A stretch of 64,000 nt of DNA from Styela clava (Eukaryota), in NCBI RefSeq assembly GCF_964204865.1, contig NC_135252.1, positions 17,608,001 to 17,672,000 of the forward strand, in the 5' to 3' direction. How positions within the stretch are numbered: position 1 is the first letter of the stretch; each line of letters begins with the position of its first letter. A model generated the notes under the pieces. That model had not been told where the DNA came from and did no database searches. It saw only the letters and a list, made by a program, of their open reading frames with translations. The translations under genes were made by a program, and so were the position numbers. Of the stretch, positions 1-64,000 are shown one piece after another.

Positions 1-1377
1 TTACTGCATTGAATACAATTTACGGAAGGATGCGACTGTTGAATCGAGGCGGAAATTATTATGCGTTGTCGTCTAATACTTAGAAATAATAACGAAAATG
101 AAAGTTCAATATGGCGTTTCTAAAGTTCTTAGCAAACTGTTTTATAACGATTGAATGCACAATTTTTTTTTGTTGTATATATTTATATGCAAAAAATACA
201 ACTGACTTGTTATTGTTAAAGCCTTTCGGCATTTCATATTCATTGGAATCCATGTTTTCAAATAATCCACTAGTCTTCTTCTTTTTATTGACGAACATAA
301 AATTTCGAATGTTGGCAGTAAAAAGGATCGCCATTCATGTTAAGGGGTGTAAATTGAAAACTTTGACATCGTTCCACTTCGTCTTAAAATGAACAATTAA
401 ATTCCGAGGCGAACTTGGCTAACCCAGACAGTCCCCGAACTCGTAATAGAACTAAAATTAGGAAAATCGTAATAAAATTATGGCCTAATCCTAACCTGGT
501 ACACACACTACGGGTGCCCGTCCCTACCCAAAACATGAAACGTTTTGATTAAAGAAAAATTGCAAACGATTAACGCCGATACCGGTTACCATGTTACTTC
601 CTAAAATAAAACTCGGTGTATAATTATTATCTTAAGCTGTTATTTGCTCGATTTCTCACTTTTACCTTTATTCATTCATGTGCAACTCAATCCAAAAAAC
701 GGTTGGTATTATTTAGGTTTATTCATTATATAATCAACATATATATATATATATAATAAATGTATATAATACAAAATTGGTCATTGATTGCATGATTATA
801 AAACAGTTTTCTTGGGAATCTAGAAACGCCATATTGAATTTCCATTTTCAATTATTTCTCTGAATATAAACTAAACGGCAACCCATATTAATTTCCGCCT
901 TGATTCAAAAGTCGCATCCTTCCGTGAATTGTATTCAATTGTAGTAAGTGTAGTAAGAAATCAACTAAAATTTTATCGATACTATAATTAATATTTCATT
1001 GATCAAACAATTGATTTTTGTTTTTAATTTTTTGACTTGCGTTTTTGAAATATACAAGAATTGCAACAATTACACAAATCGTGAATATTCTTTAAAGTCA
1101 GCGTAAAGTAAGATCAATTCCTAACGAAATGAAAACATTAGGCCAAAACAATTTAAGCTGCTAATCAGCCTCTACATTACGAATCAAATTCATTAGAATA
1201 TTGCGAAACTGATACAGCTGGATTCGAGTCTTAATAATTAGTAAAGTAATTATTATTTATTCATCCGGATATCATCTGTAATTTATTCCAAAAAATTCAC
1301 CTTATGGAACAACATAAGCTTTTTATTGCGTGTTATATTTCAATAAAACATCTGTTTACAGACGGAAAGGTAAAGTG

Positions 1378-1414
1378 TATAAAATGCGCTTGCTTCAAAC
1401 TTTCTATACAGTCG
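1378..1414 (+). promoter_or_regulatory. TATA box and initiator-like site of precursor gene A1 (conserved upstream of all intact A and B copies)
   Basis: TATAAAA at 1378-1384 and an acagtc Inr-like motif about 30 nt downstream, ~60 nt before the ATG. The block is nearly identical near 19047(+), 39344(+), 17239(-) and 37529(-). Confidence 0.55.
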
Positions 1415-1467
1415 AATTTTGTTTCAAATTCAGTCAACTTCCAACAGAGAAGAACAAGGAAGAAAAA

Positions 1468-4437
1468 ATGTCTGGAAAAATTGCAGTACTCGTTCTGGCC
1501 ATGATAATCTGCAGTTTTGGATTGACCAGGTTAGTTTTACCTCATCGCCGCGTTCTGTTTTCATTCAATCTGATACATTTCAATTTTTATATGAACTAAA
1601 CAATACAGGTTTATTCTAGCAATGTACTTTAAATTAGTTTTTGTTGAGAAACTTTTTTCTGGCCACATGAAAAAGTTGAAGATTTTATTTAGGAATAAAA
1701 TGCTAAGATAAACGAGAGTATTTATCCACTATCGAAATTATTTTTAAATTTCGTTAATTCCACTGTTTATTATTGATTCATGTTTGATCTTAATTCAAAT
1801 ACAACTTTGCGTATAAAAAAAGATGCATGTCTTTCTCAATGATTCCAAACGAGCTCAATTATAAATGTTCTAACAATTTCCGGATTGATAAGTTACAGAA
1901 AGCTATAATAAAGTCTACATTTCTTTTCACAGGGCAAAGTCTCTTGAATCTCGTAAGTTCATTTATCTTCTTTATTACGTGAGCATTTCTCAAACATTTG
2001 CCAACACATTTGGTAACTAATTCTGGAATTTGGTCGGTATGACATTTGAACCTGTATTTTCACTAAAACTTTTATTCGAATCGAAAAATTTTAAATGCAG
2101 ACGAACAATTCCAGAATGATATATGATATCTTTCTAAAATCCCAAATGCCGAAAAAAACTCAACAAACCTGTAAATCACATTATTGTATCTCAATCTCCA
2201 TCCGATTTAGTTGTTAGTAAATGCATCACAAATTTCCACTTTCCATTTTATATAATTCAGATTTTATCAACAACAACATACAACAAATAAATAAAATTGT
2301 TTTGAATTTGAAGCTATATCGGGTTTGATATTCTTTGTAATCATTGCAGGTGACCAATCTGAAAAATCCTCGAAAACCTTGGACAACAAAGATCAGAAAA
2401 AAATTTTCTGGTGGATTCCTATCGTGAAAGAAATTGTTCATGCAATAGAGAGAGGCAACGGAAATATTTTATTTTATATGATAAAAACCAAATTTAAAAT
2501 CAATTTCATTCATTTACGATATTTTGTTTGTTTGGGGGACGAGTTGGAAAACACACTAAATTTTTATATTTTATCCCATATGGTTCAGAATATTTCAAAA
2601 ATATCTGAAATTACGAGATTAACGTATTTCATTGAAGATATATAAAATTTAAAATTCTTCGTAATTATTGCAGGTGACCAATCTGAAGAAGTCTCAAAAA
2701 ACTTTGATAACAATGATCAGGAAAAAATTTTCTGGTGGGTTCCTATCGTGAAAGAAATTGTTCAAGCAGTAAAGAGAGGTAAGGAAAACATTTGTTTTAT
2801 TGATGAAAAACCAAATTTTAACTAAAATTGTTTGTTTAAATCAGGGATAAGTTCAGAACACTAAATTTTTATATTTTGTTCCATTTGGTTCCAAATTTTC
2901 AAAAGTTTGAAAAACGAGATGAAAATATTCAATTGAAGCTATATCAAATTATCTGTAATTATTGCAGGTGACCAATCTGAAGATGCTTCGAAAACATTTG
3001 ACAACAAAGATCAGGAAAAATTTGTGTGGTGGATTCCTTTAGTGGAAGAAATTGTTCAAGCAGTAAAGAGAGGTAAGGAAAACATTTGTTTTATTGACAA
3101 AAAAACCAAATTTTAACTAAAATTGTTTGTTTAAATCAGGGATAAGTTCAAAACACTAAATTTTTATATTTTGTTCCATTTGGTTCCAAATTTTCAAAAG
3201 TTTGAAAAAACGAGATGAAAATATTCAATTGAAGCTATATCAAATTATCTGTAATTATTGCAGGTGACCAATCTGAAGATGCTTCAAAAACATTTGACAA
3301 CAAAGATCAGGAAAAAATTTTCTGGTGGGTTCCTATCGTGAAAGAAATTGTTCAAGCAGTAAAGAGAGGTAAGGAAAACATTTGTTTTATTGATAAAAAA
3401 AACAAATTTTAACTAAAATTGTTTGTTTAAATCAGGGATAAGTTCAAAACACTAAATTTTTATATTCTGTTCCATTTGGTTCCAAATTTTCAAAAGTTTG
3501 AAAAAACGAGATGAAAATATTCAATTGAAGCTATATCAAATTATCTGTAATTATTGCAGGTGACCAATCTGAAGATGGTTCAAAAACATTTGACAACAAA
3601 GATCAGGAAAAAATTTTCTGGTGGGTTCCTATCGTGAAAGAAATTGTTCAAGCAGTAAAGAGAGGTAAGGAAAACATTTGTTTTATTGATAAAAAAAACA
3701 AATTTTAACTAAAATTGTTTGTTTAAATCAGGGATAAGTTCAAAACACCAAATTTTTATATTTTGTTCCATTTGGTTCCAAATTTTCAAAAGTTTGAAAA
3801 ACCGAGATGAAAATATTCAATTGAAGCTATATCAAATTATCTTTGATTATTGCAGGTGACCAATCTGAAGATGCTTCGAAAACATTTGACAACAAAGATC
3901 AGGAAAAATTTGTGTGGTGGATTCCTTTAGTAGAAGAAATTGTTCAAGCAGTAAAGAGAGGTAAAGAAAATATTTTCCCAAATGAAAGCAGAAGTTGAAA
4001 CAAAACAATATCATATTATTCATAAATTACATGAGTAACCTATCTGAACATTTTTTGATTCAATGTGAAGCACATGAATGACAAATGACTTTTGAAGTTG
4101 ATAAAATACTAAAATTAAATTGTTCATTTGAAAAGTTTGAAATTTCAAGTATATTTGTCTGGATGTAATTGTTACTGATTATACTTATCCTAAACTACAA
4201 ATACGGTATCCGAATTACTCAGTCTAAAGTAACTTGATTTTTGATACCGTGAAATTCAATTATAACAGTTGAAACTTAATCATAGTAAAGACAAACAAAG
4301 CGGTTGTTTCATTCTGTATTTGTCTCGTCTTTATTTCCTTACTAAATATTTAACATTTTTTGTACAATCGTCAATATAGATGATATTAAACGCAGATGTA
4401 TCATTTGATTTCATTAGTTTTCTCTTTTGCAGGTTAA
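1468..4437 (+). CDS. Secreted multi-peptide precursor A1 (clavanin-like host-defence polyprotein, 6 peptide modules, 238 aa if all exons are used)
   Basis: Exons: 1468-1529 (MSGKIAVLVLAMIICSFGLT, signal peptide), 1933-1952 (RAKSLES), 105-nt modules 2350-2454, 2674-2778, 2968-3072, 3264-3368, 3560-3664 and 3856-3960, and last coding exon 4433-4437 (Gly+TAA). All join in frame with ttgcag acceptors and gtaa(a/g)g donors, except module 1, which has a GC donor. Modules read DQSE...DQ(E/K)K-[IFWWVPIVKEIVQAVKR / FVWWIPLVEEIVQAVKR / IFWWIPIVKEIVHAIER]-G. Confidence 0.85.
2674..3960 (+). repeat. Coding tandem repeat, ~295-bp exon+intron unit (A1)
   Basis: Exon starts at 2674, 2968, 3264, 3560 and 3856 (period 294-296). 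Introns are near-identical apart from an A-run. Confidence 0.95.
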
Positions 4438-4545
4438 GTCTTATCCAGCAAATTTGAAAATACAGATGACGATTCGATGATGACCCGTGTCTACTTCCGA
4501 TTTTGATTTACATTTTCTCGTGTGAAATTTAACCTAATTATTCAG

Positions 4546-4551
4546 AATAAA
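4546..4551 (+). terminator. Candidate polyadenylation signal of A1
   Basis: AATAAA ~110 nt after the stop, conserved in the A and B paralogues. A second AATAAA lies near 4597. Confidence 0.45.
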
Positions 4552-5449
4552 TTACATCAAAGCATGGACGTTTGTAAAATTTTGGAACATACATGCAATA
4601 AACCGCTTACTATACGAACAAATCTATGAACGGTTTGTACAGGCTGAAGCAAATCGTATAACTTTATGATGCAACTGTATATGTTGCAACACTATATCAG
4701 TGATCGTTCTGCCAGTCATTAACGTATCTGGGTTTGCTTATTGTGCATTCGCAGCATCTGCTGCCTCAAAAATTTTCGCATCAATTATTGGTTGAATTTT
4801 GAAATCAAGGTGCAGGGAACATTAAGATAGTTTTGTAACGACGTAACTTACATTATTGACTTGCTTAGTTACCAATATTATCTATTCGCCTAGCAAGCGA
4901 CTCTATAGACGAGCGACTGATCAAATATTAGGAATCTACCATCTGTATTTAAAAAAAAAACGAGTATTTTTTCCTTGGAATATCCTGCATCATTCACTAA
5001 ACCTCGTGGAGCTGACATAGAAATAATAAATCGTTTTTGTTGCAATACTGGAAGTATATTTGCCAACAATGCATTTCGTACCGTTGCTCCGCCACGCAAA
5101 CACACTGAAACTATTTCTTTTCGTTTGCTATATACATTTGGATCGGTATTAGCTTACTACTCGTAGAAAACGATGTTTCAATTCCAGTCGTATTAAAAAT
5201 AGACAATTATGGACAATCGAATCCTGCTATGCACCAAGAAACATGAAATATCAACGATAATATCGGTCGGAAACCGAAGACTTATCGAAAAAAAGGAACT
5301 ATCTCCTAATATCTACTTATCTATCTGTTAATATTGTTCTGTTCATATCATAATAACTCATCATAAGCTGAATATGACGACTTCGTCATATTTTGTGCGA
5401 AATAAATATGATTTTACAGTCAATTGCAAAACTATCTCCATCGTGGCAG

Positions 5450-5530
5450 GCCGGAAGCTTTTACAAATTTGAACCAGGACGCCTCCAATAACTGATTGCG
5501 ATATTGTATAGATCTTGAAGATCTTTTATT
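5450..5530 (+). pseudogene. Orphan relic of a lipocalin last exon
   Basis: cag|GRKLLQI*TRTPPITDCDI resembles exon 6 of L3-L5 (GRNLFQILTRTPTI). It has an in-frame TGA and no upstream exons. Copies lie at ~24066 and ~44528. Confidence 0.6.
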
Positions 5531-5582
5531 TCAAACAATGATGAAATCAATTTCAAGAAAATTTTTTTTTGTGTGATTATGC

Positions 5583-6514
5583 ATCCTGTTTCAGACGCAC
5601 AATCGAGCCCAATCTTGAATACATTTTTATTAATGTCATACGACCCCCAAAATTTACCCAATATACAATAATTATATACCATTGGAAAGGTATTTTAGAG
5701 TACTATACGCTAGATGTCACTGGAGGACCGTAAACTAAAACACTTCTTTCAAGAGGTCTCTCATAACGTCAAAAAATAACAAAAATATTTACACTCTCTC
5801 ATTCTATCAGCTGTTGGACGTTTATAGCTATTGTAAAGCTGAAATGTAACTATACAGTTGACTGCACATTGGTTTTCTCTTTCATATGATACTAAACGCT
5901 TTTCCATAGCGCGCGTTGTTCAAGCGTTTTGGAAATTTTCCGTTTGAGAAGTCACCACATCGAATCAGGCCAGGCTAAGCTTGATAGATCGATCGGTTGT
6001 TTGTTTGTGCTTTATCGCGTTGAAAGCTTTTGTGAGTCATAATAAAACATTTATTATGAATCATAAAAGCTTATAATCGTCAGACAAGGAGAATTAGCGA
6101 GATAAAACGCCTAACTTTTTTTCGGTGAGGCAGCTGCGATCAAACGACTCGATATTTTTATAACTTCCTGACGTTGTGAGATGTCCACTCTCCTATGTTA
6201 TGTAGCATATAAAATGACCTTCAAAATAAGACCTTATCATACTAGCTTTTGTTATTGGTTAGCGCGCAACGCCAAGGTTTATGGAATCATTTTCTTGTTG
6301 TGCGACGTTTTTATATCGCAGCGGGAAGTACACGCGTGATATGTAAGCGAAATTTTATCACTTCTAAATGTCATATAAGGTTCATTCTCATATCGTTGTG
6401 TGGGGAATAAGATTTTCTTTCAAGCAAGACCATAACAAACATTCCAGACCTCATGGTATACACACAGCATTGCAAAACGTCTGAAACGTCGCGCATGCGT
6501 CAAACCGGGAGGAT
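5583..6514. mobile_element. ~930-bp non-autonomous DNA element, present only in unit 1
   Basis: Absent at the homologous sites (~24200, ~44660). Ends are imperfect inverted repeats (atcctgtttcagacgca ... tgcgtcaaaccgggaggat). Confidence 0.6.
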
Positions 6515-6692
6515 TAGGTTTTAAGAAGAAACGGTTTGAATGTTCCCACCTGATATGTCAAGAATCAAATTTTTGATAAATCACAAGAAATTTTATACTT
6601 GTATAATCGGTGTTTTTGTTTTATAAAGATTTAAGACCACTTCTGAATAATTACAAACAAGACGACATTTCACAAAAATGCTAATACTATTG

Positions 6693-8434
6693 TTAACCCA
6701 ACAAATAGTCTGACGGAACCAGATCTCCACATCCGAAGGTAGTTAACGTCGCTGCGTCGATTCCTTGTTCAGTTGCAAACGACGTCAACTTGGAAATCTC
6801 CTCGCCAGATAACGAAGGAGTCCGGGTGAAACATTGCAAAATTTTCTGACCTGCAAACACAGTAAGATAACTATTGTAAACGGCATTCCTTCATAATTTC
6901 CGTTCTCTAAATTACAGACGGAAATATTAATACCAGCGGTTTGTGGGTTAGGGCAAAGTCAAACTAATTATCCTGACAGAGTACGCCCGTCCGGAAACCA
7001 ATCGAAGAAATTCTATCTGCAGTGATTGACTAAAACTGTTCACAAAAATTTTTGCAAATGAGAAAGGGAATGTAATCGCTTGGACGAAAAAAAGTATTCG
7101 GTCTATAAGAATAATAACTTAATAAGTATAAGATAATTGTAAGATATTTCTTTCTTGTGGGCCCCGGCGGCGCGTATTTTCGAGGTATTTAATAGCGTAA
7201 AGTCTAATTGGGCAGCTTCAGCTAAAATATTATCATATCATTCGCTAAATTTTCACGTTGATTCTGTTCATTTGGAGTTTCGAGTTTTATACATTGTATA
7301 GGCGGATATTGGATGTTATTGTGCAGTGGCTAAACTTCTTTCCGGACAAGAAGCTACTGATATGCGATCGTACACATATTTATTGTAGTGAATAAATTTT
7401 ATTTCAATGTTTACGATTTTCTTACCATCGCTTGCAGACGACAGCACACAGAGATAGGTCTCGTAGTTTGTATAGAAGCGATGTCGATGAGAATGATACC
7501 ATTGTTTATCTGCGAACAAATAAAAGATCGAATATGTTAAAGAAAATTAGACGTCTTCTAATAACAACGTTATGAAAACCAGAACCTTGGACTTGAGAGG
7601 ATTCAATATTGATGCCTGATCTTCTTTGTGATTGACCATCTAAAAATAATTTTTCAAAAAAGTATTGATGAAATTTATGGTATTGTGGATTGAAAAATTC
7701 ATAATCTTTCTTGTTAATGGGGGCGCAATGGTTTGCAACACTTCGAAATAAAACGATAATTGAATGGGATATTTTGTTCTTGTGTGATGACATCATAACC
7801 ATCTCATTAAAATTGCGGCGAGACTCACCCGTTTGTGAATATATCCAATAATAACCCAAAGAGTCCCGCCTCACATCATCGATGATTGAAACATGAGCAT
7901 CTAATTTGTTCCTTTTAGAAATACGAACTGTTAGCATTCAGTTACTTTTTACACTCTATTGAAGCACAATTTTTAGATAAATAAATCCTTCGCAAATAAG
8001 CTTACTTGGGATATTTGTATAAGTAAACATTCATATCGTTCTCTGTTGTATTGAAAGGTACCATGAGGTGACATCCCCACAAAACATTCCAGTCCCAGGT
8101 ATTTACACCAAGTGTGAGATACCATACTCCGCATAACTAAAAGTAAGAGATTTTAGTACAAATAGCTTTGAGTGTCAGAATTTCAAGCCATAGTGCGTTT
8201 AATTGTGTTGTTTTAATTGCCGAGGTAACATTCGAAATTAAGTCTGGGTTATTCTTACTTGTTATTGATGTTACAAAAACAAACAGAACTTGATTACAAT
8301 TGTAGTTAATACGACAACATAAAATAACAGCTTACACGTTTCAAGTCGATTTCTTTTCCTGAATATATTTTTCGACTCCGCGCGATTGTTAAAAGCACAA
8401 GAATCACGAAAACAGAACCAAATCTACACTTCAT
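6693..8434 (-). CDS. Lipocalin L1, copy 1 (202 aa, secreted)
   Basis: Exons 8434-8336, 8136-8006, 7911-7829, 7639-7586, 7509-7426 and 6850-6693, with intron phases 0,2,1,1,1. It has a signal peptide, IDLKR-LCGVWY (GxW motif), FYTNY (TDY motif), CFTRTP (R motif) and a C-terminal Cys. The exon-4 donor (gttctg) is weak. Confidence 0.8.
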
Positions 8435-8588
8435 CGTTTTAACAGCATCAAATCTTGAGTGAGGGATAGGCTTAAGGAACAATAAGCTATATTGTGTATA
8501 TAATGTCTGCAATAGAAATATCAATAGAGGCTAAGTGCATAATTCGTGTCGCAATGCTGTTTCCTGTTTCCTGTGCATACTCTGGATT

Positions 8589-8928
8589 GGCTCGGTGGTG
8601 TGGCGCATCGTGCTAAGCGTGGAAATCGCTTGTCTCAGCATCTGAAAACTCTGCGTGGGTTCACAGGTTCGAATACCGGGAGAAATAATTTTGTGCGGGA
8701 GGATTGCCAGATTCCTGGCCGCCTCCGTTGGATGGTTCACGCAAACGCTGGTAGATTACAGTCCTCCGCCATCAAGCCCATCCATGCACAGAAAACAAAA
8801 TAATTGGCTTACCGATCCCATTCCCGCGACATGTACTGGTAACCGGAGGATAGACTGTGATTGGCCATATGAATAAGTGGTATTATTGTCTTCCCTCGTC
8901 CTCTAAATAAATATGTAAATCCTATTCA
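8589..8928 (+). mobile_element. tRNA-derived SINE
   Basis: A-box-like tggcgcatcgtg and B-box ggttcgaatacc (8666-8677). Related copies at 10490-10839(-), 26272-26611(+) and 28294-28631(-). Absent at the homologous site near 46710. Confidence 0.7.
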
Positions 8929-10489
8929 ATGGATGAATACTCCTGCTGGTATCTTAGGTCTTCCTGCAGTATGACAGCAGGAGCATGGCATTTATTCTTG
9001 ATAATTCATTAAATTTTAGCTACTCTACACAGCATACACTTGCAATGCTGCCTGCCTCGAGAAATGGATAATGCTCTTGGATAATGAATTTCAGTATAAC
9101 TCGCATTGACTACCATCACTACGGCTTACAAGACTAAATTTGAATATTTCTCTACTAATTTTATGTTGAAAGGTTTGTAAACGCTTTATTAAAAACCCGA
9201 TCCGGATCTCTTGTGACGTGTTGATAAGTTTTTCCCTGCTTCAATATAGCTTCGAAGGTCATTCATGAATTCGGATCAGAACATAGAATCTTCAATAAAC
9301 ATGTAATTTATGTTTTAAATCACCCATTGACATCTGCGTCATCTTTACTAAACTTTGCTCTAGTTAATTGATGTGAATACCCACATGTCATGTCGGTCTC
9401 ACAATATATATTCATGTAGATCATGTTTAAAGTTTGGTGTCAAAAGAATATTTTGGACAAATACGGTATTGATTTTCGGACAAGAAACGACGTTCTGATA
9501 ATAGCTATCCAGTGATCCGTTTTGACCAATACTAAACGGTGTATTAGGTAATGATGGGCAGTGGTAATTAATGGTTATTAGGCATGACGTCACATGGTAT
9601 CGTTTCGAATGCTTCAAAATAATTTTCTGTTCGGCGCATCTGGGTTATTCGGGCTTATTCCTGAGGCATATATATTTCAAGTATTATACCTACGTAACGT
9701 ACCTTCGAATCTCAAGAGTGACGGGGCACTGAACGAGCAAATTGCTGAACCCCTCGTCTTTGCAAGGTGGTTCACATAAGGGCTTGCCGTTTTTCGGCTT
9801 CCTCCACAGCCACAGCTTGAGAGTGCATGCACAACACGCTAGTTATTGAGCTAGGTATTACTTTTAATATTTTAAATACAAAAGAATATAAAATGTGTAA
9901 AGCATTTGTTTAAAAACATATCTTGTTACGCAAGCTCTATATTGTTGCAATATAATATACTTTATAACTAGTCTTCTAGGGAAATCTAATTTCAGGATCA
10001 ATTATACTGAAAAATAAGAATGCAAAGGAACTTAACTTGCGCCACGCGATCTACTGGTTAAACAATGTTTTTGTCGCAATACCTGCAAACAGCCATCCTG
10101 CAGTGAGTTTTACCTCTCCTTGTATCAAGTTTTTGCGATATAGAGGCCATAACCAACTGAACACCTTAATACATTTTATTTATTTCTAAATTTCGCATGA
10201 AATCTGATATTTCGTCTAAAATTTCGCTGTATTATTTTATCCATGGGAACACTGGCTGTCCGGTTTGATCTGTAAATTATTTCTACGCGAAACTCGGAAT
10301 TTTTTGTGGGTACCGGTGGCGTCAAAGGTAAATACTGCTTCGCTCTGGTTAACGTGTCCATATATTTGAGCACAGCTCTTTTGTCTTATTAAAAGTGAAA
10401 ATCTCGCTACACGGGAATCTAGCAGGTCACAACTCCAACACGTGATGGGGTGGTTCGACACGAGCATTGCGCTTCAGGTTAAGCATGCG

Positions 10490-10839
10490 TGAATAGGATT
10501 TACAATTTGCATAATTATCTCGGGGGAAAGAAAAGACGATAAGACGACTTAATAATACGGCGAATCTATCGTCCGGTTACCAGTCCATGTCGCCGGTATG
10601 GGATCAGTGGGCCAGTTTTTTTGTTTTGTTTTCTGTGCATGGTTGGGCTTGGTGGTCGAGTAAAGCCGTAATTTTCTAGCGATTGCGTGAACCATCCTAC
10701 AACGACGGCCAAGAGTCTAGCAATCCTCTCGCACATAATTATCTTCCCCGGGATTCGAACCAACGGAATCATTGAGGGTAATCAGGTAATGTGTCAAGCG
10801 TATTTTCACGCTTAGCACAATGCGCCACACCGCCCAGCC
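10490..10839 (-). mobile_element. tRNA-derived SINE, inverted diverged copy
   Basis: Reverse-complement similarity to 8589-8928 along its length, including the B-box (ggttcgaatccc). Confidence 0.7.
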
Positions 10840-11003
10840 AATCTACATGCGCAGCAAAAAGAGTAAACAGCATTGAGACATGAATTATACAGTTCCCCTC
10901 TAATGATTTTCGACTTTACTATCGATTCCCGACAGCATATACACAATATAGCTTATTGTTCCTTAAGCCTATTCCTCACTCAAGATTTGAGGATGGTAAA
11001 ACG

Positions 11004-12570
11004 ATGAAGTGTAGATTTGGTTCTGTTTTCGTGATTCTTGTGCTTTTAACATTCGCGCGGAGTCGAAAGATATATTCAGGAAAAAACATCGACTTGAAAC
11101 GTGTAAGCTGGTATTTTATGTCAACGATGAACTACAATTGTAATCAAATTCCGTTTTTTTATAACATCAACAACAAACAAGATTAACCCAGGCGTAACTT
11201 GTAGAAGAGTATGGTATCTCACACTTGGTGTAAATTACTGGGATTGGAATGATTATGGGGATGTCACCTTGTTGTACCTTTCAATACAACAGAGTACAAT
11301 ATTATTGTGTACTTATACGAATTTCGTACAAAGTGAGCTGTTTTGCGAAGTAACTATTATTGGTGTTAATACAAAATGTAACTGAATGCTAACAGTTCGT
11401 ATTTCTAAAAGGAACAAATTAGATGCTCATGTTTCAAAAATCGATGATGTGAGGCGGGATTCTTTGGGTTATTATCGGATAAATTATCGGATATCGGAGT
11501 TTTACAAGTTTAATGAGATTTCTACGAGACCAAAATATCTCATTTAATTATCGTTTTATTTCGGGATGTTGAAAACCATTGCGCTCTCATTAAAGAGAAA
11601 AATTACAATTCGTTCACGCCATCAATACCATCAATTTCAGCAAAACTTCAAAATATCTTTTTCCTAGATGGTCAATGGGAGAACAACAAATTGTTCAGCA
11701 AACGAAGAGAGTCAGGCATCATTACTAAATCCTCTCAAGTCTAAGATTTTGATATTAAGAATATTGTTCTTGGAAGAAGTCTAGTTTTCTTTAACATATT
11801 CGAGCTTTTGTTTGTTCGCAGATGATCCATGGTTTATTTCTCATCGACATCGCTGTTATACAGGCCTATCTCTGTATGCTGTCGTCTACAAGCGATGGTA
11901 AGAAAATCATAAAACATTGCCTTAAATACATTTATTCGCTTGTTCTTCGCCTCCTTTATGTGTACGATAACACCATGGCACTATAATCTCCAATATTCGC
12001 TTACAAAATATATTCAAAAACTGCAAATGAACAATTTAAATGCGAGCTGTATTGTAAACAGTTATAGCAGAGCAGCACGACAAGAAAAGAAAATGTAGAC
12101 ACTCAAAAGTTTAACATCAAACTCAAGGACCTAGGATCATATTGGTTTACAACGTAACTTAATTGTTTTATTCGTTATCTTATCCATATACACCGATAGT
12201 TTCTTTGTCCCGCGATTGTTTTAACATTTTTATTCCCGAAAATCTTTGTTAGCAATTTCATTCAATCTCTTTAGATTCGGTTTTTCGTCGAATAGATCCC
12301 GATCGATGGCACTCTGAAACATAAACTGCTGGTAGTTGTATTTCCGCTTGAAATTCAAAGCACAAAAATTATAAATAAATATCGTTTATAACAATTCTCT
12401 TACTGTGTTTGCAGATCCGAAACTTCTGCTGCAATGTTTTACCCGGACGCCATCTTTATCTGGTGAAAAGATTTCCGAGTTGACGTTGTTTGCAACCAAT
12501 CAAGGAATCGACCCAGCGACATCAACTACCTGCTGATGTGATGGTGTTAATCTTGACATGCCGTAATGAT
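11004..12570 (+). pseudogene. Lipocalin pseudogene L2, copy 1
   Basis: Exon 1 (11004-11102) is intact and near-identical to L1. The start of exon 2 is deleted (frameshift), the exon-3 and exon-4 donors are lost, exon 5 has a deletion, and exon 6 has TGA at 12534-12536. Confidence 0.85.
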
Positions 12571-15290
12571 GATAAATTCAGAGCGGGCTTAGATCCTTAT
12601 AACACAGAACTTCCGGATATATATGTATAAAAATAATTGTGATTTTATCTAAATTTTATATATTAGTTGAGATTACTCAAATAGTTTCTTCCTAATGCAT
12701 AATCATACAAAAAATTATTTTCAAATAAAATAAGTTCGAACTTAATACTACCGCAGGTATTGGGGGCTTTCTGATTTAAATCCCGACCGTCCCGACCTAT
12801 TTTTTGATTGTTCCTATATCATATAAGTATAAGAAGACATAATATAGGACAGGAAAACAAACCACTGATCCGCGGTTTTTAAAATGCTCTGTTAAGTCAA
12901 GATTTAAAACAGGAAAAATCATTCATAATGCATTCACACAATATTTGATTTACTATTTCGGTATATTATTACGCATCAGCTACTGGCAATAGTTCTGTCA
13001 TCAAGTTTAAGTCATGAAAATACGAATGAGCTGTTGAAAACCCTTCTTGGTCCTACATATTCATGCGAATTCATGTTTTCACATTGAATTTACATTAAAT
13101 CCATCAACATTCTTCTTTTTGCTGATGAATATAAAATAGGTGACGTTTTCAGTAAAAAGGTTTGTCATTTCCGATATAAAATGAATAAAAATCGGTAATG
13201 ATCTTGTGCAATATTATTTTAATCATAACGTTTTTTATTGTGAAAATGGAGGGGGATGTTTAGTGAAGTTGTGCAGGAGCGAAATATCGATTTTTTTTAC
13301 TTCTTCCGACATAACTCAATATCTGAATTTAACGACAATGTTAGCTATTACTGATTTGTTCACAGATAGTCTCATTTTGATACATCGGATATATCAACAC
13401 ATTTCTTTAGAAACACCATGAGTTGTAAAAAATGTTGTAAGATATTGTTCAGGAATACTTTGCTGTTTCTGGGGGTTAGAATTTCATTTTGAAACGAAAT
13501 GGAACGATGTCAAACTTTTTAATTTGTACCCAATATTAGGGATGACGATCTGTCCTACTGCCAACGTTAGACATTTTATGTTCATCATTAAAAGGAAGAA
13601 TACTGGTGGATTTTTGAAAAATCATATTTAAAAACATGGATACCAATGAATATGAAAGGCTTTAACAATAACAACTCGGTAGTATTTCTGCATAAACCTA
13701 TATAATGCAAACGTATGCATTAATTGAAATATTATATCACAGTTTTCTTGGAAATTTAAAAACGCCATATTGAACTTTCATTTTCGTCAATATTTCTGAG
13801 TATAAATTTGACCGCAACCCAAGATAATTTCCGCCTTGATTCAACTGTAGCATCCTTCGGTGAATTGTAATCAATGGTAGTGCATATAATGCAAGGAGTC
13901 TGTAGCAGAAGTGAAGATAAATATCCTAGGATATTCAAGAGACTTGCTGCATACTGCAATTATATCTCAGAAACGTTTCTGACCTTGTGCAGCGGTTCTC
14001 TTGAATCACTTATATACATTTGATATATGGCGGAGTATTGGTAAATGCTGAAAACGGCGACAATGGGAAAACGAGTCGTCGTCATCAAGATGAATCTATC
14101 ATTATTGCAAACTGTGTGATATTCATTACTGAATTTCGAATCAACAGCCTAACTTTGGTTCCCCGCCGCTTCCCTTCATCAATCAAATTATGTTCTTTGC
14201 CTTTTGGCATAAATTTTGCATTTATATCTGTTTATTTGTATGACTGTTTGGGAAAAATAAACTTGACTATGACTACACAAATATATCAAGCCATATTAAG
14301 CAATAATTTTCATTGCCACACCAATTTTGCACCACGACTAATATTAAATATTCACACGAATATGAGAACGGAAAGCAATAAATTGTGCAACATCGACGAT
14401 TTTAGAATATTATTAATGATAATCTTTTAGGCATTGGGTACTATCCTTCTCCGATTTGATTGTTCGAAACTACGCATTCCGTCATTGATATTTTAAGTTT
14501 CTTGATGCATAGCAGGATTCGATTGACCATAATTGTCTATCTATATTACGTCTGGAATTGAAACATCGTTTTCTACGAGTAGTGAGCTAATATACGGATC
14601 AAAATGTATATAGCAAACGATAAGAAATAGTTTCAGTGTGTTTACGTGGCGAAGCAACGATGCGAAATGCACTGCTGGCAAATATCCTTCCAGTATTTCT
14701 ATGTCAGCTTCACGAGGTTTAGTGAATGATGCATGATATTTCAAAGAAAAAATACTCGTTTTTTTTAAAATACAGATAGTTGGTTCTTAATATTTGATCA
14801 GCTGCTCGTTTATAGAGTTGCTTGTTAGGCGGGTAAACAATATTGGTAACTAAGCAAGCTATTCGTGTAATGTTTTCGGATCATAAAATTTGCAGTTTTT
14901 CACAATGAACCCACCAATATAGGATGCGAAAATGTAGCAGATGTTGCAAATGCACAATGAGCCAAACCAAAAACGTTTAAGACTCGCAGATAGATCACTG
15001 ACATAGTGTTGAAATATATACAGCAACATCATAAAGTTTTATCATTTACTTCAGTCTGTATAAACAGTTCACAGAATTGTTCGTATAGTAAGCGGTTTAT
15101 TGTATGTTTATGTCCTAATATCTTTCTTGGAATCCATCGATCAAAATTTTACAAACGTACATGCTTTGATGTAATTTATTCAGAATAATTAGGTTAGATT
15201 TCACACGAGAAAATATGTAAATCAAAATCGGAAGTAGACACGGGTCATCATTGAATCGTCATCTGTATTTTCAAATTTGCTCGATAAGAC

Positions 15291-17149
15291 TTAACCTGCC
15301 GAAGAAAAACTAATGAAGTCAAATAATACTTATGCGCTAAATGATATTTTTAGAGAAGATTGTAACGAAGATACAAAATATTCCAATACAGAAATAAAGA
15401 CAACAAGGCGAGTGAAGAATTGCAGAATAAAACATCCGCTTTGTTTGTCTTTACTATATTTACGGTATTTTTGAAATTTACTCAATATTAAAATCAAAAA
15501 TATCAAATATTAAATTACTTTGAACTAGGTTATTTAGATAACGGTATTGATAATTTGGGATAAGTATAACCAGTAACAATTACATCCAGACAAATATAAT
15601 TAAAATTTCAAATCTTCCAATTGAACAATATCATTCTAGTATTTCATCAACTTTAAAAGTAATATATCAGTCATCAATAGATCAAAATAATTTTACTGTT
15701 AACATTTTATGAAAGTATGTATTTTGTTTTCTGTGAAATACATTAGATTGAACTATGATGATGAATTGATCAGTTTAACTGCTCTTACAATTGTACCAGC
15801 GATGTTTCTTAAAATATTTTTTTTCAGATAGGTTACTCATGTAACTTATGAATAATATAGAATATAGGTAATGCTTTGATTCAACTTCTGCTTTCATTTA
15901 TAAGACAACATATCCGCCTCACCTCTCTTTACTGCTCGAACAATTTCCTCCACTATAGGAATCCACCAGAATCTTTCCTGATCTTTGTCGTCAAATGTTT
16001 TTGACGCTTCATCAGATTGATCACCTGCAATAATTACAGAAAATTTTAAATTTTATATGGCTTCAATTCAATACTTTCATCTCGTATTTTCAAATTTCTG
16101 AAAATTTCGAATTATATAAAACAAAATATATCGGATTTTTAATAAAACGAATTATTGGCTTTACCTCTCTCTACTGCGTTAACAATTTTTGCCACTAAAG
16201 GAATCCACCAAAATCTTTCATGATCTTTGTTATCAACGGTTTTCGAGGATTTCCCAGATTGGTTACCTGCAATAATTACAAAGAATTTCAAATTTGATAT
16301 AGCTTCAAATTTAAAATAAGATTATTTATTTTTCATTTTCCTTTTTTTTTTTTTGATAAAATTTAAATCATATAAAATCAATACGTGAAAATTTGTGATG
16401 CATTTATCAACAACTGAATCGGATGGAGATTTAGATACAATAATGTGATTTACAGAGTTGTTGAGTTTTTTTCGACATTTGGGATTTTAAAAATATATCA
16501 TATATCATTCTGGAATTGTTCGTCAGCATTTAAAAATTTTCGATAAAGATTTAGTGAAAATACAGGTTCAAATGTTATACCGACCAAATTCCAGAAATAG
16601 TTACCAAATGAGTAGGCAAATGATTGAGAAATGCTCACGTAATAAATAAGATAAATTGAACTTACGAGATTCAAGAGACTTTGCCCTGTAAAAATAAATG
16701 CAGACTTTATTATAGCTTTCCGTAACTTATCAATCTGGAAATTGTTAGAACATTTTATAATTGAGCTCGTTTGGAATCATTGAAAAATACATGCATCCTT
16801 TTTTATACGCAAAGCTATATTTGAGTTAAGATTAAACATGGATCAATAATAAACAGTGGAATCGACGATATTGATAAATAATTTCGAAATTGGATAAATA
16901 CTCTCGTCTATCTTGGTATTTTATTCCTGAATGAAATCTTCAACTTTTTCATGTTGCCAGAAAAAAGTTCAAACAAAAATTAATTTAAAGTACATTGATA
17001 GAATTACGTTGTGTTGTTTAGTTCATATAAAAATTCAAATGTATCAGATGGAATGAAAATCAAACACGGCGATGAGGTAAAACTAACCTGGTTAATCCAA
17101 AACTGCAGATCATCATGGCTAAAACTAACATTGCAATTTTTCCAGACAT
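15291..17149 (-). CDS. Secreted peptide precursor B1 (2 modules, 96 aa)
   Basis: Exons 17149-17088 (MSGKIAMLVLAMMICSFGLT), 16685-16666, 16266-16165 (NQSGKSSKTVDNKDHER-FWWIPLVAKIVNAVER-G), 16024-15923 (DQSDEASKTFDDKDQER-FWWIPIVEEIVRAVKR-G) and 15295-15291 (Gly+TAA). All introns are GT-AG and in frame. Confidence 0.85.
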
Positions 17150-19136
17150 TTTTCCTTCTTGTTCTTTTCTGTTGGAAGTTGACTGAATTTGAAACAAAAT
17201 TCGACTGTATAGAAAGTTTGAAGCAAGCGCATTTTATACACTTTACCTTTCCGTCTGTAAACAGATGTTTTATTGAAATATAACACGCAATAAAAAGCTT
17301 ATGTTGTTCCATAAGGTGATTTTTTTGGAATAAATTACAGATGATATCCGGATAAATAAATATTAATTACTTTTCTAATTATTAAGAATCGGATCCACAT
17401 GTATCAGTTTCGCAATATTCTATAGTATTTGATTTGTAATGTAGAGGCTGGTTAGAAGCTCAAATTGTTTTGGTCTCATATTTTCTTTTCGTTAGAAATT
17501 GTTCTCATTTTATGTTCTCATTGCTCTCGTGTGATTGTTGCCTTTCTTGTACATTTGAAAAAAAACGTAAATCAAGGAATTAAATAGGAAACTAGTTTTT
17601 TAATTAATGAAATATCAATTATAGTATCAATGAAATTTTAGTTTACTTCTTACTGCACTTATTACTGCATTGAATACAATTTACGGAAGGATGCGACTGT
17701 TGAATCGAGGCGGAAATTATTATGCGTTGTCGTCTAATACTCAGAAATAATAACGAAAATGAAAGTTCAATATGGCGTTTCTAAATTTCCAAGCAAACTG
17801 TTTTATAACGATTCAATGCACAATTTTTTTTTTGTTATATATATTTATATGCAAAAAATACAACTGATGTGTTATTGTTAAAGCCTTTCGGCATTTCATA
17901 TTCATTGGAATCCATGTTTTCAAATATGATTTTTCAAATAATCCACTAGTCTTCTTCTTTTTATTGACGAACATAAAATTTCGAATGTTGGCAGTAAAAA
18001 GGATCGCCATTCATGTTAAGGGGTGTAAATTGAAAACTTTGACATCGTTCCACTTCGTCCTAAAATGAACAATTAAATTCCGAGGCTAACCTGGCTAACC
18101 CAGACAGTCCCCGAACTCGTAATAGAACTAAAATTAGGAAAATCGTAATAAAATTATGGCCTAATCCTAACCTGGTACACACACTACGGGTGCCCCGTCC
18201 CTAACAAAACATGAAACATTTTGATTAAAGAAAAATTGCAAACGATTAACGCCGATACCGGTTACCATGTTACTTCCTAAAATAAAACTCGGTGTATAAT
18301 TATTATCTTAAGCTGTTATTTGCTCGATTTCTCACTTTTACCTTTATTCATTCATGTGCAACTCAATCCAAAAAACGGTTGGTATTATTTAGGTTTATTT
18401 ATTATATAATCAATATATATATATAATAAATTTATATAATACAAAATTGGTCATTGATTGAATAATAATAAAACAGTTTTCTTGGAAATCTAGAAACGCC
18501 ATATTGAATTTCTATTTTCAATTATTTCTCTGAATATAAACTAAACGGCAACCCATATTAATTTCCGCCTTGATTCAAAAGTCGCATCCTTCCGTGAATT
18601 GTATTCAATTGTAGTAAGTGTAGTAAGAAATCAACTAAAATTTTATCGATACTATAATTAATATTTCATTGATCAAACAATCGATTTCTGTTTTAATTTT
18701 TTGACTTACGTTTTTTAAATATACAAGAATTGCATCAATTACACAAAACGTGAATATTCTTTAAAGTCAGCGTAAAGTAAGGACAATTCCTAACGAAACG
18801 AAAACATTAGGCCAAAACAATTTAAGCTGCTAATCAGCCTCTACATTACAAATCAAATTTATTAGAATATTGCGAAACTGATACAGCTGGATCCGAGTCT
18901 TAATAATTAGAAAATTAATTAATATTTATTCATCCGGATATCATCTGTAATTTATTCCAAAAAATTCACCTTATGGAACAACATAAGCTTTTTATTGCGT
19001 GTTATATTTCAATAAAACATCTGTTTACAGACGGAAAGGTAAAGTGTATAAAATGCGCTTGCTTCAAACTTTCTATACAGTCGAATTTTGTTTCAAATTC
19101 AGTCAACTTCCAACAGAGAAGAACAAGGAAGAAAAA

Positions 19137-22100
19137 ATGTCTGGAAAAATTGCAGTACTCGTTCTGGCCATGATAATCTGCAGTTTTGGATTAACCAGGT
19201 TAGTTTTACCTCATCGCCGCGTTCTGTTTTCATTCAATCTGATACATTTCAATTTTTATATGAACTAAACAATACAGGTTTATTCTAGCAATGTACTTTA
19301 AATTAGTTTTTGTTGAGAAACTTTTTTCTGGCAACATGAAAAAGTTGAAGATTTTATTCAGGAATAAAATGCCAAGATAGACGGAGTATTTAGATAGATA
19401 GAGTATTTATCCACTATCGAAATTATTTTTAAATTTCGTTAATTCCATTGTTTATTATTGATTCATGTTTGATCCTAATTCAAATACAACTTTGCGTATA
19501 AAAATGATGCATGTCTTTCTCAATGATTCCAAACGAGCTCAATTATAAAATGTTCTAACAATTTCCGGATTGATAAGTTACGGAAAGCTTTAATATAGTC
19601 TACATTTATTTTTACAGGGCAAAGTCTCTTGAATCTCGTAAGTTCAATTCATCTAATTTATTACGTGAGCATTTCTCAAACATTTGCCAACTCATTTGGT
19701 AACTATTTCTGGAATTTGGTCGGTATGCCATTTGAACCTGTATTTTCACTAAAACTTTTATTCGAATCGAAAAATTTTAAATGCAGACGAACAATTCCAG
19801 AATGATATATGATATTTTTCTAAATCCCAAATGCCGAAAAAACTCAACAACCCTGTAAATCACATTATTGTATCTCAAACTCCATCCGATTCAGTTGTTA
19901 GTGCACCACAAATTTTCACGTTTTATTTTATATAATTCAGTTTTAATCAATTATTTTATTTTATAGGATAAAAACCGAATTTAAAAGCAATTTCATTCAT
20001 TTACGATATTTTGTTTGTTTGGGGGACGAGTTGGAAAACACACTAAATTTTTATATTTTATCCCATATGGTTCGGAATATTTCAAAAATATCTGAAAATA
20101 CGAGATGAAAGTATTTCATTGAAGATATATAAAATTTAAAATTCTTTGTAATTATTGCAGGTGACCAATCTGAAGAAGTCTCAAAAAACTTTGATAACAA
20201 TGATCAAGAAAAAATTTTCTGGTGGGTTCCTATCGTGAAAGAAATTGTTCAAGCAGTAAAGAGAGGTAAGGAAAACATTTGTTTTATTGATAAAAAACCA
20301 AATTTTATCTAAAATTGTTTGTTTAAATCAGGGATAAGTGCAAAACACTAAATTTTTATATTTTGTTCCATTTGGTTCCAAATTTTCAAAAGTTTGAAAA
20401 AACGAGATGAAAATATTCAATTGAAGCTATATCAAATTATCTGTAAATATTGCAGGTGACCAATCTGAAGATGCTTCAAAAACATTTGACAACAAAGATC
20501 AGGAAAAAATTTTCTGGTGGGTTCCTATCGTGAAAGAAATTGTTCAAGCAGTAAAGAGAGGTAAGGAAAACATTTGTTTTATTGATAAAAAAAACAAATT
20601 TTAACTAAAATTGTTTGTTTAAATCAGGGATAAGTTCAAAACACTAAATTTTTATATTTTGTTCCATTTGGTTCCAAATTTTCAAAAGTTTGAAAAAACG
20701 AGATGAAAATATTCAATTGAAGCTATATCAAATTATCTGTAATTATTGCAGGTGACCAATCTGAAGATGCTTCAAAAACATTTGACAACAAAGATCAGGA
20801 AAAAATTTTCTGGTGGGTTCCTATCGTGAAAGAAATTGTTCAAGCAGTACAGAGAGGTAAGGAAAACATTTGTTTTATTGATAAAAAACCAAATTTTATC
20901 TAAAATTGTTTGTTTAAATCAGGGATAAGTGCAAAACACTAAATTTTTATATTTTGTTCCATTTGGTTCCAAATTTTCAAAAGTTTGAAAAAACGAGATG
21001 AAAATATTCAATTGAAGCTATATCAAATTATCTGTAAATATTGCAGGTGACCAATCTGAAGATGCTTCAAAAACATTTGACAACAAAGATCAGGAAAAAA
21101 TTTTCTGGTGGGTTCCTATCGTGAAAGAAATTGTTCAAGCAGTAAAGAGAGGTAAGGAAAACATTTGTTTTATTGATAAAAAAAAACAAATTTTAACTAA
21201 AATTGTTTGTTTAAATCAGGGATAAGTTCAAAACACTAAATTTTTATATTTTGTTCCATTTGGTTCCAAATTTTCAAAAGTTTGAAAAAACGAGATGAAA
21301 ATATTCAATTGAAGCTATATCAAATTATCTGTAATTATTGCAGGTGACCAATCTGAAGATGCTTCAAAAACATTTGACAACAAAGATCAGGAAAAAATTT
21401 TCTGGTGGGTTCCTATCGTGAAAGAAATTGTTCAAGCAGTAAAGAGAGGTAAGGAAAACATTTGTTTTATTGATAAAAAAAAACAAATTTTAACTAAAAT
21501 TGTTTGTTTAAATCAGGGATAAGTTCAAAACACTAAATTTTTATATTTTGTTCCATTTGGTTCCAAATTCTCAAAAGTTTGAAAAACCGAGATGAAAATA
21601 TTCAATTGAAGCTATATCAAATTATCTGTTAAAATTGCAGGTGACCAATCTGAAGATGCTTCAAAAACATTTGACAACAAAGATCAGGAAAAATTCGTTT
21701 GGTGGATTCCTTTAGTGGAAGAAATTGTTCAAGCAGTAAAGAGAGGTAAGGAAAACATTTGTTTTGTTGATAAAAAAACAAATTTTAACTAAAATTGTTT
21801 GTTTAAATCAGGGATAAGTTCAAAACACTAAATTTTTATATTTTGTTCCATTTGGTTCCAAATTTTCAAAAGTTTGAAAAACCGAGATGAAAATATTCAA
21901 TTGAAGCTATATCAAATTATCTGTTATTATTGCAGGTGACCAATCTGAAGATGCTTCAAAAACATTTGACAACAAAGATCAGGAAAAATTCGTTTGGTGG
22001 ATTCCTTTAGTGGAAGAAATTGTTCAAGCAGTAAAGAGAGGTAAGGAAAACATTTGTTTTGTTGATAAAAAAACAAATTTCAACTAAAATTGTTTGTTTA

Positions 22101-22817
22101 AATCAGGGATAAGTTCAAAACACTAAATTTTTATATTTTGTTCCATTTGGTTCCAAATTTTCAAAAGTTTGAAAAACCGAGATGAAAATATTCAATTGAA
22201 GCTATATCAAATTATCTGTTATTATTGCAGGTGACCAATCTGAAGATGCTTCGAAAACATTTGACAACAAAGATCAGGAAAAATTCGTGTGGTGGATTCC
22301 TTTAGTAGAAGAAATTGTTCAAGCAGTAAAGAGAGGTAAAGAAAATATTTTCCCAAATGAAAGCAGAAGTTGAAACAAAACAATATCATATTATTCATAA
22401 ATTACATGAGTAACCTATCTGAACATTTTTTGCTTCAATGTGAAGCACATGAATGACAAATGACTTTTGAAGTTGATAAAATACTAAAATTAAATTGTTC
22501 ATTTGAAAAGTTTGAAATTTCAAGTATATTTGTCTGGATGTAATTGTTACTGATTATACTTATCCTAAACTACAAATACGGTATCCGAATTACTCAGTCT
22601 AAAGTAACTTGATTTTTGATACCGTGAAATTCAATTATAACAGTTGAAACTTAATCATAGTAAAGACAAACAAAGCGGTTGTTTCATTCTGTATTTGTCT
22701 CGTCTTTATTTCCTTTATATACTAAATATTTAATATTTTTTGTACAATCGTCAATATAGATGATATTAAACGCAGATGTATCATTTGATTTCAATAGTTT
22801 TCTCATTTGCAGGTTAA
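19137..22817 (+). CDS. Secreted multi-peptide precursor A2 (8 modules, 308 aa)
   Basis: Exons 19137-19198 and 19618-19637, 105-nt modules starting at 20161, 20456, 20752, 21047, 21344, 21641, 21936 and 22231, and last exon 22813-22817. All introns are GT-AG. The HAIER module is deleted and one module ends AVQR-G. Confidence 0.87.
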
Positions 22818-23252
22818 GTCTTATCCAGCAAATTTGAAAATACAGATGACGATTCGATGATGACCCGTGTCTACTTCCGATTTTGATTTACATATTTTCT
22901 CGTGTGAAATTTAACCTAATTATTCAGAATAAATTACATCAAAGCATGGACGTTTGTAACATTTTGGAACATACAACATATATATATATATATACAATAA
23001 ACCGCTTACTATACGAACAAATCTATGAACGGTTTGTACAGGCTGAAGCAAATCGAATAACTTTATGATGTAACTGTATATGTTGCAACACTATATCGGT
23101 GATCGTTCTGCCAGTCATTAACGTATCTGGGTTTGCTTATTGTGCATTCGCAGCATCTGCTGCCTCAAAAATTTTCGCATCAATTATTGTTTGAATTTTG
23201 AAATCAAGGTGCAGGGGACAGTAAAATAGTTTTGTAACGACGTAACTTACAT

Positions 23253-23439
23253 GGTTCCATTACATATGAACCCACGTACATTTGAACCCATGACAATTGC
23301 ACCTGTATGCTATTGCACCTATGAAATTTTTTTTGTTTCTCGGATAGTTAAACCCATACTAACCCTAACCCATGGGTTTTAGCACCCGCATATAGATTGA
23401 ACCCGTGGATATACGCATGGGTTCAAATGTACGGTCACC
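23253..23439. mobile_element. MITE with 9-bp TSD (aacttacat)
   Basis: Empty site in units 1 and 3. Ends are ggttccattaca...gtacggtcacc, with internal tacatttgaaccc repeats and a taaccctaaccc motif. Confidence 0.85.
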
Positions 23440-24372
23440 AACTTACATTAATGACTTGCTTAGTTACCAATATTATCTATTAGCCTAGCAAGCGACTCTA
23501 TAAACGAGCGGCTGATCAAATATTAGGAATCTATCATCTGTATTTAAAAAAACGAGTATTTTTTTCTTTGGAATATCCTGCACCATTCCCTAAACCTCGT
23601 GGAGCTGACATAGAAATAATAAATCGTTTTTGTTGCAATACTGGAAGTATATTTGCCAACAATGCATTTCGTACCGTTCCTCCGCCACGCAAACACACTG
23701 AAACTATTTCTTTTCGTTTGCTATATACATTTTGATCCGTATTAGCTTACTACTCATAGAAAACGATTTTTCAATTGCATTCGTATTAAAAATAGACAAT
23801 TATGGACAATCGAATCCTGCTATGCACCAAGAAACATAAAATATCAACGAGAATATCGGTCAGAAACCGAAGACTTATCGAAGTCTTATCGAAAAAAAAG
23901 CAACTATCTCCTAATATCTACCTATCTATCTGTTGATATTGTTCTGTTCATATCATAATAACTCATCATAAGCTGAATTTGACGACTTCGGCTGCACGGT
24001 TTCTATAATTGTGCGATATAAATATTATTTTACAGTCGATTGCAAAACTATCTCTATTGTGGCAGGCTGGAAGCTTTTACAAATTTTAACCAGCAAGACG
24101 CCTCCAATAATTGATTGCGATAGTATAGATCTTGAAGATCTTTTATTTCAAAAAATGATGGAATTAATGTCAAGAAAATTATTTTTTGTGTGATTATGCA
24201 TTACGGAGAAACGGTTTAAATGCTCCCACCTAATATGTCAAGAATCAAATTTTTGATAAATCACAACAAATTTTATATTTATATAGTCGGTGTTTTTGTT
24301 TTAAAAAGATTTAAGACCACTTCTGAATAATTACAAACAAAACGACATTTCACAAAAATGCTCATACTATTG

Positions 24373-26117
24373 TTAACCCAACAAATAGTCTGACGGAACC
24401 AGATCTCCACATCCAAAGGTAGTTAATGTCGCAGGGTCGATTCCTTGCTCATTTGCAAACGACGTCAACTTAGAAATCTCCTCGCCAGATAACGATGGAG
24501 TCCGGGTGAAACATTGCAAAATTTTCTGACCTGCAAAGACAGTAATATAACTAGTGTAAACTGCATTCATTCATAATTTCCGTTCTCTAAATTACAGACG
24601 GAAATATTAATACCAGCGGTTTGTGGGTTACGGCAAAGTCAAACTAATTATCCTGACAGGGTACGCCCGTTCGGAGATCAATCGAAAAAATTGTATCTAA
24701 AGTGATTGACTAAAACTGTTCACAAAATTTTTGCAAATGAGAAAGGGAATATAATCGTGGGACGAAAAAAAGTATTCGGCCTATAAGAATAATATAATTA
24801 ATAAGTATAAGATAATTGTAAGATATTTCTTTCCTGTATGTCCTTTGCGGCGCGTATTCTTGATATATTTAAAAGCGTAAAGTCTAATTAGACAGCTTCA
24901 GCTAAAATATTATCATATCATTCGCTAAATTTTCACGTTGATTCTGTTCATTTGGAGTTTCGAGTTTTATACATTGTATAGGCGGATATTGGATGTTATT
25001 GTGCAGTGGCTAAACTTCTTTCCGGACAAGAAGCTATCTGATATGCGATCGTACACATATTTATTGTAGTGAATAAATTTTATTTCAATGTTTTACGATT
25101 TTCTTACCATCGCTTGCAGACGACAGCACACAGAGATAGGTCTCGTAGTTTGTATAGAAGCGATGTCGATGAGAATGGTACCATTGTTTATCTGCGAACA
25201 AATAAAAGCTCGAATATGTTAAAGAAAATTAGACGTCTTCTAATAACAACGTTATGAAAACCAGAACCTTGGACTTGGGAGGATTCAATATTGATGCCTG
25301 ATCTTCTTTGTGATTGACCATCTAAAAATAATTTTTCAACAAAGTATTGATGAAATTTATGGTATTGTGGATTGAAAAATTCATAATCTTTTTTGTTAAT
25401 GGGGGCGCAATGGTTTGCAACACTTCGAAATAAAACGATAATTGAATGGGATATTTTGTTCTTGTGTGATGACATCATAACCATCTCATTAAAATTGCGG
25501 CGAGACTCACCCGTTTGTGAATATATCCAATAATAACCCAAAGAGTCCCGCCTCACATCATTGATGATTGAAACATGAGCATCTAATTTGTTCCTTTTAG
25601 AAATACGAACTATTAGCATTCAGTTACTTTTTACACTCTATTAAAGCACAATTTTTAGATAAATAAATCCTTCGCAAATAAGCTTACTTGGGATATTTGT
25701 ATGAGTAAACATTCATATCGTTCTCTGTTGTATTGAAAGGTACCATGAGGTGACATCCCCACAAAACATTCCAGTCCCAGGTATTTACACCAAGTGTGAG
25801 ATACCATACTCCGCATAACTAAACGTAAGAGATTTTAGTACAAATAGCTTTGAGTGTCAGAATTTTCAAGCCATAGTGCGTTTAATTGTGTTGTTTTAAT
25901 TGCCGAGGTAACATTCGAAATTAAGTCTGGGTTATTCTTACTTGTTATTGATGTTACAAAAACAAACGGAACTTGATTACAATTGTAGTTAATACGACAA
26001 CATAAAATAACAGCTTACACGTTTCAAGTCGATTTCTTTTCCTGAATATATTTTTCGACTCCGCGCGATTGTTAAAAGCACAAGAATCACGAAAACAGAA
26101 CCAAATCTACACTTCAT
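24373..26117 (-). CDS. Lipocalin L1, copy 2 (202 aa)
   Basis: Exons 26117-26019, 25818-25688, 25593-25511, 25321-25268, 25191-25108 and 24530-24373 join in frame, with the same motifs as copy 1. Confidence 0.8.
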
Positions 26118-26271
26118 CGTTTTAACAGCCTCAAATCTTGAGTGAGGGATAGGCTTAAGGAACAATAAGCTATATTGTGTATATAATGTCTGCAATAGAA
26201 ATATCAATAGAGGCTAAGTGCATAATTCGTGTCGCAATGCTGTTTCCTGTTTCCTGTGCATACTCTGGATT

Positions 26272-26611
26272 GGCTCGGTGGTGTGGCGCATCGTGCTAAG
26301 CGTGGAAATCGCTTGTCTCAGCATCTGAAAACTCTGCGTGGGTTCACAGGTTCGAATACCGGGAGAAATAATTTTGTGCGGGAGGATTGCCAGATTCCTG
26401 GCCGCCTCCGTTGGATGGTTCACGCAAACGCTGGTAGATTACAGTCCTCCACCATCAAGCCCATCCATGCACAGAAAACAAAATAATTGGCTTACCGATC
26501 CCATTCCCGCGACATGTACTGGTAACCGGAGGATAGACTGTGATTGGCCATATGAATAAGTGATATTATTGTCTTCCCTCGTCCTCTAAATAACTATGTA
26601 AATCCTATTCA
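26272..26611 (+). mobile_element. tRNA-derived SINE (duplicate of 8589-8928)
   Basis: Near-identical to 8589-8928. Confidence 0.7.
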
Positions 26612-28090
26612 ATGGATGAATACTCCTGCTGGTATCTTAGGTCTTCCTGCACTATGACAGCAGGAGCATGGCATTTATTCTTGATAATTCATTAAATTTT
26701 AGCTACTCTACACAGCATACACTTGCAATGCTGCCTGCCTCGAGAAATGGATAATGCTCTTGGATAATGAATTTCAGTATAACTCGCATTGACTACCATC
26801 ACTACGGCTTACAAGACTAAATTTGAATATTTCTCTACTAATTTTATGTTGAAAGGTTTGTAAACGCTTTATTAAAAACCCGATTCGGATCTCTTGTGAC
26901 GTGTTGATAAGTTTTTCCGTGCTTCAATATAGCTTCGAAAGTCATTCATGAGTTCGGATCAGAACATAGAATCTTCAATAAACATGTAATTTATGTTTTA
27001 AATCACCCACTGACATCTGCGTCATCTTTACTAAACTTTGCTCTAGTTGATTGATGTGAATACCCACATGTCATGTCGGTCTCACAATATATATTCATGT
27101 AGATCATGTTTAAAGTTTGGTGTCAAAAGAATATTTTGGACAAATACGGTATTTGATTTTCGGACAAGAAACGACGTTCTAATAATAGCTATTCAGTGAT
27201 CCGTTTTGACCAATACCAGACGGTGTATTAGGTAATGGGCAGTGGTAATTAATGGTTATTAGGCATGACGTCACATGGTATCGTTTCGAATGCTTCATAA
27301 TAATTTTCTGTTCGGCGCATCTGGGTTATTCGGGCTTATTCCTGAGGCATATATATTTCAAGTATTGTACCTACGTAACGTACCTTCGAATCTCAAGAGT
27401 GACGGGGCACTGAACGAGCAAATTGCTGAACCCCTCGTCTTTGCAAGGTGGTTCACATAAAGGCTTGCCGTTTTTCGGCTTCCTCCACAGCCACAGCTTG
27501 AGAGTGCATGCACAACACGCTAGTTATTGATACCTGTTTTAATCGAGACCTAGAATCGCTTACGCAAGCTTTTTACATTTATCGTTTTGTTTTAATCTAT
27601 TAAATACAAAAGAATATAAAACAACAGCAAAATAAGTAAAGCATTTGTTTAAAAACATATCTTGTTACGCAAGCTTTTATATTGTTGCAATATAATATAC
27701 TTTATAACTAGTCTTCTAGGGAAATCAAATTTCAGCATCAATTATATATACTGAAAAATAAGAATGCAAAGGAACTTAACATTCGCCACGCGATCTACTA
27801 GTTAAACAATGTTTTTGTCGCAATACCTGCAAACAGCCACCCTGCAGTGAGTTTTATCTATCCTTGTATCAAGTTTTTGCGATATAGAGGCCATAACCAA
27901 CTGAATACCTTACTAAAGAATCGATCACCGCCTTTGACAAACGACGCGCCGCCAGCATTCTTCGACTTCGAGATTACCTTATTAAAAGTGAAAATCTCGC
28001 TTCACGGGAATCTAGCCGGTCACAACTCCAACACGTGATGGGGTGGTTCGACACGAGCATTGCGCTTCAGGTTTAGCAGGCGTGAATAGG

Positions 28091-28293
28091 GGTTCCATTA
28101 CATTTGAACCCACGTACATTTGAACCCATGACAATTGCACCTGCATACTATTGCACCTATGGAAATTTTTTTGTTTTACGGATATTTGAACCCATACTAA
28201 CCCTAACCCACGGGTTTTAGCACCCGCATATAGATTGAACCCGCGGATATACACATGGGTTCAAATGTACATAGGTTCAAATCTACGGTCACC
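28091..28293. mobile_element. MITE with 9-bp TSD (gtgaatagg), same family as 23253
   Basis: Empty site at ~10490 in unit 1. It has the same termini and is inserted at the tail of the SINE. Confidence 0.85.
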
Positions 28294-28631
28294 GTGAATA
28301 GGATTTACAATTTGCATAATTATTTCGGGGGAGAGGAAAGCCGATAATACGACTTAATCATACGGCGAATCTATCGTCCGGTTACCATGTCGCCGGTATG
28401 GTGTCAGTAAGCCAGTTTTTTGTTTTCTGCGCATGGATGGGCTTGATGGTCGAGTAAAGCCGTAATTTTCTAGCGATTGCGTGAACCATCCTACAACGGC
28501 GGCCAAGAGTCTAGCAATCCTCTCGCACATAATTATCTTCCACGAGATGCGAACTAACGAAATTATTGAGGGTAATCAGGTAATGTGTCAAGCGTATTTT
28601 CACGCTTAGCACAATACGCCACACCGCCGAG
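28294..28631 (-). mobile_element. tRNA-derived SINE (duplicate of 10490-10839)
   Basis: Colinear with 10490-10839. Confidence 0.65.
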
Positions 28632-28797
28632 ACAATCTACATACGCAGCAAAAAGAGTAAACAGCATTGAGACATGAATTATGCAGTTCCCCTCTAATGA
28701 TTTTCGACTTTACTATCGATTCTCGACAGCATATACACAATATAGCTTGTTGTTCCTTAAGTCTATTCCTCACTCAAGATTTGAGGCTGTTAAAACG

Positions 28798-30395
28798 ATG
28801 AAGTGTAGATTTGGTTCTGTTTTTGTGATTCTTGTGCTTTTAACAATCGCGCGGAGTCGAAAGATATATTCAGGAAAAAACATCGACTTGAAACGTGTAA
28901 GCTGGTATTTTATGTCAACGATGAACTACAATTGTAGTCAAATTCCTTTTTTTATAACATCAATAACAAACAAGAATAACCCAGGCGTCACTTTTAGTTA
29001 TGAAGAGTATGGTATCTCACACTTGGTGTAAATTACTGGGATTGGAATGTTTTATGGGGATGTCACCTTGTTGTACCTTTCAATACAACAGAGTACGATA
29101 TTAATGTGTACTCATACGAATTTCGTACAAAGTGAGCTGTTTTGCGAAGTAACTATTATTAGTGTTAATACAAAATGTAACTGAATGCTAACAGTTCGTA
29201 ATTCTAGAAGGAACAAATTAGATGCTTATGTTTCAAACATCGATGATGTGAGGCGGGATTCTTTGGGTTATTATCGGATAAATTCGAATAAATTATCGGA
29301 TATCGGAGTTTTACAAGTTTAATGAGATTTCTACGAAACCAAAATATCCCATTTAATTATCGTTTTATTTCGGGATGTTGAAAACCATTGCGCTCTCATT
29401 AAAGAGAAAAATTACGATTTGTTCACGCCATCAATACCATCAATTTCAGCAGAACTTCAAAAAATCTTTTTCCTAGACGGTCAATGGGAGAACATCAAAT
29501 TGTTCAGCAAACAAAGAGAGTCAGGCATCATTACTAAATCCTCTCAAGTCTAAGATTTTGATTTTAATAATATTGTTCTTGGAAGAAGTCTAGTTTTCTT
29601 TAACATATTCGAGCTTTTGTTTGTTCGCAGATGATCCATGGTTTATTTCTCATCGACATCGCTTTTATACAGACCTATCTCTGTGTGCTGTCGTCTACAA
29701 GCGATGGTAAGAAAATCATAAAACATGCACTAAATACATTTATTCGCTTGTTCTTCGCCTCCTTTATGTGTACGATAACACCATGGCACTATAATCTTCA
29801 ATATTCGCTTACAAAATATATTCAAAAACTGCAAATGGACAATTTAAATGCGAACTGTATTGTAAACAGTGACAGCAGAGCAGCACGACAAGAAAAGAAA
29901 ATGTAGACACTCAAAAGTTCAAACTCAAAGACCTAGGATCATATTGGTTTACAACGTAACACCGATTGTCTTAATTGTTTTATTCGTTATCTTATCCATA
30001 TACACCGATAGTTTTTTTGTCCCGCGATTGTTTTAACATTTTTATTTACGAAAATCTTTGTTAGCAATTTCATTCAATCTCTTTAGATTCGGTTTTTCGT
30101 CGATTAGATCCCGATCGGTGGCACTCTGACAAGAACTCACTCTTGTACATAAACTGCTGGTATTTGTATTTCCGCTTGAAATTCAAAGCACAAAAATTAT
30201 AAATAAATATCGTTTATAACAATTCTCTTATTGTGTTTGCAGATCCGAAACTTCTGCTGCAATGTTTTACCCGGACGCCATCTTTATCTGGTGAAAAGTT
30301 TTCCGAGTTGACGTTGTTTGCAACCAATCAAGGAATCGACACAGCGACATCAACTACCTGCTGATGTGATGGTGTTATCTTGACGTGCCGTAATG
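28798..30395 (+). pseudogene. Lipocalin pseudogene L2, copy 2
   Basis: Exon 1 is intact. TGA is the second codon of exon 2 (29001-29003), donors are lost, and exon 6 has TGA at 30362-30364. Confidence 0.85.
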
Positions 30396-30789
30396 ATGAT
30401 AAATTCTAGGTCCTTATCCTTATAACACAGAACTTCCGGATATATATGTATGAAAATAATTGTGATTTTATCTAAATTTTATATATTAGTTGAGATTACT
30501 CAAATAGTTTCTTCCTAATGCATAATCATACAAAAAATATTTTTTCAAATAAAATATGTTCGAGCTCTGTACTACCGCAGGTATAGGGAGCTTTCTGATT
30601 TAAATCCCGACCGTCCCGACCTATTTTTTGATTGTTCCTATCTCATATAAGAAGACATCATATAAGACAGGAAAACAAACCACTGATCCGCGGTTTTTAA
30701 AATGCTCTGTTAAGTCAAGATTTAAAACAGAAAAAATCATTCATAATGCATTCACACAATATTCAATTTACTATTTCGATATATTATTG

Positions 30790-31910
30790 CGAAGTTTCGA
30801 AAGAAACTTCGCAGTCATAAGAAGACCAAGGAACCGGGTCCAGAATGGCAGTGTTCCGACATCGAAAATAGTCCTGTTACAAGAGATGAAAAAAGAGGTC
30901 GGGGGAGCTCTTCATCGGACGCCTCCATAGTTCTCCCACCTAATAAATCTCTGATTATTTCCAAACCACGAGTTGTTAAAAAACTATAAAAGTAATTATT
31001 TGATTTGCTTCAATTTCTTTTTCTATAATTGATTGGAAAATATGTATGATTCTCACTCTTTTGTGGCAGTATTGTGTTCTAGAAATGTATAGGACTCTTT
31101 ATATTATCCTTTGCAATAATTTAATAACAACTACTAAGTACCTTCCCTCAGTAAATTATGTAATATTAATTTCCTCCAGACTGGTATTTTTTTTTCTCTC
31201 TCTATATGCCAACTCGTATCTATGGATCAACATGAAAGATGACAAGGCAGCAGCAAGTGCCAACAAAACATGAAACGGTGGAAAGAAGGACTGGTTGCTC
31301 ATTAACAGCCTAACCTAAAACAATAACTTCGCTGTAAACATATAACAACTGAACTACCTTCATAACGATCTATAACCTGCCCTAGTTAATTATTTAATTG
31401 TCAACCATAGGCACTAAATCTGCCTATATTTAATAAATATAACAACCTATATTTGTAGTAATATACTAGAACGAATAGCTAAATAAACGCCATATACACC
31501 AGAATACTGGCTCTCTTATATTTTTGGTGAAGGTTTCTTCGTTTATCTCTTATTTATAATTTATTCTTTTTATGTTTTTTTTTTAACTTCTTTGTCTTTC
31601 CGTAAACTGACTCTCTACTCTTTTTCTGTTATACCTCCTAAATTTCTTTTCTATTAGAGGAGACGGACATCACGTGACAGGGAGAGTTGATATGAGTGTG
31701 CACCAAGGTGTATTTCTCCCAACTCTCTTCTGTCACGGAAGTGTTCGTCGAATCTACCCTCTGTTTTCTCCTGGTGTTATTATTTTGCCTTCTTATAGGT
31801 ATTTACAGGTAACAACATCTACAAGCCTCCCCTGCAATACGTGAGTATAAAAACAAGGTGAGTATCGGTGGGTCGAGGCCTACTTTTTAAAAAAAAAAAA
31901 AAAAAAAAAA
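30790..31910 (+). mobile_element. Poly(A)-ended non-LTR retroelement-like fragment
   Basis: Absent from unit 1, where 12970-14752 occupies this position. It ends in gaggcctacttttt followed by a long A-run. Its 3' part is duplicated at 34307-34997. Confidence 0.6.
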
Positions 31911-34900
31911 GTACTCTTTTTTTTTTAAATACAGATAGTTGGTTCTTAATATTTGATCAGCTGCTCGTTTATAGAGTTGCTTGCTAGGCGGATAAATAAT
32001 ATTGGTAACTAAGCAAGCTATTAGTGTAATTTTTTCGGATCATAAAATTTGCAGTTTTTCACAATGAACCCACCAATATATGATGCGAAAATGTAGCAGA
32101 TGTTGCAAATGCACAATGAGCCAAACCAAAAACGTTTGAGGCTCGCAGATAGATCACTGACATAGTGTTGAAATATATACAGCAACATCATAAAGTTTTA
32201 TCATTTACTTCAGTCTGTACAAAACAGTTCACAGAATTGTTCGTATAGTAAGCGGTTTATTTTATGTTTATGTCCTAATATCTTTCTTGGAATCCATCGA
32301 CCAAAATTTTACAAACGTCCATGCTTTGATGTAATTTATTCTGAATAATTAGGTTAGATTTCACACGAAAAAATATGTAAATCAAAATCGGAAGTAGACA
32401 CGGGTCATCATTGAATCGTCATCTGTATTTTCAAATTTGCTCGATAAGACTTAACCTGCCGAAGAAAAACTAATGAAGTCAAATAATACTTATGCGCTGA
32501 ATAATATTTTTTGAGAAGATTGTAACAAAGATACAAAATATTCCAATACAGAAATAAAGACAACAAGGCGAGTGAAGAATTGCAGAATAAAACATCCGCT
32601 TTGTTTGTCTTTACTATATTTACGGTATTTTTGAAATTTACTCAATATTAAAATCAAAAATATCAAATATTAAATTACTTTGAACTAGGTTATTTAGATT
32701 ACGGTATTGATAATTTGGGATAAGTATAATCAGTAACAATTACATCCAGGCAAATATAATTAAAATTTCAAATCTTCCGATTGAACAATATCATTCTAGT
32801 ATTTCATCAACTTTAAAAGTAATATATCAGTCATCAATAGATCAAAATAATTTTAATGTTAACATTTTACTAAAGTATGTACTTTGTTTTCTGTGAAATA
32901 TATTAGATTTAATTATGATGATGAATTGATCAGTTTAACTGCTCTTACAATTGTACCAGCAACGTTTTTTAACACAGTGTCGGTTCTGTCCTTATCATTT
33001 AATCCAATATTTTTTTTTCAGATAGGTTACTCATGTAACTTATGAATAATATACAATATAGGTAATGCTTTGATTCAACTTCTGCTTTCATTTATTAGAC
33101 AACATATCCGCCTAACCTCTCTTTACTGCTCGAACAATTTCCTCCACTATAGGAATCCACCAGAATCTTTCCTGATCTTTGTTGTCAAATGTTTTTGACG
33201 CTTCATCAGATTGATCACCTGCAATAATTACAGAAAATTTTAAATTTTATATGGCTTCAATTCAATACTTTCATCTCGTATTTTCAAATTTCTGAAAATT
33301 TCGAATTATATAAAACAAAATATATCGGATTACACGGATATAACGGATTATTGTCTTTACCTCTCTCTACTGCGTTAACAATTTTTACCACTAAAGGAAT
33401 CCACCAAAATCTTTCATGATCTTTGTTATCAACGGTTTTCGAGGATTTCCCAGATTGGTTACCTGCAATAATTACAAAGAATTTCAAATTTGATATAGCT
33501 TCAAATTTAAAATAGGATTATTTATTTTTCATTTTCGTTTTTTTTTTTTGATAAAATTTAAATCATATAAAATCAATACGTGAAAATTTGTGATGCATTT
33601 ATCAACAACTGAATCGGATGGAGATTTAGATACAATAATGTGATTTACAGAGTTGTTGAGTTTTTTTCGACATTTGGGATTTTAAAAATATATCATATAT
33701 CATTCTGGAATTGTTCGTCAGCATTTAAAAATTTTCGATAAAGATTTAGTGAAAATACAGGTTCAAATGTTATACCGACCAAATTCCAGAAATAGTTACC
33801 AAATGTGTTGGCAAATGATTGAGAAATGCTCACGTAATAATTAGATAAATTGAACTTACGAGATTCAAGAGACTTTGCCCTGTAAAATTAAATGTAGACT
33901 ATATTATAGCTTTCCGTAACTTATCAATCCGGAAATTGTTAGAACATTTTATAATTGAGCTCGTTTGGAATCATTGAAAAATACATGCATCTTTTTTTAT
34001 ACGCAAAGTTATATTTGGGTTAAGATCAAACATGGATCAATATTAAACAGTGGAATTATTGACGATATTGATAAATAATTTCGAAATTGGATAAATACTC
34101 TCGTCTATCTTGGTATTTTATTCCTGAATGAAATCTTCAACTTTTTCATGTTGCCAGAAAAAAGTTCTCAACAAAAATTAATTTAAAGTACATTGATAGA
34201 ATTACGTTGTGTTGTTTAGTTCATATGAAAATTGAAATGTATCAGATTGAATGAATCAGAACAGAACGCGGCGATGAGGTAAAACTAACCTGGTTAATCC
34301 AGGTTAAACATGAAAGATGACAAGGCAGCAGCAAGTGCCAACAAAACATGAAACGGTGGAAAGAAGGACTGGTTGCTCATTAACAGCCTAACCTAAAACA
34401 ATAACTTCGCTGTAAACATATAACAACTGAACTACCTTCATAACGATCTATAACCTGCCCTAGTTAATTATTTAATTGTCAACCATAGGCACTAAATCTG
34501 CCTATATTTAATAAATATAACAACCTATATTTGTAGTAATATACTAGAACGAATAGCTAAATAAACGCCATATACACCAGAATACTGGCTCTCTTATATT
34601 TTTGGTGAAGGTTTCTTCGTTTATCTCTTATTTATAATTTATTCTTTTTATGTTTTTTTTTTAACTTCTTTGTCTTTCCGTAAACTGACTCTCTACTCTT
34701 TTTCTGTTATACCTCCTAAATTTCTTTTCTATTAGAGGAGACGGACATCACGTGACAGGGAGAGTTGATATGAGTGTGCACCAAGGTGTATTTCTCCCAA
34801 CTCTCTTCTGTCACGGAAGTGTTCGTCGAATCTACCCTCTGTTTTCTCCTGGTGTTATTATTTTGCCTTCTTATAGGTATTTACAGGTAACAACATCTAC

Positions 34901-34960
34901 AAGCCTCCCCTGCAATACGTGAGTATAAAAACAAGGTGAGTATCGGTGGGTCGAGGCCTA

Positions 34961-35000
<40 letters not shown>

Positions 35001-37389
35001 CTCTTTTTTTTTTTAAATACAGATAGTTGGTTCTTAATATTTGATCAGCTGCTCGTTTATAGAGTTGCTTGCTAGGCGGATAAATAATATTGGTAACTAA
35101 GCAAGCTATTAGTGTAATTTTTTCGGATCATAAAATTTGCAGTTTTTCACAATGAACCCACCAATATATGATGCGAAAATGTAGCAGATGTTGCAAATGC
35201 ACAATGAGCCAAACCAAAAACGTTTGAGGCTCGCAGATAGATCACTGACATAGTGTTGAAATATATACAGCAACATCATAAAGTTTTATCATTTACTTCA
35301 GTCTGTACAAAACAGTTCACAGAATTGTTCGTATAGTAAGCGGTTTATTTTATGTTTATGTCCTAATATCTTTCTTGGAATCCATCGACCAAAATTTTAC
35401 AAACGTCCATGCTTTGATGTAATTTATTCTGAATAATTAGGTTAGATTTCACACGAGAAAATATGTAAATCAAAATCGGAAGTAGACACGGGTCATCATT
35501 GAATCGTCATCTGTATTTTCAAATTTGCTCGATAAGACTTAACCTGCCGAAGAAAAACTAATGAAGTCAAATAATACTTATGCGCTGAATAATATTTTTT
35601 GAGAAGATTGTAACAAAGATACAAAATATTCCAATACAGAAATAAAGACAACAAGGCGAGTGAAGAATTGCAGAATAAAACATCCGCTTTGTTTGTCTTT
35701 ACTATATTTACGGTATTTTTGAAATTTACTCAATATTAAAATCAAAAATATCAAATATTAAATTACTTTGAACTAGGTTATTTAGATTACGGTATTGATA
35801 ATTTGGGATAAGTATAATCAGTAACAATTACATCCAGGCAAATATAATTAAAATTTCAAATCTTCCGATTGAACAATATCATTCTAGTATTTCATCAACT
35901 TTAAAAGTAATATATCAGTCATCAATAGATCAAAATAATTTTAATGTTAACATTTTACTAAAGTATGTACTTTGTTTTCTGTGAAATATATTAGATTTAA
36001 TTATGATGATGAATTGATCAGTTTAACTGCTCTTACAATTGTACCAGCAACGTTTTTTAACACAGTGTCGGTTCTGTCCTTATCATTTAATCCAATATTT
36101 TTTTTTCAGATAGGTTACTCATGTAACTTATGAATAATATACAATATAGGTAATGCTTTGATTCAACTTCTGCTTTCATTTATTAGACAACATATCCGCC
36201 TAACCTCTCTTTACTGCTCGAACAATTTCCTCCACTATAGGAATCCACCAGAATCTTTCCTGATCTTTGTTGTCAAATGTTTTTGACGCTTCATCAGATT
36301 GATCACCTGCAATAATTACAGAAAATTTTAAATTTTATATGGCTTCAATTCAATACTTTCATCTCGTATTTTCAAATTTCTGAAAATTTCGAATTATATA
36401 AAACAAAATATATCGGATTACACGGATATAACGGATTATTGTCTTTACCTCTCTCTACTGCGTTAACAATTTTTACCACTAAAGGAATCCACCAAAATCT
36501 TTCATGATCTTTGTTATCAACGGTTTTCGAGGATTTCCCAGATTGGTTACCTGCAATAATTACAAAGAATTTCAAATTTGATATAGCTTCAAATTTAAAA
36601 TAGGATTATTTATTTTTCATTTTCGTTTTTTTTTTTTGATAAAATTTAAATCATATAAAATCAATACGTGAAAATTTGTGATGCATTTATCAACAACTGA
36701 ATCGAATGGAGATTTAGATACAATAATGTGATTTACAGAGTTGTTGAGTTTTTTTCGACATTTGGGATTTTAAAAATATATCATATATCATTCTGGAATT
36801 GTTCGTCAGCATTTAAAAATTTTCGATAAAGATTTAGTGAAAATACAGGTTCAAATGTTATACCGACCAAATTCCAGAAATAGTTACCAAATGTGTTGGC
36901 AAATGATTGAGAAATGCTCACGTAATAATTAGATAAATTGAACTTACGAGATTCAAGAGACTTTGCCCTGTAAAATTAAATGTAGACTATATTATAGCTT
37001 TCCGTAACTTATCAATCCGGAAATTGTTAGAACATTTTATAATTGAGCTCGTTTGGAATCATTGAAAAATACATGCATCTTTTTTTATACGCAAAGTTAT
37101 ATTTGAGTTAAGATCAAACATGGATCAATATTAAACAGTGGAATTATTGACGATATTGATAAATAATTTCGAAATTGGATAAATACTCTCGTCTATCTTG
37201 GTATTTTATTCCTGAATGAAATCTTCAACTTTTTCATGTTGCCAGAAAAAAGTTCTCAACAAAAATTAATTTAAAGTACATTGATAGAATTACGTTGTGT
37301 TGTTTAGTTCATATGAAAATTGAAATGTATCAGATTGAATGAATCAGAACAGAACGCGGCGATGAGGTAAAACTAACCTGGTTAATCCA
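31229..37389 (+). repeat. Near-perfect ~3.08-kb tandem duplication
   Basis: 31229-34301 is repeated at 34307-37389 (offset 3078-3088). The copies differ mainly in poly(A)/poly(T) length. Confidence 0.92.
32451..34301 (-). pseudogene. 5'-truncated peptide precursor B2 (exons 2-5 intact, no promoter or ATG)
   Basis: Exons 33879-33860, 33462-33361, 33218-33117 and 32455-32451 match B3. Only the last ~12 nt of exon 1 remain (34290-34301) at the duplication junction. Confidence 0.8.
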
Positions 37390-37439
37390 AAACTGCAGAT
37401 CATCATGGCCAAAACAAATACTGCAATTTTTCCAGACAT
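35539..37439 (-). CDS. Secreted peptide precursor B3 (2 modules, 96 aa)
   Basis: Exons 37439-37378 (MSGKIAVFVLAMMICSFGLT), 36967-36948, 36550-36449 (FWWIPLVVKIVNAVER-G), 36306-36205 (FWWIPIVEEIVRAVKR-G) and 35543-35539. Confidence 0.85.
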
Positions 37440-39433
37440 TTTTCCTTCTTGTTTTTTTCTGTTGGAAGTTGACTGAATTTGAAACAAAATTCGACTGTAT
37501 AGAAAGTTTGAAGCAAGCGCATTTTATACACTTTACCTTTCCGTCTGTAAACAGATGTTTTATTGAAATATAACACGCAATAAAAAGCTTATGTTGTTCC
37601 ATAAGGTGAATTTTTTGGAATAAATTACAGATGATATCCGGATAAATAAATATTAATTACTTTTCTAATTATTAAGAATCGGATCCACCTGTATCAGTTT
37701 CGCAATATTCTATAGTATTTGATTTGTAATGTAGAGGCTGGTTAGAAGCTCAAATTGTTTTGGTCTCATATTTTCTTTTCGTTAGAAATTGTTCTCATTT
37801 TATGTTCTCATTGCTCTCGTGTGATTGTTGCCTTTCTTGTACATTTGAAAAAAAAACGTAAATCAAGGAATTAAATAGGAAACTAGTTTTTTAATTAATG
37901 AAATATCAATTATAGTATCAATGAAATTTTAGTTTACTTCTTACTGCACTTATTACTGCATTGAATACAATTTACGGAAGGATGCGACTGTTGAATCGAG
38001 GCGGAAATTATTATGCGTTGTCGTCTAATACTCAGAAATAATAACGAAAATGAAAGTTCCATATGGCGTTTCTAAAGTTCCAAGCAAACTGTTTTATAAC
38101 GATTGAATGCACAATTTTTTTTTTGTTATATATATTCATATGCAAAAAATACAACTGATTTGTTATTGTTAAAGCCTTTCGGCATTTCATATTCATTGGA
38201 ATCCATATTTTCAAATATGATTTTTTAAATAATCCACTAGTCTTCTTCTTTTTATTGACGAACATAAAATTTCGAATGTTGGCAGTAAAAAGGATCGCCA
38301 TTCATGTTAAGGGGTGTAAATTGAAATCTTTGACATCGTTCCACTTTGTCTTAAAATGAACAATTAAATTCCGAGGCTAACTTGGCTAACCCAGACAGTC
38401 CCCGAACTCGTAATAGAACTAAAATTAGGAAAATCGTAATAAAATTATGGCCTAATCCTAACCTGGTACACACACTACGGGTGCCCCGTCCCTACTCAAA
38501 ACATGAAACATTTTGATTAAAGAAAAATTGCAAACGATTAACACCGATACCGGTTACCATGTTACTTCCTAAAACGAAACTCGGTGTATAATTATTATCT
38601 TAAGCTGTTATTTGCTCGATTTCTCACTTTTACCTTCATTCATTCATCTGCAACTCAATCCAAAAAACGGGTGGTATAATCTAGGTTTATTTATTATATA
38701 ATCAATGTATACATATATAATAAATGTATATAATACAAAATTGGTCATTGATTGAATGATTATAAAACCTTTTTCTTGGAAATCTAGAAACGCCATATTG
38801 AATTTCCATTTTCGATTATTTCTCTGAATATAAACTAAACTAAACTAAACTAATATTAATTTCCGCCTTGATTCAAAAGTCGCATCCTTCTGTGAAATGT
38901 ATCCAATTGTAGTAAGTGTAGTAAGAAATCAACTAAAATTTTATCGATACTATAATTAATATTTCATTGATCAAACAATTGATTTCTGTTTTAATTTTTT
39001 GACTTGCGTTTTTGAAATATACAAGAATTGCAACAATTACACAAATCGTGAATATTCTTTAAAGTCAGCGTAAAGTAAGGACAATTCCTAACGAAACGAA
39101 AACATTAGGCCAAAACAATTTAAGCTGCTAATCAGCCTCTACATTACAAATCAAATTCATTAGAATATTGCGAAACTGATACAGCTGGATCCGAGTCTTA
39201 ATAATTAGAAAAGTAATTAATATTTATTCATCCGGATATCATCTGTAATTTATTCCAAAAAATTCACCTTATGGAACAACATAAGCTTTTTATTGCGTGT
39301 TATATTTCAATAAAACAGCTGTTTACAGGCGGAAAGGTAAAGTGTATAAAATGCGCTTGCTTCAAACTTTCAATACAGTCGAATTTTGTTTCAAATTCAG
39401 TCAACTTCCAACAGAGAAGAACAAGAAGGAAAA

Positions 39434-42400
39434 ATGTCTGGAAAAATTGCAGTACTCGTTCTGGCCATGATAATCTGCAATTTTGGATTAACCAGGTTAG
39501 TTTTACCTCATCGCCGCGTTCTGTTTTCATTCAATCTGATATATTTCAATTTTTATATGAACTAAACAATACAGGTTTATTCTAGCAATGTACTTTAAAT
39601 TAGTTTTTGTTGAGAAACTTTTTTCTGGCAACATGAAAAAGTTGAAGATTTTATTCAGAAATAAAATGCTAAGATAAACGAGAGTATTTATCCACTATCG
39701 AAATTATTTTTAAATTTCGTTAATTCCATTGTTTATTATTGATTCATGTTTGATCCTAATTCAAATACAACTTTGCGTATAAAAAAAGATGCATGTCTTT
39801 CTCAATGATTCCAAACGAGCTCAATTATAAAATGTTCTAACAATTTCCAGATTGATAAGTTACGGAAAGCTATAATATAGTCTACATTTATTTTCACAGG
39901 GCAAAGTCTCTTGAGTCTCGTAAGTTCAATTTATCTTCTTTATTACGTGAGCATTTCTCAAACATTCGCCAACACATTTGGTAACTATTTCTGGAATTTG
40001 GTCGGTTTGCCATTTGAACCTGTATTTTCACTAAAACTTTTATTCGAATCGAAAAATTTAAAATGCTGACGAACAATTCCAGAATGATATATGATATATT
40101 TTTAAAATCCCAAATGACGAAAAAAACTCAGCAACCCTGTAAATCACATTATTGTATCTCAATCTCCATCCCATTCAGTTGTTAGTAAATGCATCACAAA
40201 TTTTCACGTTTTATTTTATATAATTCAGATTTTATCGACAACAACAAAATAAACGAGAACGAAAAAAAATAAAATTGTTTGAATTTGAAGCTATATCGGG
40301 TTTGAAATTCTTTGTAATTATTGCAGGTGACCAATCTGAAAAATCCTCGAAAACCTTGGACAACAAAGATCAGAAAAAAATTTTCTGGTGGATTCCTATC
40401 GTGAAAAAAATTGTTCATGCAATAGAGAGAGGCAAAGGAAATATTTTATTTTATAGGATAAAAACCGAATTTAAAAGCAATTTCATTCATTTACGATATT
40501 TTGTTTGTTCGGGGGACGAGTTGGAAAACACACTGAATTTTTATATTTTATCCCATTTGGTTCGGAATATTTCAAAAATATCTGAAATTACGAGATGAAA
40601 GTATTTCATTGAAGATATATAAAATTTAAAATTCTTTGTAATTATTGCAGGTGACCAATCTGAAGAAGTCTCAAAAAACTTTGATAACAATGATCAGGAA
40701 AAATTTTTCTGGTGGGTTCCTATCGTGAAAGAAATTGTTCAAGCAGTAAAGAGAGGTAAGGAAAACATTTGTTTTATTGATGAAAAACAAAATTTTAACT
40801 AAAATTGTTTGTTTAAATCAGGGATAAGTTCAGAACACTAAATTTTTATATTTTGTTCCATTTGGTTCCAAATTTTCAAAAGTTTGAAAAACGAGATGAA
40901 AATATTCAATTGAAGCTATATCAAATTATCTGTAATTATTGCAGGTGACCAATCTGAAGATGCTTCGGAAACATTTGACAACAAAGATCAGGAAAAATTT
41001 GTGTGGTGGATTCCTTTAGTGGAAGAAATTGTTCAAGCAGTAAAGAGAGGTAAGGAAAACATTTGTTTTATTGATAAAAAAACCAAATTTTAACTAAAAT
41101 TGTTTGTTTAAATCAGGGATAAGTTCAAAACACTACATTTTTATATTTTGTTCCATTTGGTTCCAAATTTTCAAAAGTTTGAAAAAACGAGATGAAAATA
41201 TTCAATTGAAGCTATATCAAATTATCTGTAATTATTGCAGGTGACCAATCTGAAGATGCTTCAAAAACATTTGACAACAAAGATCAGGAAAAAATTTTCT
41301 GGTGGGTTCCTATCGTGAAAGAAATTGTTCAAGCAGTAAAGAGAGGTAAGGAAAACATTTGTTTTATTGATAAAAAAAACAAATTTTAACTAAAATTGTT
41401 TGTTTAAATCAGGGATAAGTTCAAAACACTAAATTTTTATATTTTGTTCCATTTGGTTCCAAATTTTCAAAAGTTTGAAAAAACGAGATGAAAATATTCA
41501 ATTGAAGCTATATCAAATTATCTGTAATTATTGCAGGTGACCAATCTGAAGATGCTTCAAAAACATTTGACAACAAAGATCAGGAAAAAATTTTCTGGTG
41601 GGTTCCTATCGTGAAAGAAATTGTTCAAGCAGTAAAGAGAGGTGAGGAAAACATTTGTTTTATTGATAAAAAAAACAAATTTTAACTAAAATTGTTTGTT
41701 TAAATCAGGGATAAGTTCAAAACACTAAATTTTTATATTTTGTTCCATTTGGTTCCAAATTTTCAAAAGTTTGAAAAACCGAGATGAAAATATTCAATTG
41801 AAGCTATATCAAATTATCTGTTATTATTGCAGGTGACCAATCTGAAGATGCTTCAAAAACATTTGACAACAAAGATCAGGAAAAATTCGTTTGGTGGATT
41901 CCTTTAGTGGAAGAAATTGTTCAAGCAGTAAAGAGAGGTAAGGAAAACATTTGTTTTGTTGATAAAAAAACAAATTTCAACTAAAATTGTTTGTTTAAAT
42001 CAGGGATAAGTTCAAAACACTAAATTTTTATATTTTGTTCCATTTGGTTCCAAATTTTCAAAAGTTTGAAAAACCGAGATGAAAATATTCAATTGAAGCT
42101 ATATCAAATTATCTGTTATTATTGCAGGTGACCAATCTGAAGATGCTTCGAAAACATTTGACAACAAAGATCAGGAAAAATTCGTGTGGTGGATTCCTTT
42201 AGTAGAAGAAATTGTTCAAGCAGTAAAGAGAGGTAAAGAAAATATTTTCCCAAATGAAAGCAGAAGTTGAAACAAAACAATATCATATTATTCATAAATT
42301 ACATGAGTAACCTATCTGAACATTTTTTGATTCAATGTGAAGCACATGAATGACAAATGACTTTTGAAGTTGATAAAATACTAAAATTAAATTGTTCATT

Positions 42401-42709
42401 TGAAAAGTTTGAAATTTCAAGTATATTTGTCTGGATGTAATTGTTACTGATTATACTTATCCTAAACTACAAATACGGTATCCGAATTACTCAGTCTAAA
42501 GTAACTTGATTTTTGATACCGTGAAATTCAATTATAACAGTTGAAACTTAATCATAGTAAAGACAAACAAAGCGGTTGTTTCATTCTGTATTTGTCTCGT
42601 CTTTATTTCCTTACTAAATATTTAATATTTTTTGTACAATCGTCAATATAGATGATATTAAACGCAGATGTATCATTTGAATTCAATAGTTTTCTCATTT
42701 GCAGGTTAA
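39434..42709 (+). CDS. Secreted multi-peptide precursor A3 (7 modules, 273 aa)
   Basis: Exons 39434-39495 and 39900-39919, modules starting at 40327 (IFWWIPIVKKIVHAIER, GC donor), 40651 (FFWWVPIVKEIVQAVKR), 40945, 41241, 41537, 41833 and 42128, and last exon 42705-42709. Confidence 0.85.
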
Positions 42710-43493
42710 GTCTTATCCAGCAAATTCGAAAATACAGATGACGATTCGATGATGTCCCGTGTCTACTTCCGATTTTGATTTACATATTTTCTCGTGTGAA
42801 ATTTAACCTAATTATTCAGAATAAATTACATCAAAGCATGGACGTTTGTAAAATTTTGGAACATACAACATATATATATATATATATACAATAAACCGCT
42901 TACTATACGAACAAATCTGCGAACGGTTTGTACAGGCTGAAGCAAATCGTATAACTTTATGATGTAACTGTATATGTTGCAACACTACATCAGTGATCGT
43001 TCTGCCAGTCATTAACGTATCTGGGTTTGCTTATTGTGCATTTGCAGCATCTGCTGCCTCAAAAATTTTCGCATCAATTATTGTTTGAATTTTGAAATCA
43101 AGGTGCAGGGGACAGTAAAATAGTTTTGTAACGACGTAACTTACATTAATGACTTGCTTAGTTACCAATATTATCTATTCGCCTAGCAAGAGACTCTATA
43201 AAGGAGCAGGTGATCGAATATTAGGAATCAACCATCTGTATTTGAAAAAACGAGTATTTTACTTTGGAATATCCTGCATCATTCACTAAAACTCGTGAAT
43301 CTGACATAGAAATATCGTTTTTGTTGCAACACTTGAAGTATATTTGCCAGCAGTGCATTTCGTACCGTTGTTTCGCCACGCAAACACAATGAAACTATTC
43401 TCATTGTTTGCTATATACATTTTGATCCGTATATTAGCTCATTACTGGTAGAAATCGATGTTTCAATTCCAGTCGTATTAAAAATAGACAATT

Positions 43494-44392
43494 GTAAACA
43501 GTCTCAGTGCAGTTCACATATTTGCTTTTGGATTATTTAAACCTGTTTATCAAAGCACATTGGCGATGAATGTAATTTCTTGCTGCACTGAAGTCTGTCC
43601 GCACTGAAGATTTCACACAAGCGGAATTTTCAGTTTTATCAGTTTAAAACACCCGCGCCTAGAGAGGCATCAGGCAACCTCGTTGTCCGGCTTAACAATG
43701 TGCCTGTGATGTTTTTTATTTCTCCGATATTATACTTATCGCCCACCAGGTGCACATTCTGACGACTGTCAATTTCGCTTTGTATTATCACTTACACTTA
43801 GTGACGTACCTGCTTCTCATTCTCACTCGCACTCTAAGTCCTGGATTCCTACCCGTCCTGGTTATGAACTCCATTGCTCAGCATTATCTCACTGCTTCTT
43901 TCGCGTTTCTTGTCCTTTTTAACGCGTCGACTTGCTTTTCCCACTGGATTATCTTGTCTTTTTTAATCTGGTTTTTGCTTTTCTTCCCCAGGTCTCAACT
44001 GTCTTTATCGGGAATCTTCTTGTGAGTATGCGCACCCGTTGCCTAATAACCTTGCAAGCTGTAGTCGCGCCATTTTTAACGACGACAAATTGGAGTAGGA
44101 TATTACCCAATGCATAAAAGATTATCATTAATACTGCACAAGAGAGTTTGTTGTTTGCCGCTGTGACCAGTTTTGTTGTGTTCGGTTATAAATATCTAAA
44201 CAAAACGTAGCACATTGCGATACGTAGTTGGGATATCCAAATGAAGTTAAGTATAAGTTACACAATATTGCATTCCTATCGCATAAATTTATTATAGATA
44301 TAATTGCCTAAATGATACAAGGTCACATCACAAGATTACGACATCATTAATCGCCCATTATGTTATGTCTCGAGAACAGAGGCAACTATATA
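43494..44392. mobile_element. Unit-3-specific insertion, probable decayed transposon fragment
   Basis: Replaces ~110 bp present at ~5207-5315 in unit 1. It has a more GC- and pyrimidine-rich core and no clear termini. Confidence 0.35.
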
Positions 44393-44832
44393 CCTATCTA
44401 TCTGTTAATATTGTTCTGTTCATATCATCATAACTCATCATAAGCTGAATATGACGACTTCGTCATATTTTGTGCGAAATAAATATGATTTTACAATCAA
44501 TTGCAAAACTATCTTCATTGTGGCAAGCCGGAAGCTTTTACAAATTTGAACCAAGACGTCTCCAATAACTGATTGCTATATTGTATAGATCTTGAAGATC
44601 TTTTATTTCAAACAATGATGAAATCAATTTCAAGAAAAATATTTTTTGTGTGATTATGCATTAAGAAGAAACGGTTTGAAAGTTCCCACCTAATATGTCA
44701 AGAATCAAATTTTTGATAAATCACAACAAATTTTATACTTGTATAATCGGTGTTTTTGTTTCATAAAGATTTAAGACCACTTCTGAATAATTACAACTAA
44801 AACGACATTTCACAAAAATGCTAATACTATTG

Positions 44833-46514
44833 TTAACCCAACAAATAGTCTGACGGAACCAGATCTCCACATCCGAAGGTAGTTAACGTCGCTGCGTCGA
44901 TTCCTTGTTCAGTTGCAAACGACGTCAACTTGGAAATCTCCTCGCCAGATAACGATGGAGTCCGGGTGAAACATTGCAAAATTTTCTGACCTGCAAACAC
45001 AGTAAGACAACTATTGTAAACGGCATTCATTCATAATTTCCGTTCTACGCCCGTCCGGAAACCAATCGAAGAAATTCTATCTGAGGTGATTGACTAAAAC
45101 TGTTCACAAAAATATTTGCAAATGAGAAAGGGAATGCATCGCTGGGACGAAAAAAAGTATTCGGTCTATAAGAATAATATAATTAATAAGTATAAGATAA
45201 TTGTAAGATATTTCTTTCTTGTATGTCCTTGGCGGCGCGTATTTTCGAGATATTAAAAATCTAAATCTAATTGGACAGCTTCGGCTAAAATATTATCATG
45301 TTTCGCTAAATTTTCCCGTTGATTTTGTTCATTTGGAGTTTCGAGTTTTATACATTGTATAGGCGGATATTGGATGTTATTGTGCAGTGGCTAAACTTCT
45401 CTCCGGACAAGAAGCTACTGATATGCCATCGTACACATATTTATTGTAGTGAATAAATTTTAATTCAATGTTTTGCGATTTTCTTACCATCGCTTGCAGA
45501 TGACAACACACAGAGATAGATCTCGTAGTCTGTAAAAAAGCGATGTGGATGAGAACGATACCATTGATAATCTGCGAACAAATAAAAGCTCGAATATGTT
45601 AAAGAATATTAGACGTCTTCTTAGAACAACATTATAAAAACCAGAACCTTGGACTGGAGAGGATTTAGTAAAGATGTCTGATCTTCTTCGTTCGTTGAAC
45701 AATTTGATGTTCTCCCATTGACCATCTAAGAATTAATTTTTTTAAATAGTATTGATTAAATTTATGGTATTGTGGATTGAAAAATTCATAATCTTTCTCG
45801 TTAATGGGCGCCCAATGGTTTGCAACATTTCGAAATAAAAGGAAACGATAACTGAATGGGATATTTTGGCTCATAGCCATCTCATTAAAATTGCGAGACT
45901 CACTCATTTGTGAATTTATCCAATAATAACCCAAAGAATCCCGCCTCACATCATCGATGATTGAAACATGAGCATCTAATTTGTTCCTTTTAGAAAAAAT
46001 AAGAACCGTTATTATTTGCTCGCATTTTACACACGAAAAAAGCACAATTCTTAGATAAATAGTTATTTCGCAAAACATCTCACTTGGGATATTCGTATGA
46101 GTAAACATTCATATCGTTCTCTGTTGTGTTGAAAGGTACCATGAGGTGACATCCCCACAAAACATTCCAGTCCCAGTTATTCACACCAAATGTGAGATAC
46201 CATACTCCGCATAACTAAAAGTAAAAGATTTTAGTACAAATAGCTTTAAGTGTAAGAATTTCAAGCCACAGTGCGTTTAATTGTGTTGTTTTAATTGTCT
46301 AAGTAACATTCAAAACTAAGTCTGAGTTATTCTTCCGTGTTATTGATGTAATGAAAAAACAAACGGAAGTTGACTACCATTATAGTTAATTCACCAATAC
46401 AAAATAACAGCTTACACGTTTCAAGTCGATGTCTTTTCCTGAATATATCTTTCGACTCTGCGCGATTGTTAAAAGCACAAGGATCCCAAAAACTGAACTA
46501 AATCTACACCTCAT
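44833..46514 (-). CDS. Lipocalin L1, copy 3 (210 aa, full-length exon 4)
   Basis: Exons 46514-46416, 46214-46084, 45986-45904, 45725-45648, 45571-45488 and 44990-44833 join in frame. Motifs LCGVWY, FFTDY and CFTRTP are present. Confidence 0.82.
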
Positions 46515-48998
46515 CGTTTTGCCAGCGTCAAACTTCCAGTGAAGGATAATCTTGACGAACAATAAGCTATATTATGCATGCGCTGCATGGAATCAATAGA
46601 AAAATCAAGAATCAATAGAGGTTAAATTCATAATTCGTGTCCCAATGAGGTTTACGCTTTATACTGCATAATTCGTGTCCCACTGCTGTTTACCTTTTAC
46701 TGAGCATATTCATACTTATTTCAATGAATACATACTCTTGCTGGTATCTTAGGGCCTCCCGCAGTAATATATGTTTTAGGGGTGCAATAATGAAAATGGT
46801 ATGGATTGCATTGCATGCTACGTGTATAGAAACTGTTTCATATAAATTAGATTGGAAAAAATGGATTGGTCAATACCTAACACACATGGCGTTATCTATG
46901 CCCAAAAAGACGTTACTAAAATTAATCACTTGCTTAGTCGCCAATTCCATCGTACAATCCGCCAAGGAAGGGACTCTATAAGCAAGAAGCTAATCAAATA
47001 TTAATAGCAAACCATCTGTATATCAGAAATACCGAGTATTTATCTTTTGGAATGTTCTGCATAATCCATAGTGAACCTCGTGAAGCTGACAAAGAAATAT
47101 ATATACCGTTTTACCATTTTTGTTGCAATACTAGAAGTATATTCGCCCGCAGTGCGAAATTCGCGTCCGCCTCCTATACCTGGCAAGCTTATTGAAACAG
47201 CATGGCTCCATAGAAAATTGATAGAAGTCATATTAACTTGGGAAATTTATCCTCGATACACACTCAAAGAGTTTGATAGAGACCGATGGCAATGCTAATG
47301 CTCTCAATAGTGTTTAGTAGACACATGACGTTCATATTGCACGTGCAGATCTATGAGTAAGAGAACACAATTCCATAAAAAATAAGTTTATAATTTTTTC
47401 CAGGGTAAGATAGGATTTCCATCATAAGAGAATTGAAAGTATGAAATGATCGAGTCCATCTGGCACTCTAGCTAGAGACAAGGGATATACAGAGCTGCTC
47501 GGGCATCAGTTATTTAAGGGCACTTATCTGGATACTTTAATCAAAATCATATTTCCAAATACCGAATAAGCAAAGCTTCTGAAAAAACATTTAACTATTA
47601 CAAGTGAGCTGCATTCTGTTAATGTTACTAAAAATACCTAAGTCGGCTTTTCTCTTTACCTACTGAACCAATTGCTTTGAAATTTTCAGTGGTTGAAGAT
47701 TGTATTTCTTGCTAGAAGGATATCACATGCATTTCACAAAAAATTTTGTTGGCTCTATTTGTTTTTGTGTGTGATGATGTCATCAATATTGTGCATCTTG
47801 TGGCGTTTACGTTTGCGTTAGTCATGAAGTTTGCGGTACGTTTTGGCTTCGTGTTCACATATTTGAGCATCGATCTCTTGTTTAGGTTTATCCCTAAAAT
47901 TAAGTAACGGTTGCCTTTCACATTTCTCAATTACCTTGTAAATGCTCCAATAAATATTAAACTTGTATAATTTTTTCTGTCTCAATCTCTTCGGTAAAAC
48001 AATACAAGTTAGCTTGCAGAATTATATGCATTTGATTACCATAGGATTATTCTGTCAATTTGCTCTCCATGTGTACACAGCAGCTAGCGCCACGAGAAAT
48101 ATGTAAAAGAAAAATTCATATACCGACGAATTAATCTAATAAAGAATATTAATTTCTGGCCTTGAGACCAATCCAATAACATTGAATGGGTTTTGATCCA
48201 TAAATCAAATGATGTCATTTCTAATTGGTGACAATCTGGTGTTTACCAAATCAGATTTGGTCATGTTTATATAATATGTGCATAATGTATAATCTCGTTT
48301 CAGCGGTATGGCTGAATTTATCAATCCTGTCGGATCCTTTTTGATTGTTCAAAAAGATTTGTTTTGGAACAATTATTTAAATCAAGTTTTTTACCTGCTT
48401 TGTTCAAAATAGATGTATTATTTGTATCTTTTATATTAATATAGGCTAAAACAAGACGTAAATACTTGCCTAATCGATTCTTATTGTCAAAGTCGATATG
48501 CCCTTCGACACACCGCAAGTATCGATGACTTGCCCGTAAACGCCTGCTTAAGCTTAAGCGCAATGTTCGTGTAAAACCACCCCACCACGTGTTAGAGGCA
48601 TTCCTATTTTTCAGTATAATTGATGCTAAAATTTGATTTACCTAGAAGACTAGTTATGAAGTATATTAATTTGTTTAAAAAGATATTATTTTAAAACAAA
48701 TGCTTTACCTATTTCGCTGTTGTTTTTTATTCTCTTTTATTTAATAGGTTAAAGAGGTAAATATAAAAGCTTGCGTAAGCGATTCTAAAACTCGATCGAA
48801 ACATGTATTGAAGACTAACGTATTGCTCATGCCCTCTCAAGCTGTAGCACAATGCGTTCGCAAACGTATTTGGCGGTGAAGGAAAACGAAAACCGACAAG
48901 CCTCTATGTGAACCACCCTACAAAGACGAGGAGTCCAGTAATTTGCTTGCACAGTGCCCAGTTCCTCTTGAGATTCTAAAGTACGTGGGTACTATAGT

Positions 48999-49096
48999 GG
49001 GCCCTTCAGAAGTATGTGCACCAAGATGGCGCACAACCTGAACATATTATGTGTACCAGGTGCGCTATCTTGGTGCACATACTTCGGAAGCGCCCC
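48999..49096. mobile_element. ~100-bp palindromic MITE
   Basis: Inverted arms gaagtatgtgcaccaagatggcgca ... tgcgctatcttggtgcacatacttc. A related copy lies at 56993-57108. Confidence 0.7.
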
Positions 49097-49629
49097 ATAA
49101 TGTAGGTTGCCGCCGGTGGAAATAAATTCTCCATTAATGTATTATACTAACACACTGGTTTTACCAGATTTAGGTGTTGAACGAGCCTGTGATTCACCTG
49201 TATTAGGATTGGGTTTAGCAGGCCCGTGAGCAATGTTTCGTGATTTTTCTTGCATTTTTCACTTTGCTGGTACAATCTGATAACTTTGTTGTAGGTACTT
49301 TGTTGTAGGTGATGAAGCGACGCCACGAGAGTAAAAGTCAAAGCAAAATTTTTTTAACATTTTTTAAAAATCATTATTCCGGCAGTATGTACAGCTTTCA
49401 AAAGGCCCCATTTCGGATTTCCACAGCGATGCGAGGGGTATTTCAATAAAAAAAATACACTCTGAATCACTTTTTGCATTTTTTATTGAAATACTGACAA
49501 TAGTATTGAAAATGTGCACAAAAGTGTTTTGAGAGTAGTAGGATGAGAACACGTGCAAAGGCTTGCCACGACAACAAACAATCTAAATGCTCTACATTTG
49601 CGCTTTGAAGCAAACCTGTTGGTGTAGGC

Positions 49630-50835
49630 CATAGGTTCTCAAAGTGCTCCGTACGGAGCCCCAGGGCTCCGCGAGAGAAACCCAGGGGCTCCGCGAGCTA
49701 TTCGATTACTTTTCAAAATACTGACTTGGCTAATTTAAAACTGTTCCTAGAAGCAATAACAGCTTTGATAAAATTTGACAACAATATAGCCTCGAAATAC
49801 GGCAAAGTGGCGGCCTCAACAGGATTCTTAAGAGGGAGGAGGTTCAAATTTGGAATCGGAAATTTATGCGCAACATTCTTGGCGATTCAAAAAAAAACGG
49901 ATAACGAGATTTCTGTTGCGTAAAATATTCAATTCATGACCGATGTGAGCGTGTCTTGTCGTAATAATTTAATTGTGCTCATCGTTACTCACGTTCGATT
50001 CCAGATTACCATTAGGATTACTAAAATGAAAGAATACTATTCTAAAATAACATAAACTGCCAACTATAAATAAATTGGAGTCGTATTTTGCGATCTTGGG
50101 ATTTGTTAAACTTGATTTGTTCTCCGTCGGTAGTTTTAGAGTGGAAAAATTTTATTCTGACGTGAGTCTGCTGAAACAAAACGTATAGTGTTATCTTCCA
50201 TTTTAAGTTTTAGTTCTAATATTTTAGAATGCGGCTTTTTAATCAAGAAATTTGAATTGCGGATTTACCTCTTTATTAACTATTATTTTTAGCATTTCGT
50301 CGCCGATGATTATAATATGGTAACATGTTTTTCACATTGAACTTATAATTCCCCACGAGAACGAAAAAGCAATTATCGTCGTCATTGTGGAACAATACAT
50401 GTATATGCCGAAGGAAATTTTCGATTTAGTGAGAATAAACACCGGCGTAAAGATGTTTGAGGTTTAAAAACACGCCATGCTGACGAAAACAATCGGCGAT
50501 TGTAACAAAATGCAATCGCGCACGTTATTAGCGACCTTTTAAGTCTTCCAAAAATGTCAAGAGGTGAAAAGATTCAACGCCTAATTTATTAATATGTTTG
50601 TCATGTGTCAAATTTACAGCTTTAGTATTATACAATTTATCTTTGAAATTTAGATTTATTTATGACTTGTATTAACCCTATTAAAAGGGTTTAGTATTTA
50701 AATTGAGTAAAGTACGTTTAACTTACTCAGGAATATTAATCGGAAAGTAACAATTTTAACATTTATTTTGGGGCTCCGTGAATAATAGTCAACCTTTTCA
50801 AGGGCTCCGCAACGCCAAAAGTTTGAGAACCCCTG
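49630..50835. mobile_element. Non-autonomous hAT-type element
   Basis: TIR cataggttctcaaa...tttgagaacccctg, perfect 8-bp TSD gtgtaggc and subterminal gggctccg repeats. Confidence 0.85.
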
Positions 50836-51035
50836 GTGTAGGCTACAGTCACACAATAAACACTTCGAATTACAAATGAAATATGACGAACAACAGCAGA
50901 CAAAACAATTGCACCGGGGCATCATGAGATAATGTGTAATGTTTATAATTTCTCCACAACATTTTTTCTGGAAGCGTTCTTATTCTATCATTCATTTATA
51001 TTGGCATATACATATAATACACAAGGTCGGATGCG

Positions 51036-52950
51036 ATGTCTCTGCAAAATTCTGTGTTAGTATTTGTTGTGTTTCTATCGAGTGCATGGAGTCAAGAAAT
51101 ATATTCAGGAAACGAAATAGATATCGAACGCGTAAGTTACAAAATCAGATTTTAGTAAAAAGCAAAAACTACATTTACAAAGTTGCCCTCTTATTTGAAC
51201 CTGAAAGAATATAAATCAAGGGTGTGCAGCATTCGATACAGGAAGGCCAGATACTGGGTGGCGTGCGTCGTTCGCTTCCCAATAGCTAGCTGTTAGGGCA
51301 TTGTAACGTCATAGACATAGATAATAAATTTGACTCAGGTATAGTCGTTACAACGCAATGGGATTGAAATTACTCGCAGGCACCAGATTAAACTAAATTA
51401 TAAACTCCTTTCGTGAGCCGCACTCCATTCAAAATTGGCGCTTTACGGGTGCCCTACAGTTTTTCTTCGTGAGCCGCATTTCGCCCGTGGGACGTAGGTT
51501 GCACGTCCCTGATCTAAATGACTATCATCGCTCATAAAATATTTCCATTTTCGTCGGCTTTTTTCGAATGTTACCTTTACCTCAAATCTATGGTCATTTT
51601 GTTGTAGACAATTTAGGGGAATAGTTTGGTATTAAATATGATACTTCTATATAGCATAAAATAGTTTGTAATGCTTTCGTAATTATACAAAATAAATATA
51701 TTTTGCTCTCAGTTACGTGGAGTTTGGTTTCTAACATTCGGTGTTGATTATTGGAACTGGAATGTTTTGTGGAAATGTCACATCGTGGCACCTTTCAACA
51801 TTACAGTGAATGAGATGAATATGTACACTTACAATATTCCTAAGTAAGTTTTACTTATTTTCAGGTCAAAAAAATATATATATATATATTGCACGAACAA
51901 AAGATCAATGCTCAAATATATGGACACGAATTCTAAAGTGAAGTAGTACGGGTATGCAATTTTTCACGTTAGACTATCGGTACTGCAGGACTTCGTCTGA
52001 CCACCAGAAAGCAACCAACGCGAACCGTGGAACCGACACAGGGTGCTCAATTTTTAATTTTGTTGACGACATCGCACACAAAACAAACGAATCCCATTGA
52101 GGACACAGAAATATTTGAAATCAATAAAAGTAATAGCCCTATAGCGACAAATGCAATCTTCAGGAACTGGTAATTACAAAGCAATTGGTCTATACTCTAT
52201 AGTAATTAAAGAGAAGGGCGATTTTTTATAACAACAAGAACAACCATCTATAGGTTCATTTCGTGTCCAAAAATAATTAACAAACGAGTAGTAACAACCG
52301 TTTTAACTGATTTCTAACAGAGATAAATCGGAGGCTCCACATACCGTAATAACAGCCAGCAAGCGGGATTCTTTGGGCCAATATTGGATGCAAACGCACA
52401 GCGGTAAGCGTGCTTTTAATTTTATTCATTATACATGTCTGTTCTGAACTTCGTAGTTGATATAATACCAACCTGATGTCATACCAATAATCCAATCAGT
52501 TGACCGAAATACGAAACTTCTTTCAGAAGGTGAAAAATAAAATAGTTGTTTCCGAAGCAAAAAATCAAACAAGTAAATGTACTCCTCCTTACTTACAGGA
52601 CAGACCTGGTTTCACTCACATCCGCACCTTTGCTCAACCGATTACTCTACATTCTACAGTCACTGGATGCCATTGAGTGATGGTGAGTATTCTCTTCCCG
52701 AGTGAAAAAGAAAATTTAATTTTACAACCTTCTCAATGTCCGAGCTGCTTATCACAGTCGACCCCATAAATATTTTTTTTTTGCAGGACGGAATCTTTTT
52801 CAAATTTTAACCCGAACGCCAACTATAAATGGTGAGGACATTACCAAATTTACGGCCCTTGCAGCTAAGCAAGGAGTCGACCCTGCCACGTTAATAACAT
52901 TTGGATGTGGCGATTTGATTCCATCTGACTATTTACTAGCTCAGATATGA
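51036..52950 (+). CDS. Lipocalin L3 (~195 aa)
   Basis: Exons 51036-51131, 51713-51843 (LRGVWF), 52321-52403, 52500-52529 (short, tentative), 52599-52682 (STDY) and 52787-52950 (LTRTP...FGCGDLIPSDYLLAQI*), with phases 0,2,1,1,1. Confidence 0.82.
51217..51511. mobile_element. hAT-type MITE in L3 intron 1
   Basis: TIR caagggtgtgca...tgcacgtccctg and TSD atataaat/atctaaat. Confidence 0.7.
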
Positions 52951-53016
52951 CTCAATCATCGATACCAATTAACTTTATAATGAGTACCGCTATTTTGAAA
53001 ACCCTCCCATGCCTCC

Positions 53017-53683
53017 CATGTTCCCTCTAATTTTTTGTAGTATGTGTGCGCAGAAATTTTGGTGTGTGCGCACTTTTTTGGAAATGACTAATATTTGTGT
53101 AAAAACCAATGAAGAAATTTTGGCGTTCTAAGCGGGTAATGGCCGAATCGAATATTCGAATCGAATCGAATAGTAAATTATTCGAATCGGTTTAGAGCAA
53201 ATTTTCGAATCGCCGCCATCTTGTTTTACTCTTTCCGCCAATGGTCGAGGTAAATTTCTCAATTTTTGTTTTCATTGAAGCCATATTTTTTTAACACAAT
53301 TCTGACTTATGACTCTTTTCTGTATTGAGGTATTGATGAAAACGTGTTTTTTTCATTGTCAGTGATGTATTCTATGTTTTCAGTAATTTTGGGGTCTGTA
53401 GGATCTAAAATAATAAGAAAGTTACCTACAATTTCATACCTTCCAAGTATTCGAGATTCGATTCGATTCGAAAAAATTATTCGATTCGATTCTGAAATCA
53501 TCAGGTATTCGAAAATGCCCAGCCCTAGTAATGGGTGGGCCAACAACAAACTTTCTCAACCTGCCAACCGAGAACATTGTTACATTACATCGGAATAGGT
53601 CTGAGCGCATTAAATCTATGCGTGTGCGCAGCCTCTGAAAGCTGTGTACGCGCGCACACGCGCACACTTTCGAGAGAACACTG
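53017..53683. mobile_element. DNA element with a nested GAATC-repeat MITE (~53130-53527)
   Basis: Outer TIR catgttccctcta...cgagagaacactg with gtgtgcgc subterminal repeats. The inner element has (cgaat)n and (attcg)n inverted arms. Confidence 0.65.
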
Positions 53684-54493
53684 CCCCCTGTAATTAATTC
53701 AAATCATGCGGTTTGTATCAAACGCAAAACAAGTAGTGATTTACGTTGCAGCGAGGAACGGAAATTATCAATCCCCAACTAAATGAGTTTGAAATTGAAT
53801 CGTTAATATTCATCGAGTAAGCTATTTGGAGGAAGTGTGACGTAGGTTCATGAAATAATCCGTTGTTATAATACTCTATATACACTTATTATATACTCAG
53901 GTAATTTTTGATGGTTCTGTCACTCATTATGGCTTTTATGCTTGCATACTCTGTATTACAGACAATAATACATTATGTTTTACGTGGTTTACTTTTTATC
54001 TTACATGTTGTCTCACGGGGCTTTGAGAGTAGAAAAATAAGAGAAAGTAGCCTACAATTATACCTAAATGAAATATTGTAAAGAAGTGATATCTTGGCGG
54101 TAGTTTCTAAAACTATACGTTACATGTAACAGCGATCGAAATCGCAGTAACCTTTTGGGCAGAGTTCGCTTTTAAATGCTCTACTAGTAGTTTTACTAGA
54201 CCCTAACTGAAGTTTAATTAAATTTGCTATGTCCTTGCTGTAACTTTCCCTGGACGTATTCGGACTTAAGAGTAAAGATATAAGGTCAAGGAGAGCGCGG
54301 GAAGATGTCGATGAATTTCGCATAGTGAGGTTGTATGTTGGCAAAGTGATTGATATTATCTTGATCGCGACGAAAACAGACGTATTGCCTATGAAGAGCG
54401 CTTAGTGTCGGGGAAAGTTTCGCGCATAGCCTCGGCTGTTGACAGATCGTGCTCACAGTGATAGAAATAACATTTTACCGACATGGACTAGAA

Positions 54494-55214
54494 CATTGGT
54501 TCTCAAACTGGGGTCCGCGGTCGCTTGGGACTCCGCGAAGCGATTTTAGGGGGACAGCGAGACAACATCAACTTCGGCACAGGAGCACTTTGATTTGAAG
54601 TAAAATTTTGATGTCATGCTTTTACAGTGTTTCTCCAAATCACAACACGCTCTATCGAAGACATTATTACGTAACAAACGTTGGTGAACGTAGCAAATAG
54701 CGTTTATGGAAGGCATTAGCATCTGATTGCAAATTTTCTCGGGGTAATTTAAAAATTCCCCAGCCACACAAAAAATAAATGTAGATATAACGATTCATAT
54801 GTGAAATTTGGTTTTGTTGTGATAAGTTCTGAAAGAAAAGAAAAACCACCAGTGACACAGTCCTATTCCGATATCGCTAAGATGGCACTAAAATGCTCAT
54901 TCTATTTGCAACAATTTACGAATGTGAGGCAGCTTTTTTCACGTTATTTACCAATAAAACAAAATGTTGACACAGAATGATGGAAGTGAGACACGATATG
55001 AGAGTTGCATTATCAAAAACAGAACCAAAAGTAGAACTAGTGGAAGCCAAGCAGTTGCACCCATCTCATTGAACTGTTTTATGTCATTTTAATAAATGAA
55101 TGCTTAATAGACCGAGTTGCTATTTACTTTCATTTTTTTAGTGGACAGCAAGTCATCAGAAAAATGGAAAGAGAATCGTTATGCATGAATTTTCAAAAAG
55201 CTTGCGAACCACTG
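54494..55214 (+). mobile_element. Deleted hAT (Buster/Charlie-like) transposon retaining a decayed transposase C-terminus
   Basis: TIR cattggttctcaa...ttgcgaaccactg and 8-bp TSD gactagaa. Positions ~54860-55072 read ILFATIYECEAAF...HDMRVALSKTEP...KQLHPSH*, typical of the hAT dimerisation tail, with frameshifts and a stop. Confidence 0.85.
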
Positions 55215-55974
55215 GACTAGAAAGAAGGCGTGGTACGCCATATGAATAAACCATATGAAAATCCTATTCTTGCCTACGTCTCAATTTCCCAATGCCACCA
55301 TTTCCAGTTTTTACCAATACTCCACGACATATTAAAATTAAATATATTTGCTGAATTGAAAATACTATGGCGCGTACTTTTGTGTGTATTAGGCCTACTA
55401 TTGCGCAATATTGCGTAGTAAACGAAAGAAATACTATACAACGAAGAAGTTCTGAATATTGTTAAGAGCATGAATTGATAAACACGAAAGAACACGTTAT
55501 AAAGAGCCAAGGGGGACAATAATTATTTTATAAATTTTTAAAATTGAGTACTTTAAAATTAGAATTGACAAAGCATACTGCAACCTCCTGATTTATTTGA
55601 ACCCGTTATGCTGAAATCTTTTAAATTACCGAAGCCCGGTAACACAAAATCGCATCACGAACTGATAAGCAATGTTTATGGTTTCGTTTCGACAATATAT
55701 TTCATGCACACGAACTCTCTTTCAATCATTCATTTTGATCGAGATATTCACGGGGTCGGGACAATGAAGTCGAGATATTCAGTATTTGTGATTATTGTGT
55801 TTTTATCATTTGCGTGGAGTCGAGAAATATATTCAGGAAATGATATTGATATGGAACGCGTAAGTATTTCAAATAGGTTATTAGTTTGTTTTTTACGGAA
55901 TGTGCGAAAAAAAATTCTGTTGTCGTGCACTTCTTATAAGGAAGTATGCACAACTTATAAGGAAGGTGTTAAAC

Positions 55975-56246
55975 CAGAGGCTTTTGGACCAGAAGACAAC
56001 AATTTTGTCCACCTAGACTGGCGGGCCGGGCCATGTAAGTTTGACGTAAAAAGTTACAATATTTACAGTGTTGCAAAAGTGGAAAACAATAAGCCAGGCT
56101 AGTGCCAAAACGAAATTTGATCGCAATCTCAACAAATACCATGGGCTATTTTCAGCTAAAACATCAAAATTGGTTTTAGTTTGGTCGTAGCAGAATCAGC
56201 AGGGCCAGATTGAATTACCCAACGGGCCGTAGTTTGTCCATGTCCG
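55975..56246. mobile_element. hAT-type MITE in L4 intron 1
   Basis: 8-bp TSD tgttaaac. Its gggccgtagtttg 3' end is shared with the element at 56529. Confidence 0.7.
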
Positions 56247-56528
56247 TGTTAAACTATGAAAAAATCAGAAATACGAATACACTTAATAAAAATACCAAAG
56301 GGTTATTGCTACGTCGCGTATGAACTTTTCAATTTTTGTTCACTCATCTCCATGATGTAAGCCAAAGTTTATCAATAAAATAAAACTAGCATTTTTAGTA
56401 AGCGGATCTAAATAAATAAGAATCTAGTTTTCATGCGGAAGTGCAGCCGTCTCATATTCTCTTTTTTCGCAAGAGCATATCATTCTGGGTACCCGTCTTG
56501 GTCGATAACAATCATGCATTCGTTAGAT

Positions 56529-57382
56529 CAGGGGTCACCAAACTTTTCTGACCGCGGGGCAGGTATGTACTCAGTACTCAAACTGTGTTGAAACGGGCCG
56601 GACAAATATATTGGTCAATGCAATACATTCAATTCCCAAAATTTGAAAAAATCCATTCAATTTATTTAACAATATCTACATCACTGAAGTCTTGAATATT
56701 AAATTCTATATCGCAGAATATAGGTCAAGAACATCATGGCAAAACAAATATACAATATGTCTGCCAACTATCCTGAGGTTAGCTGTCATAACAATTGCTG
56801 TCATGAATATCCGCATGTAAGCAGTACAAAAGTTGTACTATTTTCGCAAAATGTACGTTGACGTTTAAAATAGCAGGATAAACGTACACAACAACATTTT
56901 TGCCCAAAGCACGCGCCACGAATGTACAAGTGCATCCTTCGCAGAAACGTCTTATTTGATTTGTATTTAAATTTATGAATCACGATAAAAAACGACGCTC
57001 CGGAGGTATCCGTACCAAGATGTCGCACAACCTGAACAATCCTAACCTGGTACACATACTATGTTCAGGTTGTGCGCCATCTTGGTACGAATACTTCGGA
57101 AGCACCCCACCCCAAAAACTAACGAATAGCATTCAAAATCGCGAAAACGAGATATTATTTGAAACCACAACTGAAAATTTAGAGCGGAGGCGAAACGATA
57201 TATTGTTGAGTCACGTTTCGTATTTTGCTTATTGGCTAATGTTACGAAATGAACAAGAAAGTCGATGCTCGGGAAACATCCCTTAAAAATAAAATGAATA
57301 AATTTTTTCATGTTATTGCGGGCCAAATGAAAGGACGTCACGGACCGGATCCGACCCGCGGGCCGTAGTTTGGCGAACCCTG
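56529..57382. mobile_element. hAT-type non-autonomous element with a nested palindromic MITE (56993-57108)
   Basis: TIR caggggtcaccaaact...agtttggcgaaccctg and TSD cgttagat/cattagat. Confidence 0.8.
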
Positions 57383-58307
57383 CATTAGATGAACAAAATC
57401 CCGTCATCGTTTTTCTCATTTGTTGATTATTCAAGTCCTATGTTCTCGATGCTAACTCTATGAAAAAAGAAAATGTGAAAGCAGCACGTGGTTTCAGGGT
57501 GATAGAAAGACAAGCAAGACGATTTTCAATTCCTCGCATTTTCCATAATTTTTTATGTTATCGAAGATGAATAAAACAGTTCGCAGAAATGAGACTGGTA
57601 TCAAAAGTCGATATTAAGATTAATTTCACCTCAAGAAATATACTTGAGATTAAATATCATCCGATCATGGTGTACGTTTTGCATCTCATATATGTACATA
57701 ATAGGTGTTTTCACGTCGATTGTGAATAAATATGTTTAGGAGGGTTACCTAGAAAAACTTGGCAGTAAGAGAAGGCCACGGAGAGCAATAACAAACGCGG
57801 ATTGGAAGCGTTAAAGCTCTACGAAAACTGAAATATAAATTTCTTTACAGATACAAGGGGTTTGGTTCCTGACGTTAGGAGTAGATTACTGGTCCTGGAA
57901 TGTTCTGTGGAAATGTCATATTATTGCTCCTTTCAACGTAACAGATAATAGAATGAATCTTGGCACCTATAATTTTTTCAAGTAAGTTCAATGCCTCGTT
58001 ATGTTTTGCAAAAAACAATGTATATCTGAGAAGTAACTACTTTCTTTATTGTCTGACAGGAATAAATCGAAGGCCCCGCTTTCCGTCATTGACGACGTCA
58101 AACGCGATTCTCAGGGTCAGTTTTGGATGTAAGGGCCTAATGGTAAGAGCATTTTCAAAACCAGTCATTTACCTAATTTCAATTCCATTAGTTCCGATAT
58201 CTTTAATCCGATGTTTATACAGAAAAAATATGGGAAAACTTAGACACAAAGCTGTTTGGAAATAAGAGAAAACTTATATCGAACATGGAACATCCTTCTC
58301 AAGGTAA

Positions 58308-59288
58308 GTAGGGGAAAGTGGGGAAGGTTGGGACACATTTTTTCTTTTTCATATTTTGAGTCCTTTATTCTGCACATTCATATGACTTTGCGGGATTAAT
58401 GTAGAGAGGAGTAAATGTAGTTTTTATTCGGCGACTACGAAATTCCCTTGCGACACACATTTTACCACCAAAATGCTTTGAAAAACGTTTGTCAAGTGTT
58501 CCACTGTACCCCACTTGTGGGGCACATTCGGACAGACCCTGGGGCACAATGGGTCATTCTGTTAAAATTCAACGAAGTATGCCTTTAAAAATAAGCAATC
58601 AATCAGCATAATCGTCTAAAGAACAGGGAGACCTCAAATTTGAAGATTTAAGATTTTTAAAATCAATGTTCAACCGAAATATTTCAGATATTTCACCAAA
58701 AAATTCGCTTACAAATTAAATTATTTTCTAATCCGAATCTAAATCTGGAAATATTTTTGATTCTCGAATATATTTCATATTGGATCATGAGTCGAAAGAT
58801 ACCATAATGTTACATGAAAATATAACGCATCTCTAGGTCTCTAAGCACTTGTTGTATCAAACACTGTCGAATTGTGCCATGTAGGGCATGTCCCACTGAA
58901 CCCCGGTCAATTGTTCCGTATAATCAACAAATATGTTCAGATCATCCCACGGCGAAATTCGGAAGGCACATCCACTCGACAACGTTATAAATATTTCACA
59001 GTGGACTATAGCTAAAATATATCAGACGGTGGTTTGTCACGTTGAAAAGGCTAAGTTAGAAAAAAGAAAAAACTGGAACGGTGAAATTTTAGTTTCAACC
59101 CCCCAAAACTAATTTCACCTCATAGCTTGCGTCGCTTTACCCGTCCGCTGGCTGTTTGCGGGGACGTTGTAACTCACCGAAGGGCGGATTGAAACATCAA
59201 CCCGCGGACCGGATTCCGAATATAGTATTAGTGTGAGAGCTGATTTTTCACTGTGCCCCATGTCCCAACGTGCCCCACCTTCCCCTAC
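58308..59288. mobile_element. 981-bp TIR element with TAA TSD (PIF/Harbinger-like by TSD only)
   Basis: TIR gtaggggaaagtggggaaggttgggaca...tgtcccaacgtgccccaccttcccctac, flanked by taa on both sides. Confidence 0.8.
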
Positions 59289-60506
59289 TAAGTAGGCTAG
59301 TCTCGTCACATTGAACGATCAATACATTTAAAAAGGAAAAAGTCAACGCTTTCTTACTTGTTATTCACAGAGGAACCCTGGTTCTTCACTTCTCCGCACT
59401 TTTATGCGACCGACTACTTTACTTTCATCAGTACACTGATGATAATGGACGATGGTAAGTAATTTGTTGCCTACACCGACAATGCACTAAAGGGTTGTCT
59501 TCTCATATAGTTTATGTCAGGCATAGGTGTGTGTTCAGACAAGATTCTACTAGGGTAAGCCATTAACTTGAGTCTAAGATTAAAACCGTTGATTATAGTA
59601 GACTAATATATATGTAACTTGAATCAAAATGAATCTAAACTATGACGATAGAATGGTGATCAATCAACAAAGCTTAAGCTAAAGAATGAAAAAAATGCCG
59701 GCTATGCTAGATGTTCAGTATTGAATAACAATGGGTGAGTTTAAAACATAAGGTGTTTCGCCGAACACGGGACTTTCATTAATCAGCAAAATCGTAGCGT
59801 TGATGTAACAATTAAATTTGAGCAGACGCATACAGATTTTCAAGTATAGTTTTTTTGTACCATGGAGGAATTCAAAATAAATAAATTATCTTACCAAATG
59901 ATGGATGGATAATGACATGTAAATCAGCAGTTACCAAGCGCAAAAAACTACAAAAGCAATGAATGAAATAAATTTTTCAGGATGGAGGATATGGAGCCGG
60001 CTACCATAACGAATCGTAGTAATCTATTGCATGCTGCCCCATGCTTGGCAATATAATATTAAATATCCTTAAATTTCCTGGTCTACATCTATTTAGAAAT
60101 CGCGCTGTGACAGGTCCCAAATACACATAATAAATTCCCCCATTTCTTGTATATATTATTAATATTAAATTACAAAACTACGGTAGTTGCACTCGATAAT
60201 CTTTTTTTATAGATCGAAAGCTTTTCCAAATTTATACAAGGAATCCTACAATAAACGATGGAGATATTTCAGAGTTCACAACACTCGCAGTTGAACAAGG
60301 AGTTGATCCAACCACTTTAACGACATTCGGATGTGGCGATCTTATCCCGTCGGAATTCATGTCAGCCTTATAATGTTCTACAATCGTCGACGTCACAAGA
60401 CATTTTGTTTTCTATCCTCACATTCATGTATTTATTTGGTATATATATATATATATAGATTTATTGTTTCGTCAACCAGAAAACAAGCAATGGTACAGAA
60501 ATATAT

Positions 60507-60697
60507 GGTTCCATTACATTTGAACCCATGACAATTGCACCTGTATGCTATTGTACATATGAATTTTTTTTTGTTTTACGGATAGTTGAACCCATACTAA
60601 CCCTAACCCATGGGTTTTAGCACCCGCATATAGATTGAACCCGTGGATATATATACACATGGGTTCAAATGTACGTGGGTTCAAATGTACGGTCACC
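60507..60697. mobile_element. MITE, same family as 23253 and 28091
   Basis: Same termini and body, with an aaatatat duplication (8 bp). Confidence 0.8.
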
Positions 60698-61459
60698 AAA
60701 TATATACATAATACACATTCAAATCGTTGTAGTCTGGGGGAGCTATGCGGAGTTGTCGTGCAAAATTGGTGTACTAATGAAATTACCAGATATTCGTATA
60801 GCTGATTCGGGATTCAGTAATGAATATCACATAGTTTGCAATAATGATAGATTCATCTTGATGACGACGACAACAGTCTTATTGCTCTTGAAAAGCGCTT
60901 AGTATCAGAGAGGGTTAAGGTTTCTTATAGCCTACTTTTCGTTTTCCATTGTCGCCGTTTCCAGCATTTACCAATATTCCGCGACGTATCAAATATAAAT
61001 AAGTCAAGAATCTTGCTGCACACTAACACAAATATATTTTTGTAAAGTTTCTGACCTTAGTCACCTAGGATAGGCGTATACTTTTGTTTACTTTATACTA
61101 TTGTACAATATAGCTTATTAACTAGTGATCAGGTGCGACATACTGTATGACGATTGTTAAGAGGTATGCATGGATAGGCAATGAAGAACACGTTGTACGT
61201 GACCACGCAAGTCAAAATTTATTTTATAAACTTTTCAACAGTGTTTCAAAATTCTAAATGACAGAGCATACTGCAACAGACTCAATTCACTTTAAACCAT
61301 TAAGTCCGTTATGTTGAAATCTGAAATACCAAAGTCGACACAAAATTGTATCACGAGGTAATATGCAATGTCTATGGTTTTGTTTCTACAAGATCTTTCA
61401 TGCACACGAATTCTTTTTCAATCATTCATTTTGATCGAGATACTCACAAGGTCGGGATA

Positions 61460-64000
61460 ATGGAGTCAAGATATTCAGCGTTTGTGATTATTGTGTTTTT
61501 ATCTTTTGCATGGAGTCGAGAAATATATTCAGGAAATGAAATTGATTTGGAACGAGTAAGTATTTTGATTTGAATGAAAAATATTTCTCAAACTCATTTT
61601 GGTTTCGACATTGGTTTTGCCGAATCTGGAAGAAGCATGGATTAAAGGAATTAGACAGTGCATGCAATAAATTTACTGGCGTCATTTATATTACTTCGAA
61701 CTCAACATAAATCTTCGAATGTGTGCGTGAGCTTTAACATTTCATTCAATTATGTATGTCCATGATACAGCACAAAATTTTCCATTCAGAACAAAAGTAT
61801 GACTATATCGCAATATTAGATAGAGAAATCAATGGTATTCAAAGTTTATATTAATATTATATTTATTTATTTATAAAAAAAATATTCGTTAGGTTTAAAA
61901 ATAATATCAGTCGGACGATATCCAATTATTTTAGAATATATTTCAGAGAGCTTCCTGAAAATTTTGAAACAAGAGTGGGTCGTGGACAGAATTGATAGAC
62001 TAGGCTTTGAAATACGAATAAATATGAATTATATGTATATATGATATGTACTTTCAGTTACAAGGGGTTTGGTTCCTGACGTTTGGTGTAGATTACTGGA
62101 CATGGAATGTGTTGTGGAAATGCCATATTATTGCTCCTCTCAACGTAACAGATAATAGAATGAATGTTGGCACGTACAATTTTCTCAAGTAAGTTTTATG
62201 TCTCAGAAAATAATGAAAACGTCGAAAATCTGAGAAATAACTGTTTCAGTTCTCATCTCCTCACTCAAAATATTGGTTTGCTTTGAATGCGGATGGTGTA
62301 AACTAATCCCAAAACACAGCCCAATCATGCCCACTTCAAGTAAACAATTTTAAATTGAAATCCACCGTGTCTGCGGTGTGTTTATGTTACCAAAGTTAGA
62401 CACCCGAACGACACTCGTTCGTGTTTTTAATTTTTTTTTTCAAATATTTGTTTGCGAGTGTAATATGGTTAAACTGGCACAAGTGTTTCTACTTGTTTTA
62501 AACCTTATCAGAGGCTTTGCCAGTTTTCCCAATCTACTGTGTGTTCATTGTGTCGTTTTGCGGGTTTTTTTTTCGGGGAAATCAAAATAAACGTATACTT
62601 ATCTGACAGTGATAAATCGGAGACACCGCTTTCCGTCATGGTCGACATCACGCGCGACTCTCAGGGTCAGTTCTGGATGGAAGCGACTACAGGTGAGCTA
62701 TGAAGCTAGTCAATTAGCCTACTTGATGTTAATCCTAATAGTAACAAATTGTTTGATCCAATGTTTACGCAGAAAGAATATGGGAAAAATTAGATGGAAA
62801 GCTGTTTGAGGAGAAAAAATCAATTTTTACAAACATGGATCATCCTTCTCGAGGTGAGTGCAGTTACTCCCATCGCCAGATCACCACATGTAAACAGAAA
62901 ACGTTAACTGATGTTTGTTTACTTGGTATTTACAGAATTACCCTGGTACTACTCTCATCCAAACTTTTATGCGACCGACTACTTTACTTTCATCAGCAAC
63001 CTGATGATAATGGAGGATGGTAAGTAGTTTTACGTGACTGGTGGAATGAACAGAGCGGGCTCTGTTACGCAGGCATAGGCCTATGTCCAGACTGGCTATC
63101 CAATCGAACCCTCTGATCTTAGTATAATATATCTAGCTTGGATTAAAATCTTTCTGACCTACAACGGAAAATGTTATTCAAACAACTAAGCATAAAAGAC
63201 CATAAAAAGCTACCATCCGACGCGCGATGAGAAATCATCTCGAACAATGTGTTGCGTACTGTAACTTGTAAGGGGTGTTTGTCCTATGTCAGTAAGGACG
63301 AATATTATTGGACACGTAGTGGACATAACGATCGTTTCAATATTATGTTGTTCTTGTTGTTCTTGTTATTTGACACAGGATAACACACCTAGTGGAAATA
63401 TTAAAAAACTGCTTTTCTCTTCGAATACTGGACCAATTGCTATGAAATTTTCAGTGGTTGTAGATAAAATAAATATTGAACGTAGACAACAACAGTCTAC
63501 TAAGTGAACTAAACAAGAAATGATTGCACGTAATACTACGCGCCTAAAGAACGTGGCAGAGAAAAAGGGAGGGTGAATATTTTGAATCAAACTGAAAGGA
63601 CGGCGGAAATTCAGGAAATGTGCAAAAAACTTAAACCTCAATTGTGTTAAGGTATAGTGTACAATTTGGATCCGTATCCACGTGTGTCGCTTCACAAATG
63701 AATATACGATAAGTAATCTTTGCATGCTGTTCTAATTACCATATAATACTGAATATATAATCTTAAATCTGACAACACATTTTTTCGGTTTCGCGTGAAT
63801 TTAGAAATCGCTCTGTTACGGATCCGAAATACAGGGTGCCACAAAAAAACCTCCCAAATGTTTTCCACCCTGTATATATGGATTCCCCATCTCTTGTATA
63901 CATTGAATTACTAAACAAACGGTTGTTGCAATCGATAATAAATATTATTTTTTTTTGTTTTAAAGGTCGGAAGCTTTTCAAAATTTTTACCAGGAATCCG
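61460..64000 (+). CDS. Lipocalin L5 (3' end beyond the window)
   Basis: Exons 61460-61555, 62058-62188 (LQGVWF), 62610-62692, 62773-62853, 62936-63019 (ATDY) and 63966->64000 (GRKLFKIFTRNP) join in frame. Confidence 0.85.

Follow-up and report, generated by a model that had tools for sequence, protein, structure and literature searches.

The window, i.e. the whole stretch of 64,000 nucleotides of Styela clava that was analysed (contig NC_135252.1, positions 17,608,001 to 17,672,000), contains two types of peptide genes (A and B) and two types of lipocalin genes (L1 and L2), arranged in three direct copies of a unit with the order L2 B | A L1. The units are 17.7-19.6 kb long and mostly 2-6% apart. 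Gene order and strands given in the first-pass annotation agree with the repeat comparison of the window. Its array, however, started inside the window, whereas the first unit begins 9.9 kb upstream and contributes a further L2(+) at -7051 and a further B(-) at -511 (window coordinates), so that the array reads [L2 B A L1] × 3. The annotated pair of adjacent B genes indeed comprises two B stretches; the first of these is, however, a 3.07-kb partial duplicate without a start codon and with nearly no signal exon. All features are listed in Table 1.

Table 1. Features of the array and its flanks in window coordinates (negative values lie upstream of the window).
Feature	Position	Strand	Remarks
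Unpaired spacer, unit 0 inversion centre, B0-A1	187..755		arms -1400..186 and 756..2358 inverted, 86%
B0 start codon	511 bases before window	-	left neighbour of unit 0 spacer
Peptide gene A1	1468..4437	+	238 aa; signal exon 1468-1529, 20-nt micro-exon 1933-1952, stop exon from 4433
A1 repeat exons	2350-3960	+	six, 105 nt each, period 296 bp; GC donor on first
Lipocalin L1a	6693..8434	-	six exons, 202 aa, open; in-frame 8-residue deletion in exon 4; identical to P0003
Tandem junction unit 0/unit 1	9687		homology with array's left edge begins
Lipocalin pseudogene L2b	11004..12591	+	exon-2 acceptor and exon-4 donor gone; 8-nt loss in exon 5; exon-6 stop
Peptide gene B1	15291..17149	-	96 aa; signal exon, micro-exon 16666-16685, two 102-nt repeat exons, stop exon
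Unpaired spacer, unit 1 inversion centre	17849..18425		arms inverted, 86%
Peptide gene A2	19137..22817	+	308 aa, eight repeat exons
Lipocalin L1b	24373..26117	-	202 aa, open; exon-4 deletion as in L1a; matches P0012
Tandem junction unit 1/unit 2	27368		first-pass 27.4-kb centre
Lipocalin pseudogene L2c	28798..30417	+	stop at exon-2 start; exon-4 donor gone; 8-nt loss in exon 5; exon-6 stop
B2 duplicate block	31229..34301	-	3.07 kb, very recent; 5'-truncated B, no ATG, only last bases of signal exon
Peptide gene B3	35539..37439	-	96 aa, two repeat exons
Unpaired spacer, unit 2 inversion centre	38140..38719		arms inverted, 87%
Peptide gene A3	39434..42709	+	273 aa, seven repeat exons
Lipocalin L1c	44833..46514	-	210 aa, open, exon-4 deletion absent; matches P0015
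Three more lipocalin paralogs, outside units	~51036-52941, 55764-60367, 61460-64120	+	exon matches

As read from the sequence, each intact peptide gene consists of a signal exon, whose encoded N-terminus was judged hydrophobic by eye, a 20-nt micro-exon encoding AKSLE, and two to eight symmetric phase-1 repeat exons. Each repeat exon encodes a mostly acidic spacer, an amphipathic peptide of 16-17 residues and a terminal glycine; Gly-Asp or Gly-stop is found after every repeat. The six intact precursor genes thus specify 28 peptide copies with about ten distinct sequences. For B, the joints 15293-15921 and 16262-16662 are spliced in contigs of run X5. The hydrophobic moments are 0.69-0.93, and for six of the nine peptides tested 0.15-2.7% of the shuffles reach the value of the peptide. 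The side-chain charge is 0 to +2 (0 in nine of the 29 exons counted), to which a free N-terminus together with an amidated end would add one. Given this low charge, some peptides may be weak antimicrobials or serve another role. They carry at most one histidine, start with Trp-Trp/Pro and may resemble halocyntin. An antimicrobial or membrane-active role is predicted, the cleavage sites being placed by analogy. For the A and B precursors, the collections searched hold no protein record; single repeat exons matched no Pfam family, a feature search of the Atlas with one paralog gave no usable match, and a word search with one peptide exon, which is weak evidence, gave no candidate.

The exons of L1 have lengths of 99, 131, 83, 54 or 78, 84, and 158 nt, and the intron phases (0,2,1,1,1) follow the pattern of the lipocalin family. 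Crustacyanin and beta-lactoglobulin contain aligned counterparts (E=0.0015) of its GxW, T-[DN]-Y, and R-T-P motifs, and the Atlas similarity to lipocalin clusters is 0.92 (185/256 features). The score against the Pfam lipocalin family is 19.7 bits (E 0.001), the cut-off being 23. A low-confidence model based on an alignment of six sequences (pLDDT 42.5) consists of strands followed by a helix; Foldseek found no match to it at E<=0.001. L1 resembles the lipocalins (PF00061/PF08212; crustacyanin A2, PDB 1gka) in motifs, Atlas features and its six exons; it differs from those known in staying below the Pfam cut-off, in lacking eight residues in two copies, and in belonging to a divergent, lineage-specific expansion. 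The 23 last-exon matches in the genome comprise six in the units, four flanking them, 12 at C3:12.9-13.4 Mb in direct repeats of their own (85-98% alike), and one on C9. For Ciona, a single lipocalin is reported (PMC8420045).

That every A gene keeps an intact L1 holds in all three units as far as open reading frames are concerned, with L1a and L1b lacking the eight exon-4 residues of L1c, which also differs from them by 12% in the 5' part. L1 is spliced as well: four joints were found for L1a in X5, a spliced contig in X10, and one joint of L1c in X6. The dN/dS comparison proposed at first pass gave 0.13, 0.46, and 0.69 (p = 0.0009, 0.016, and 0.32), which indicates some purifying selection, but not for all pairs. 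L1 probably functions as a lipocalin and is constrained in its own right, not as a dedicated partner of the peptides. In contrast, all three L2 copies are pseudogenes, and because their lesions are common to all of them, L2 was dead before the amplification.

The view that the L2-B half is a diverged mirror image of the A-L1 half was borne out: positions 4074-5257 and 15674-14482 are 77.8% identical over 1,241 columns, far above chance. Among the four symmetry centres proposed, those at 18.1 and 38.4 kb are inversion centres, whereas those at 9.7 and 27.4 kb were dropped, as they are tandem junctions (~9687 and ~27368); a centre at 0.5 kb had been missed. The three real centres fall between head-to-head peptide genes. 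A and B constitute the arms, which are 9-21% apart and less divergent near the centre. Compared with the 2-6% between most units, this supports the proposal of an older inverted duplication and a later tandem amplification of the palindrome. The inverted block, however, was larger than the peptide/lipocalin pair originally envisaged. Mirror symmetry extends to the outer lipocalin genes: the paralogs at 51036-64120 correspond to a lipocalin at -10642..-14697, with inverted matches of 80-84%. Two further outer mirror matches (50165-50835 and 49630-50050) lie in high-copy repeats and were excluded from the arm homology. Such an alternating array is what inversion and subsequent tandem copying ordinarily yield.

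An assembly origin of part of the array, with allelic haplotypes or false duplicates lined up as tandem units, is unlikely. The divergence of the units, mostly 2-6%, is admittedly near that between run X1 and the unique flank (55 differences in ~2,460 bases) and as small as the 1-3% found in this flank for a sample other than the assembled one, and B2 and B3 are 99.9% identical (three mismatches and 10 gap bases between the B2 block and 34307-37389). However, there are more units than two haplotypes would supply, the 184 kb contain no N, the same junction occurs twice with 98% identity, and the units differ in insertions and exon number. The 770 bases before 9687 have only two occurrences in the genome. 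The joint of B2 carries five added bases, and an earlier NCBI annotation already lists six L1-type loci with forms of 202 and 210 aa, one of them without counterpart here. Half read depth, suggested at first pass as the sign of haplotypes, was not seen: X1 reaches 30-35 in four three-copy bins compared with ~15 on four long unique contigs, although values of 25-27 also occur in two bins of unique sequence, and depth summed over contigs does not measure copy number. The raw reads of X23, with less than ~2-fold depth outside transposons, are too thin for copy number; run X9, being sparse, was left out of account.

The closest links of the peptide genes lie within the same species. Among 1.84 billion representatives, the only real matches were P0008, P0011, and P0009 (S. 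clava LOC120342297, LOC120336745, uncharacterised); P0010 from Mytilus was set aside as an acidic low-complexity match. In the genome, 44 peptide-exon matches were found, none of them at C3:12.9-13.4 Mb. At C3:10.64 Mb, a second head-to-head peptide pair lies without a lipocalin; in the tree, its two members are sisters (support 0.995), and A groups with B (1.0). The paralogs LOC120342297 and LOC120336745, located by sequence at C3:10.64 and C2:12.04 Mb, share the leader and the spacer-peptide-Gly repeats with the array genes, but contain other peptides and have no lipocalin neighbour.

The leader leads to the clavanins. Array and clavanin/clavaspirin (PF05452) genes have in common a phase-2 signal exon (62 nt in the former versus 47 nt in the latter), the 20-nt micro-exon (phases 2/1, residues AKSLE), and a phase-1 exon with an acidic pro-piece ending in one basic residue; the peptides start hydrophobic and end in Gly followed by Asp. 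A micro-exon pattern gave 15 genome-wide matches and none in the control; note that it was composed after viewing both gene types, so that matches on both are by construction. Clavanin is the top Pfam family for P0008 (E 0.03, 15 bits) and P0011 (E 0.0067, 17.1 bits), in residues 8-37 of the prepro part only and below the 21-bit cut-off. The array exons do not match PF05452, the array is absent from the six genome matches of this family, and the mature region cannot be aligned to clavanin (E=0.42). With Pfam scores below cut-off, 16-17 instead of 23 residues, at most one histidine and two to eight peptides per precursor, true clavanins were dropped as an identification; clavanin precursors contain one His-rich peptide, whereas the array encodes one per exon, and the two groups lie on different chromosomes. 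According to two reports, clavanins are amidated and cut before DD (PMC7387483, PMC4881601); a third concerns a tagged clavanin variant and not the array peptides (PMC13604612). That S. clava possesses an undescribed defence family of multi-peptide polyproteins with a clavanin leader appears reasonably probable.

The A and B transcripts look abundant. In X5, the B joints have depths of 6,456 and 6,912 and the L1 joints of 60; in X6, the last-exon bin of A reaches 5,218 and the L1c joint 43; in X10, a spliced L1 contig lies at 15 and the peptide bins at 0. For all of these runs, contig depth is a poor measure of expression and cannot show absence. They and X11 are presumed to be RNA on GT-AG joints alone and were read as contigs. 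The joints listed (15 out of 68, and 15 out of 181) include no spliced L2, which proves nothing.

The first-pass annotation had left two explanations for L1, functional coupling and hitch-hiking, and the latter is favoured, because L2 was amplified dead, B thrives beside it, other loci are unlinked, and the depth of L1 in the RNA-like runs stays far below that of the peptides. The amplification took dead genes along, as L2 is inactive in all three units with common lesions, and an alternating array formed by inversion and tandem copying needs no peptide-lipocalin partnership. The lipocalins are thus likely passengers carried as neighbours in the repeat. That each unit has kept one L1 because it serves as carrier, chaperone or self-protection for the hydrophobic peptides is very unlikely, although L1 is open in three of three units, dN/dS was counted below 1 for two of the three pairs, both proteins are of secreted type, and both are spliced in X5 and in X6. 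L1a and L1b are only 0.9% apart, so that the three open copies amount to about two independent retentions, and B adjoins a dead L2 in every unit, i.e. an intact partner does not accompany every peptide gene. Stretches of 60, 30, 20, and 20 kb around four other peptide loci contain no lipocalin at E<0.05 (one match at E=0.62), and the 12 relatives at C3:12.9-13.4 Mb lack peptide genes. Moreover, L1 joints are ~100-fold shallower than those of B in X5, even though each peptide transcript yields two to eight peptides, and X10 shows an L1 contig without peptide contigs. Finally, the spacers would already provide a neutralising pro-piece of the usual kind (PMC10608444).

We consider it probable, with good confidence, that the locus reflects amplification at three levels (exon, inverted pair, and 18-19-kb tandem unit) of a secreted multi-peptide precursor with a clavanin leader, whose predicted products are amidated, amphipathic defence peptides; the lipocalins were likely taken along as neighbours. 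In the history proposed, an inverted duplication would have copied a peptide gene bordering a lipocalin cluster, together with 15 kb or more of the DNA downstream of it, whereupon the left lipocalin copy (L2) would have died. The middle of the palindrome would then have been tandem-copied by unequal exchange and partly homogenised, leaving the edges more divergent; slippage among the 296-bp exon repeats may have produced A genes with six, eight, and seven peptides, and the duplication of most of one B would be the last small event. The precursor would be secreted and cut after the final basic residue of the spacer and before the next Asp, with Gly giving rise to amidation as in clavanins. The mature peptide, e.g. 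IFWWVPIVKEIVQAVKR, would bind membranes as a short helix, and extra exons and genes would raise the peptide dose.

The same architecture with peptides that are not antimicrobial, but signalling, tunic-structural, anti-fouling or active uncleaved, is quite improbable: the low charge, the missing His enrichment, the unrelated mature region (E=0.42) and the lack of family matches for single exons and of Atlas matches would suit it, whereas the clavanin-type leader, the Gly-Asp boundary and the amphipathic helices argue against it, as do the tandem peptide exons described for frog defence-peptide genes (PMC3731216). Hardly probable is the wider reading in which this undescribed family is a second, multi-peptide branch of the clavanin superfamily, has formed head-to-head palindromes repeatedly (twice on the chromosome) and, at its largest locus, has recruited a neighbouring lipocalin that protects or delivers the peptides at low abundance, each unit retaining one copy after the loss of its superfluous mirror counterpart.

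If processing occurs as predicted, a peptide family was overlooked in S. clava, a species studied for antibiotics since the 1990s, and the clavanin leader is a reusable export cassette for unrelated peptides. Frog skin peptides likewise combine a reusable export leader with unrelated peptides. The cargo matters most, i.e. the 28 peptide copies without a record in the collections mentioned, and the micro-exon offers a simple probe for similar genes in other ascidians.

The array resembles the magainin and caerulein genes of Xenopus laevis, whose near-identical tandem peptide exons are proposed to raise output, while pipid clusters contain genes in both orientations and pseudogenes (PMC3731216). 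It differs from the Xenopus laevis genes in lacking homology, in the nested amplification of exon, palindrome and tandem unit, and in the passenger lipocalins. In birth-and-death tandem arrays and gene palindromes, expansion by unequal exchange, divergent edges, pseudogenes copied along, and lower arm divergence near the centre are familiar. Compared with these, only the combination is different: here, a palindromic unit was copied in tandem, so that the orientation of the genes alternates.

Self-comparison bore out the alternating gene order proposed by the first-pass annotation, and matched 4074-5257 as a mirror image to 15674-14482 (77.8%). Once the upstream DNA is included, the array consists of three direct copies (units 0, 1 and 2) of L2(+) B(-) A(+) L1(-), where A and B are head-to-head peptide genes and L1 and L2 the neighbouring lipocalin genes. 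At each inversion centre, an unpaired spacer of 570-580 bases separates the head-to-head peptide genes; the two centres that had been placed at 9.7 and 27.4 kb are actually tandem junctions, which look symmetrical because a palindromic unit was repeated. About 770 bases directly 5' of these junctions occur twice in the genome (98% identity), and no third copy was found there, even upstream of L1c. B2, a 5'-truncated duplicate of B, lies in a copied stretch of 3.07 kb that shows 3 mismatches and 10 gap bases; B2 has no start codon. Two unrelated inverted duplications nearby suggest that inversions are common in this region.

Features of the array, its surroundings and related loci (numbering of the window, which is G000:C3:17608001-17672000, negative values upstream; C1-C10, contigs of source genome G000; L009-L040, other genome stretches)
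Feature	Position	Strand	Remark
L2a	-7051	+	completes first unit, upstream of window
B0	-511	-	completes first unit, upstream of window
Unit starts	about -9931, 9687, 27368		homology of last unit ends near 46,670
Pre-junction sequence	8930-9686, 26613-27367
First repeat exon, A1 and A3	2350-2454, 40327-40431		GC donor
Exon 4, L1a and L1b	7586-7639, 25268-25321		24-nt in-frame deletion
Inverted duplication	-36897..-24963		89-90%
Inverted duplication	87512..95828		84-96%, with 372-bp repeats
LTR-retrotransposon frame	L009:2206-5844	-	2-6 kb past window end; open, 1,213 aa (protease, RT, RNase H, integrase)
Second peptide-gene pair	G000:C3:10634779-10642798 (L027-L028)		head-to-head, inverted
Peptide paralogs	G000:C2:12.02-12.05 Mb (L015-L017)		about four, mixed orientation
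Lipocalin clusters	G000:C3:12.92-13.38 Mb (L032-L038, L040)		larger; direct tandem repeats, similarity up to 98%
Two intronless 217-aa frames	G000:C5:19727642, C4:7817826		weak match to most of L1 (25-27%, E 0.003-0.004)
Further clavanin-type micro-exons	G000:C1:22047393, C10:21157591, C3:16861313

Both the architecture and the relative ages of the array are established. A and B differ by 9.3-10.8% in the 5' block and by 19.4-21.4% around the last exon, L1 and L2 by 16.6-18.7%; within classes, divergence is 1.4-3.6% for A, 1.9-2.6% for B and 4.0-6.1% for L2. L1a and L1b are 0.9% apart, L1c is 12% from each in its 5' part, and units 0 and 1 differ at 609 of 16,395 sites. The lower arm divergence near the centre could reflect arm-to-arm conversion or constraint. 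Outside the units, a lipocalin at -10642..-14697 mirrors three lipocalins at 51-64 kb in collinear pieces (80-84%); each arm of the old inversion was thus likely 15 kb long or more. The tandem units may have arisen by unequal exchange, possibly with selection on peptide dose.

The main interest of the locus is its unannotated peptide family, not the palindrome. Six peptide genes are intact (A1-3, B0, B1, B3; 96-308 aa), each with a 62-nt signal exon, a 20-nt micro-exon, repeat exons of 102 or 105 nt and a stop exon. There are 30 repeat exons: 6, 8 and 7 in A1-3, 3, 2 and 2 in B0, B1 and B3, and two more in B2. Each encodes a 17-residue spacer, a 16-17-residue peptide and Gly; of 29 exons counted, the pattern having failed to pick up one in B0, 23 have an acidic spacer. 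The nine distinct peptides counted have charges of 0 to +2 and hydrophobic moments of 0.69-0.93. The precursors would be cleaved and amidated at Gly, and the released peptides may be antimicrobial. The GC-donor first repeat exon of A1 and A3, which A2 lacks, may be skipped in splicing. A 13-exon profile compared with 1.84 billion proteins gave three matches, namely two paralogs from S. clava and a low-complexity, acidic protein, and no record of the A and B precursors; open-access literature yielded no description of these peptides or the locus, where supplements could list such peptides.

Genome-wide, the peptide exon has 44 matches, 30 in the array and 14 at four other loci. The second inverted pair consists of sister genes whose arms match at 68-85% around a spacer of about 270 bases, and one of their exons contains two spacer-peptide units; no lipocalin was found there, so peptide genes invert without lipocalins. 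The paralogs on C2 encode different peptides, have exon repeats of 190 and 447 bp and contain many exons that are broken; they look like birth-and-death in progress.

L1 has six exons and is identical to the NCBI record P0003 (Styela clava LOC120342881), which is not independent support. It aligns to lipocalin motifs (crustacyanin, E=0.0015), with a Pfam score under the cut-off and 0.92 in the protein-feature resource Atlas; its predicted structure gave no reliable fold. The proposal that every A keeps an intact L1 holds insofar as L1a, L1b and L1c are all open, but L1a and L1b lack eight residues of exon 4 through a common deletion, also present in the 202-aa proteins of the earlier annotation. 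The dN/dS values of L1 (0.13, 0.46 and 0.69; the first rests on 4 and 8 changes, 8 of these 12 in exon 6) suggest some constraint. B and L1 are spliced. L2 is dead: its three copies have all lost the exon-4 donor, are frameshifted by a loss in exon 5 and contain a stop in exon 6, which places the death of L2 before the tandem copying; at exon 2 the copies also carry a stop or a lost acceptor. Among 23 last-exon matches of the L1 family in the genome, 12 form direct repeats of their own at a distance of 4-5 Mb. The array locus and the C3 clusters form a lineage-specific lipocalin expansion of 20 or more genes, whereas a review gives Ciona one lipocalin (PMC8420045).

Four sequencing runs from three studies, RNA by guess and available as contigs in which copies are indistinguishable, differ in coverage. 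X5 has depths of 6,456 and 6,912 at B joints, 4,342 in an A last-exon bin and 60 at four L1 joints; X6 has 5,218 at the A last exon and 43 at an L1c joint. X10 contains one spliced L1 contig (depth 15) and empty peptide bins, X11 neither L1 nor peptide coverage. Between the two options offered for L1, functional coupling and hitch-hiking, the latter is the better reading because dead L2 was copied three times and L1 lies 100-fold below the peptide genes in depth. In addition, the stretches examined at the four other peptide loci contain no lipocalin match, and none of the peptide exon's genome matches falls in the distant lipocalin clusters. Only the open, constrained state of L1 and its occurrence in the same runs as the peptides speak for coupling.

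That the units are an assembly artefact is improbable, given three units, no N within 184 kb, a junction-side sequence found exactly twice, and six L1-type loci at NCBI from an earlier annotation with 202- and 210-residue forms, although these loci (one is not encoded in the window) could include uncollapsed haplotypes. Run X1, with DNA-like intron coverage and 55 differences in about 2,460 bases from unique flank, has a depth of 30-35 in four three-copy bins versus 14.4-15.5 on four long unique contigs and 8 to 27 in other unique bins, summed contig depth being, as the tool warns, no copy number.

The array's peptide genes share their micro-exon with the clavanin genes of the source genome, whose second exon agrees in length (20 nt), phases and AKSLE. 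A micro-exon pattern, composed after both gene types had been seen, occurs at 15 places genome-wide (control 0), ten in the array's peptide family and five of clavanin type. Besides two full clavanin genes on C1, the latter five comprise three further micro-exons, two with a clavanin signal exon and none with a third exon by pattern search. Independently of this pattern, two annotated paralogs have Clavanin as their best-ranked Pfam family, in the leader only and with scores below the cut-off. We rejected the array peptides as clavanins: the clavanin leader is present, but the paralogs' Pfam match stays below the cut-off and the mature regions do not align. Clavanins are reportedly amidated and cleaved before DD (PMC7387483, PMC4881601), which fits the Gly-Asp boundary in the array peptides. 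The array works in the manner of the Xenopus laevis genes for magainin and caerulein, which have tandem peptide exons (PMC3731216); in the array, in contrast, such exons sit on a clavanin leader.

What the first reader, a model, noticed from the sequence alone, without database searches (positions are those of the whole stretch)
1468..42709. Exon-modular polyprotein family encoding 27 copies of a Trp-Trp-x-Pro amphipathic peptide (candidate new host-defence peptide system)
Seen: six paralogous loci share the layout signal exon, 20-nt AKSLES exon, 2-8 symmetric phase-1 exons and a Gly-stop exon. Each module is an acidic spacer ending EK, ER or KK, then a 16-17-mer such as IFWWVPIVKEIVQAVKR, FVWWIPLVEEIVQAVKR or FWWIPLVAKIVNAVER, then Gly-Asp. 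Hydrophobic periodicity after the Pro fits an amphipathic helix. Knowledge (from memory, to verify): Styela clava clavanin precursors read signal...NA|KSLEERKSEEEK|peptide|G-DDQQ, giving the same AKSLE start, EK-ended pro-piece and Gly-Asp boundary, but they carry one His-rich peptide. Inference: this is a clavanin-related but distinct family that multiplies peptide output one exon at a time. I do not recognise the mature peptides.
Basis: partly seen in the sequence, partly recalled or inferred. Interest (0 to 1): 0.92.

Follow-up and report, generated by a model that had tools for sequence, protein, structure and literature searches.

The report
Multi-copy clavanin-type peptide genes in Styela
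A sea-squirt (Styela clava) gene cluster, transcribed and spliced as predicted, encodes secreted precursors that each carry 2-8 exon-by-exon copies of an undescribed Trp-Trp-x-Pro amphipathic peptide and share their front end with the known clavanin antimicrobial-peptide genes, so it is probably a new host-defence peptide family whose activity is still untested.

Summary
The window has 27 module exons of 102 or 105 nt, all phase 1-1, in six loci. Each module encodes an acidic spacer, a 16-17-residue WWxP peptide and a split Gly codon. A signal exon and a 20-nt AKSLES exon come first; a Gly-stop exon with AATAAA comes last.

Corrections:
- Locus D keeps only 11 nt of its signal exon, with no ATG or promoter.
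- Two modules use GC donors.
- A seventh locus with 3 modules lies just left of the window. The genome holds exactly 30 such modules, all in this cluster.

Three RNA-like runs carry the predicted joints (module to module, AKSLES exon to module, module to Gly-stop exon) and a DNA run carries none. A 96-aa RefSeq model, "uncharacterized protein LOC120342882" of Styela clava, equals the spliced two-module product.

The genome's own clavanin genes have the same plan: a phase-2 signal exon, a 20-nt (N)AKSLEE exon, then a phase-1 exon reading pro-piece-EK | peptide | Gly-Asp. The mature peptides show no similarity to clavanin, and Pfam Clavanin does not match.

Other paralogs reuse the front end with different peptides.

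Verdict: a real, expressed, undescribed polyprotein branch of a clavanin-centred superfamily. Processing and membrane or antimicrobial action are inferred. Other notes of this scan on this genome mention clavanin-type clusters elsewhere; I did not test them.

The parts
1378..4551 (+). Locus A, 6 modules. TATA-like 1378; signal exon CDS 1468-1529 (MSGKIAVLVLAMIICSFGLT, phase 2); 20-nt exon 1933-1952 (R)AKSLES; modules 2350-2454 (GC donor), 2674-2778, 2968-3072, 3264-3368, 3560-3664, 3856-3960; Gly-stop exon from 4433 (GTTAA); AATAAA 4546-4551.
   Evidence: Use of the GC donor is shown by RNA loose ends reading ...ATTGTTCATGCAATAGAGAG joined to the next module type.
15175..17244 (-). Locus B, 2 modules. 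TATA-like 17238; signal exon 17149-17088; 20-nt exon 16685-16666; modules 16266-16165 and 16024-15923; Gly-stop exon from 15295; AATAAA 15180-15175.
   Evidence: RNA joints 16024/16165, 15295/15923 and about 16266/16666 appear in X1-X3 and not in the DNA run X5.
19047..22933 (+). Locus C, 8 modules. TATA-like 19047; signal exon 19137-19198; 20-nt exon 19618-19637; modules 20161-20265, 20456-20560, 20752-20856, 21047-21151, 21344-21448, 21641-21745, 21936-22040, 22231-22335; Gly-stop exon from 22813; AATAAA 22928-22933. It lacks the first (GC-donor) module of A and F through a roughly 191-nt deletion.
   Evidence: RNA joints 20265/20456 and 20560/20752.
32335..34300 (-). Locus D, a 5'-truncated copy. 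Only 11 nt of the signal exon remain (34300-34290), with no ATG or TATA. 20-nt exon 33879-33860; modules 33462-33361 and 33218-33117; Gly-stop exon from 32455; AATAAA 32340-32335. Probably a pseudogene, made by a 3,088-bp tandem duplication of E.
   Evidence: L011 matches only query positions 179-220; families D10-D12, D19.
35423..37534 (-). Locus E, 2 modules. TATA-like 37528; signal exon 37439-37378; 20-nt exon 36967-36948; modules 36550-36449 and 36306-36205; Gly-stop exon from 35543; AATAAA 35428-35423. RefSeq XP_039267856.1 (P0009, 96 aa) differs from its exon translations at 2 residues.
39345..42825 (+). Locus F, 7 modules. TATA-like 39345; signal exon 39434-39495; 20-nt exon 39900-39919; modules 40327-40431 (GC donor), 40651-40755, 40945-41049, 41241-41345, 41537-41641, 41833-41937, 42128-42232; Gly-stop exon from 42705; AATAAA 42820-42825.
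   Evidence: An RNA loose end reading AAAAAAATTGTTCATGCAATAGAGAG, the KKIVHAIER exon that only F has, is joined to the next module.
1..46766 (.). Segmental triplication that carries the genes. Copies are spaced about 17.7 and 20.3 kb apart, and each holds a divergently transcribed pair: a short - gene and a long + gene. The 5' regions of - and + genes are inverted repeats, 92-94% complementary. Within the arrays the 295-bp exon-plus-intron unit is 90-100% identical, introns included.

Best explanation
These are genes of Styela clava for secreted prepro-polyproteins of 96 to about 308 aa. They belong to a superfamily that also contains the clavanin antimicrobial-peptide genes.

Shown:
- A TATA promoter drives a transcript built from a signal-peptide exon, a 20-nt AKSLES micro-exon, 2-8 symmetric phase-1 module exons, and a last exon that adds only Gly plus stop and the 3' UTR.
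- The transcripts exist, and are spliced at the predicted sites.
- Array length changes by gain and loss of the whole 295-bp exon-plus-intron unit.

Inferred, by analogy with clavanin, whose mature ends are known:
- After signal cleavage near GLTRA|KS, each module is cut after the spacer's E-K, E-R or K-K and at the conserved Gly-Asp.
- The Gly is used as amide donor.
- This releases 2-8 copies per precursor of a 16-17-residue peptide such as IFWWVPIVKEIVQAVKR-NH2 or FVWWIPLVEEIVQAVKR-NH2, plus equal numbers of acidic spacer peptides.

Inferred function: each peptide has an aromatic F/I-W-W head, a Pro, then an 11-residue amphipathic helix, with net charge +1 to +3. It most likely acts on membranes as a host-defence (antimicrobial or cytolytic) peptide. 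The genes differ in the ratio of a more cationic (K) class to a near-neutral (E) class.
For: Anatomy.

Transcription and splicing:
- In RNA-like runs X1-X3, depth on exon bins is 10^3-10^5 against tens on most intron bins, and 0 or under 2 in the intergenic bins outside the dispersed repeat. The DNA run X5 is roughly flat at 5-40, apart from that repeat and the repeated module exons.
- Joints 15295/15923, 16024/16165, about 16266/16666, 20265/20456 and 20560/20752 appear only in X1-X3.
- The GC-donor exons are joined to the next module.
- An independent RefSeq model, P0009 = XP_039267856.1, reads signal-RAKSLES-R-module-G-module-G-stop.

Clavanin kinship:
- The genome's clavanin genes have the same exon plan, phases and EK| / |G-D boundaries.
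- Mature clavanin A is the amidated 23-mer that lies between those boundaries.
- The paralog P0005 gives a sub-threshold Pfam Clavanin hit on its signal plus AKSLE part (E 0.0067).

Processing logic:
- The residue before the terminal Arg varies (K, E or Q), so there is no conserved dibasic site.
- R-G-D is invariant, and the ORF stops right after Gly in every locus.
- Distant paralogs with other peptides keep E-[KR] | peptide | G-D.

Peptide properties:
- Hydrophobic moment of the post-Pro part is 0.69-0.93, above at least 97% of shuffles.
- AF2 places helices on the two peptides, at low confidence.
- Differences between the two classes are concentrated in the peptide's N-terminal half, while spacer and upstream intron are nearly identical.
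- The nearest ESM-feature clusters are frog-skin AMP precursors, at 0.80; this is a lead only.
Against: - No peptide-level data: cleavage sites, amidation and activity are all inferred.
- Net charge is low for a classical cationic AMP. The E class is about +1 even when amidated.
- The mature peptides have no significant similarity to clavanin A or halocyntin, and Pfam Clavanin does not match P0009.
- Tissue of expression is unknown: run identities are coded and 'RNA' is the tool's guess.
- Four other RNA-like runs with the same species label hold next to none of the words. Expression is therefore conditional, but I cannot say on what.
- The related polyprotein P0008 uses RR...G-R sites. That leaves open a cut after the terminal Arg, with no amidation, in Styela.
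Confidence: 0.6

Rival explanations
1. The peptides are signalling molecules (neuropeptide, hormone or pheromone-like ligands). The multi-copy amidated precursor serves dose amplification, as in FMRFamide-type precursors.
For: Multi-copy precursors with Gly amide donors are typical of neuropeptides. The distantly similar polyprotein P0008 has classical RR and G-R sites. Expression looks conditional.
Against: The front end is shared with clavanin AMP genes. There are no conserved dibasic sites. The 16-17-mers are hydrophobic and amphipathic with a Trp-Trp head. Peptide sequence turns over fast between paralogs, unlike receptor-constrained ligands. Exon k-mer depths are very high in all three RNA-like runs that were laid.
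Confidence: 0.12
2. The protein is not cut into peptides. It acts whole, as a secreted repetitive amphipathic protein, for example lipid-binding, a tunic or adhesive component, or a granule matrix.
For: Nothing here shows cleavage. Alternating acidic and amphipathic segments could form a helical repeat protein. AF2 predicts helices throughout, at low confidence.
Against: The boundaries copy those of clavanin, whose mature peptide is known. The ORF ends exactly at Gly. Copy number varies freely from 2 to 8, and whole modules are deleted or duplicated without other change. That fits independent units better than a folded whole.
Confidence: 0.1
3. The arrays are non-functional or assembly artefacts: untranscribed tandem repeats that happen to keep open frames.
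For: Introns are homogenised, showing very recent duplication. Locus D is truncated.
Against: Spliced contigs are present in three RNA-like runs and absent from the DNA run. There is an independent RefSeq model. All 27 frames are open with intact splice sites. DNA run X5 covers the 6-kb stretch that was laid, 15051-21050, and four DNA-like runs hold 55-62% of the sampled words of 15600-22600.
Confidence: 0.01

Closest known systems
Clavanins and clavaspirin of Styela clava (Pfam PF05452)
   Same: Same species. Same gene front end: TATA box, a signal exon ending in phase 2, a 20-nt exon encoding AKSLE, then a phase-1 peptide exon. Same boundary logic: an acidic pro-piece ending E-K, then the peptide, then Gly-Asp.
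   Different: Clavanin genes carry one 23-residue His/Phe-rich peptide in a terminal exon with a 27-residue acidic tail. Here the peptide exon is internal, symmetric and repeated 2-8 times, closed by a Gly-stop exon, and the peptides are 16-17-residue Trp-Trp-x-Pro sequences. There is no detectable sequence similarity in the mature part and no Pfam match.
Paralogous modular genes in the same genome (RefSeq LOC120342297 and LOC120336745; loci L012-L015, L019)
   Same: The same signal exon (MSAKIAVFIL...), the same 20-nt AKSLE/AKSVE exon, and symmetric phase-1 modules with DQSE...E[KR] spacers and a G-D end. Up to 14 modules per gene.
   Different: Different peptides: FWGLFVPLVKKAIEEI, FPLQWIVPIVKAINGL, LWPASFVWGSL and others. 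The one last exon examined, in L015, is a spacer remnant rather than Gly-stop. They lie in other clusters, on C2:12.02-12.05 Mb, C3:2.79 Mb and C3:10.63 Mb.
Frog-skin peptide precursors (magainin, caerulein, PGLa; FSAP superfamily)
   Same: Works alike: a conserved export cassette joined to hypervariable amphipathic peptides, with multi-copy precursors. This comparison rests on my own knowledge. The ESM-feature neighbours of P0009 are FSAP and bombinin clusters at 0.77-0.80. One review notes that clavanin precursors resemble amphibian AMP prepropeptides.
   Different: No sequence homology was shown. The frog precursors use dibasic sites. The atlas score lies in the range that shuffled proteins often reach.
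Unnamed IMG metagenome polyprotein (P0004, P0006, P0008; 306-597 aa)
   Same: A secreted precursor with many copies of WW[IKL]P[IL]A-type peptides after acidic spacers. It aligns with P0009 from the signal region onward (pairwise E 3e-9).
   Different: Organism unknown. It uses RR and G-R processing sites and has long extra spacers. It was not found in this genome. Profile E-value is only 1.3e-4, summed over 6 repeats. Homology versus convergence is undecided.

Membership tests
Clavanin family (Pfam PF05452) | Significant match to the Pfam Clavanin profile | tested here: not met
   P0009 and P0010 give no Clavanin hit at E <= 1. The paralog P0005 scores 17.1 bits, under the cutoff of 21, on the signal plus AKSLE part only. 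The genome's true clavanin exon scores 119 bits.
Clavanin family (Pfam PF05452) | Mature peptide is a 23-residue His- and Phe-rich amidated helix | tested here: not met
   The predicted peptides are 16-17 residues, with at most one His, and are Trp-Trp-x-Pro. Their alignment scores to clavanin A are no better than shuffles. BLASTP finds no alignment.
Clavanin family (Pfam PF05452) | Prepropeptide plan: signal, AKSLE, acidic pro-piece ending EK, peptide, Gly-Asp | tested here: met
   Window exons compared with the genome's clavanin genes L017 and L018.
Clavanin family (Pfam PF05452) | Gene structure: phase-2 signal exon, 20-nt micro-exon, phase-1 peptide exon | tested here: met
   Clavanin: 47-nt coding exon ending AA|gt; 20-nt exon TGCAAAATCTCTGGAGGAAA; exon 3 begins GA AAA TCG. 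Window: 62-nt exon ending AG|gt; 20-nt exon GGCAAAGTCTCTTGAATCTC; modules begin GT GAC. DNA alignment.
Clavanin family (Pfam PF05452) | Hemocyte expression and antimicrobial activity | not testable with these tools
   The RNA runs are coded, so tissue is unknown.
Multi-copy (polyprotein) antimicrobial peptide precursors in general | One secreted precursor with repeated peptide units separated by spacers, present in mRNA | tested here: met
   Spliced module-to-module joints in RNA-like runs; RefSeq two-module model.
Multi-copy (polyprotein) antimicrobial peptide precursors in general | Units released by proteolysis and active on microbes | not testable with these tools
   Needs peptidomics and assays.
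Neuropeptide precursors | Conserved dibasic (KR/RR) cleavage sites flanking each copy | tested here: not met
   The N-terminal site is E-K, E-R or K-K. The C-terminal residue pair is KR, ER or QR.

The most novel reading that the evidence does not exclude
Styela has a lineage-specific peptide factory. One conserved export cassette (promoter, signal exon, 20-nt AKSLE micro-exon) is coupled to interchangeable symmetric peptide exons. Unequal crossing-over, whole-exon deletion and possibly exon skipping then tune both the dose and the mixture of peptides. Clavanins would be the single-module members. The WWxP peptides would be a new class of weakly cationic, Trp-anchored, C-terminally amidated membrane-active peptides, made as K-class and E-class cocktails that may act together. 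The WWxP motif may be older than Styela, given the similar polyprotein P0008 from an unknown organism.
Probability: 0.4. Interest if true: 0.75.

Novelty: new variant of a known kind. Interest (0 to 1): 0.66.

Why it matters
Clavanins are among the best-studied marine antimicrobial peptides and are used as drug templates. I found no paper on their gene structure or wider family.

This cluster shows three things:
- Clavanins are one branch of a larger superfamily with a shared export cassette.
- A sister branch has turned the peptide exon into a copy-number-variable module, 2-8 per gene and 30 in the genome.
- That branch encodes nine unreported peptide sequences whose exons reach very high k-mer depth in the RNA-like runs.

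It yields concrete, cheap tests: predicted masses and peptides to synthesise. It also offers a clean natural example of exon-level concerted evolution shaping an immune-effector repertoire in the closest invertebrate relatives of vertebrates.

Tried and rejected
- Literature: no paper holds the peptide strings or the RefSeq gene or protein ids. Searches on clavanin precursors, Styela AMPs and Styela neuropeptides found nothing on this family. One search was uninformative.
- The search for homologous proteins refuses a 34-aa exon. I used an open frame by reference instead. With P0009 as query it found only itself in the 53-168 aa range. Whether the 238-308 aa products of A, C and F are in public protein sets is therefore undetermined.
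- Profile search of 1.84 billion representatives: 4 hits. Two are Styela paralogs. One is the IMG polyprotein. The fourth, P0001 (709 aa, ENA), is a 57-aa repeat whose score is a sum of 11 weak stretches; I treat it as unexplained and probably spurious.
Its organism stays unknown.
- Halocyntin (FWG...) and clavanin A against the mature peptides: not better than shuffles, except a marginal 0.01 for the L012 type, uncorrected for 14 comparisons.
- No PDB match. No Pfam hit on the larger ORFs between the genes. No Rfam family or tRNA in the window.
- AF2 single-sequence model: pLDDT 58, used only as weak support.
Exons were searched by reference, and the database protein P0009 served as the spliced form.
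Full report
**1. What is in the sequence**

A six-frame scan finds 27 WW.P motifs, all in the same context. Mapping splice sites around them gives 27 exons. Those in the three + strand loci are 105 nt; those in the three - strand loci are 102 nt. Every exon begins ttgcag|GT. Exons end AGAG|gt, except two that end AGAG|gc (2454 and 40431). All lengths are multiples of three, and all exons enter and leave in phase 1.

Each exon reads as follows:
- an acidic spacer, commonly DQSEDASKTFDNKDQEK, ending EK, ER or KK;
- a 16-17-mer;
- the first base of a Gly codon, completed by the GT of the next exon.

Upstream of each array lie a TATA-like box, a 62-nt coding exon (MSGKIAVLVLAMIICSFGLT, ending in phase 2) and a 20-nt exon (R)AKSLES. 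Downstream lies an exon beginning GTTAAG, which gives Gly then stop, followed by a conserved 3' UTR with AATAAA 113-115 nt on.

Module counts are A 6, B 2, C 8, D 2, E 2 and F 7.

Locus D is an exception. A 3,088-bp tandem duplication of E broke inside the signal exon. D keeps 11 nt of that exon and has no ATG or TATA.

**2. Organisation of the cluster**

The window is G000:C3:17,608,001-17,672,000 of a 377-Mb assembly. The genes sit in a segmental triplication with copies spaced about 17.7 and 20.3 kb apart. Each copy holds a divergent pair: a short - gene and a long + gene. The 5' regions of the two genes are inverted repeats, 92-94% complementary.

A further - gene with three modules lies just left of the window. 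A profile of the modules finds exactly 30 WWxP modules in the genome, all between C3:17.606 and 17.650 Mb.

Within arrays the 295-bp exon-plus-intron unit is 90-100% identical, introns included. Locus C lacks the first module of A and F through a clean deletion of about 191 nt. Copy number therefore changes by gain and loss of whole units.

Among the 16 core units, variable sites number 3 of 53 spacer positions and 8 of 119 aligned upstream-intron columns, against 10 of 51 peptide positions. The peptide changes cluster in its N-terminal half, separating IFWWVPIVKE from FVWWIPLVEE.

**3. It is expressed and spliced as predicted**

Four runs of one 2020 study hold 23-27% of the sampled words of a 7-kb stretch, roughly the exon share. 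I laid three of them (X1-X3) and one DNA-like run (X5) on 15051-21050.
- In X1-X3, depth on exon bins is 10^3-10^5, against tens on most intron bins. Intergenic bins are 0 or under 2, apart from a dispersed repeat.
- X5 is roughly flat at about 5-40, apart from that dispersed repeat and the repeated module exons (50-100).

The following joints occur in X1-X3 and never in X5. All have GT..AG ends on the gene's strand.
- 16024/16165: B module 1 to module 2.
- 15295/15923: B module 2 to the Gly-stop exon.
- About 16266/16666, with a 20-nt side: the AKSLES exon to module 1.
- 20265/20456 and 20560/20752: C modules 1 to 2 and 2 to 3.

Loose ends add two points. The GC-donor exons of A and of F are each joined to the next module. 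A + type module end (GTTCAAGCAGTAAAGAG) is joined to a terminal exon.

The 'RNA' label of these runs is the tool's guess, but the pattern is that of RNA. The signal exon to AKSLES junction was not listed as a joint. It is supported by the RefSeq model below.

**4. Public databases**

An open frame over one module, given by reference, retrieved P0009. This is XP_039267856.1, 'uncharacterized protein LOC120342882 isoform X4 [Styela clava]'. At 96 aa it reads signal-RAKSLES-R-module-G-module-G-stop. It differs from locus E's exon translations at two residues. Isoform X3 (P0010) runs on into a third module.

So the organism is Styela clava, and at least one of these genes is already modelled but unnamed.

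A profile of the modules searched against 1.84 billion representatives gave only four hits:
- two Styela paralogs, LOC120342297 and LOC120336745;
- an unnamed IMG polyprotein;
- a repeat protein that is probably spurious.

No paper holds the peptide strings or the gene ids. Pfam and the PDB give nothing for P0009.

**5. Relation to clavanin, tested in this genome**

Clavanin A, with its sequence taken, finds two genes on C1. Their last exon reads R-KSEEEK | LFKLLGRIIHHVGNFVHGFSHVF or VFHLLGKIIHHVGNFVYGFSHVF | G-DDQQDNGK...stop. It scores 119 bits on Pfam Clavanin.

Upstream of that exon are a 47-nt coding exon, MKTTILILLILGLGI, ending AA|gt in phase 2, and a 20-nt exon, TGCAAAATCTCTGGAGGAAA, encoding (N)AKSLEE and ending in phase 1. 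This is the same plan as the window's genes. The TATA box, ATG and both exon borders align at DNA level.

Because mature clavanin A is the amidated 23-mer, the clavanin cuts fall after E-K and at Gly|Asp. The window's modules carry the same two boundaries.

The mature parts share nothing detectable. The WWxP genes are therefore relatives of clavanin genes through the export cassette and the processing logic. They are not members of the clavanin family as Pfam defines it.

**6. A wider superfamily**

Signal-exon DNA finds four more loci at 70-72% identity. They have the same cassette and symmetric modules but other peptides:
- FWGLFVPLVKKAIEEI, 5 copies;
- LWPASFVWGSL-G-DKDT, at least 14 copies;
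- IWPVGILWVL;
- FPLQWIVPIVKAINGL.

All keep [DE]QSE...E[KR] | peptide | G-D. In L015, the one paralog whose end I examined, the last exon is a spacer remnant; among the loci examined the Gly-stop exon was seen only in the WWxP cluster. A conserved signal and pro region with a hypervariable mature part is the usual signature of effector-peptide families.

**7. Likely mechanism**

The following steps are inferred.
- The signal is cleaved near GLTRA|KS.
- Each module is cut after E-K, E-R or K-K and at Gly|Asp, and the Gly serves as amide donor.
- The last copy ends directly in Gly-COOH, so it needs no endoprotease.
- The residue before the final Arg varies (K, E or Q), which argues against a dibasic cut.

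The products would be nine distinct peptides: IFWWVPIVKEIVQAVKR (9 copies), FVWWIPLVEEIVQAVKR (8 copies) and seven others. Net charge is +1 to +3 if amidated. The part after the Pro is amphipathic, with a hydrophobic moment of 0.69-0.93, above at least 97% of shuffles. A low-confidence AF2 model places helices on both peptides of P0009.

A Trp-Trp interfacial anchor followed by a short amphipathic helix, produced from a clavanin-type gene whose exons reach very high k-mer depth in the RNA-like runs, points to a membrane-active host-defence peptide. The low charge and the lack of any assay keep this at moderate confidence.

**8. Rivals**

Three alternatives are weighed in the Rival explanations section: a signalling-peptide precursor, an uncleaved repetitive protein, and a non-functional repeat. 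The last is excluded.

**9. The IMG polyprotein**

P0008 has a signal, acidic spacers and many RR|WWIPIAQGVLTAL-G-R units. It aligns to P0009 from the N-terminus with a pairwise E of 3e-9. It is not found in this genome, and its source could not be traced. It may show that the WWxP peptide type exists outside Styela, or it may be convergence.

**10. Limits**

- Tissue and condition of expression are unknown.
- Depth from contigs cannot rank expression.
- Only one 6-kb stretch could be laid.
- The long products of A, C and F could not be sought in the word-indexed protein set, because joined models were not to be used.

Noticed in passing
window 18090-18190 (also about 400-520 and 38370-38490): A dispersed element of about 100 bp sits in the shared promoter region between each divergent gene pair. 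It has at least 1,422 candidate copies genome-wide at 91-95% identity. Depth is about 98,000 in the DNA run and 9,000-17,000 in the RNA-like runs. It looks MITE- or SINE-like. No Rfam or tRNA match.
   Followed up: partly
window about 10175-10390: A second high-copy dispersed element of about 215 bp, 97-98% identical to copies on many contigs (4,638 first-look candidates for the 4-kb query). It lies inside the GC-richer spacer between the + and - genes. That spacer also holds inverted repeats of about 700 bp at 79% identity.
   Followed up: partly
G000:C3:17606024-17607616 (L016 7451-9489, - strand): A seventh WWxP gene with three modules (peptides ...LVVKIVNAVER, ...LVAKIVNAVER, ...IVEEIVRAVQR), with intact signal, AKSLES and Gly-stop exons, just left of the window.
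   Followed up: partly
L015 4094-7400 (G000:C3:2.789-2.792 Mb): A paralog with at least 14 tandem 96-nt modules at a 183-nt period, encoding LWPASFVWGSL or IWPAFFAWGTL followed by G-DKDT. These are short, non-amphipathic Trp/Phe peptides. The gene ends in a spacer-remnant exon with an in-frame stop.
   Followed up: partly
L012-L014, L022 (G000:C2:12.02-12.05 Mb) and L019 (C3:10.63-10.64 Mb): Further clusters of the same superfamily with other peptides (FWGLFVPLVKKAIEEI in 5 copies, IWPVGILWVL, FPLQLIVNIVKAIEGL and others). RefSeq calls them uncharacterized LOC120336745 and LOC120342297, each with several isoforms.
   Followed up: partly
L017, L018 (G000:C1:10.538 and 10.575 Mb): Two clavanin genes (C-like and E-like peptides), 36 kb apart. 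The 3-kb loci around them look nearly identical where I compared them, which suggests a recent segmental duplication there too.
   Followed up: no
P0001 (ENA, 709 aa): A repeat protein of 57-aa units (…TQEVLWYIPLCDQPVLAVPRM…) was the top hit of the module profile, through 11 weak stretches. Origin and meaning unknown.
   Followed up: no
window 7506-7937, 25188-25619, 45665-46108 (- strand): An ORF of 143-147 aa is conserved in all three segmental copies. It has no Pfam match and a composition unlike a real protein; it is probably not a gene.
   Followed up: partly

What the first reader, a model, noticed from the sequence alone, without database searches (positions are those of the whole stretch)
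4433..4437. Last exon codes only Gly+stop: a dedicated amidation exon that any module can splice to
Seen: in all six loci the last coding exon supplies GT-TAA, completing the Gly begun by the final G of the preceding module. Every module also starts with GT, so the Gly is always formed across a splice junction. Knowledge: a C-terminal Gly is the substrate of peptidylglycine alpha-amidating monooxygenase. Inference: mature peptides end ...VKR-NH2 or ...ER-NH2, and KR is part of the peptide rather than a convertase site. The ER-G and QR-G variants support this. Because all modules are phase 1-1, any subset can be skipped, so the array could act as a combinatorial cassette as well as a polyprotein.
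Basis: partly seen in the sequence, partly recalled or inferred. Interest (0 to 1): 0.75.

Follow-up and report, generated by a model that had tools for sequence, protein, structure and literature searches.

The report
Sea-squirt peptide genes ending in Gly-stop exon
Six very highly expressed sea-squirt genes, relatives of the known clavanin antimicrobial-peptide genes, string together two to eight one-peptide exons and end in an exon that codes only the rest of a glycine plus a stop, which probably lets the last peptide be amidated.

Summary
All six loci in the window, plus a seventh just upstream, have the acceptor GCAG followed by GTTAA. All 30 module exons examined start with GT and end with G. 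RNA contigs from four runs show modules spliced onto position 4433.

The genome is Styela clava: one locus encodes clavanin C exactly. The window genes share the clavanin gene front end: a signal exon ending in phase 2, a 20-nt microexon coding AKSLEx, and a phase-1 junction making Arg. Clavanin genes read EEK | 23-mer | G | DDQQ.... The modules here read DQEK | 16-17-mer | G | DQSE.... Published clavanins are amidated, and a PAM-like exon lies on the same contig. Amidation to ...R-NH2 is therefore well motivated but was not shown.

The terminal exon is an old, shared 3' exon of the wider family, not a special invention. A distant paralog has GT-TAG, matching a RefSeq protein that ends ...KGLG. 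Other paralogs read on, but an upstream exon already carries their stop.

Cassette splicing could not be tested, because the contigs are about 100 nt long and the modules are nearly identical. RefSeq isoforms of paralogs that differ in module content are only a hint.

Verdict: real, and a new variant of a known kind.

The parts
1378..1384 (+). TATAAAA box-like motif of locus P1, about 25 nt upstream of where the RNA contig starts
   Evidence: Read. The X4 contig covers 1408-1530 (table 8). Promoter function is inferred.
1468..1529 (+). P1 exon 1 coding part: the signal peptide MSGKIAVLVLAMIICSFGLT plus 2 nt (ends in phase 2)
   Evidence: RNA contig 1408-1530.
1933..1952 (+). P1 exon 2, a 20-nt microexon coding (R)AKSLES plus 1 nt. 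It has the same length and phases as the clavanin gene microexon.
   Evidence: Joint 1952>2350 with GT..AG ends in 4 of 4 runs. Clavanin comparison.
2350..2454 (+). P1 module 1: spacer DQSEKSSKTLDNKDQKK plus peptide IFWWIPIVKEIVHAIER. It is followed by a GC-AG intron.
   Evidence: The joint 2452>2672 (ambiguity 3, so 2454>2674, GC..AG) appears in X1, X2 and X3.
2674..3960 (+). P1 modules 2-6 (2674-2778, 2968-3072, 3264-3368, 3560-3664, 3856-3960). Three code IFWWVPIVKEIVQAVKR and two code FVWWIPLVEEIVQAVKR, each after a 17-residue acidic spacer ending DQEK.
   Evidence: Joints 2778>2968 and 3072>3264, and exon-only depth.
4433..4437 (+). The finding itself: GT completes the Gly codon begun by the last G of a module, and TAA stops translation.
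   Evidence: Module-to-4433 joints at depth 2017-3934.
4433..4570 (+). P1 last exon, almost entirely 3' UTR, with AATAAA at 4546-4551
   Evidence: Depth in bins 4378-4605, and contigs ending at about 4560.
19137..22933 (+). Locus P2: exon 1 from 19137, exon 2 at 19618-19637, 8 modules (20161 to 22335), GTTAA at 22813-22817. It has lost the module-1 type by deletion.
39434..42825 (+). Locus P3: exon 1 from 39434, 7 modules (40327 to 42232), GTTAA at 42705-42709
35423..37439 (-). Locus M1: exon 1 ATG at 37439, exon 2 at 36967-36948, two 102-nt modules (36550, 36306), GTTAA at 35543-35539. The last donor is GTTAGG.
32335..33879 (-). Locus M2: no exon 1, exon 2 at 33879-33860, modules at 33462 and 33218, GTTAA at 32455-32451
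15175..17149 (-). Locus M3: exon 1 ATG at 17149, exon 2 at 16685-16666, modules at 16266 and 16024, GTTAA at 15295-15291

Best explanation
The window holds three head-to-head gene pairs of a Styela clava family related to the clavanin antimicrobial-peptide genes.

Each gene has four kinds of exon:
- a signal-peptide exon;
- a 20-nt microexon;
- 2 to 8 tandem exons of 102 or 105 nt in phase 1-1, each coding a 17-residue acidic spacer and a 16-17-residue amphipathic Trp-Trp peptide;
- a last exon that supplies only GT plus TAA before the 3' UTR.

Shown here: the exon structure, its use in very abundant RNA, and the shared gene architecture with clavanin genes.

Inferred from the clavanin precedent: the polyprotein is cut after E-K or E-R at each peptide's N-terminus and between Gly and Asp/Asn at its C-terminus. 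Peptidylglycine alpha-amidating monooxygenase then turns ...R-Gly into ...R-NH2. The last copy needs no C-terminal cut, because the terminal exon ends the protein right after its Gly.

The Gly-stop exon is the family's common 3' exon. Because every junction is phase 1, any module can be last without a frame change. This tolerates gain and loss of modules by unequal crossing-over, and possibly exon skipping.
For: Structure and expression: plus the joints and the exon/intron depth contrast.

Species:
- L020 encodes the 23-mer printed as clavanin C in PMC8719109.
- RefSeq S. clava proteins P0010 and P0011 match own-genome loci piece by piece: 20/20, 37/38, 17/18 and 32/35, and 50/51 and 22/22.

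Clavanin link (compared):
- Clavanin exon 1 ends in phase 2.
- Its 20-nt exon 2 codes (N)AKSLEE, against (R)AKSLES here.
- A phase-1 junction makes Arg in both.
- The clavanin peptide exon reads KSEEEK|23-mer|G|DDQQDNGK...*.

Clavanins are described as amidated 23-mers, from a precursor with a 24-residue mature part and a 27-residue posterior peptide (PMC8719109, passages).

Gly followed by D/N is kept in all sub-families, whatever precedes it.

A distant paralog's terminal exon is ttag|GTTAGC, the only such acceptor downstream of its last module. The matching RefSeq isoform ends ...KGLG.

The exon at C3:15298471-15298614 has PAM/PHM as its best solved-structure matches, E 5.7e-11.

Peptide properties:
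- With the terminal dipeptide the peptides are amphipathic: helical hydrophobic moment 0.46-0.60, side-chain charge 0 to +2.
- Without it the charge is -2 to +2. It is 0 or negative in 22 of 30 modules; it stays +1 or +2 in the 6 ER-ending modules of the M-type loci (the three M loci and L003) and in the P3 first module.
Against: - No peptide chemistry was available, so amidation and both cut sites are inferences.
- 21 of 30 modules have K-R before the Gly. This is a classical convertase site, and cutting there followed by trimming would give ...QAV free acids.
- 7 of 30 modules end E-R, which matches the E-R motif proposed for the N-terminal cut.
- G|GT is also the splice-consensus-friendly way to fill a phase-1 junction, so part of the Gly conservation may be structural.
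- Protein searches started from S. clava paralogs returned no clavanin precursor. DNA BLAST of window exons against the clavanin loci gave only chance-level hits. The clavanin link therefore rests on gene architecture and a 13/20-nt microexon match that I counted by eye.
- In three paralogs the homologous last exon is not Gly-stop.
Confidence: 0.62

Rival explanations
1. Convertase model. K-R (and the monobasic R) before the Gly is the real C-terminal cut site. Carboxypeptidase trimming then gives non-amidated ...QAV-type peptides. The Gly is merely the first residue of the next spacer, and at the end of the protein it is a harmless leftover.
For: K-R precedes the Gly in 21 of 30 modules and Arg is invariant in 30 of 30. 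The E-R ending of 7 modules equals the E-R motif at the presumed N-terminal site. The canonical amidation order, Gly before the basic pair, is not met here. It is met in the unrelated metagenome proteins P0003, P0006 and P0008, which read ...ALG-R.
Against: - Paralog modules have no basic residue before the Gly yet keep Gly-Asp/Asn.
- Clavanin genes of this genome read ...HVF-G-DDQQ, and clavanins are reported as amidated.
- Removing the last two residues makes 22 of 30 peptides neutral or anionic.
- Q-R and E-R are poor dibasic sites (general knowledge).
Confidence: 0.25
2. Neutral-relic model. The GT-TAA start of the last exon is under no selection for Gly. GT is kept by the acceptor consensus, and the stop is a drift outcome in an exon that is essentially 3' UTR.
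For: Homologous last exons of paralogs start GTTCG., GTTGGC, or GTTAGC with a lost acceptor (CAT). Those genes stop in an upstream truncated-spacer exon, reading GDKSEEASQSFDDNDH*, GDQSEEAFH* or ...LEKGTF*. The six window copies are one recent event.
Against: Gly-stop is found in two sub-families, with different stop codons and only about 70-77% identity in the 3' exon. In M1 and M2 a donor change gives GGT-TAG, so the same product results with or without splicing. Every module in every sub-family ends with Gly.
Confidence: 0.12
3. Cassette model, the second half of the reader's idea. Regulated skipping of modules yields transcripts with different numbers and mixes of the K-type and E-type peptides.
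For: - All modules are phase 1-1, with near-identical splice sites.
- RefSeq isoforms X2, X4 and X5 of a paralogous S. clava gene differ in which modules they hold.
- Isoforms X2 and X4 of another gene hold 2 and 1 modules, while its locus here has at least 5.
Against: - No joint shows a skip that can be assigned. The module side of the junction contigs is 23-25 nt and is identical in modules 2-6.
- RefSeq isoforms are computed models, and tandem repeats invite mis-joined reads or collapsed assemblies.
- The only odd joints are non-canonical (2691>4455) or out of frame (1978>2674, depth 41-105 against 1569-4306 for the main joint).
Confidence: 0.2

Closest known systems
Clavanins and clavaspirin of Styela clava (haemocyte alpha-helical antimicrobial peptides, C-terminally amidated)
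   Same: - Same genome.
- Same front end: a signal exon ending in phase 2, a 20-nt microexon coding AKSLEx, and a phase-1 junction forming Arg.
- An acidic propiece ending E-K.
- A peptide followed by Gly and then an Asp-led acidic stretch.
(PMC8719109, passages)
   Different: - Clavanin genes carry one His-rich 23-mer and a 27-residue tail in a single last exon. Here there are 2-8 Trp-Trp 16-17-mers, one per exon, and the tail is reduced to nothing.
- No significant sequence similarity was recovered by the searches run.
[quoted passage not shown]
   Same: One peptide copy per small exon. The copies are nearly identical, which suggests unequal crossing-over or gene conversion. Alternative splicing has been discussed as a source of variation in copy number (PMC3731216, passages).
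   Different: Unrelated lineage and sequence, so this is an analogy only. No Gly-stop terminal exon is described in the passages I read.
Canonical amidated prohormones and neuropeptide precursors (X-Gly-Lys/Arg-Arg)
   Same: A polyprotein with repeated peptides, a Gly as amide donor and basic residues at the boundaries (general knowledge).
   Different: The order is reversed here (K-R-Gly-Asp). Exposing the Gly of internal copies therefore needs a cut after Gly, not after the basic pair.
Uncharacterised S. clava RefSeq genes LOC120342297, LOC120342639 and LOC120336745
   Same: Same family: the signal peptide, AKSLE, spacers of the DQSEE..D.D.EK type, and modules ending in Gly. One isoform ends ...KGLG.
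   Different: Different peptide cores (FPLQWIVPIVKAIKGL, TWFLWVM, FGWRLLF). The window's own module was at best 68% identical to any library representative.

Membership tests
Clavanin-type precursor genes (S. clava) | Signal-peptide exon ending in phase 2, then a 20-nt microexon coding AKSLEx, then a phase-1 junction forming Arg | tested here: met
   Window: 62 coding nt, then the 20-nt GGCAAAGTCTCTTGAATCTC, then C|GT (joint 1952>2350). Clavanin loci L019 and L020: 47 coding nt, then the 20-nt TGCAAAATCTCTGGAGGAAA, then A|GA.
Clavanin-type precursor genes (S. clava) | Acidic propiece ending E-K directly before the mature peptide | tested here: met
   Clavanin reads KSEEEK. The window has DQEK in 19 modules, DQER in 5, DHER in 4 and DQKK in 2, of 30. 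The cut itself is inferred.
Clavanin-type precursor genes (S. clava) | Mature peptide followed by Gly and then an Asp-led acidic extension | tested here: met
   Clavanin reads ...HVF-G-DDQQDNGK. The window reads ...R-G-DQSE or ...R-G-NQSG at internal junctions, and G-stop at the end.
Clavanin-type precursor genes (S. clava) | Detectable sequence similarity of the precursor | tested here: not met
   No clavanin precursor appeared among the hits. These searches are word-based and length-limited, so the test is weak. BLASTN of window exons against L019 and L020 gave only chance-level hits.
Clavanin-type precursor genes (S. clava) | One His-rich 23-residue peptide per precursor | tested here: not met
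   There are 2-8 copies of 16-17-residue Trp-Trp peptides with 0-1 His.
Clavanin-type precursor genes (S. clava) | C-terminal amide shown chemically | not testable with these tools
   This needs mass spectrometry. Only the enzyme side was checked, through the PAM-like exon.
Tandem peptide-exon defence genes (Xenopus magainin/caerulein type) | Several near-identical peptide-coding exons in tandem within one gene | tested here: met
   There are 6, 8 and 7 modules with a period of about 295 nt in P1, P2 and P3. The description of the frog genes comes from PMC3731216.
Tandem peptide-exon defence genes (Xenopus magainin/caerulein type) | Transcripts with different numbers of the repeated exon | tested here: inconclusive
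   Contigs are too short to assign junctions to modules. RefSeq isoforms of paralogs differ in module content.
Canonical amidated prohormone | Gly immediately before the basic cleavage pair (X-G-K/R-R) | tested here: not met
   The order is K/E/Q-R-G in 30 of 30 modules.

The most novel reading that the evidence does not exclude
A clavanin-derived gene family has turned its single peptide exon into a phase 1-1 cassette, with the amide-donor Gly codon split across every junction and a universal Gly-stop end exon. Any module, in any number and order, then yields a correctly terminated and amidated product. The animal would use exon skipping or rapid copy-number change to tune the ratio of cationic (K-type) to neutral (E-type) Trp-Trp peptides. 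Internal copies would be released by a still unknown endoprotease that cuts Gly|Asp.
Probability: 0.2. Interest if true: 0.65.

Novelty: new variant of a known kind. Interest (0 to 1): 0.5.

Why it matters
Clavanins are among the best-studied marine antimicrobial peptides, but their gene family has been treated as a handful of single-peptide precursors.

This locus, with its paralogs on three contigs, shows that the same gene scaffold has been expanded into multi-copy, exon-per-peptide polyproteins. These carry quite different Trp-rich cores. In four RNA runs they are expressed at depths of 10^4 to 10^5 per exon bin.

It gives concrete, testable predictions:
- defined 16-17-residue peptide sequences ending in Arg-amide;
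- a Gly|Asp processing activity shared with clavanins;
- a gene design in which copy number can change without breaking the reading frame or the C-terminal modification.

Tried and rejected
- Vestigial-module idea. I tested whether the last exon is a decayed module head. A MAFFT alignment looked suggestive. Smith-Waterman scores against 1000 shuffles were not significant: z was at most 1.6, and 87-659 of 1000 shuffles reached the observed score for the six targets. I dropped the idea. The paralog alignment shows instead that the last exon is a separate, conserved 3' exon.
- Arthropod or spider origin. I first suspected this from the E-R processing motif and the AT-rich DNA. I rejected it once the only close hit was a Styela clava protein and clavanin C was found encoded in the genome.
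- Clavanin precursors by protein search. They were not recovered with P0005 or P0012 as queries.
- Clavaspirin. It was not found in the assembly, although a 23-residue control query works down to 59% identity. I record this as 'not found with this query'.
- Cu-monooxygenase hits on contigs C13 and C10. These are DBH-like, not PAM. The PAM-like exon is on C3.
- Literature. No held paper prints six 7-residue motifs of these peptides. Searches for S. clava peptidomics or new peptide families returned reviews only (listings seen only). Two older papers could not be opened. Supplementary files were not requested.
- Protein libraries. I cannot say the window's proteins are absent. The representative library collapses relatives above 50% identity, and the other searches were limited by length.
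- Joined spliced model. All searches used single exons or public proteins.
Full report
**What is at the coordinates**

Window 4433-4437 reads GTTAA, directly after a strong acceptor (tttctcttttgcag). About 110 nt of further sequence and an AATAAA at 4546-4551 follow.

The same GCAG|GTTAAGTC, UTR and poly(A) signal occur at six places in the window. They lie at 4433, 22813 and 42705 on the + strand, and at 35543, 32455 and 15295 on the - strand. A seventh copy lies about 2.5 kb upstream of the window.

**Gene anatomy**

Each + strand locus has these parts:
- a TATA-like box;
- an exon with ATG and a 20-residue hydrophobic signal sequence plus 2 nt;
- a 20-nt microexon;
- a run of 105-nt exons: 6 in P1, 8 in P2 and 7 in P3;
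- the last exon.

The - strand loci (M1, M2, M3) have two 102-nt modules each. M2 lacks exon 1. P and M genes sit head to head about 1.9 kb apart, and the pair is repeated with a period of about 20 kb.

Tally over 30 modules, 27 in the window plus 3 in the upstream gene L003:
- 30 of 30 start GT and 30 of 30 end G.
- Each codes a 17-residue acidic spacer ending DQEK (19), DQER (5), DHER (4) or DQKK (2).
- Each then codes a 16-17-residue peptide such as IFWWVPIVKEIVQAVKR, FVWWIPLVEEIVQAVKR or FWWIPIVEEIVRAVKR.
- The peptide ends KR in 21 modules, ER in 7 and QR in 2.

The Gly codon is thus split G|GT at every module-module junction and at the module-to-last-exon junction. The first junction (microexon to module 1) is C|GT, which is Arg.

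**RNA evidence**

One search for sequencing runs found four RNA-like runs of one study holding 26-28% of the sampled words. By my own estimate that is about the exon share of the stretch. It also found four runs of the same organism label that hold none of the words. Expression is therefore condition- or tissue-specific.

Laying X1-X4 on 1300-4700 gave the following:
- Exon bins reach 10^3 to 1.5x10^5, and intron bins reach 0-64.
- Joint 1952>2350 (GT..AG) appears in 4 of 4 runs.
- The module-1 donor is GC, and the GC-AG intron is used (2454>2674; listed in X1, X2 and X3).
- Module-to-module joints 2778>2968 and 3072>3264 are present.
- Module-to-4433 joints are listed in X1, X2 and X4 at depth 2017-3934, and appear as loose ends in X3.
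- One loose end at 4431 (X1, X2) carries the last module of the upstream seventh gene (...VEEIVRAVQR), so that gene also uses its Gly-stop exon.

The contigs are about 100 nt long. The 23-25 nt on the module side of the junction are identical in modules 2-6. The data therefore cannot say which module is joined to the last exon.

Results that do not fit the simple picture:
- A non-canonical joint, 2691>4455, appears in X2 only (depth 1319).
- A 255-nt loose end sits at 3955 in X3.
- A minor out-of-frame alternative donor, 1978>2674, has depth 41-105.

**Whose genome, and what family**

A profile-free HMMER search of 1.84 billion representatives with one module gave four hits. Only one was from a tunicate: a Styela clava 'uncharacterized protein' at 68% identity.

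Further S. clava RefSeq proteins of three genes belong to the same family. Two of them match loci of this genome almost exactly, exon piece by exon piece.

The clavanin A sequence printed in PMC8719109 finds two loci here. One of them encodes the printed clavanin C 23-mer exactly. The genome is therefore S. clava.

Genome-wide, the window's peptide type is confined to this cluster. Related genes with other cores lie on C2 at 12.02-12.05 Mb and on C3 at 2.79 and 10.63 Mb. Their cores are FPLQWIVPIVKAIKGL, FWGLFVPLVKKAIEEI, TWFLWVM-GDKDT, LWPASFVWGSL-GDKDT and FGWRLLF. In all of them the module ends in Gly, followed by D, N or E and then Q/E-S-E.

I checked this myself on the clavanin loci.

**The clavanin comparison**

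In L019 and L020 the clavanin gene has the following parts:
- an exon 1 with 15 codons plus 2 nt;
- a 20-nt exon 2 coding (N)AKSLEE plus 1 nt;
- a phase-1 acceptor that makes Arg;
- a last exon reading KSEEEK | 23-mer | G | DDQQDNGKFYGHYAEDNGKHWYDTGDQ stop.

The window genes have the same layout: 20 codons plus 2 nt, a 20-nt exon coding (R)AKSLES plus 1 nt, then Arg, then spacer-EK | peptide | G | DQSE.... The two microexons agree at 13 of 20 nt by my own count.

PMC8719109 (passages read) describes clavanins as C-terminally amidated 23-mers. It describes their precursor as signal 19, propeptide 10, mature 24 and posterior peptide 27. This fits Gly as the 24th residue.

So this animal has known peptides that are cut after E-K, cut after an internal Gly that precedes Asp, and then amidated. 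The modules present the same two boundaries.

An exon on the same contig (C3:15298471-15298614) has peptidylglycine alpha-amidating monooxygenase as its best solved-structure matches, at E 5.7e-11. The many other Cu-monooxygenase hits are DBH-like.

**What the last exon is**

The 3' exon is shared by the whole family. Its first codons differ between paralogs:
- GT-TAA in the window cluster.
- GT-TAG in the + gene of L008. There it is the only Gly-stop acceptor downstream of the last module, and it explains the RefSeq isoform ending ...KGLG.
- GTTAGC behind a lost acceptor in L006.
- Open reading (GT-TCG..., GT-TGG...) in L005, L007 and the other L008 gene.

The non-Gly-stop genes for which I read it (L006, L007 and the other L008 gene) carry an extra, truncated spacer exon with its own stop upstream. 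The L008 + gene, whose last exon is GT-TAG, also has such an exon; the RefSeq isoform ending ...KGLG must skip it.

So the exon is not a device invented for amidation. It is the common end piece, and the Gly-stop state occurs in at least two diverged branches.

The idea that it is a decayed module head was tested and was not significant.

**Mechanism and its weak points**

Most likely (about 0.6), each module yields a Trp-Trp amphipathic peptide ending in Arg-amide. The last copy gets its Gly directly from the terminal exon.

With the terminal dipeptide, the peptides have helical hydrophobic moments of 0.46-0.60 and side-chain charge of 0 to +2. Without it, 22 of 30 are neutral or anionic.

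The main rival (about 0.25) is ordinary convertase cleavage after K-R or R, with trimming. K-R in 21 of 30 modules and the invariant Arg keep this alive. So does the identity of the E-R ending with the N-terminal motif. Only mass spectrometry can decide.

G|GT is also what splice consensus favours at a phase-1 junction. That weakens any argument from Gly conservation alone. However, the clavanin Gly is not at a junction, and the paralogs with an in-exon G-DKDT point to a processing role.

**Cassette idea**

Phase 1-1 symmetry is real. RefSeq lists isoforms of paralogs that differ in module content. These are computed models on repeats, and my RNA data cannot resolve the question. I put regulated combinatorial use at about 0.2.

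The same symmetry also simply makes the array tolerant of unequal crossing-over. P1, P2 and P3 have 6, 8 and 7 modules, and P2 has lost the module-1 type.

**Comparison and novelty**

The nearest known genes are the clavanin genes (shared scaffold, different core, single copy). By analogy, the next nearest are the Xenopus laevis magainin and caerulein genes, which have tandem peptide-coding exons (PMC3731216, passages).

The canonical amidation order, Gly then basic pair, is not met here.

No held paper prints these peptides. RefSeq calls the paralogs uncharacterised.

I rate this a new variant of a known kind, with interest 0.5.

Noticed in passing
window 8-939: A foldback or MITE-like element lies between the upstream M gene and P1. 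Its inverted arms are 8-75/872-939 (90% complementary) and 76-156/787-867 (75%).
   Followed up: partly
window 2455-2673 and 40432-40650: The intron after module 1 of P1 and P3 starts GC (GCAACG, GCAAAG). RNA contigs show that the GC-AG intron is spliced in P1-type transcripts.
   Followed up: yes
window 36204-36199 and 33116-33111 (- strand): In M1 and M2 the donor after the last module is GTTAGG. If left unspliced, the frame reads GGT-TAG, giving the same Gly-stop product. M3 and the upstream gene have GTGAGG. Use of this donor in RNA was not tested.
   Followed up: no
window 32301-34301 (- strand): Locus M2 has exon 2, two modules and the last exon, but only a 42-nt remnant of the exon-1 region. 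It is either a partial duplicate or is transcribed from M1 upstream of it.
   Followed up: no
window 19640-20160: P2 has lost the module-1 type exon that P1 and P3 have. No 1952>2674-type joint was listed, so expression of P2 in runs X1-X4 is unproven.
   Followed up: partly
window 2691>4455, 3955 and 1978>2674: Three RNA features remain unexplained: a non-canonical contig joint in X2 (depth 1319), a 255-nt foreign continuation after 3955 in X3, and a minor out-of-frame alternative donor 26 nt into intron 2.
   Followed up: no
G000 C13:10.37-10.76 Mb, C5 and C10 (L001, L002, L009): There are 46 exon-level matches to the Cu2 monooxygenase domain, many of them clustered. The two I checked are closest to dopamine beta-hydroxylase, not PAM. 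This is a large DBH-like expansion in an animal known for heavily hydroxylated peptides.
   Followed up: partly
L006, L007, L008, L018 (C2:12.02-12.05 Mb; C3:2.79 and 10.63 Mb): At least six more genes of the family carry other peptide cores, with up to about 14 modules. Several have a truncated spacer exon with its own stop before the shared last exon. RefSeq isoforms of one of them hold 1-2 modules, where the locus here has at least 5.
   Followed up: partly
G000 C17:3137431-3137517: A solitary module-like match (69% identity over 29 residues) lies inside a 132-residue open frame, far from any cluster. I fetched it as L004 but did not analyse it.
   Followed up: no
library proteins P0003, P0006, P0008: Unnamed metagenome polyproteins carry repeated ...ESRRWWIPIAQGVLTALG-R... 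units. They share a WWIPI core with the window peptides but use the canonical Gly-Arg amidation order. This may be convergence.
   Followed up: no
G000 C1:10538332-10538400 and 10574722-10574790 (L020, L019): Two clavanin genes lie 36 kb apart: one codes clavanin C exactly and one codes a variant, LFKLLGR.... Clavaspirin was not found with a 23-residue query.
   Followed up: partly
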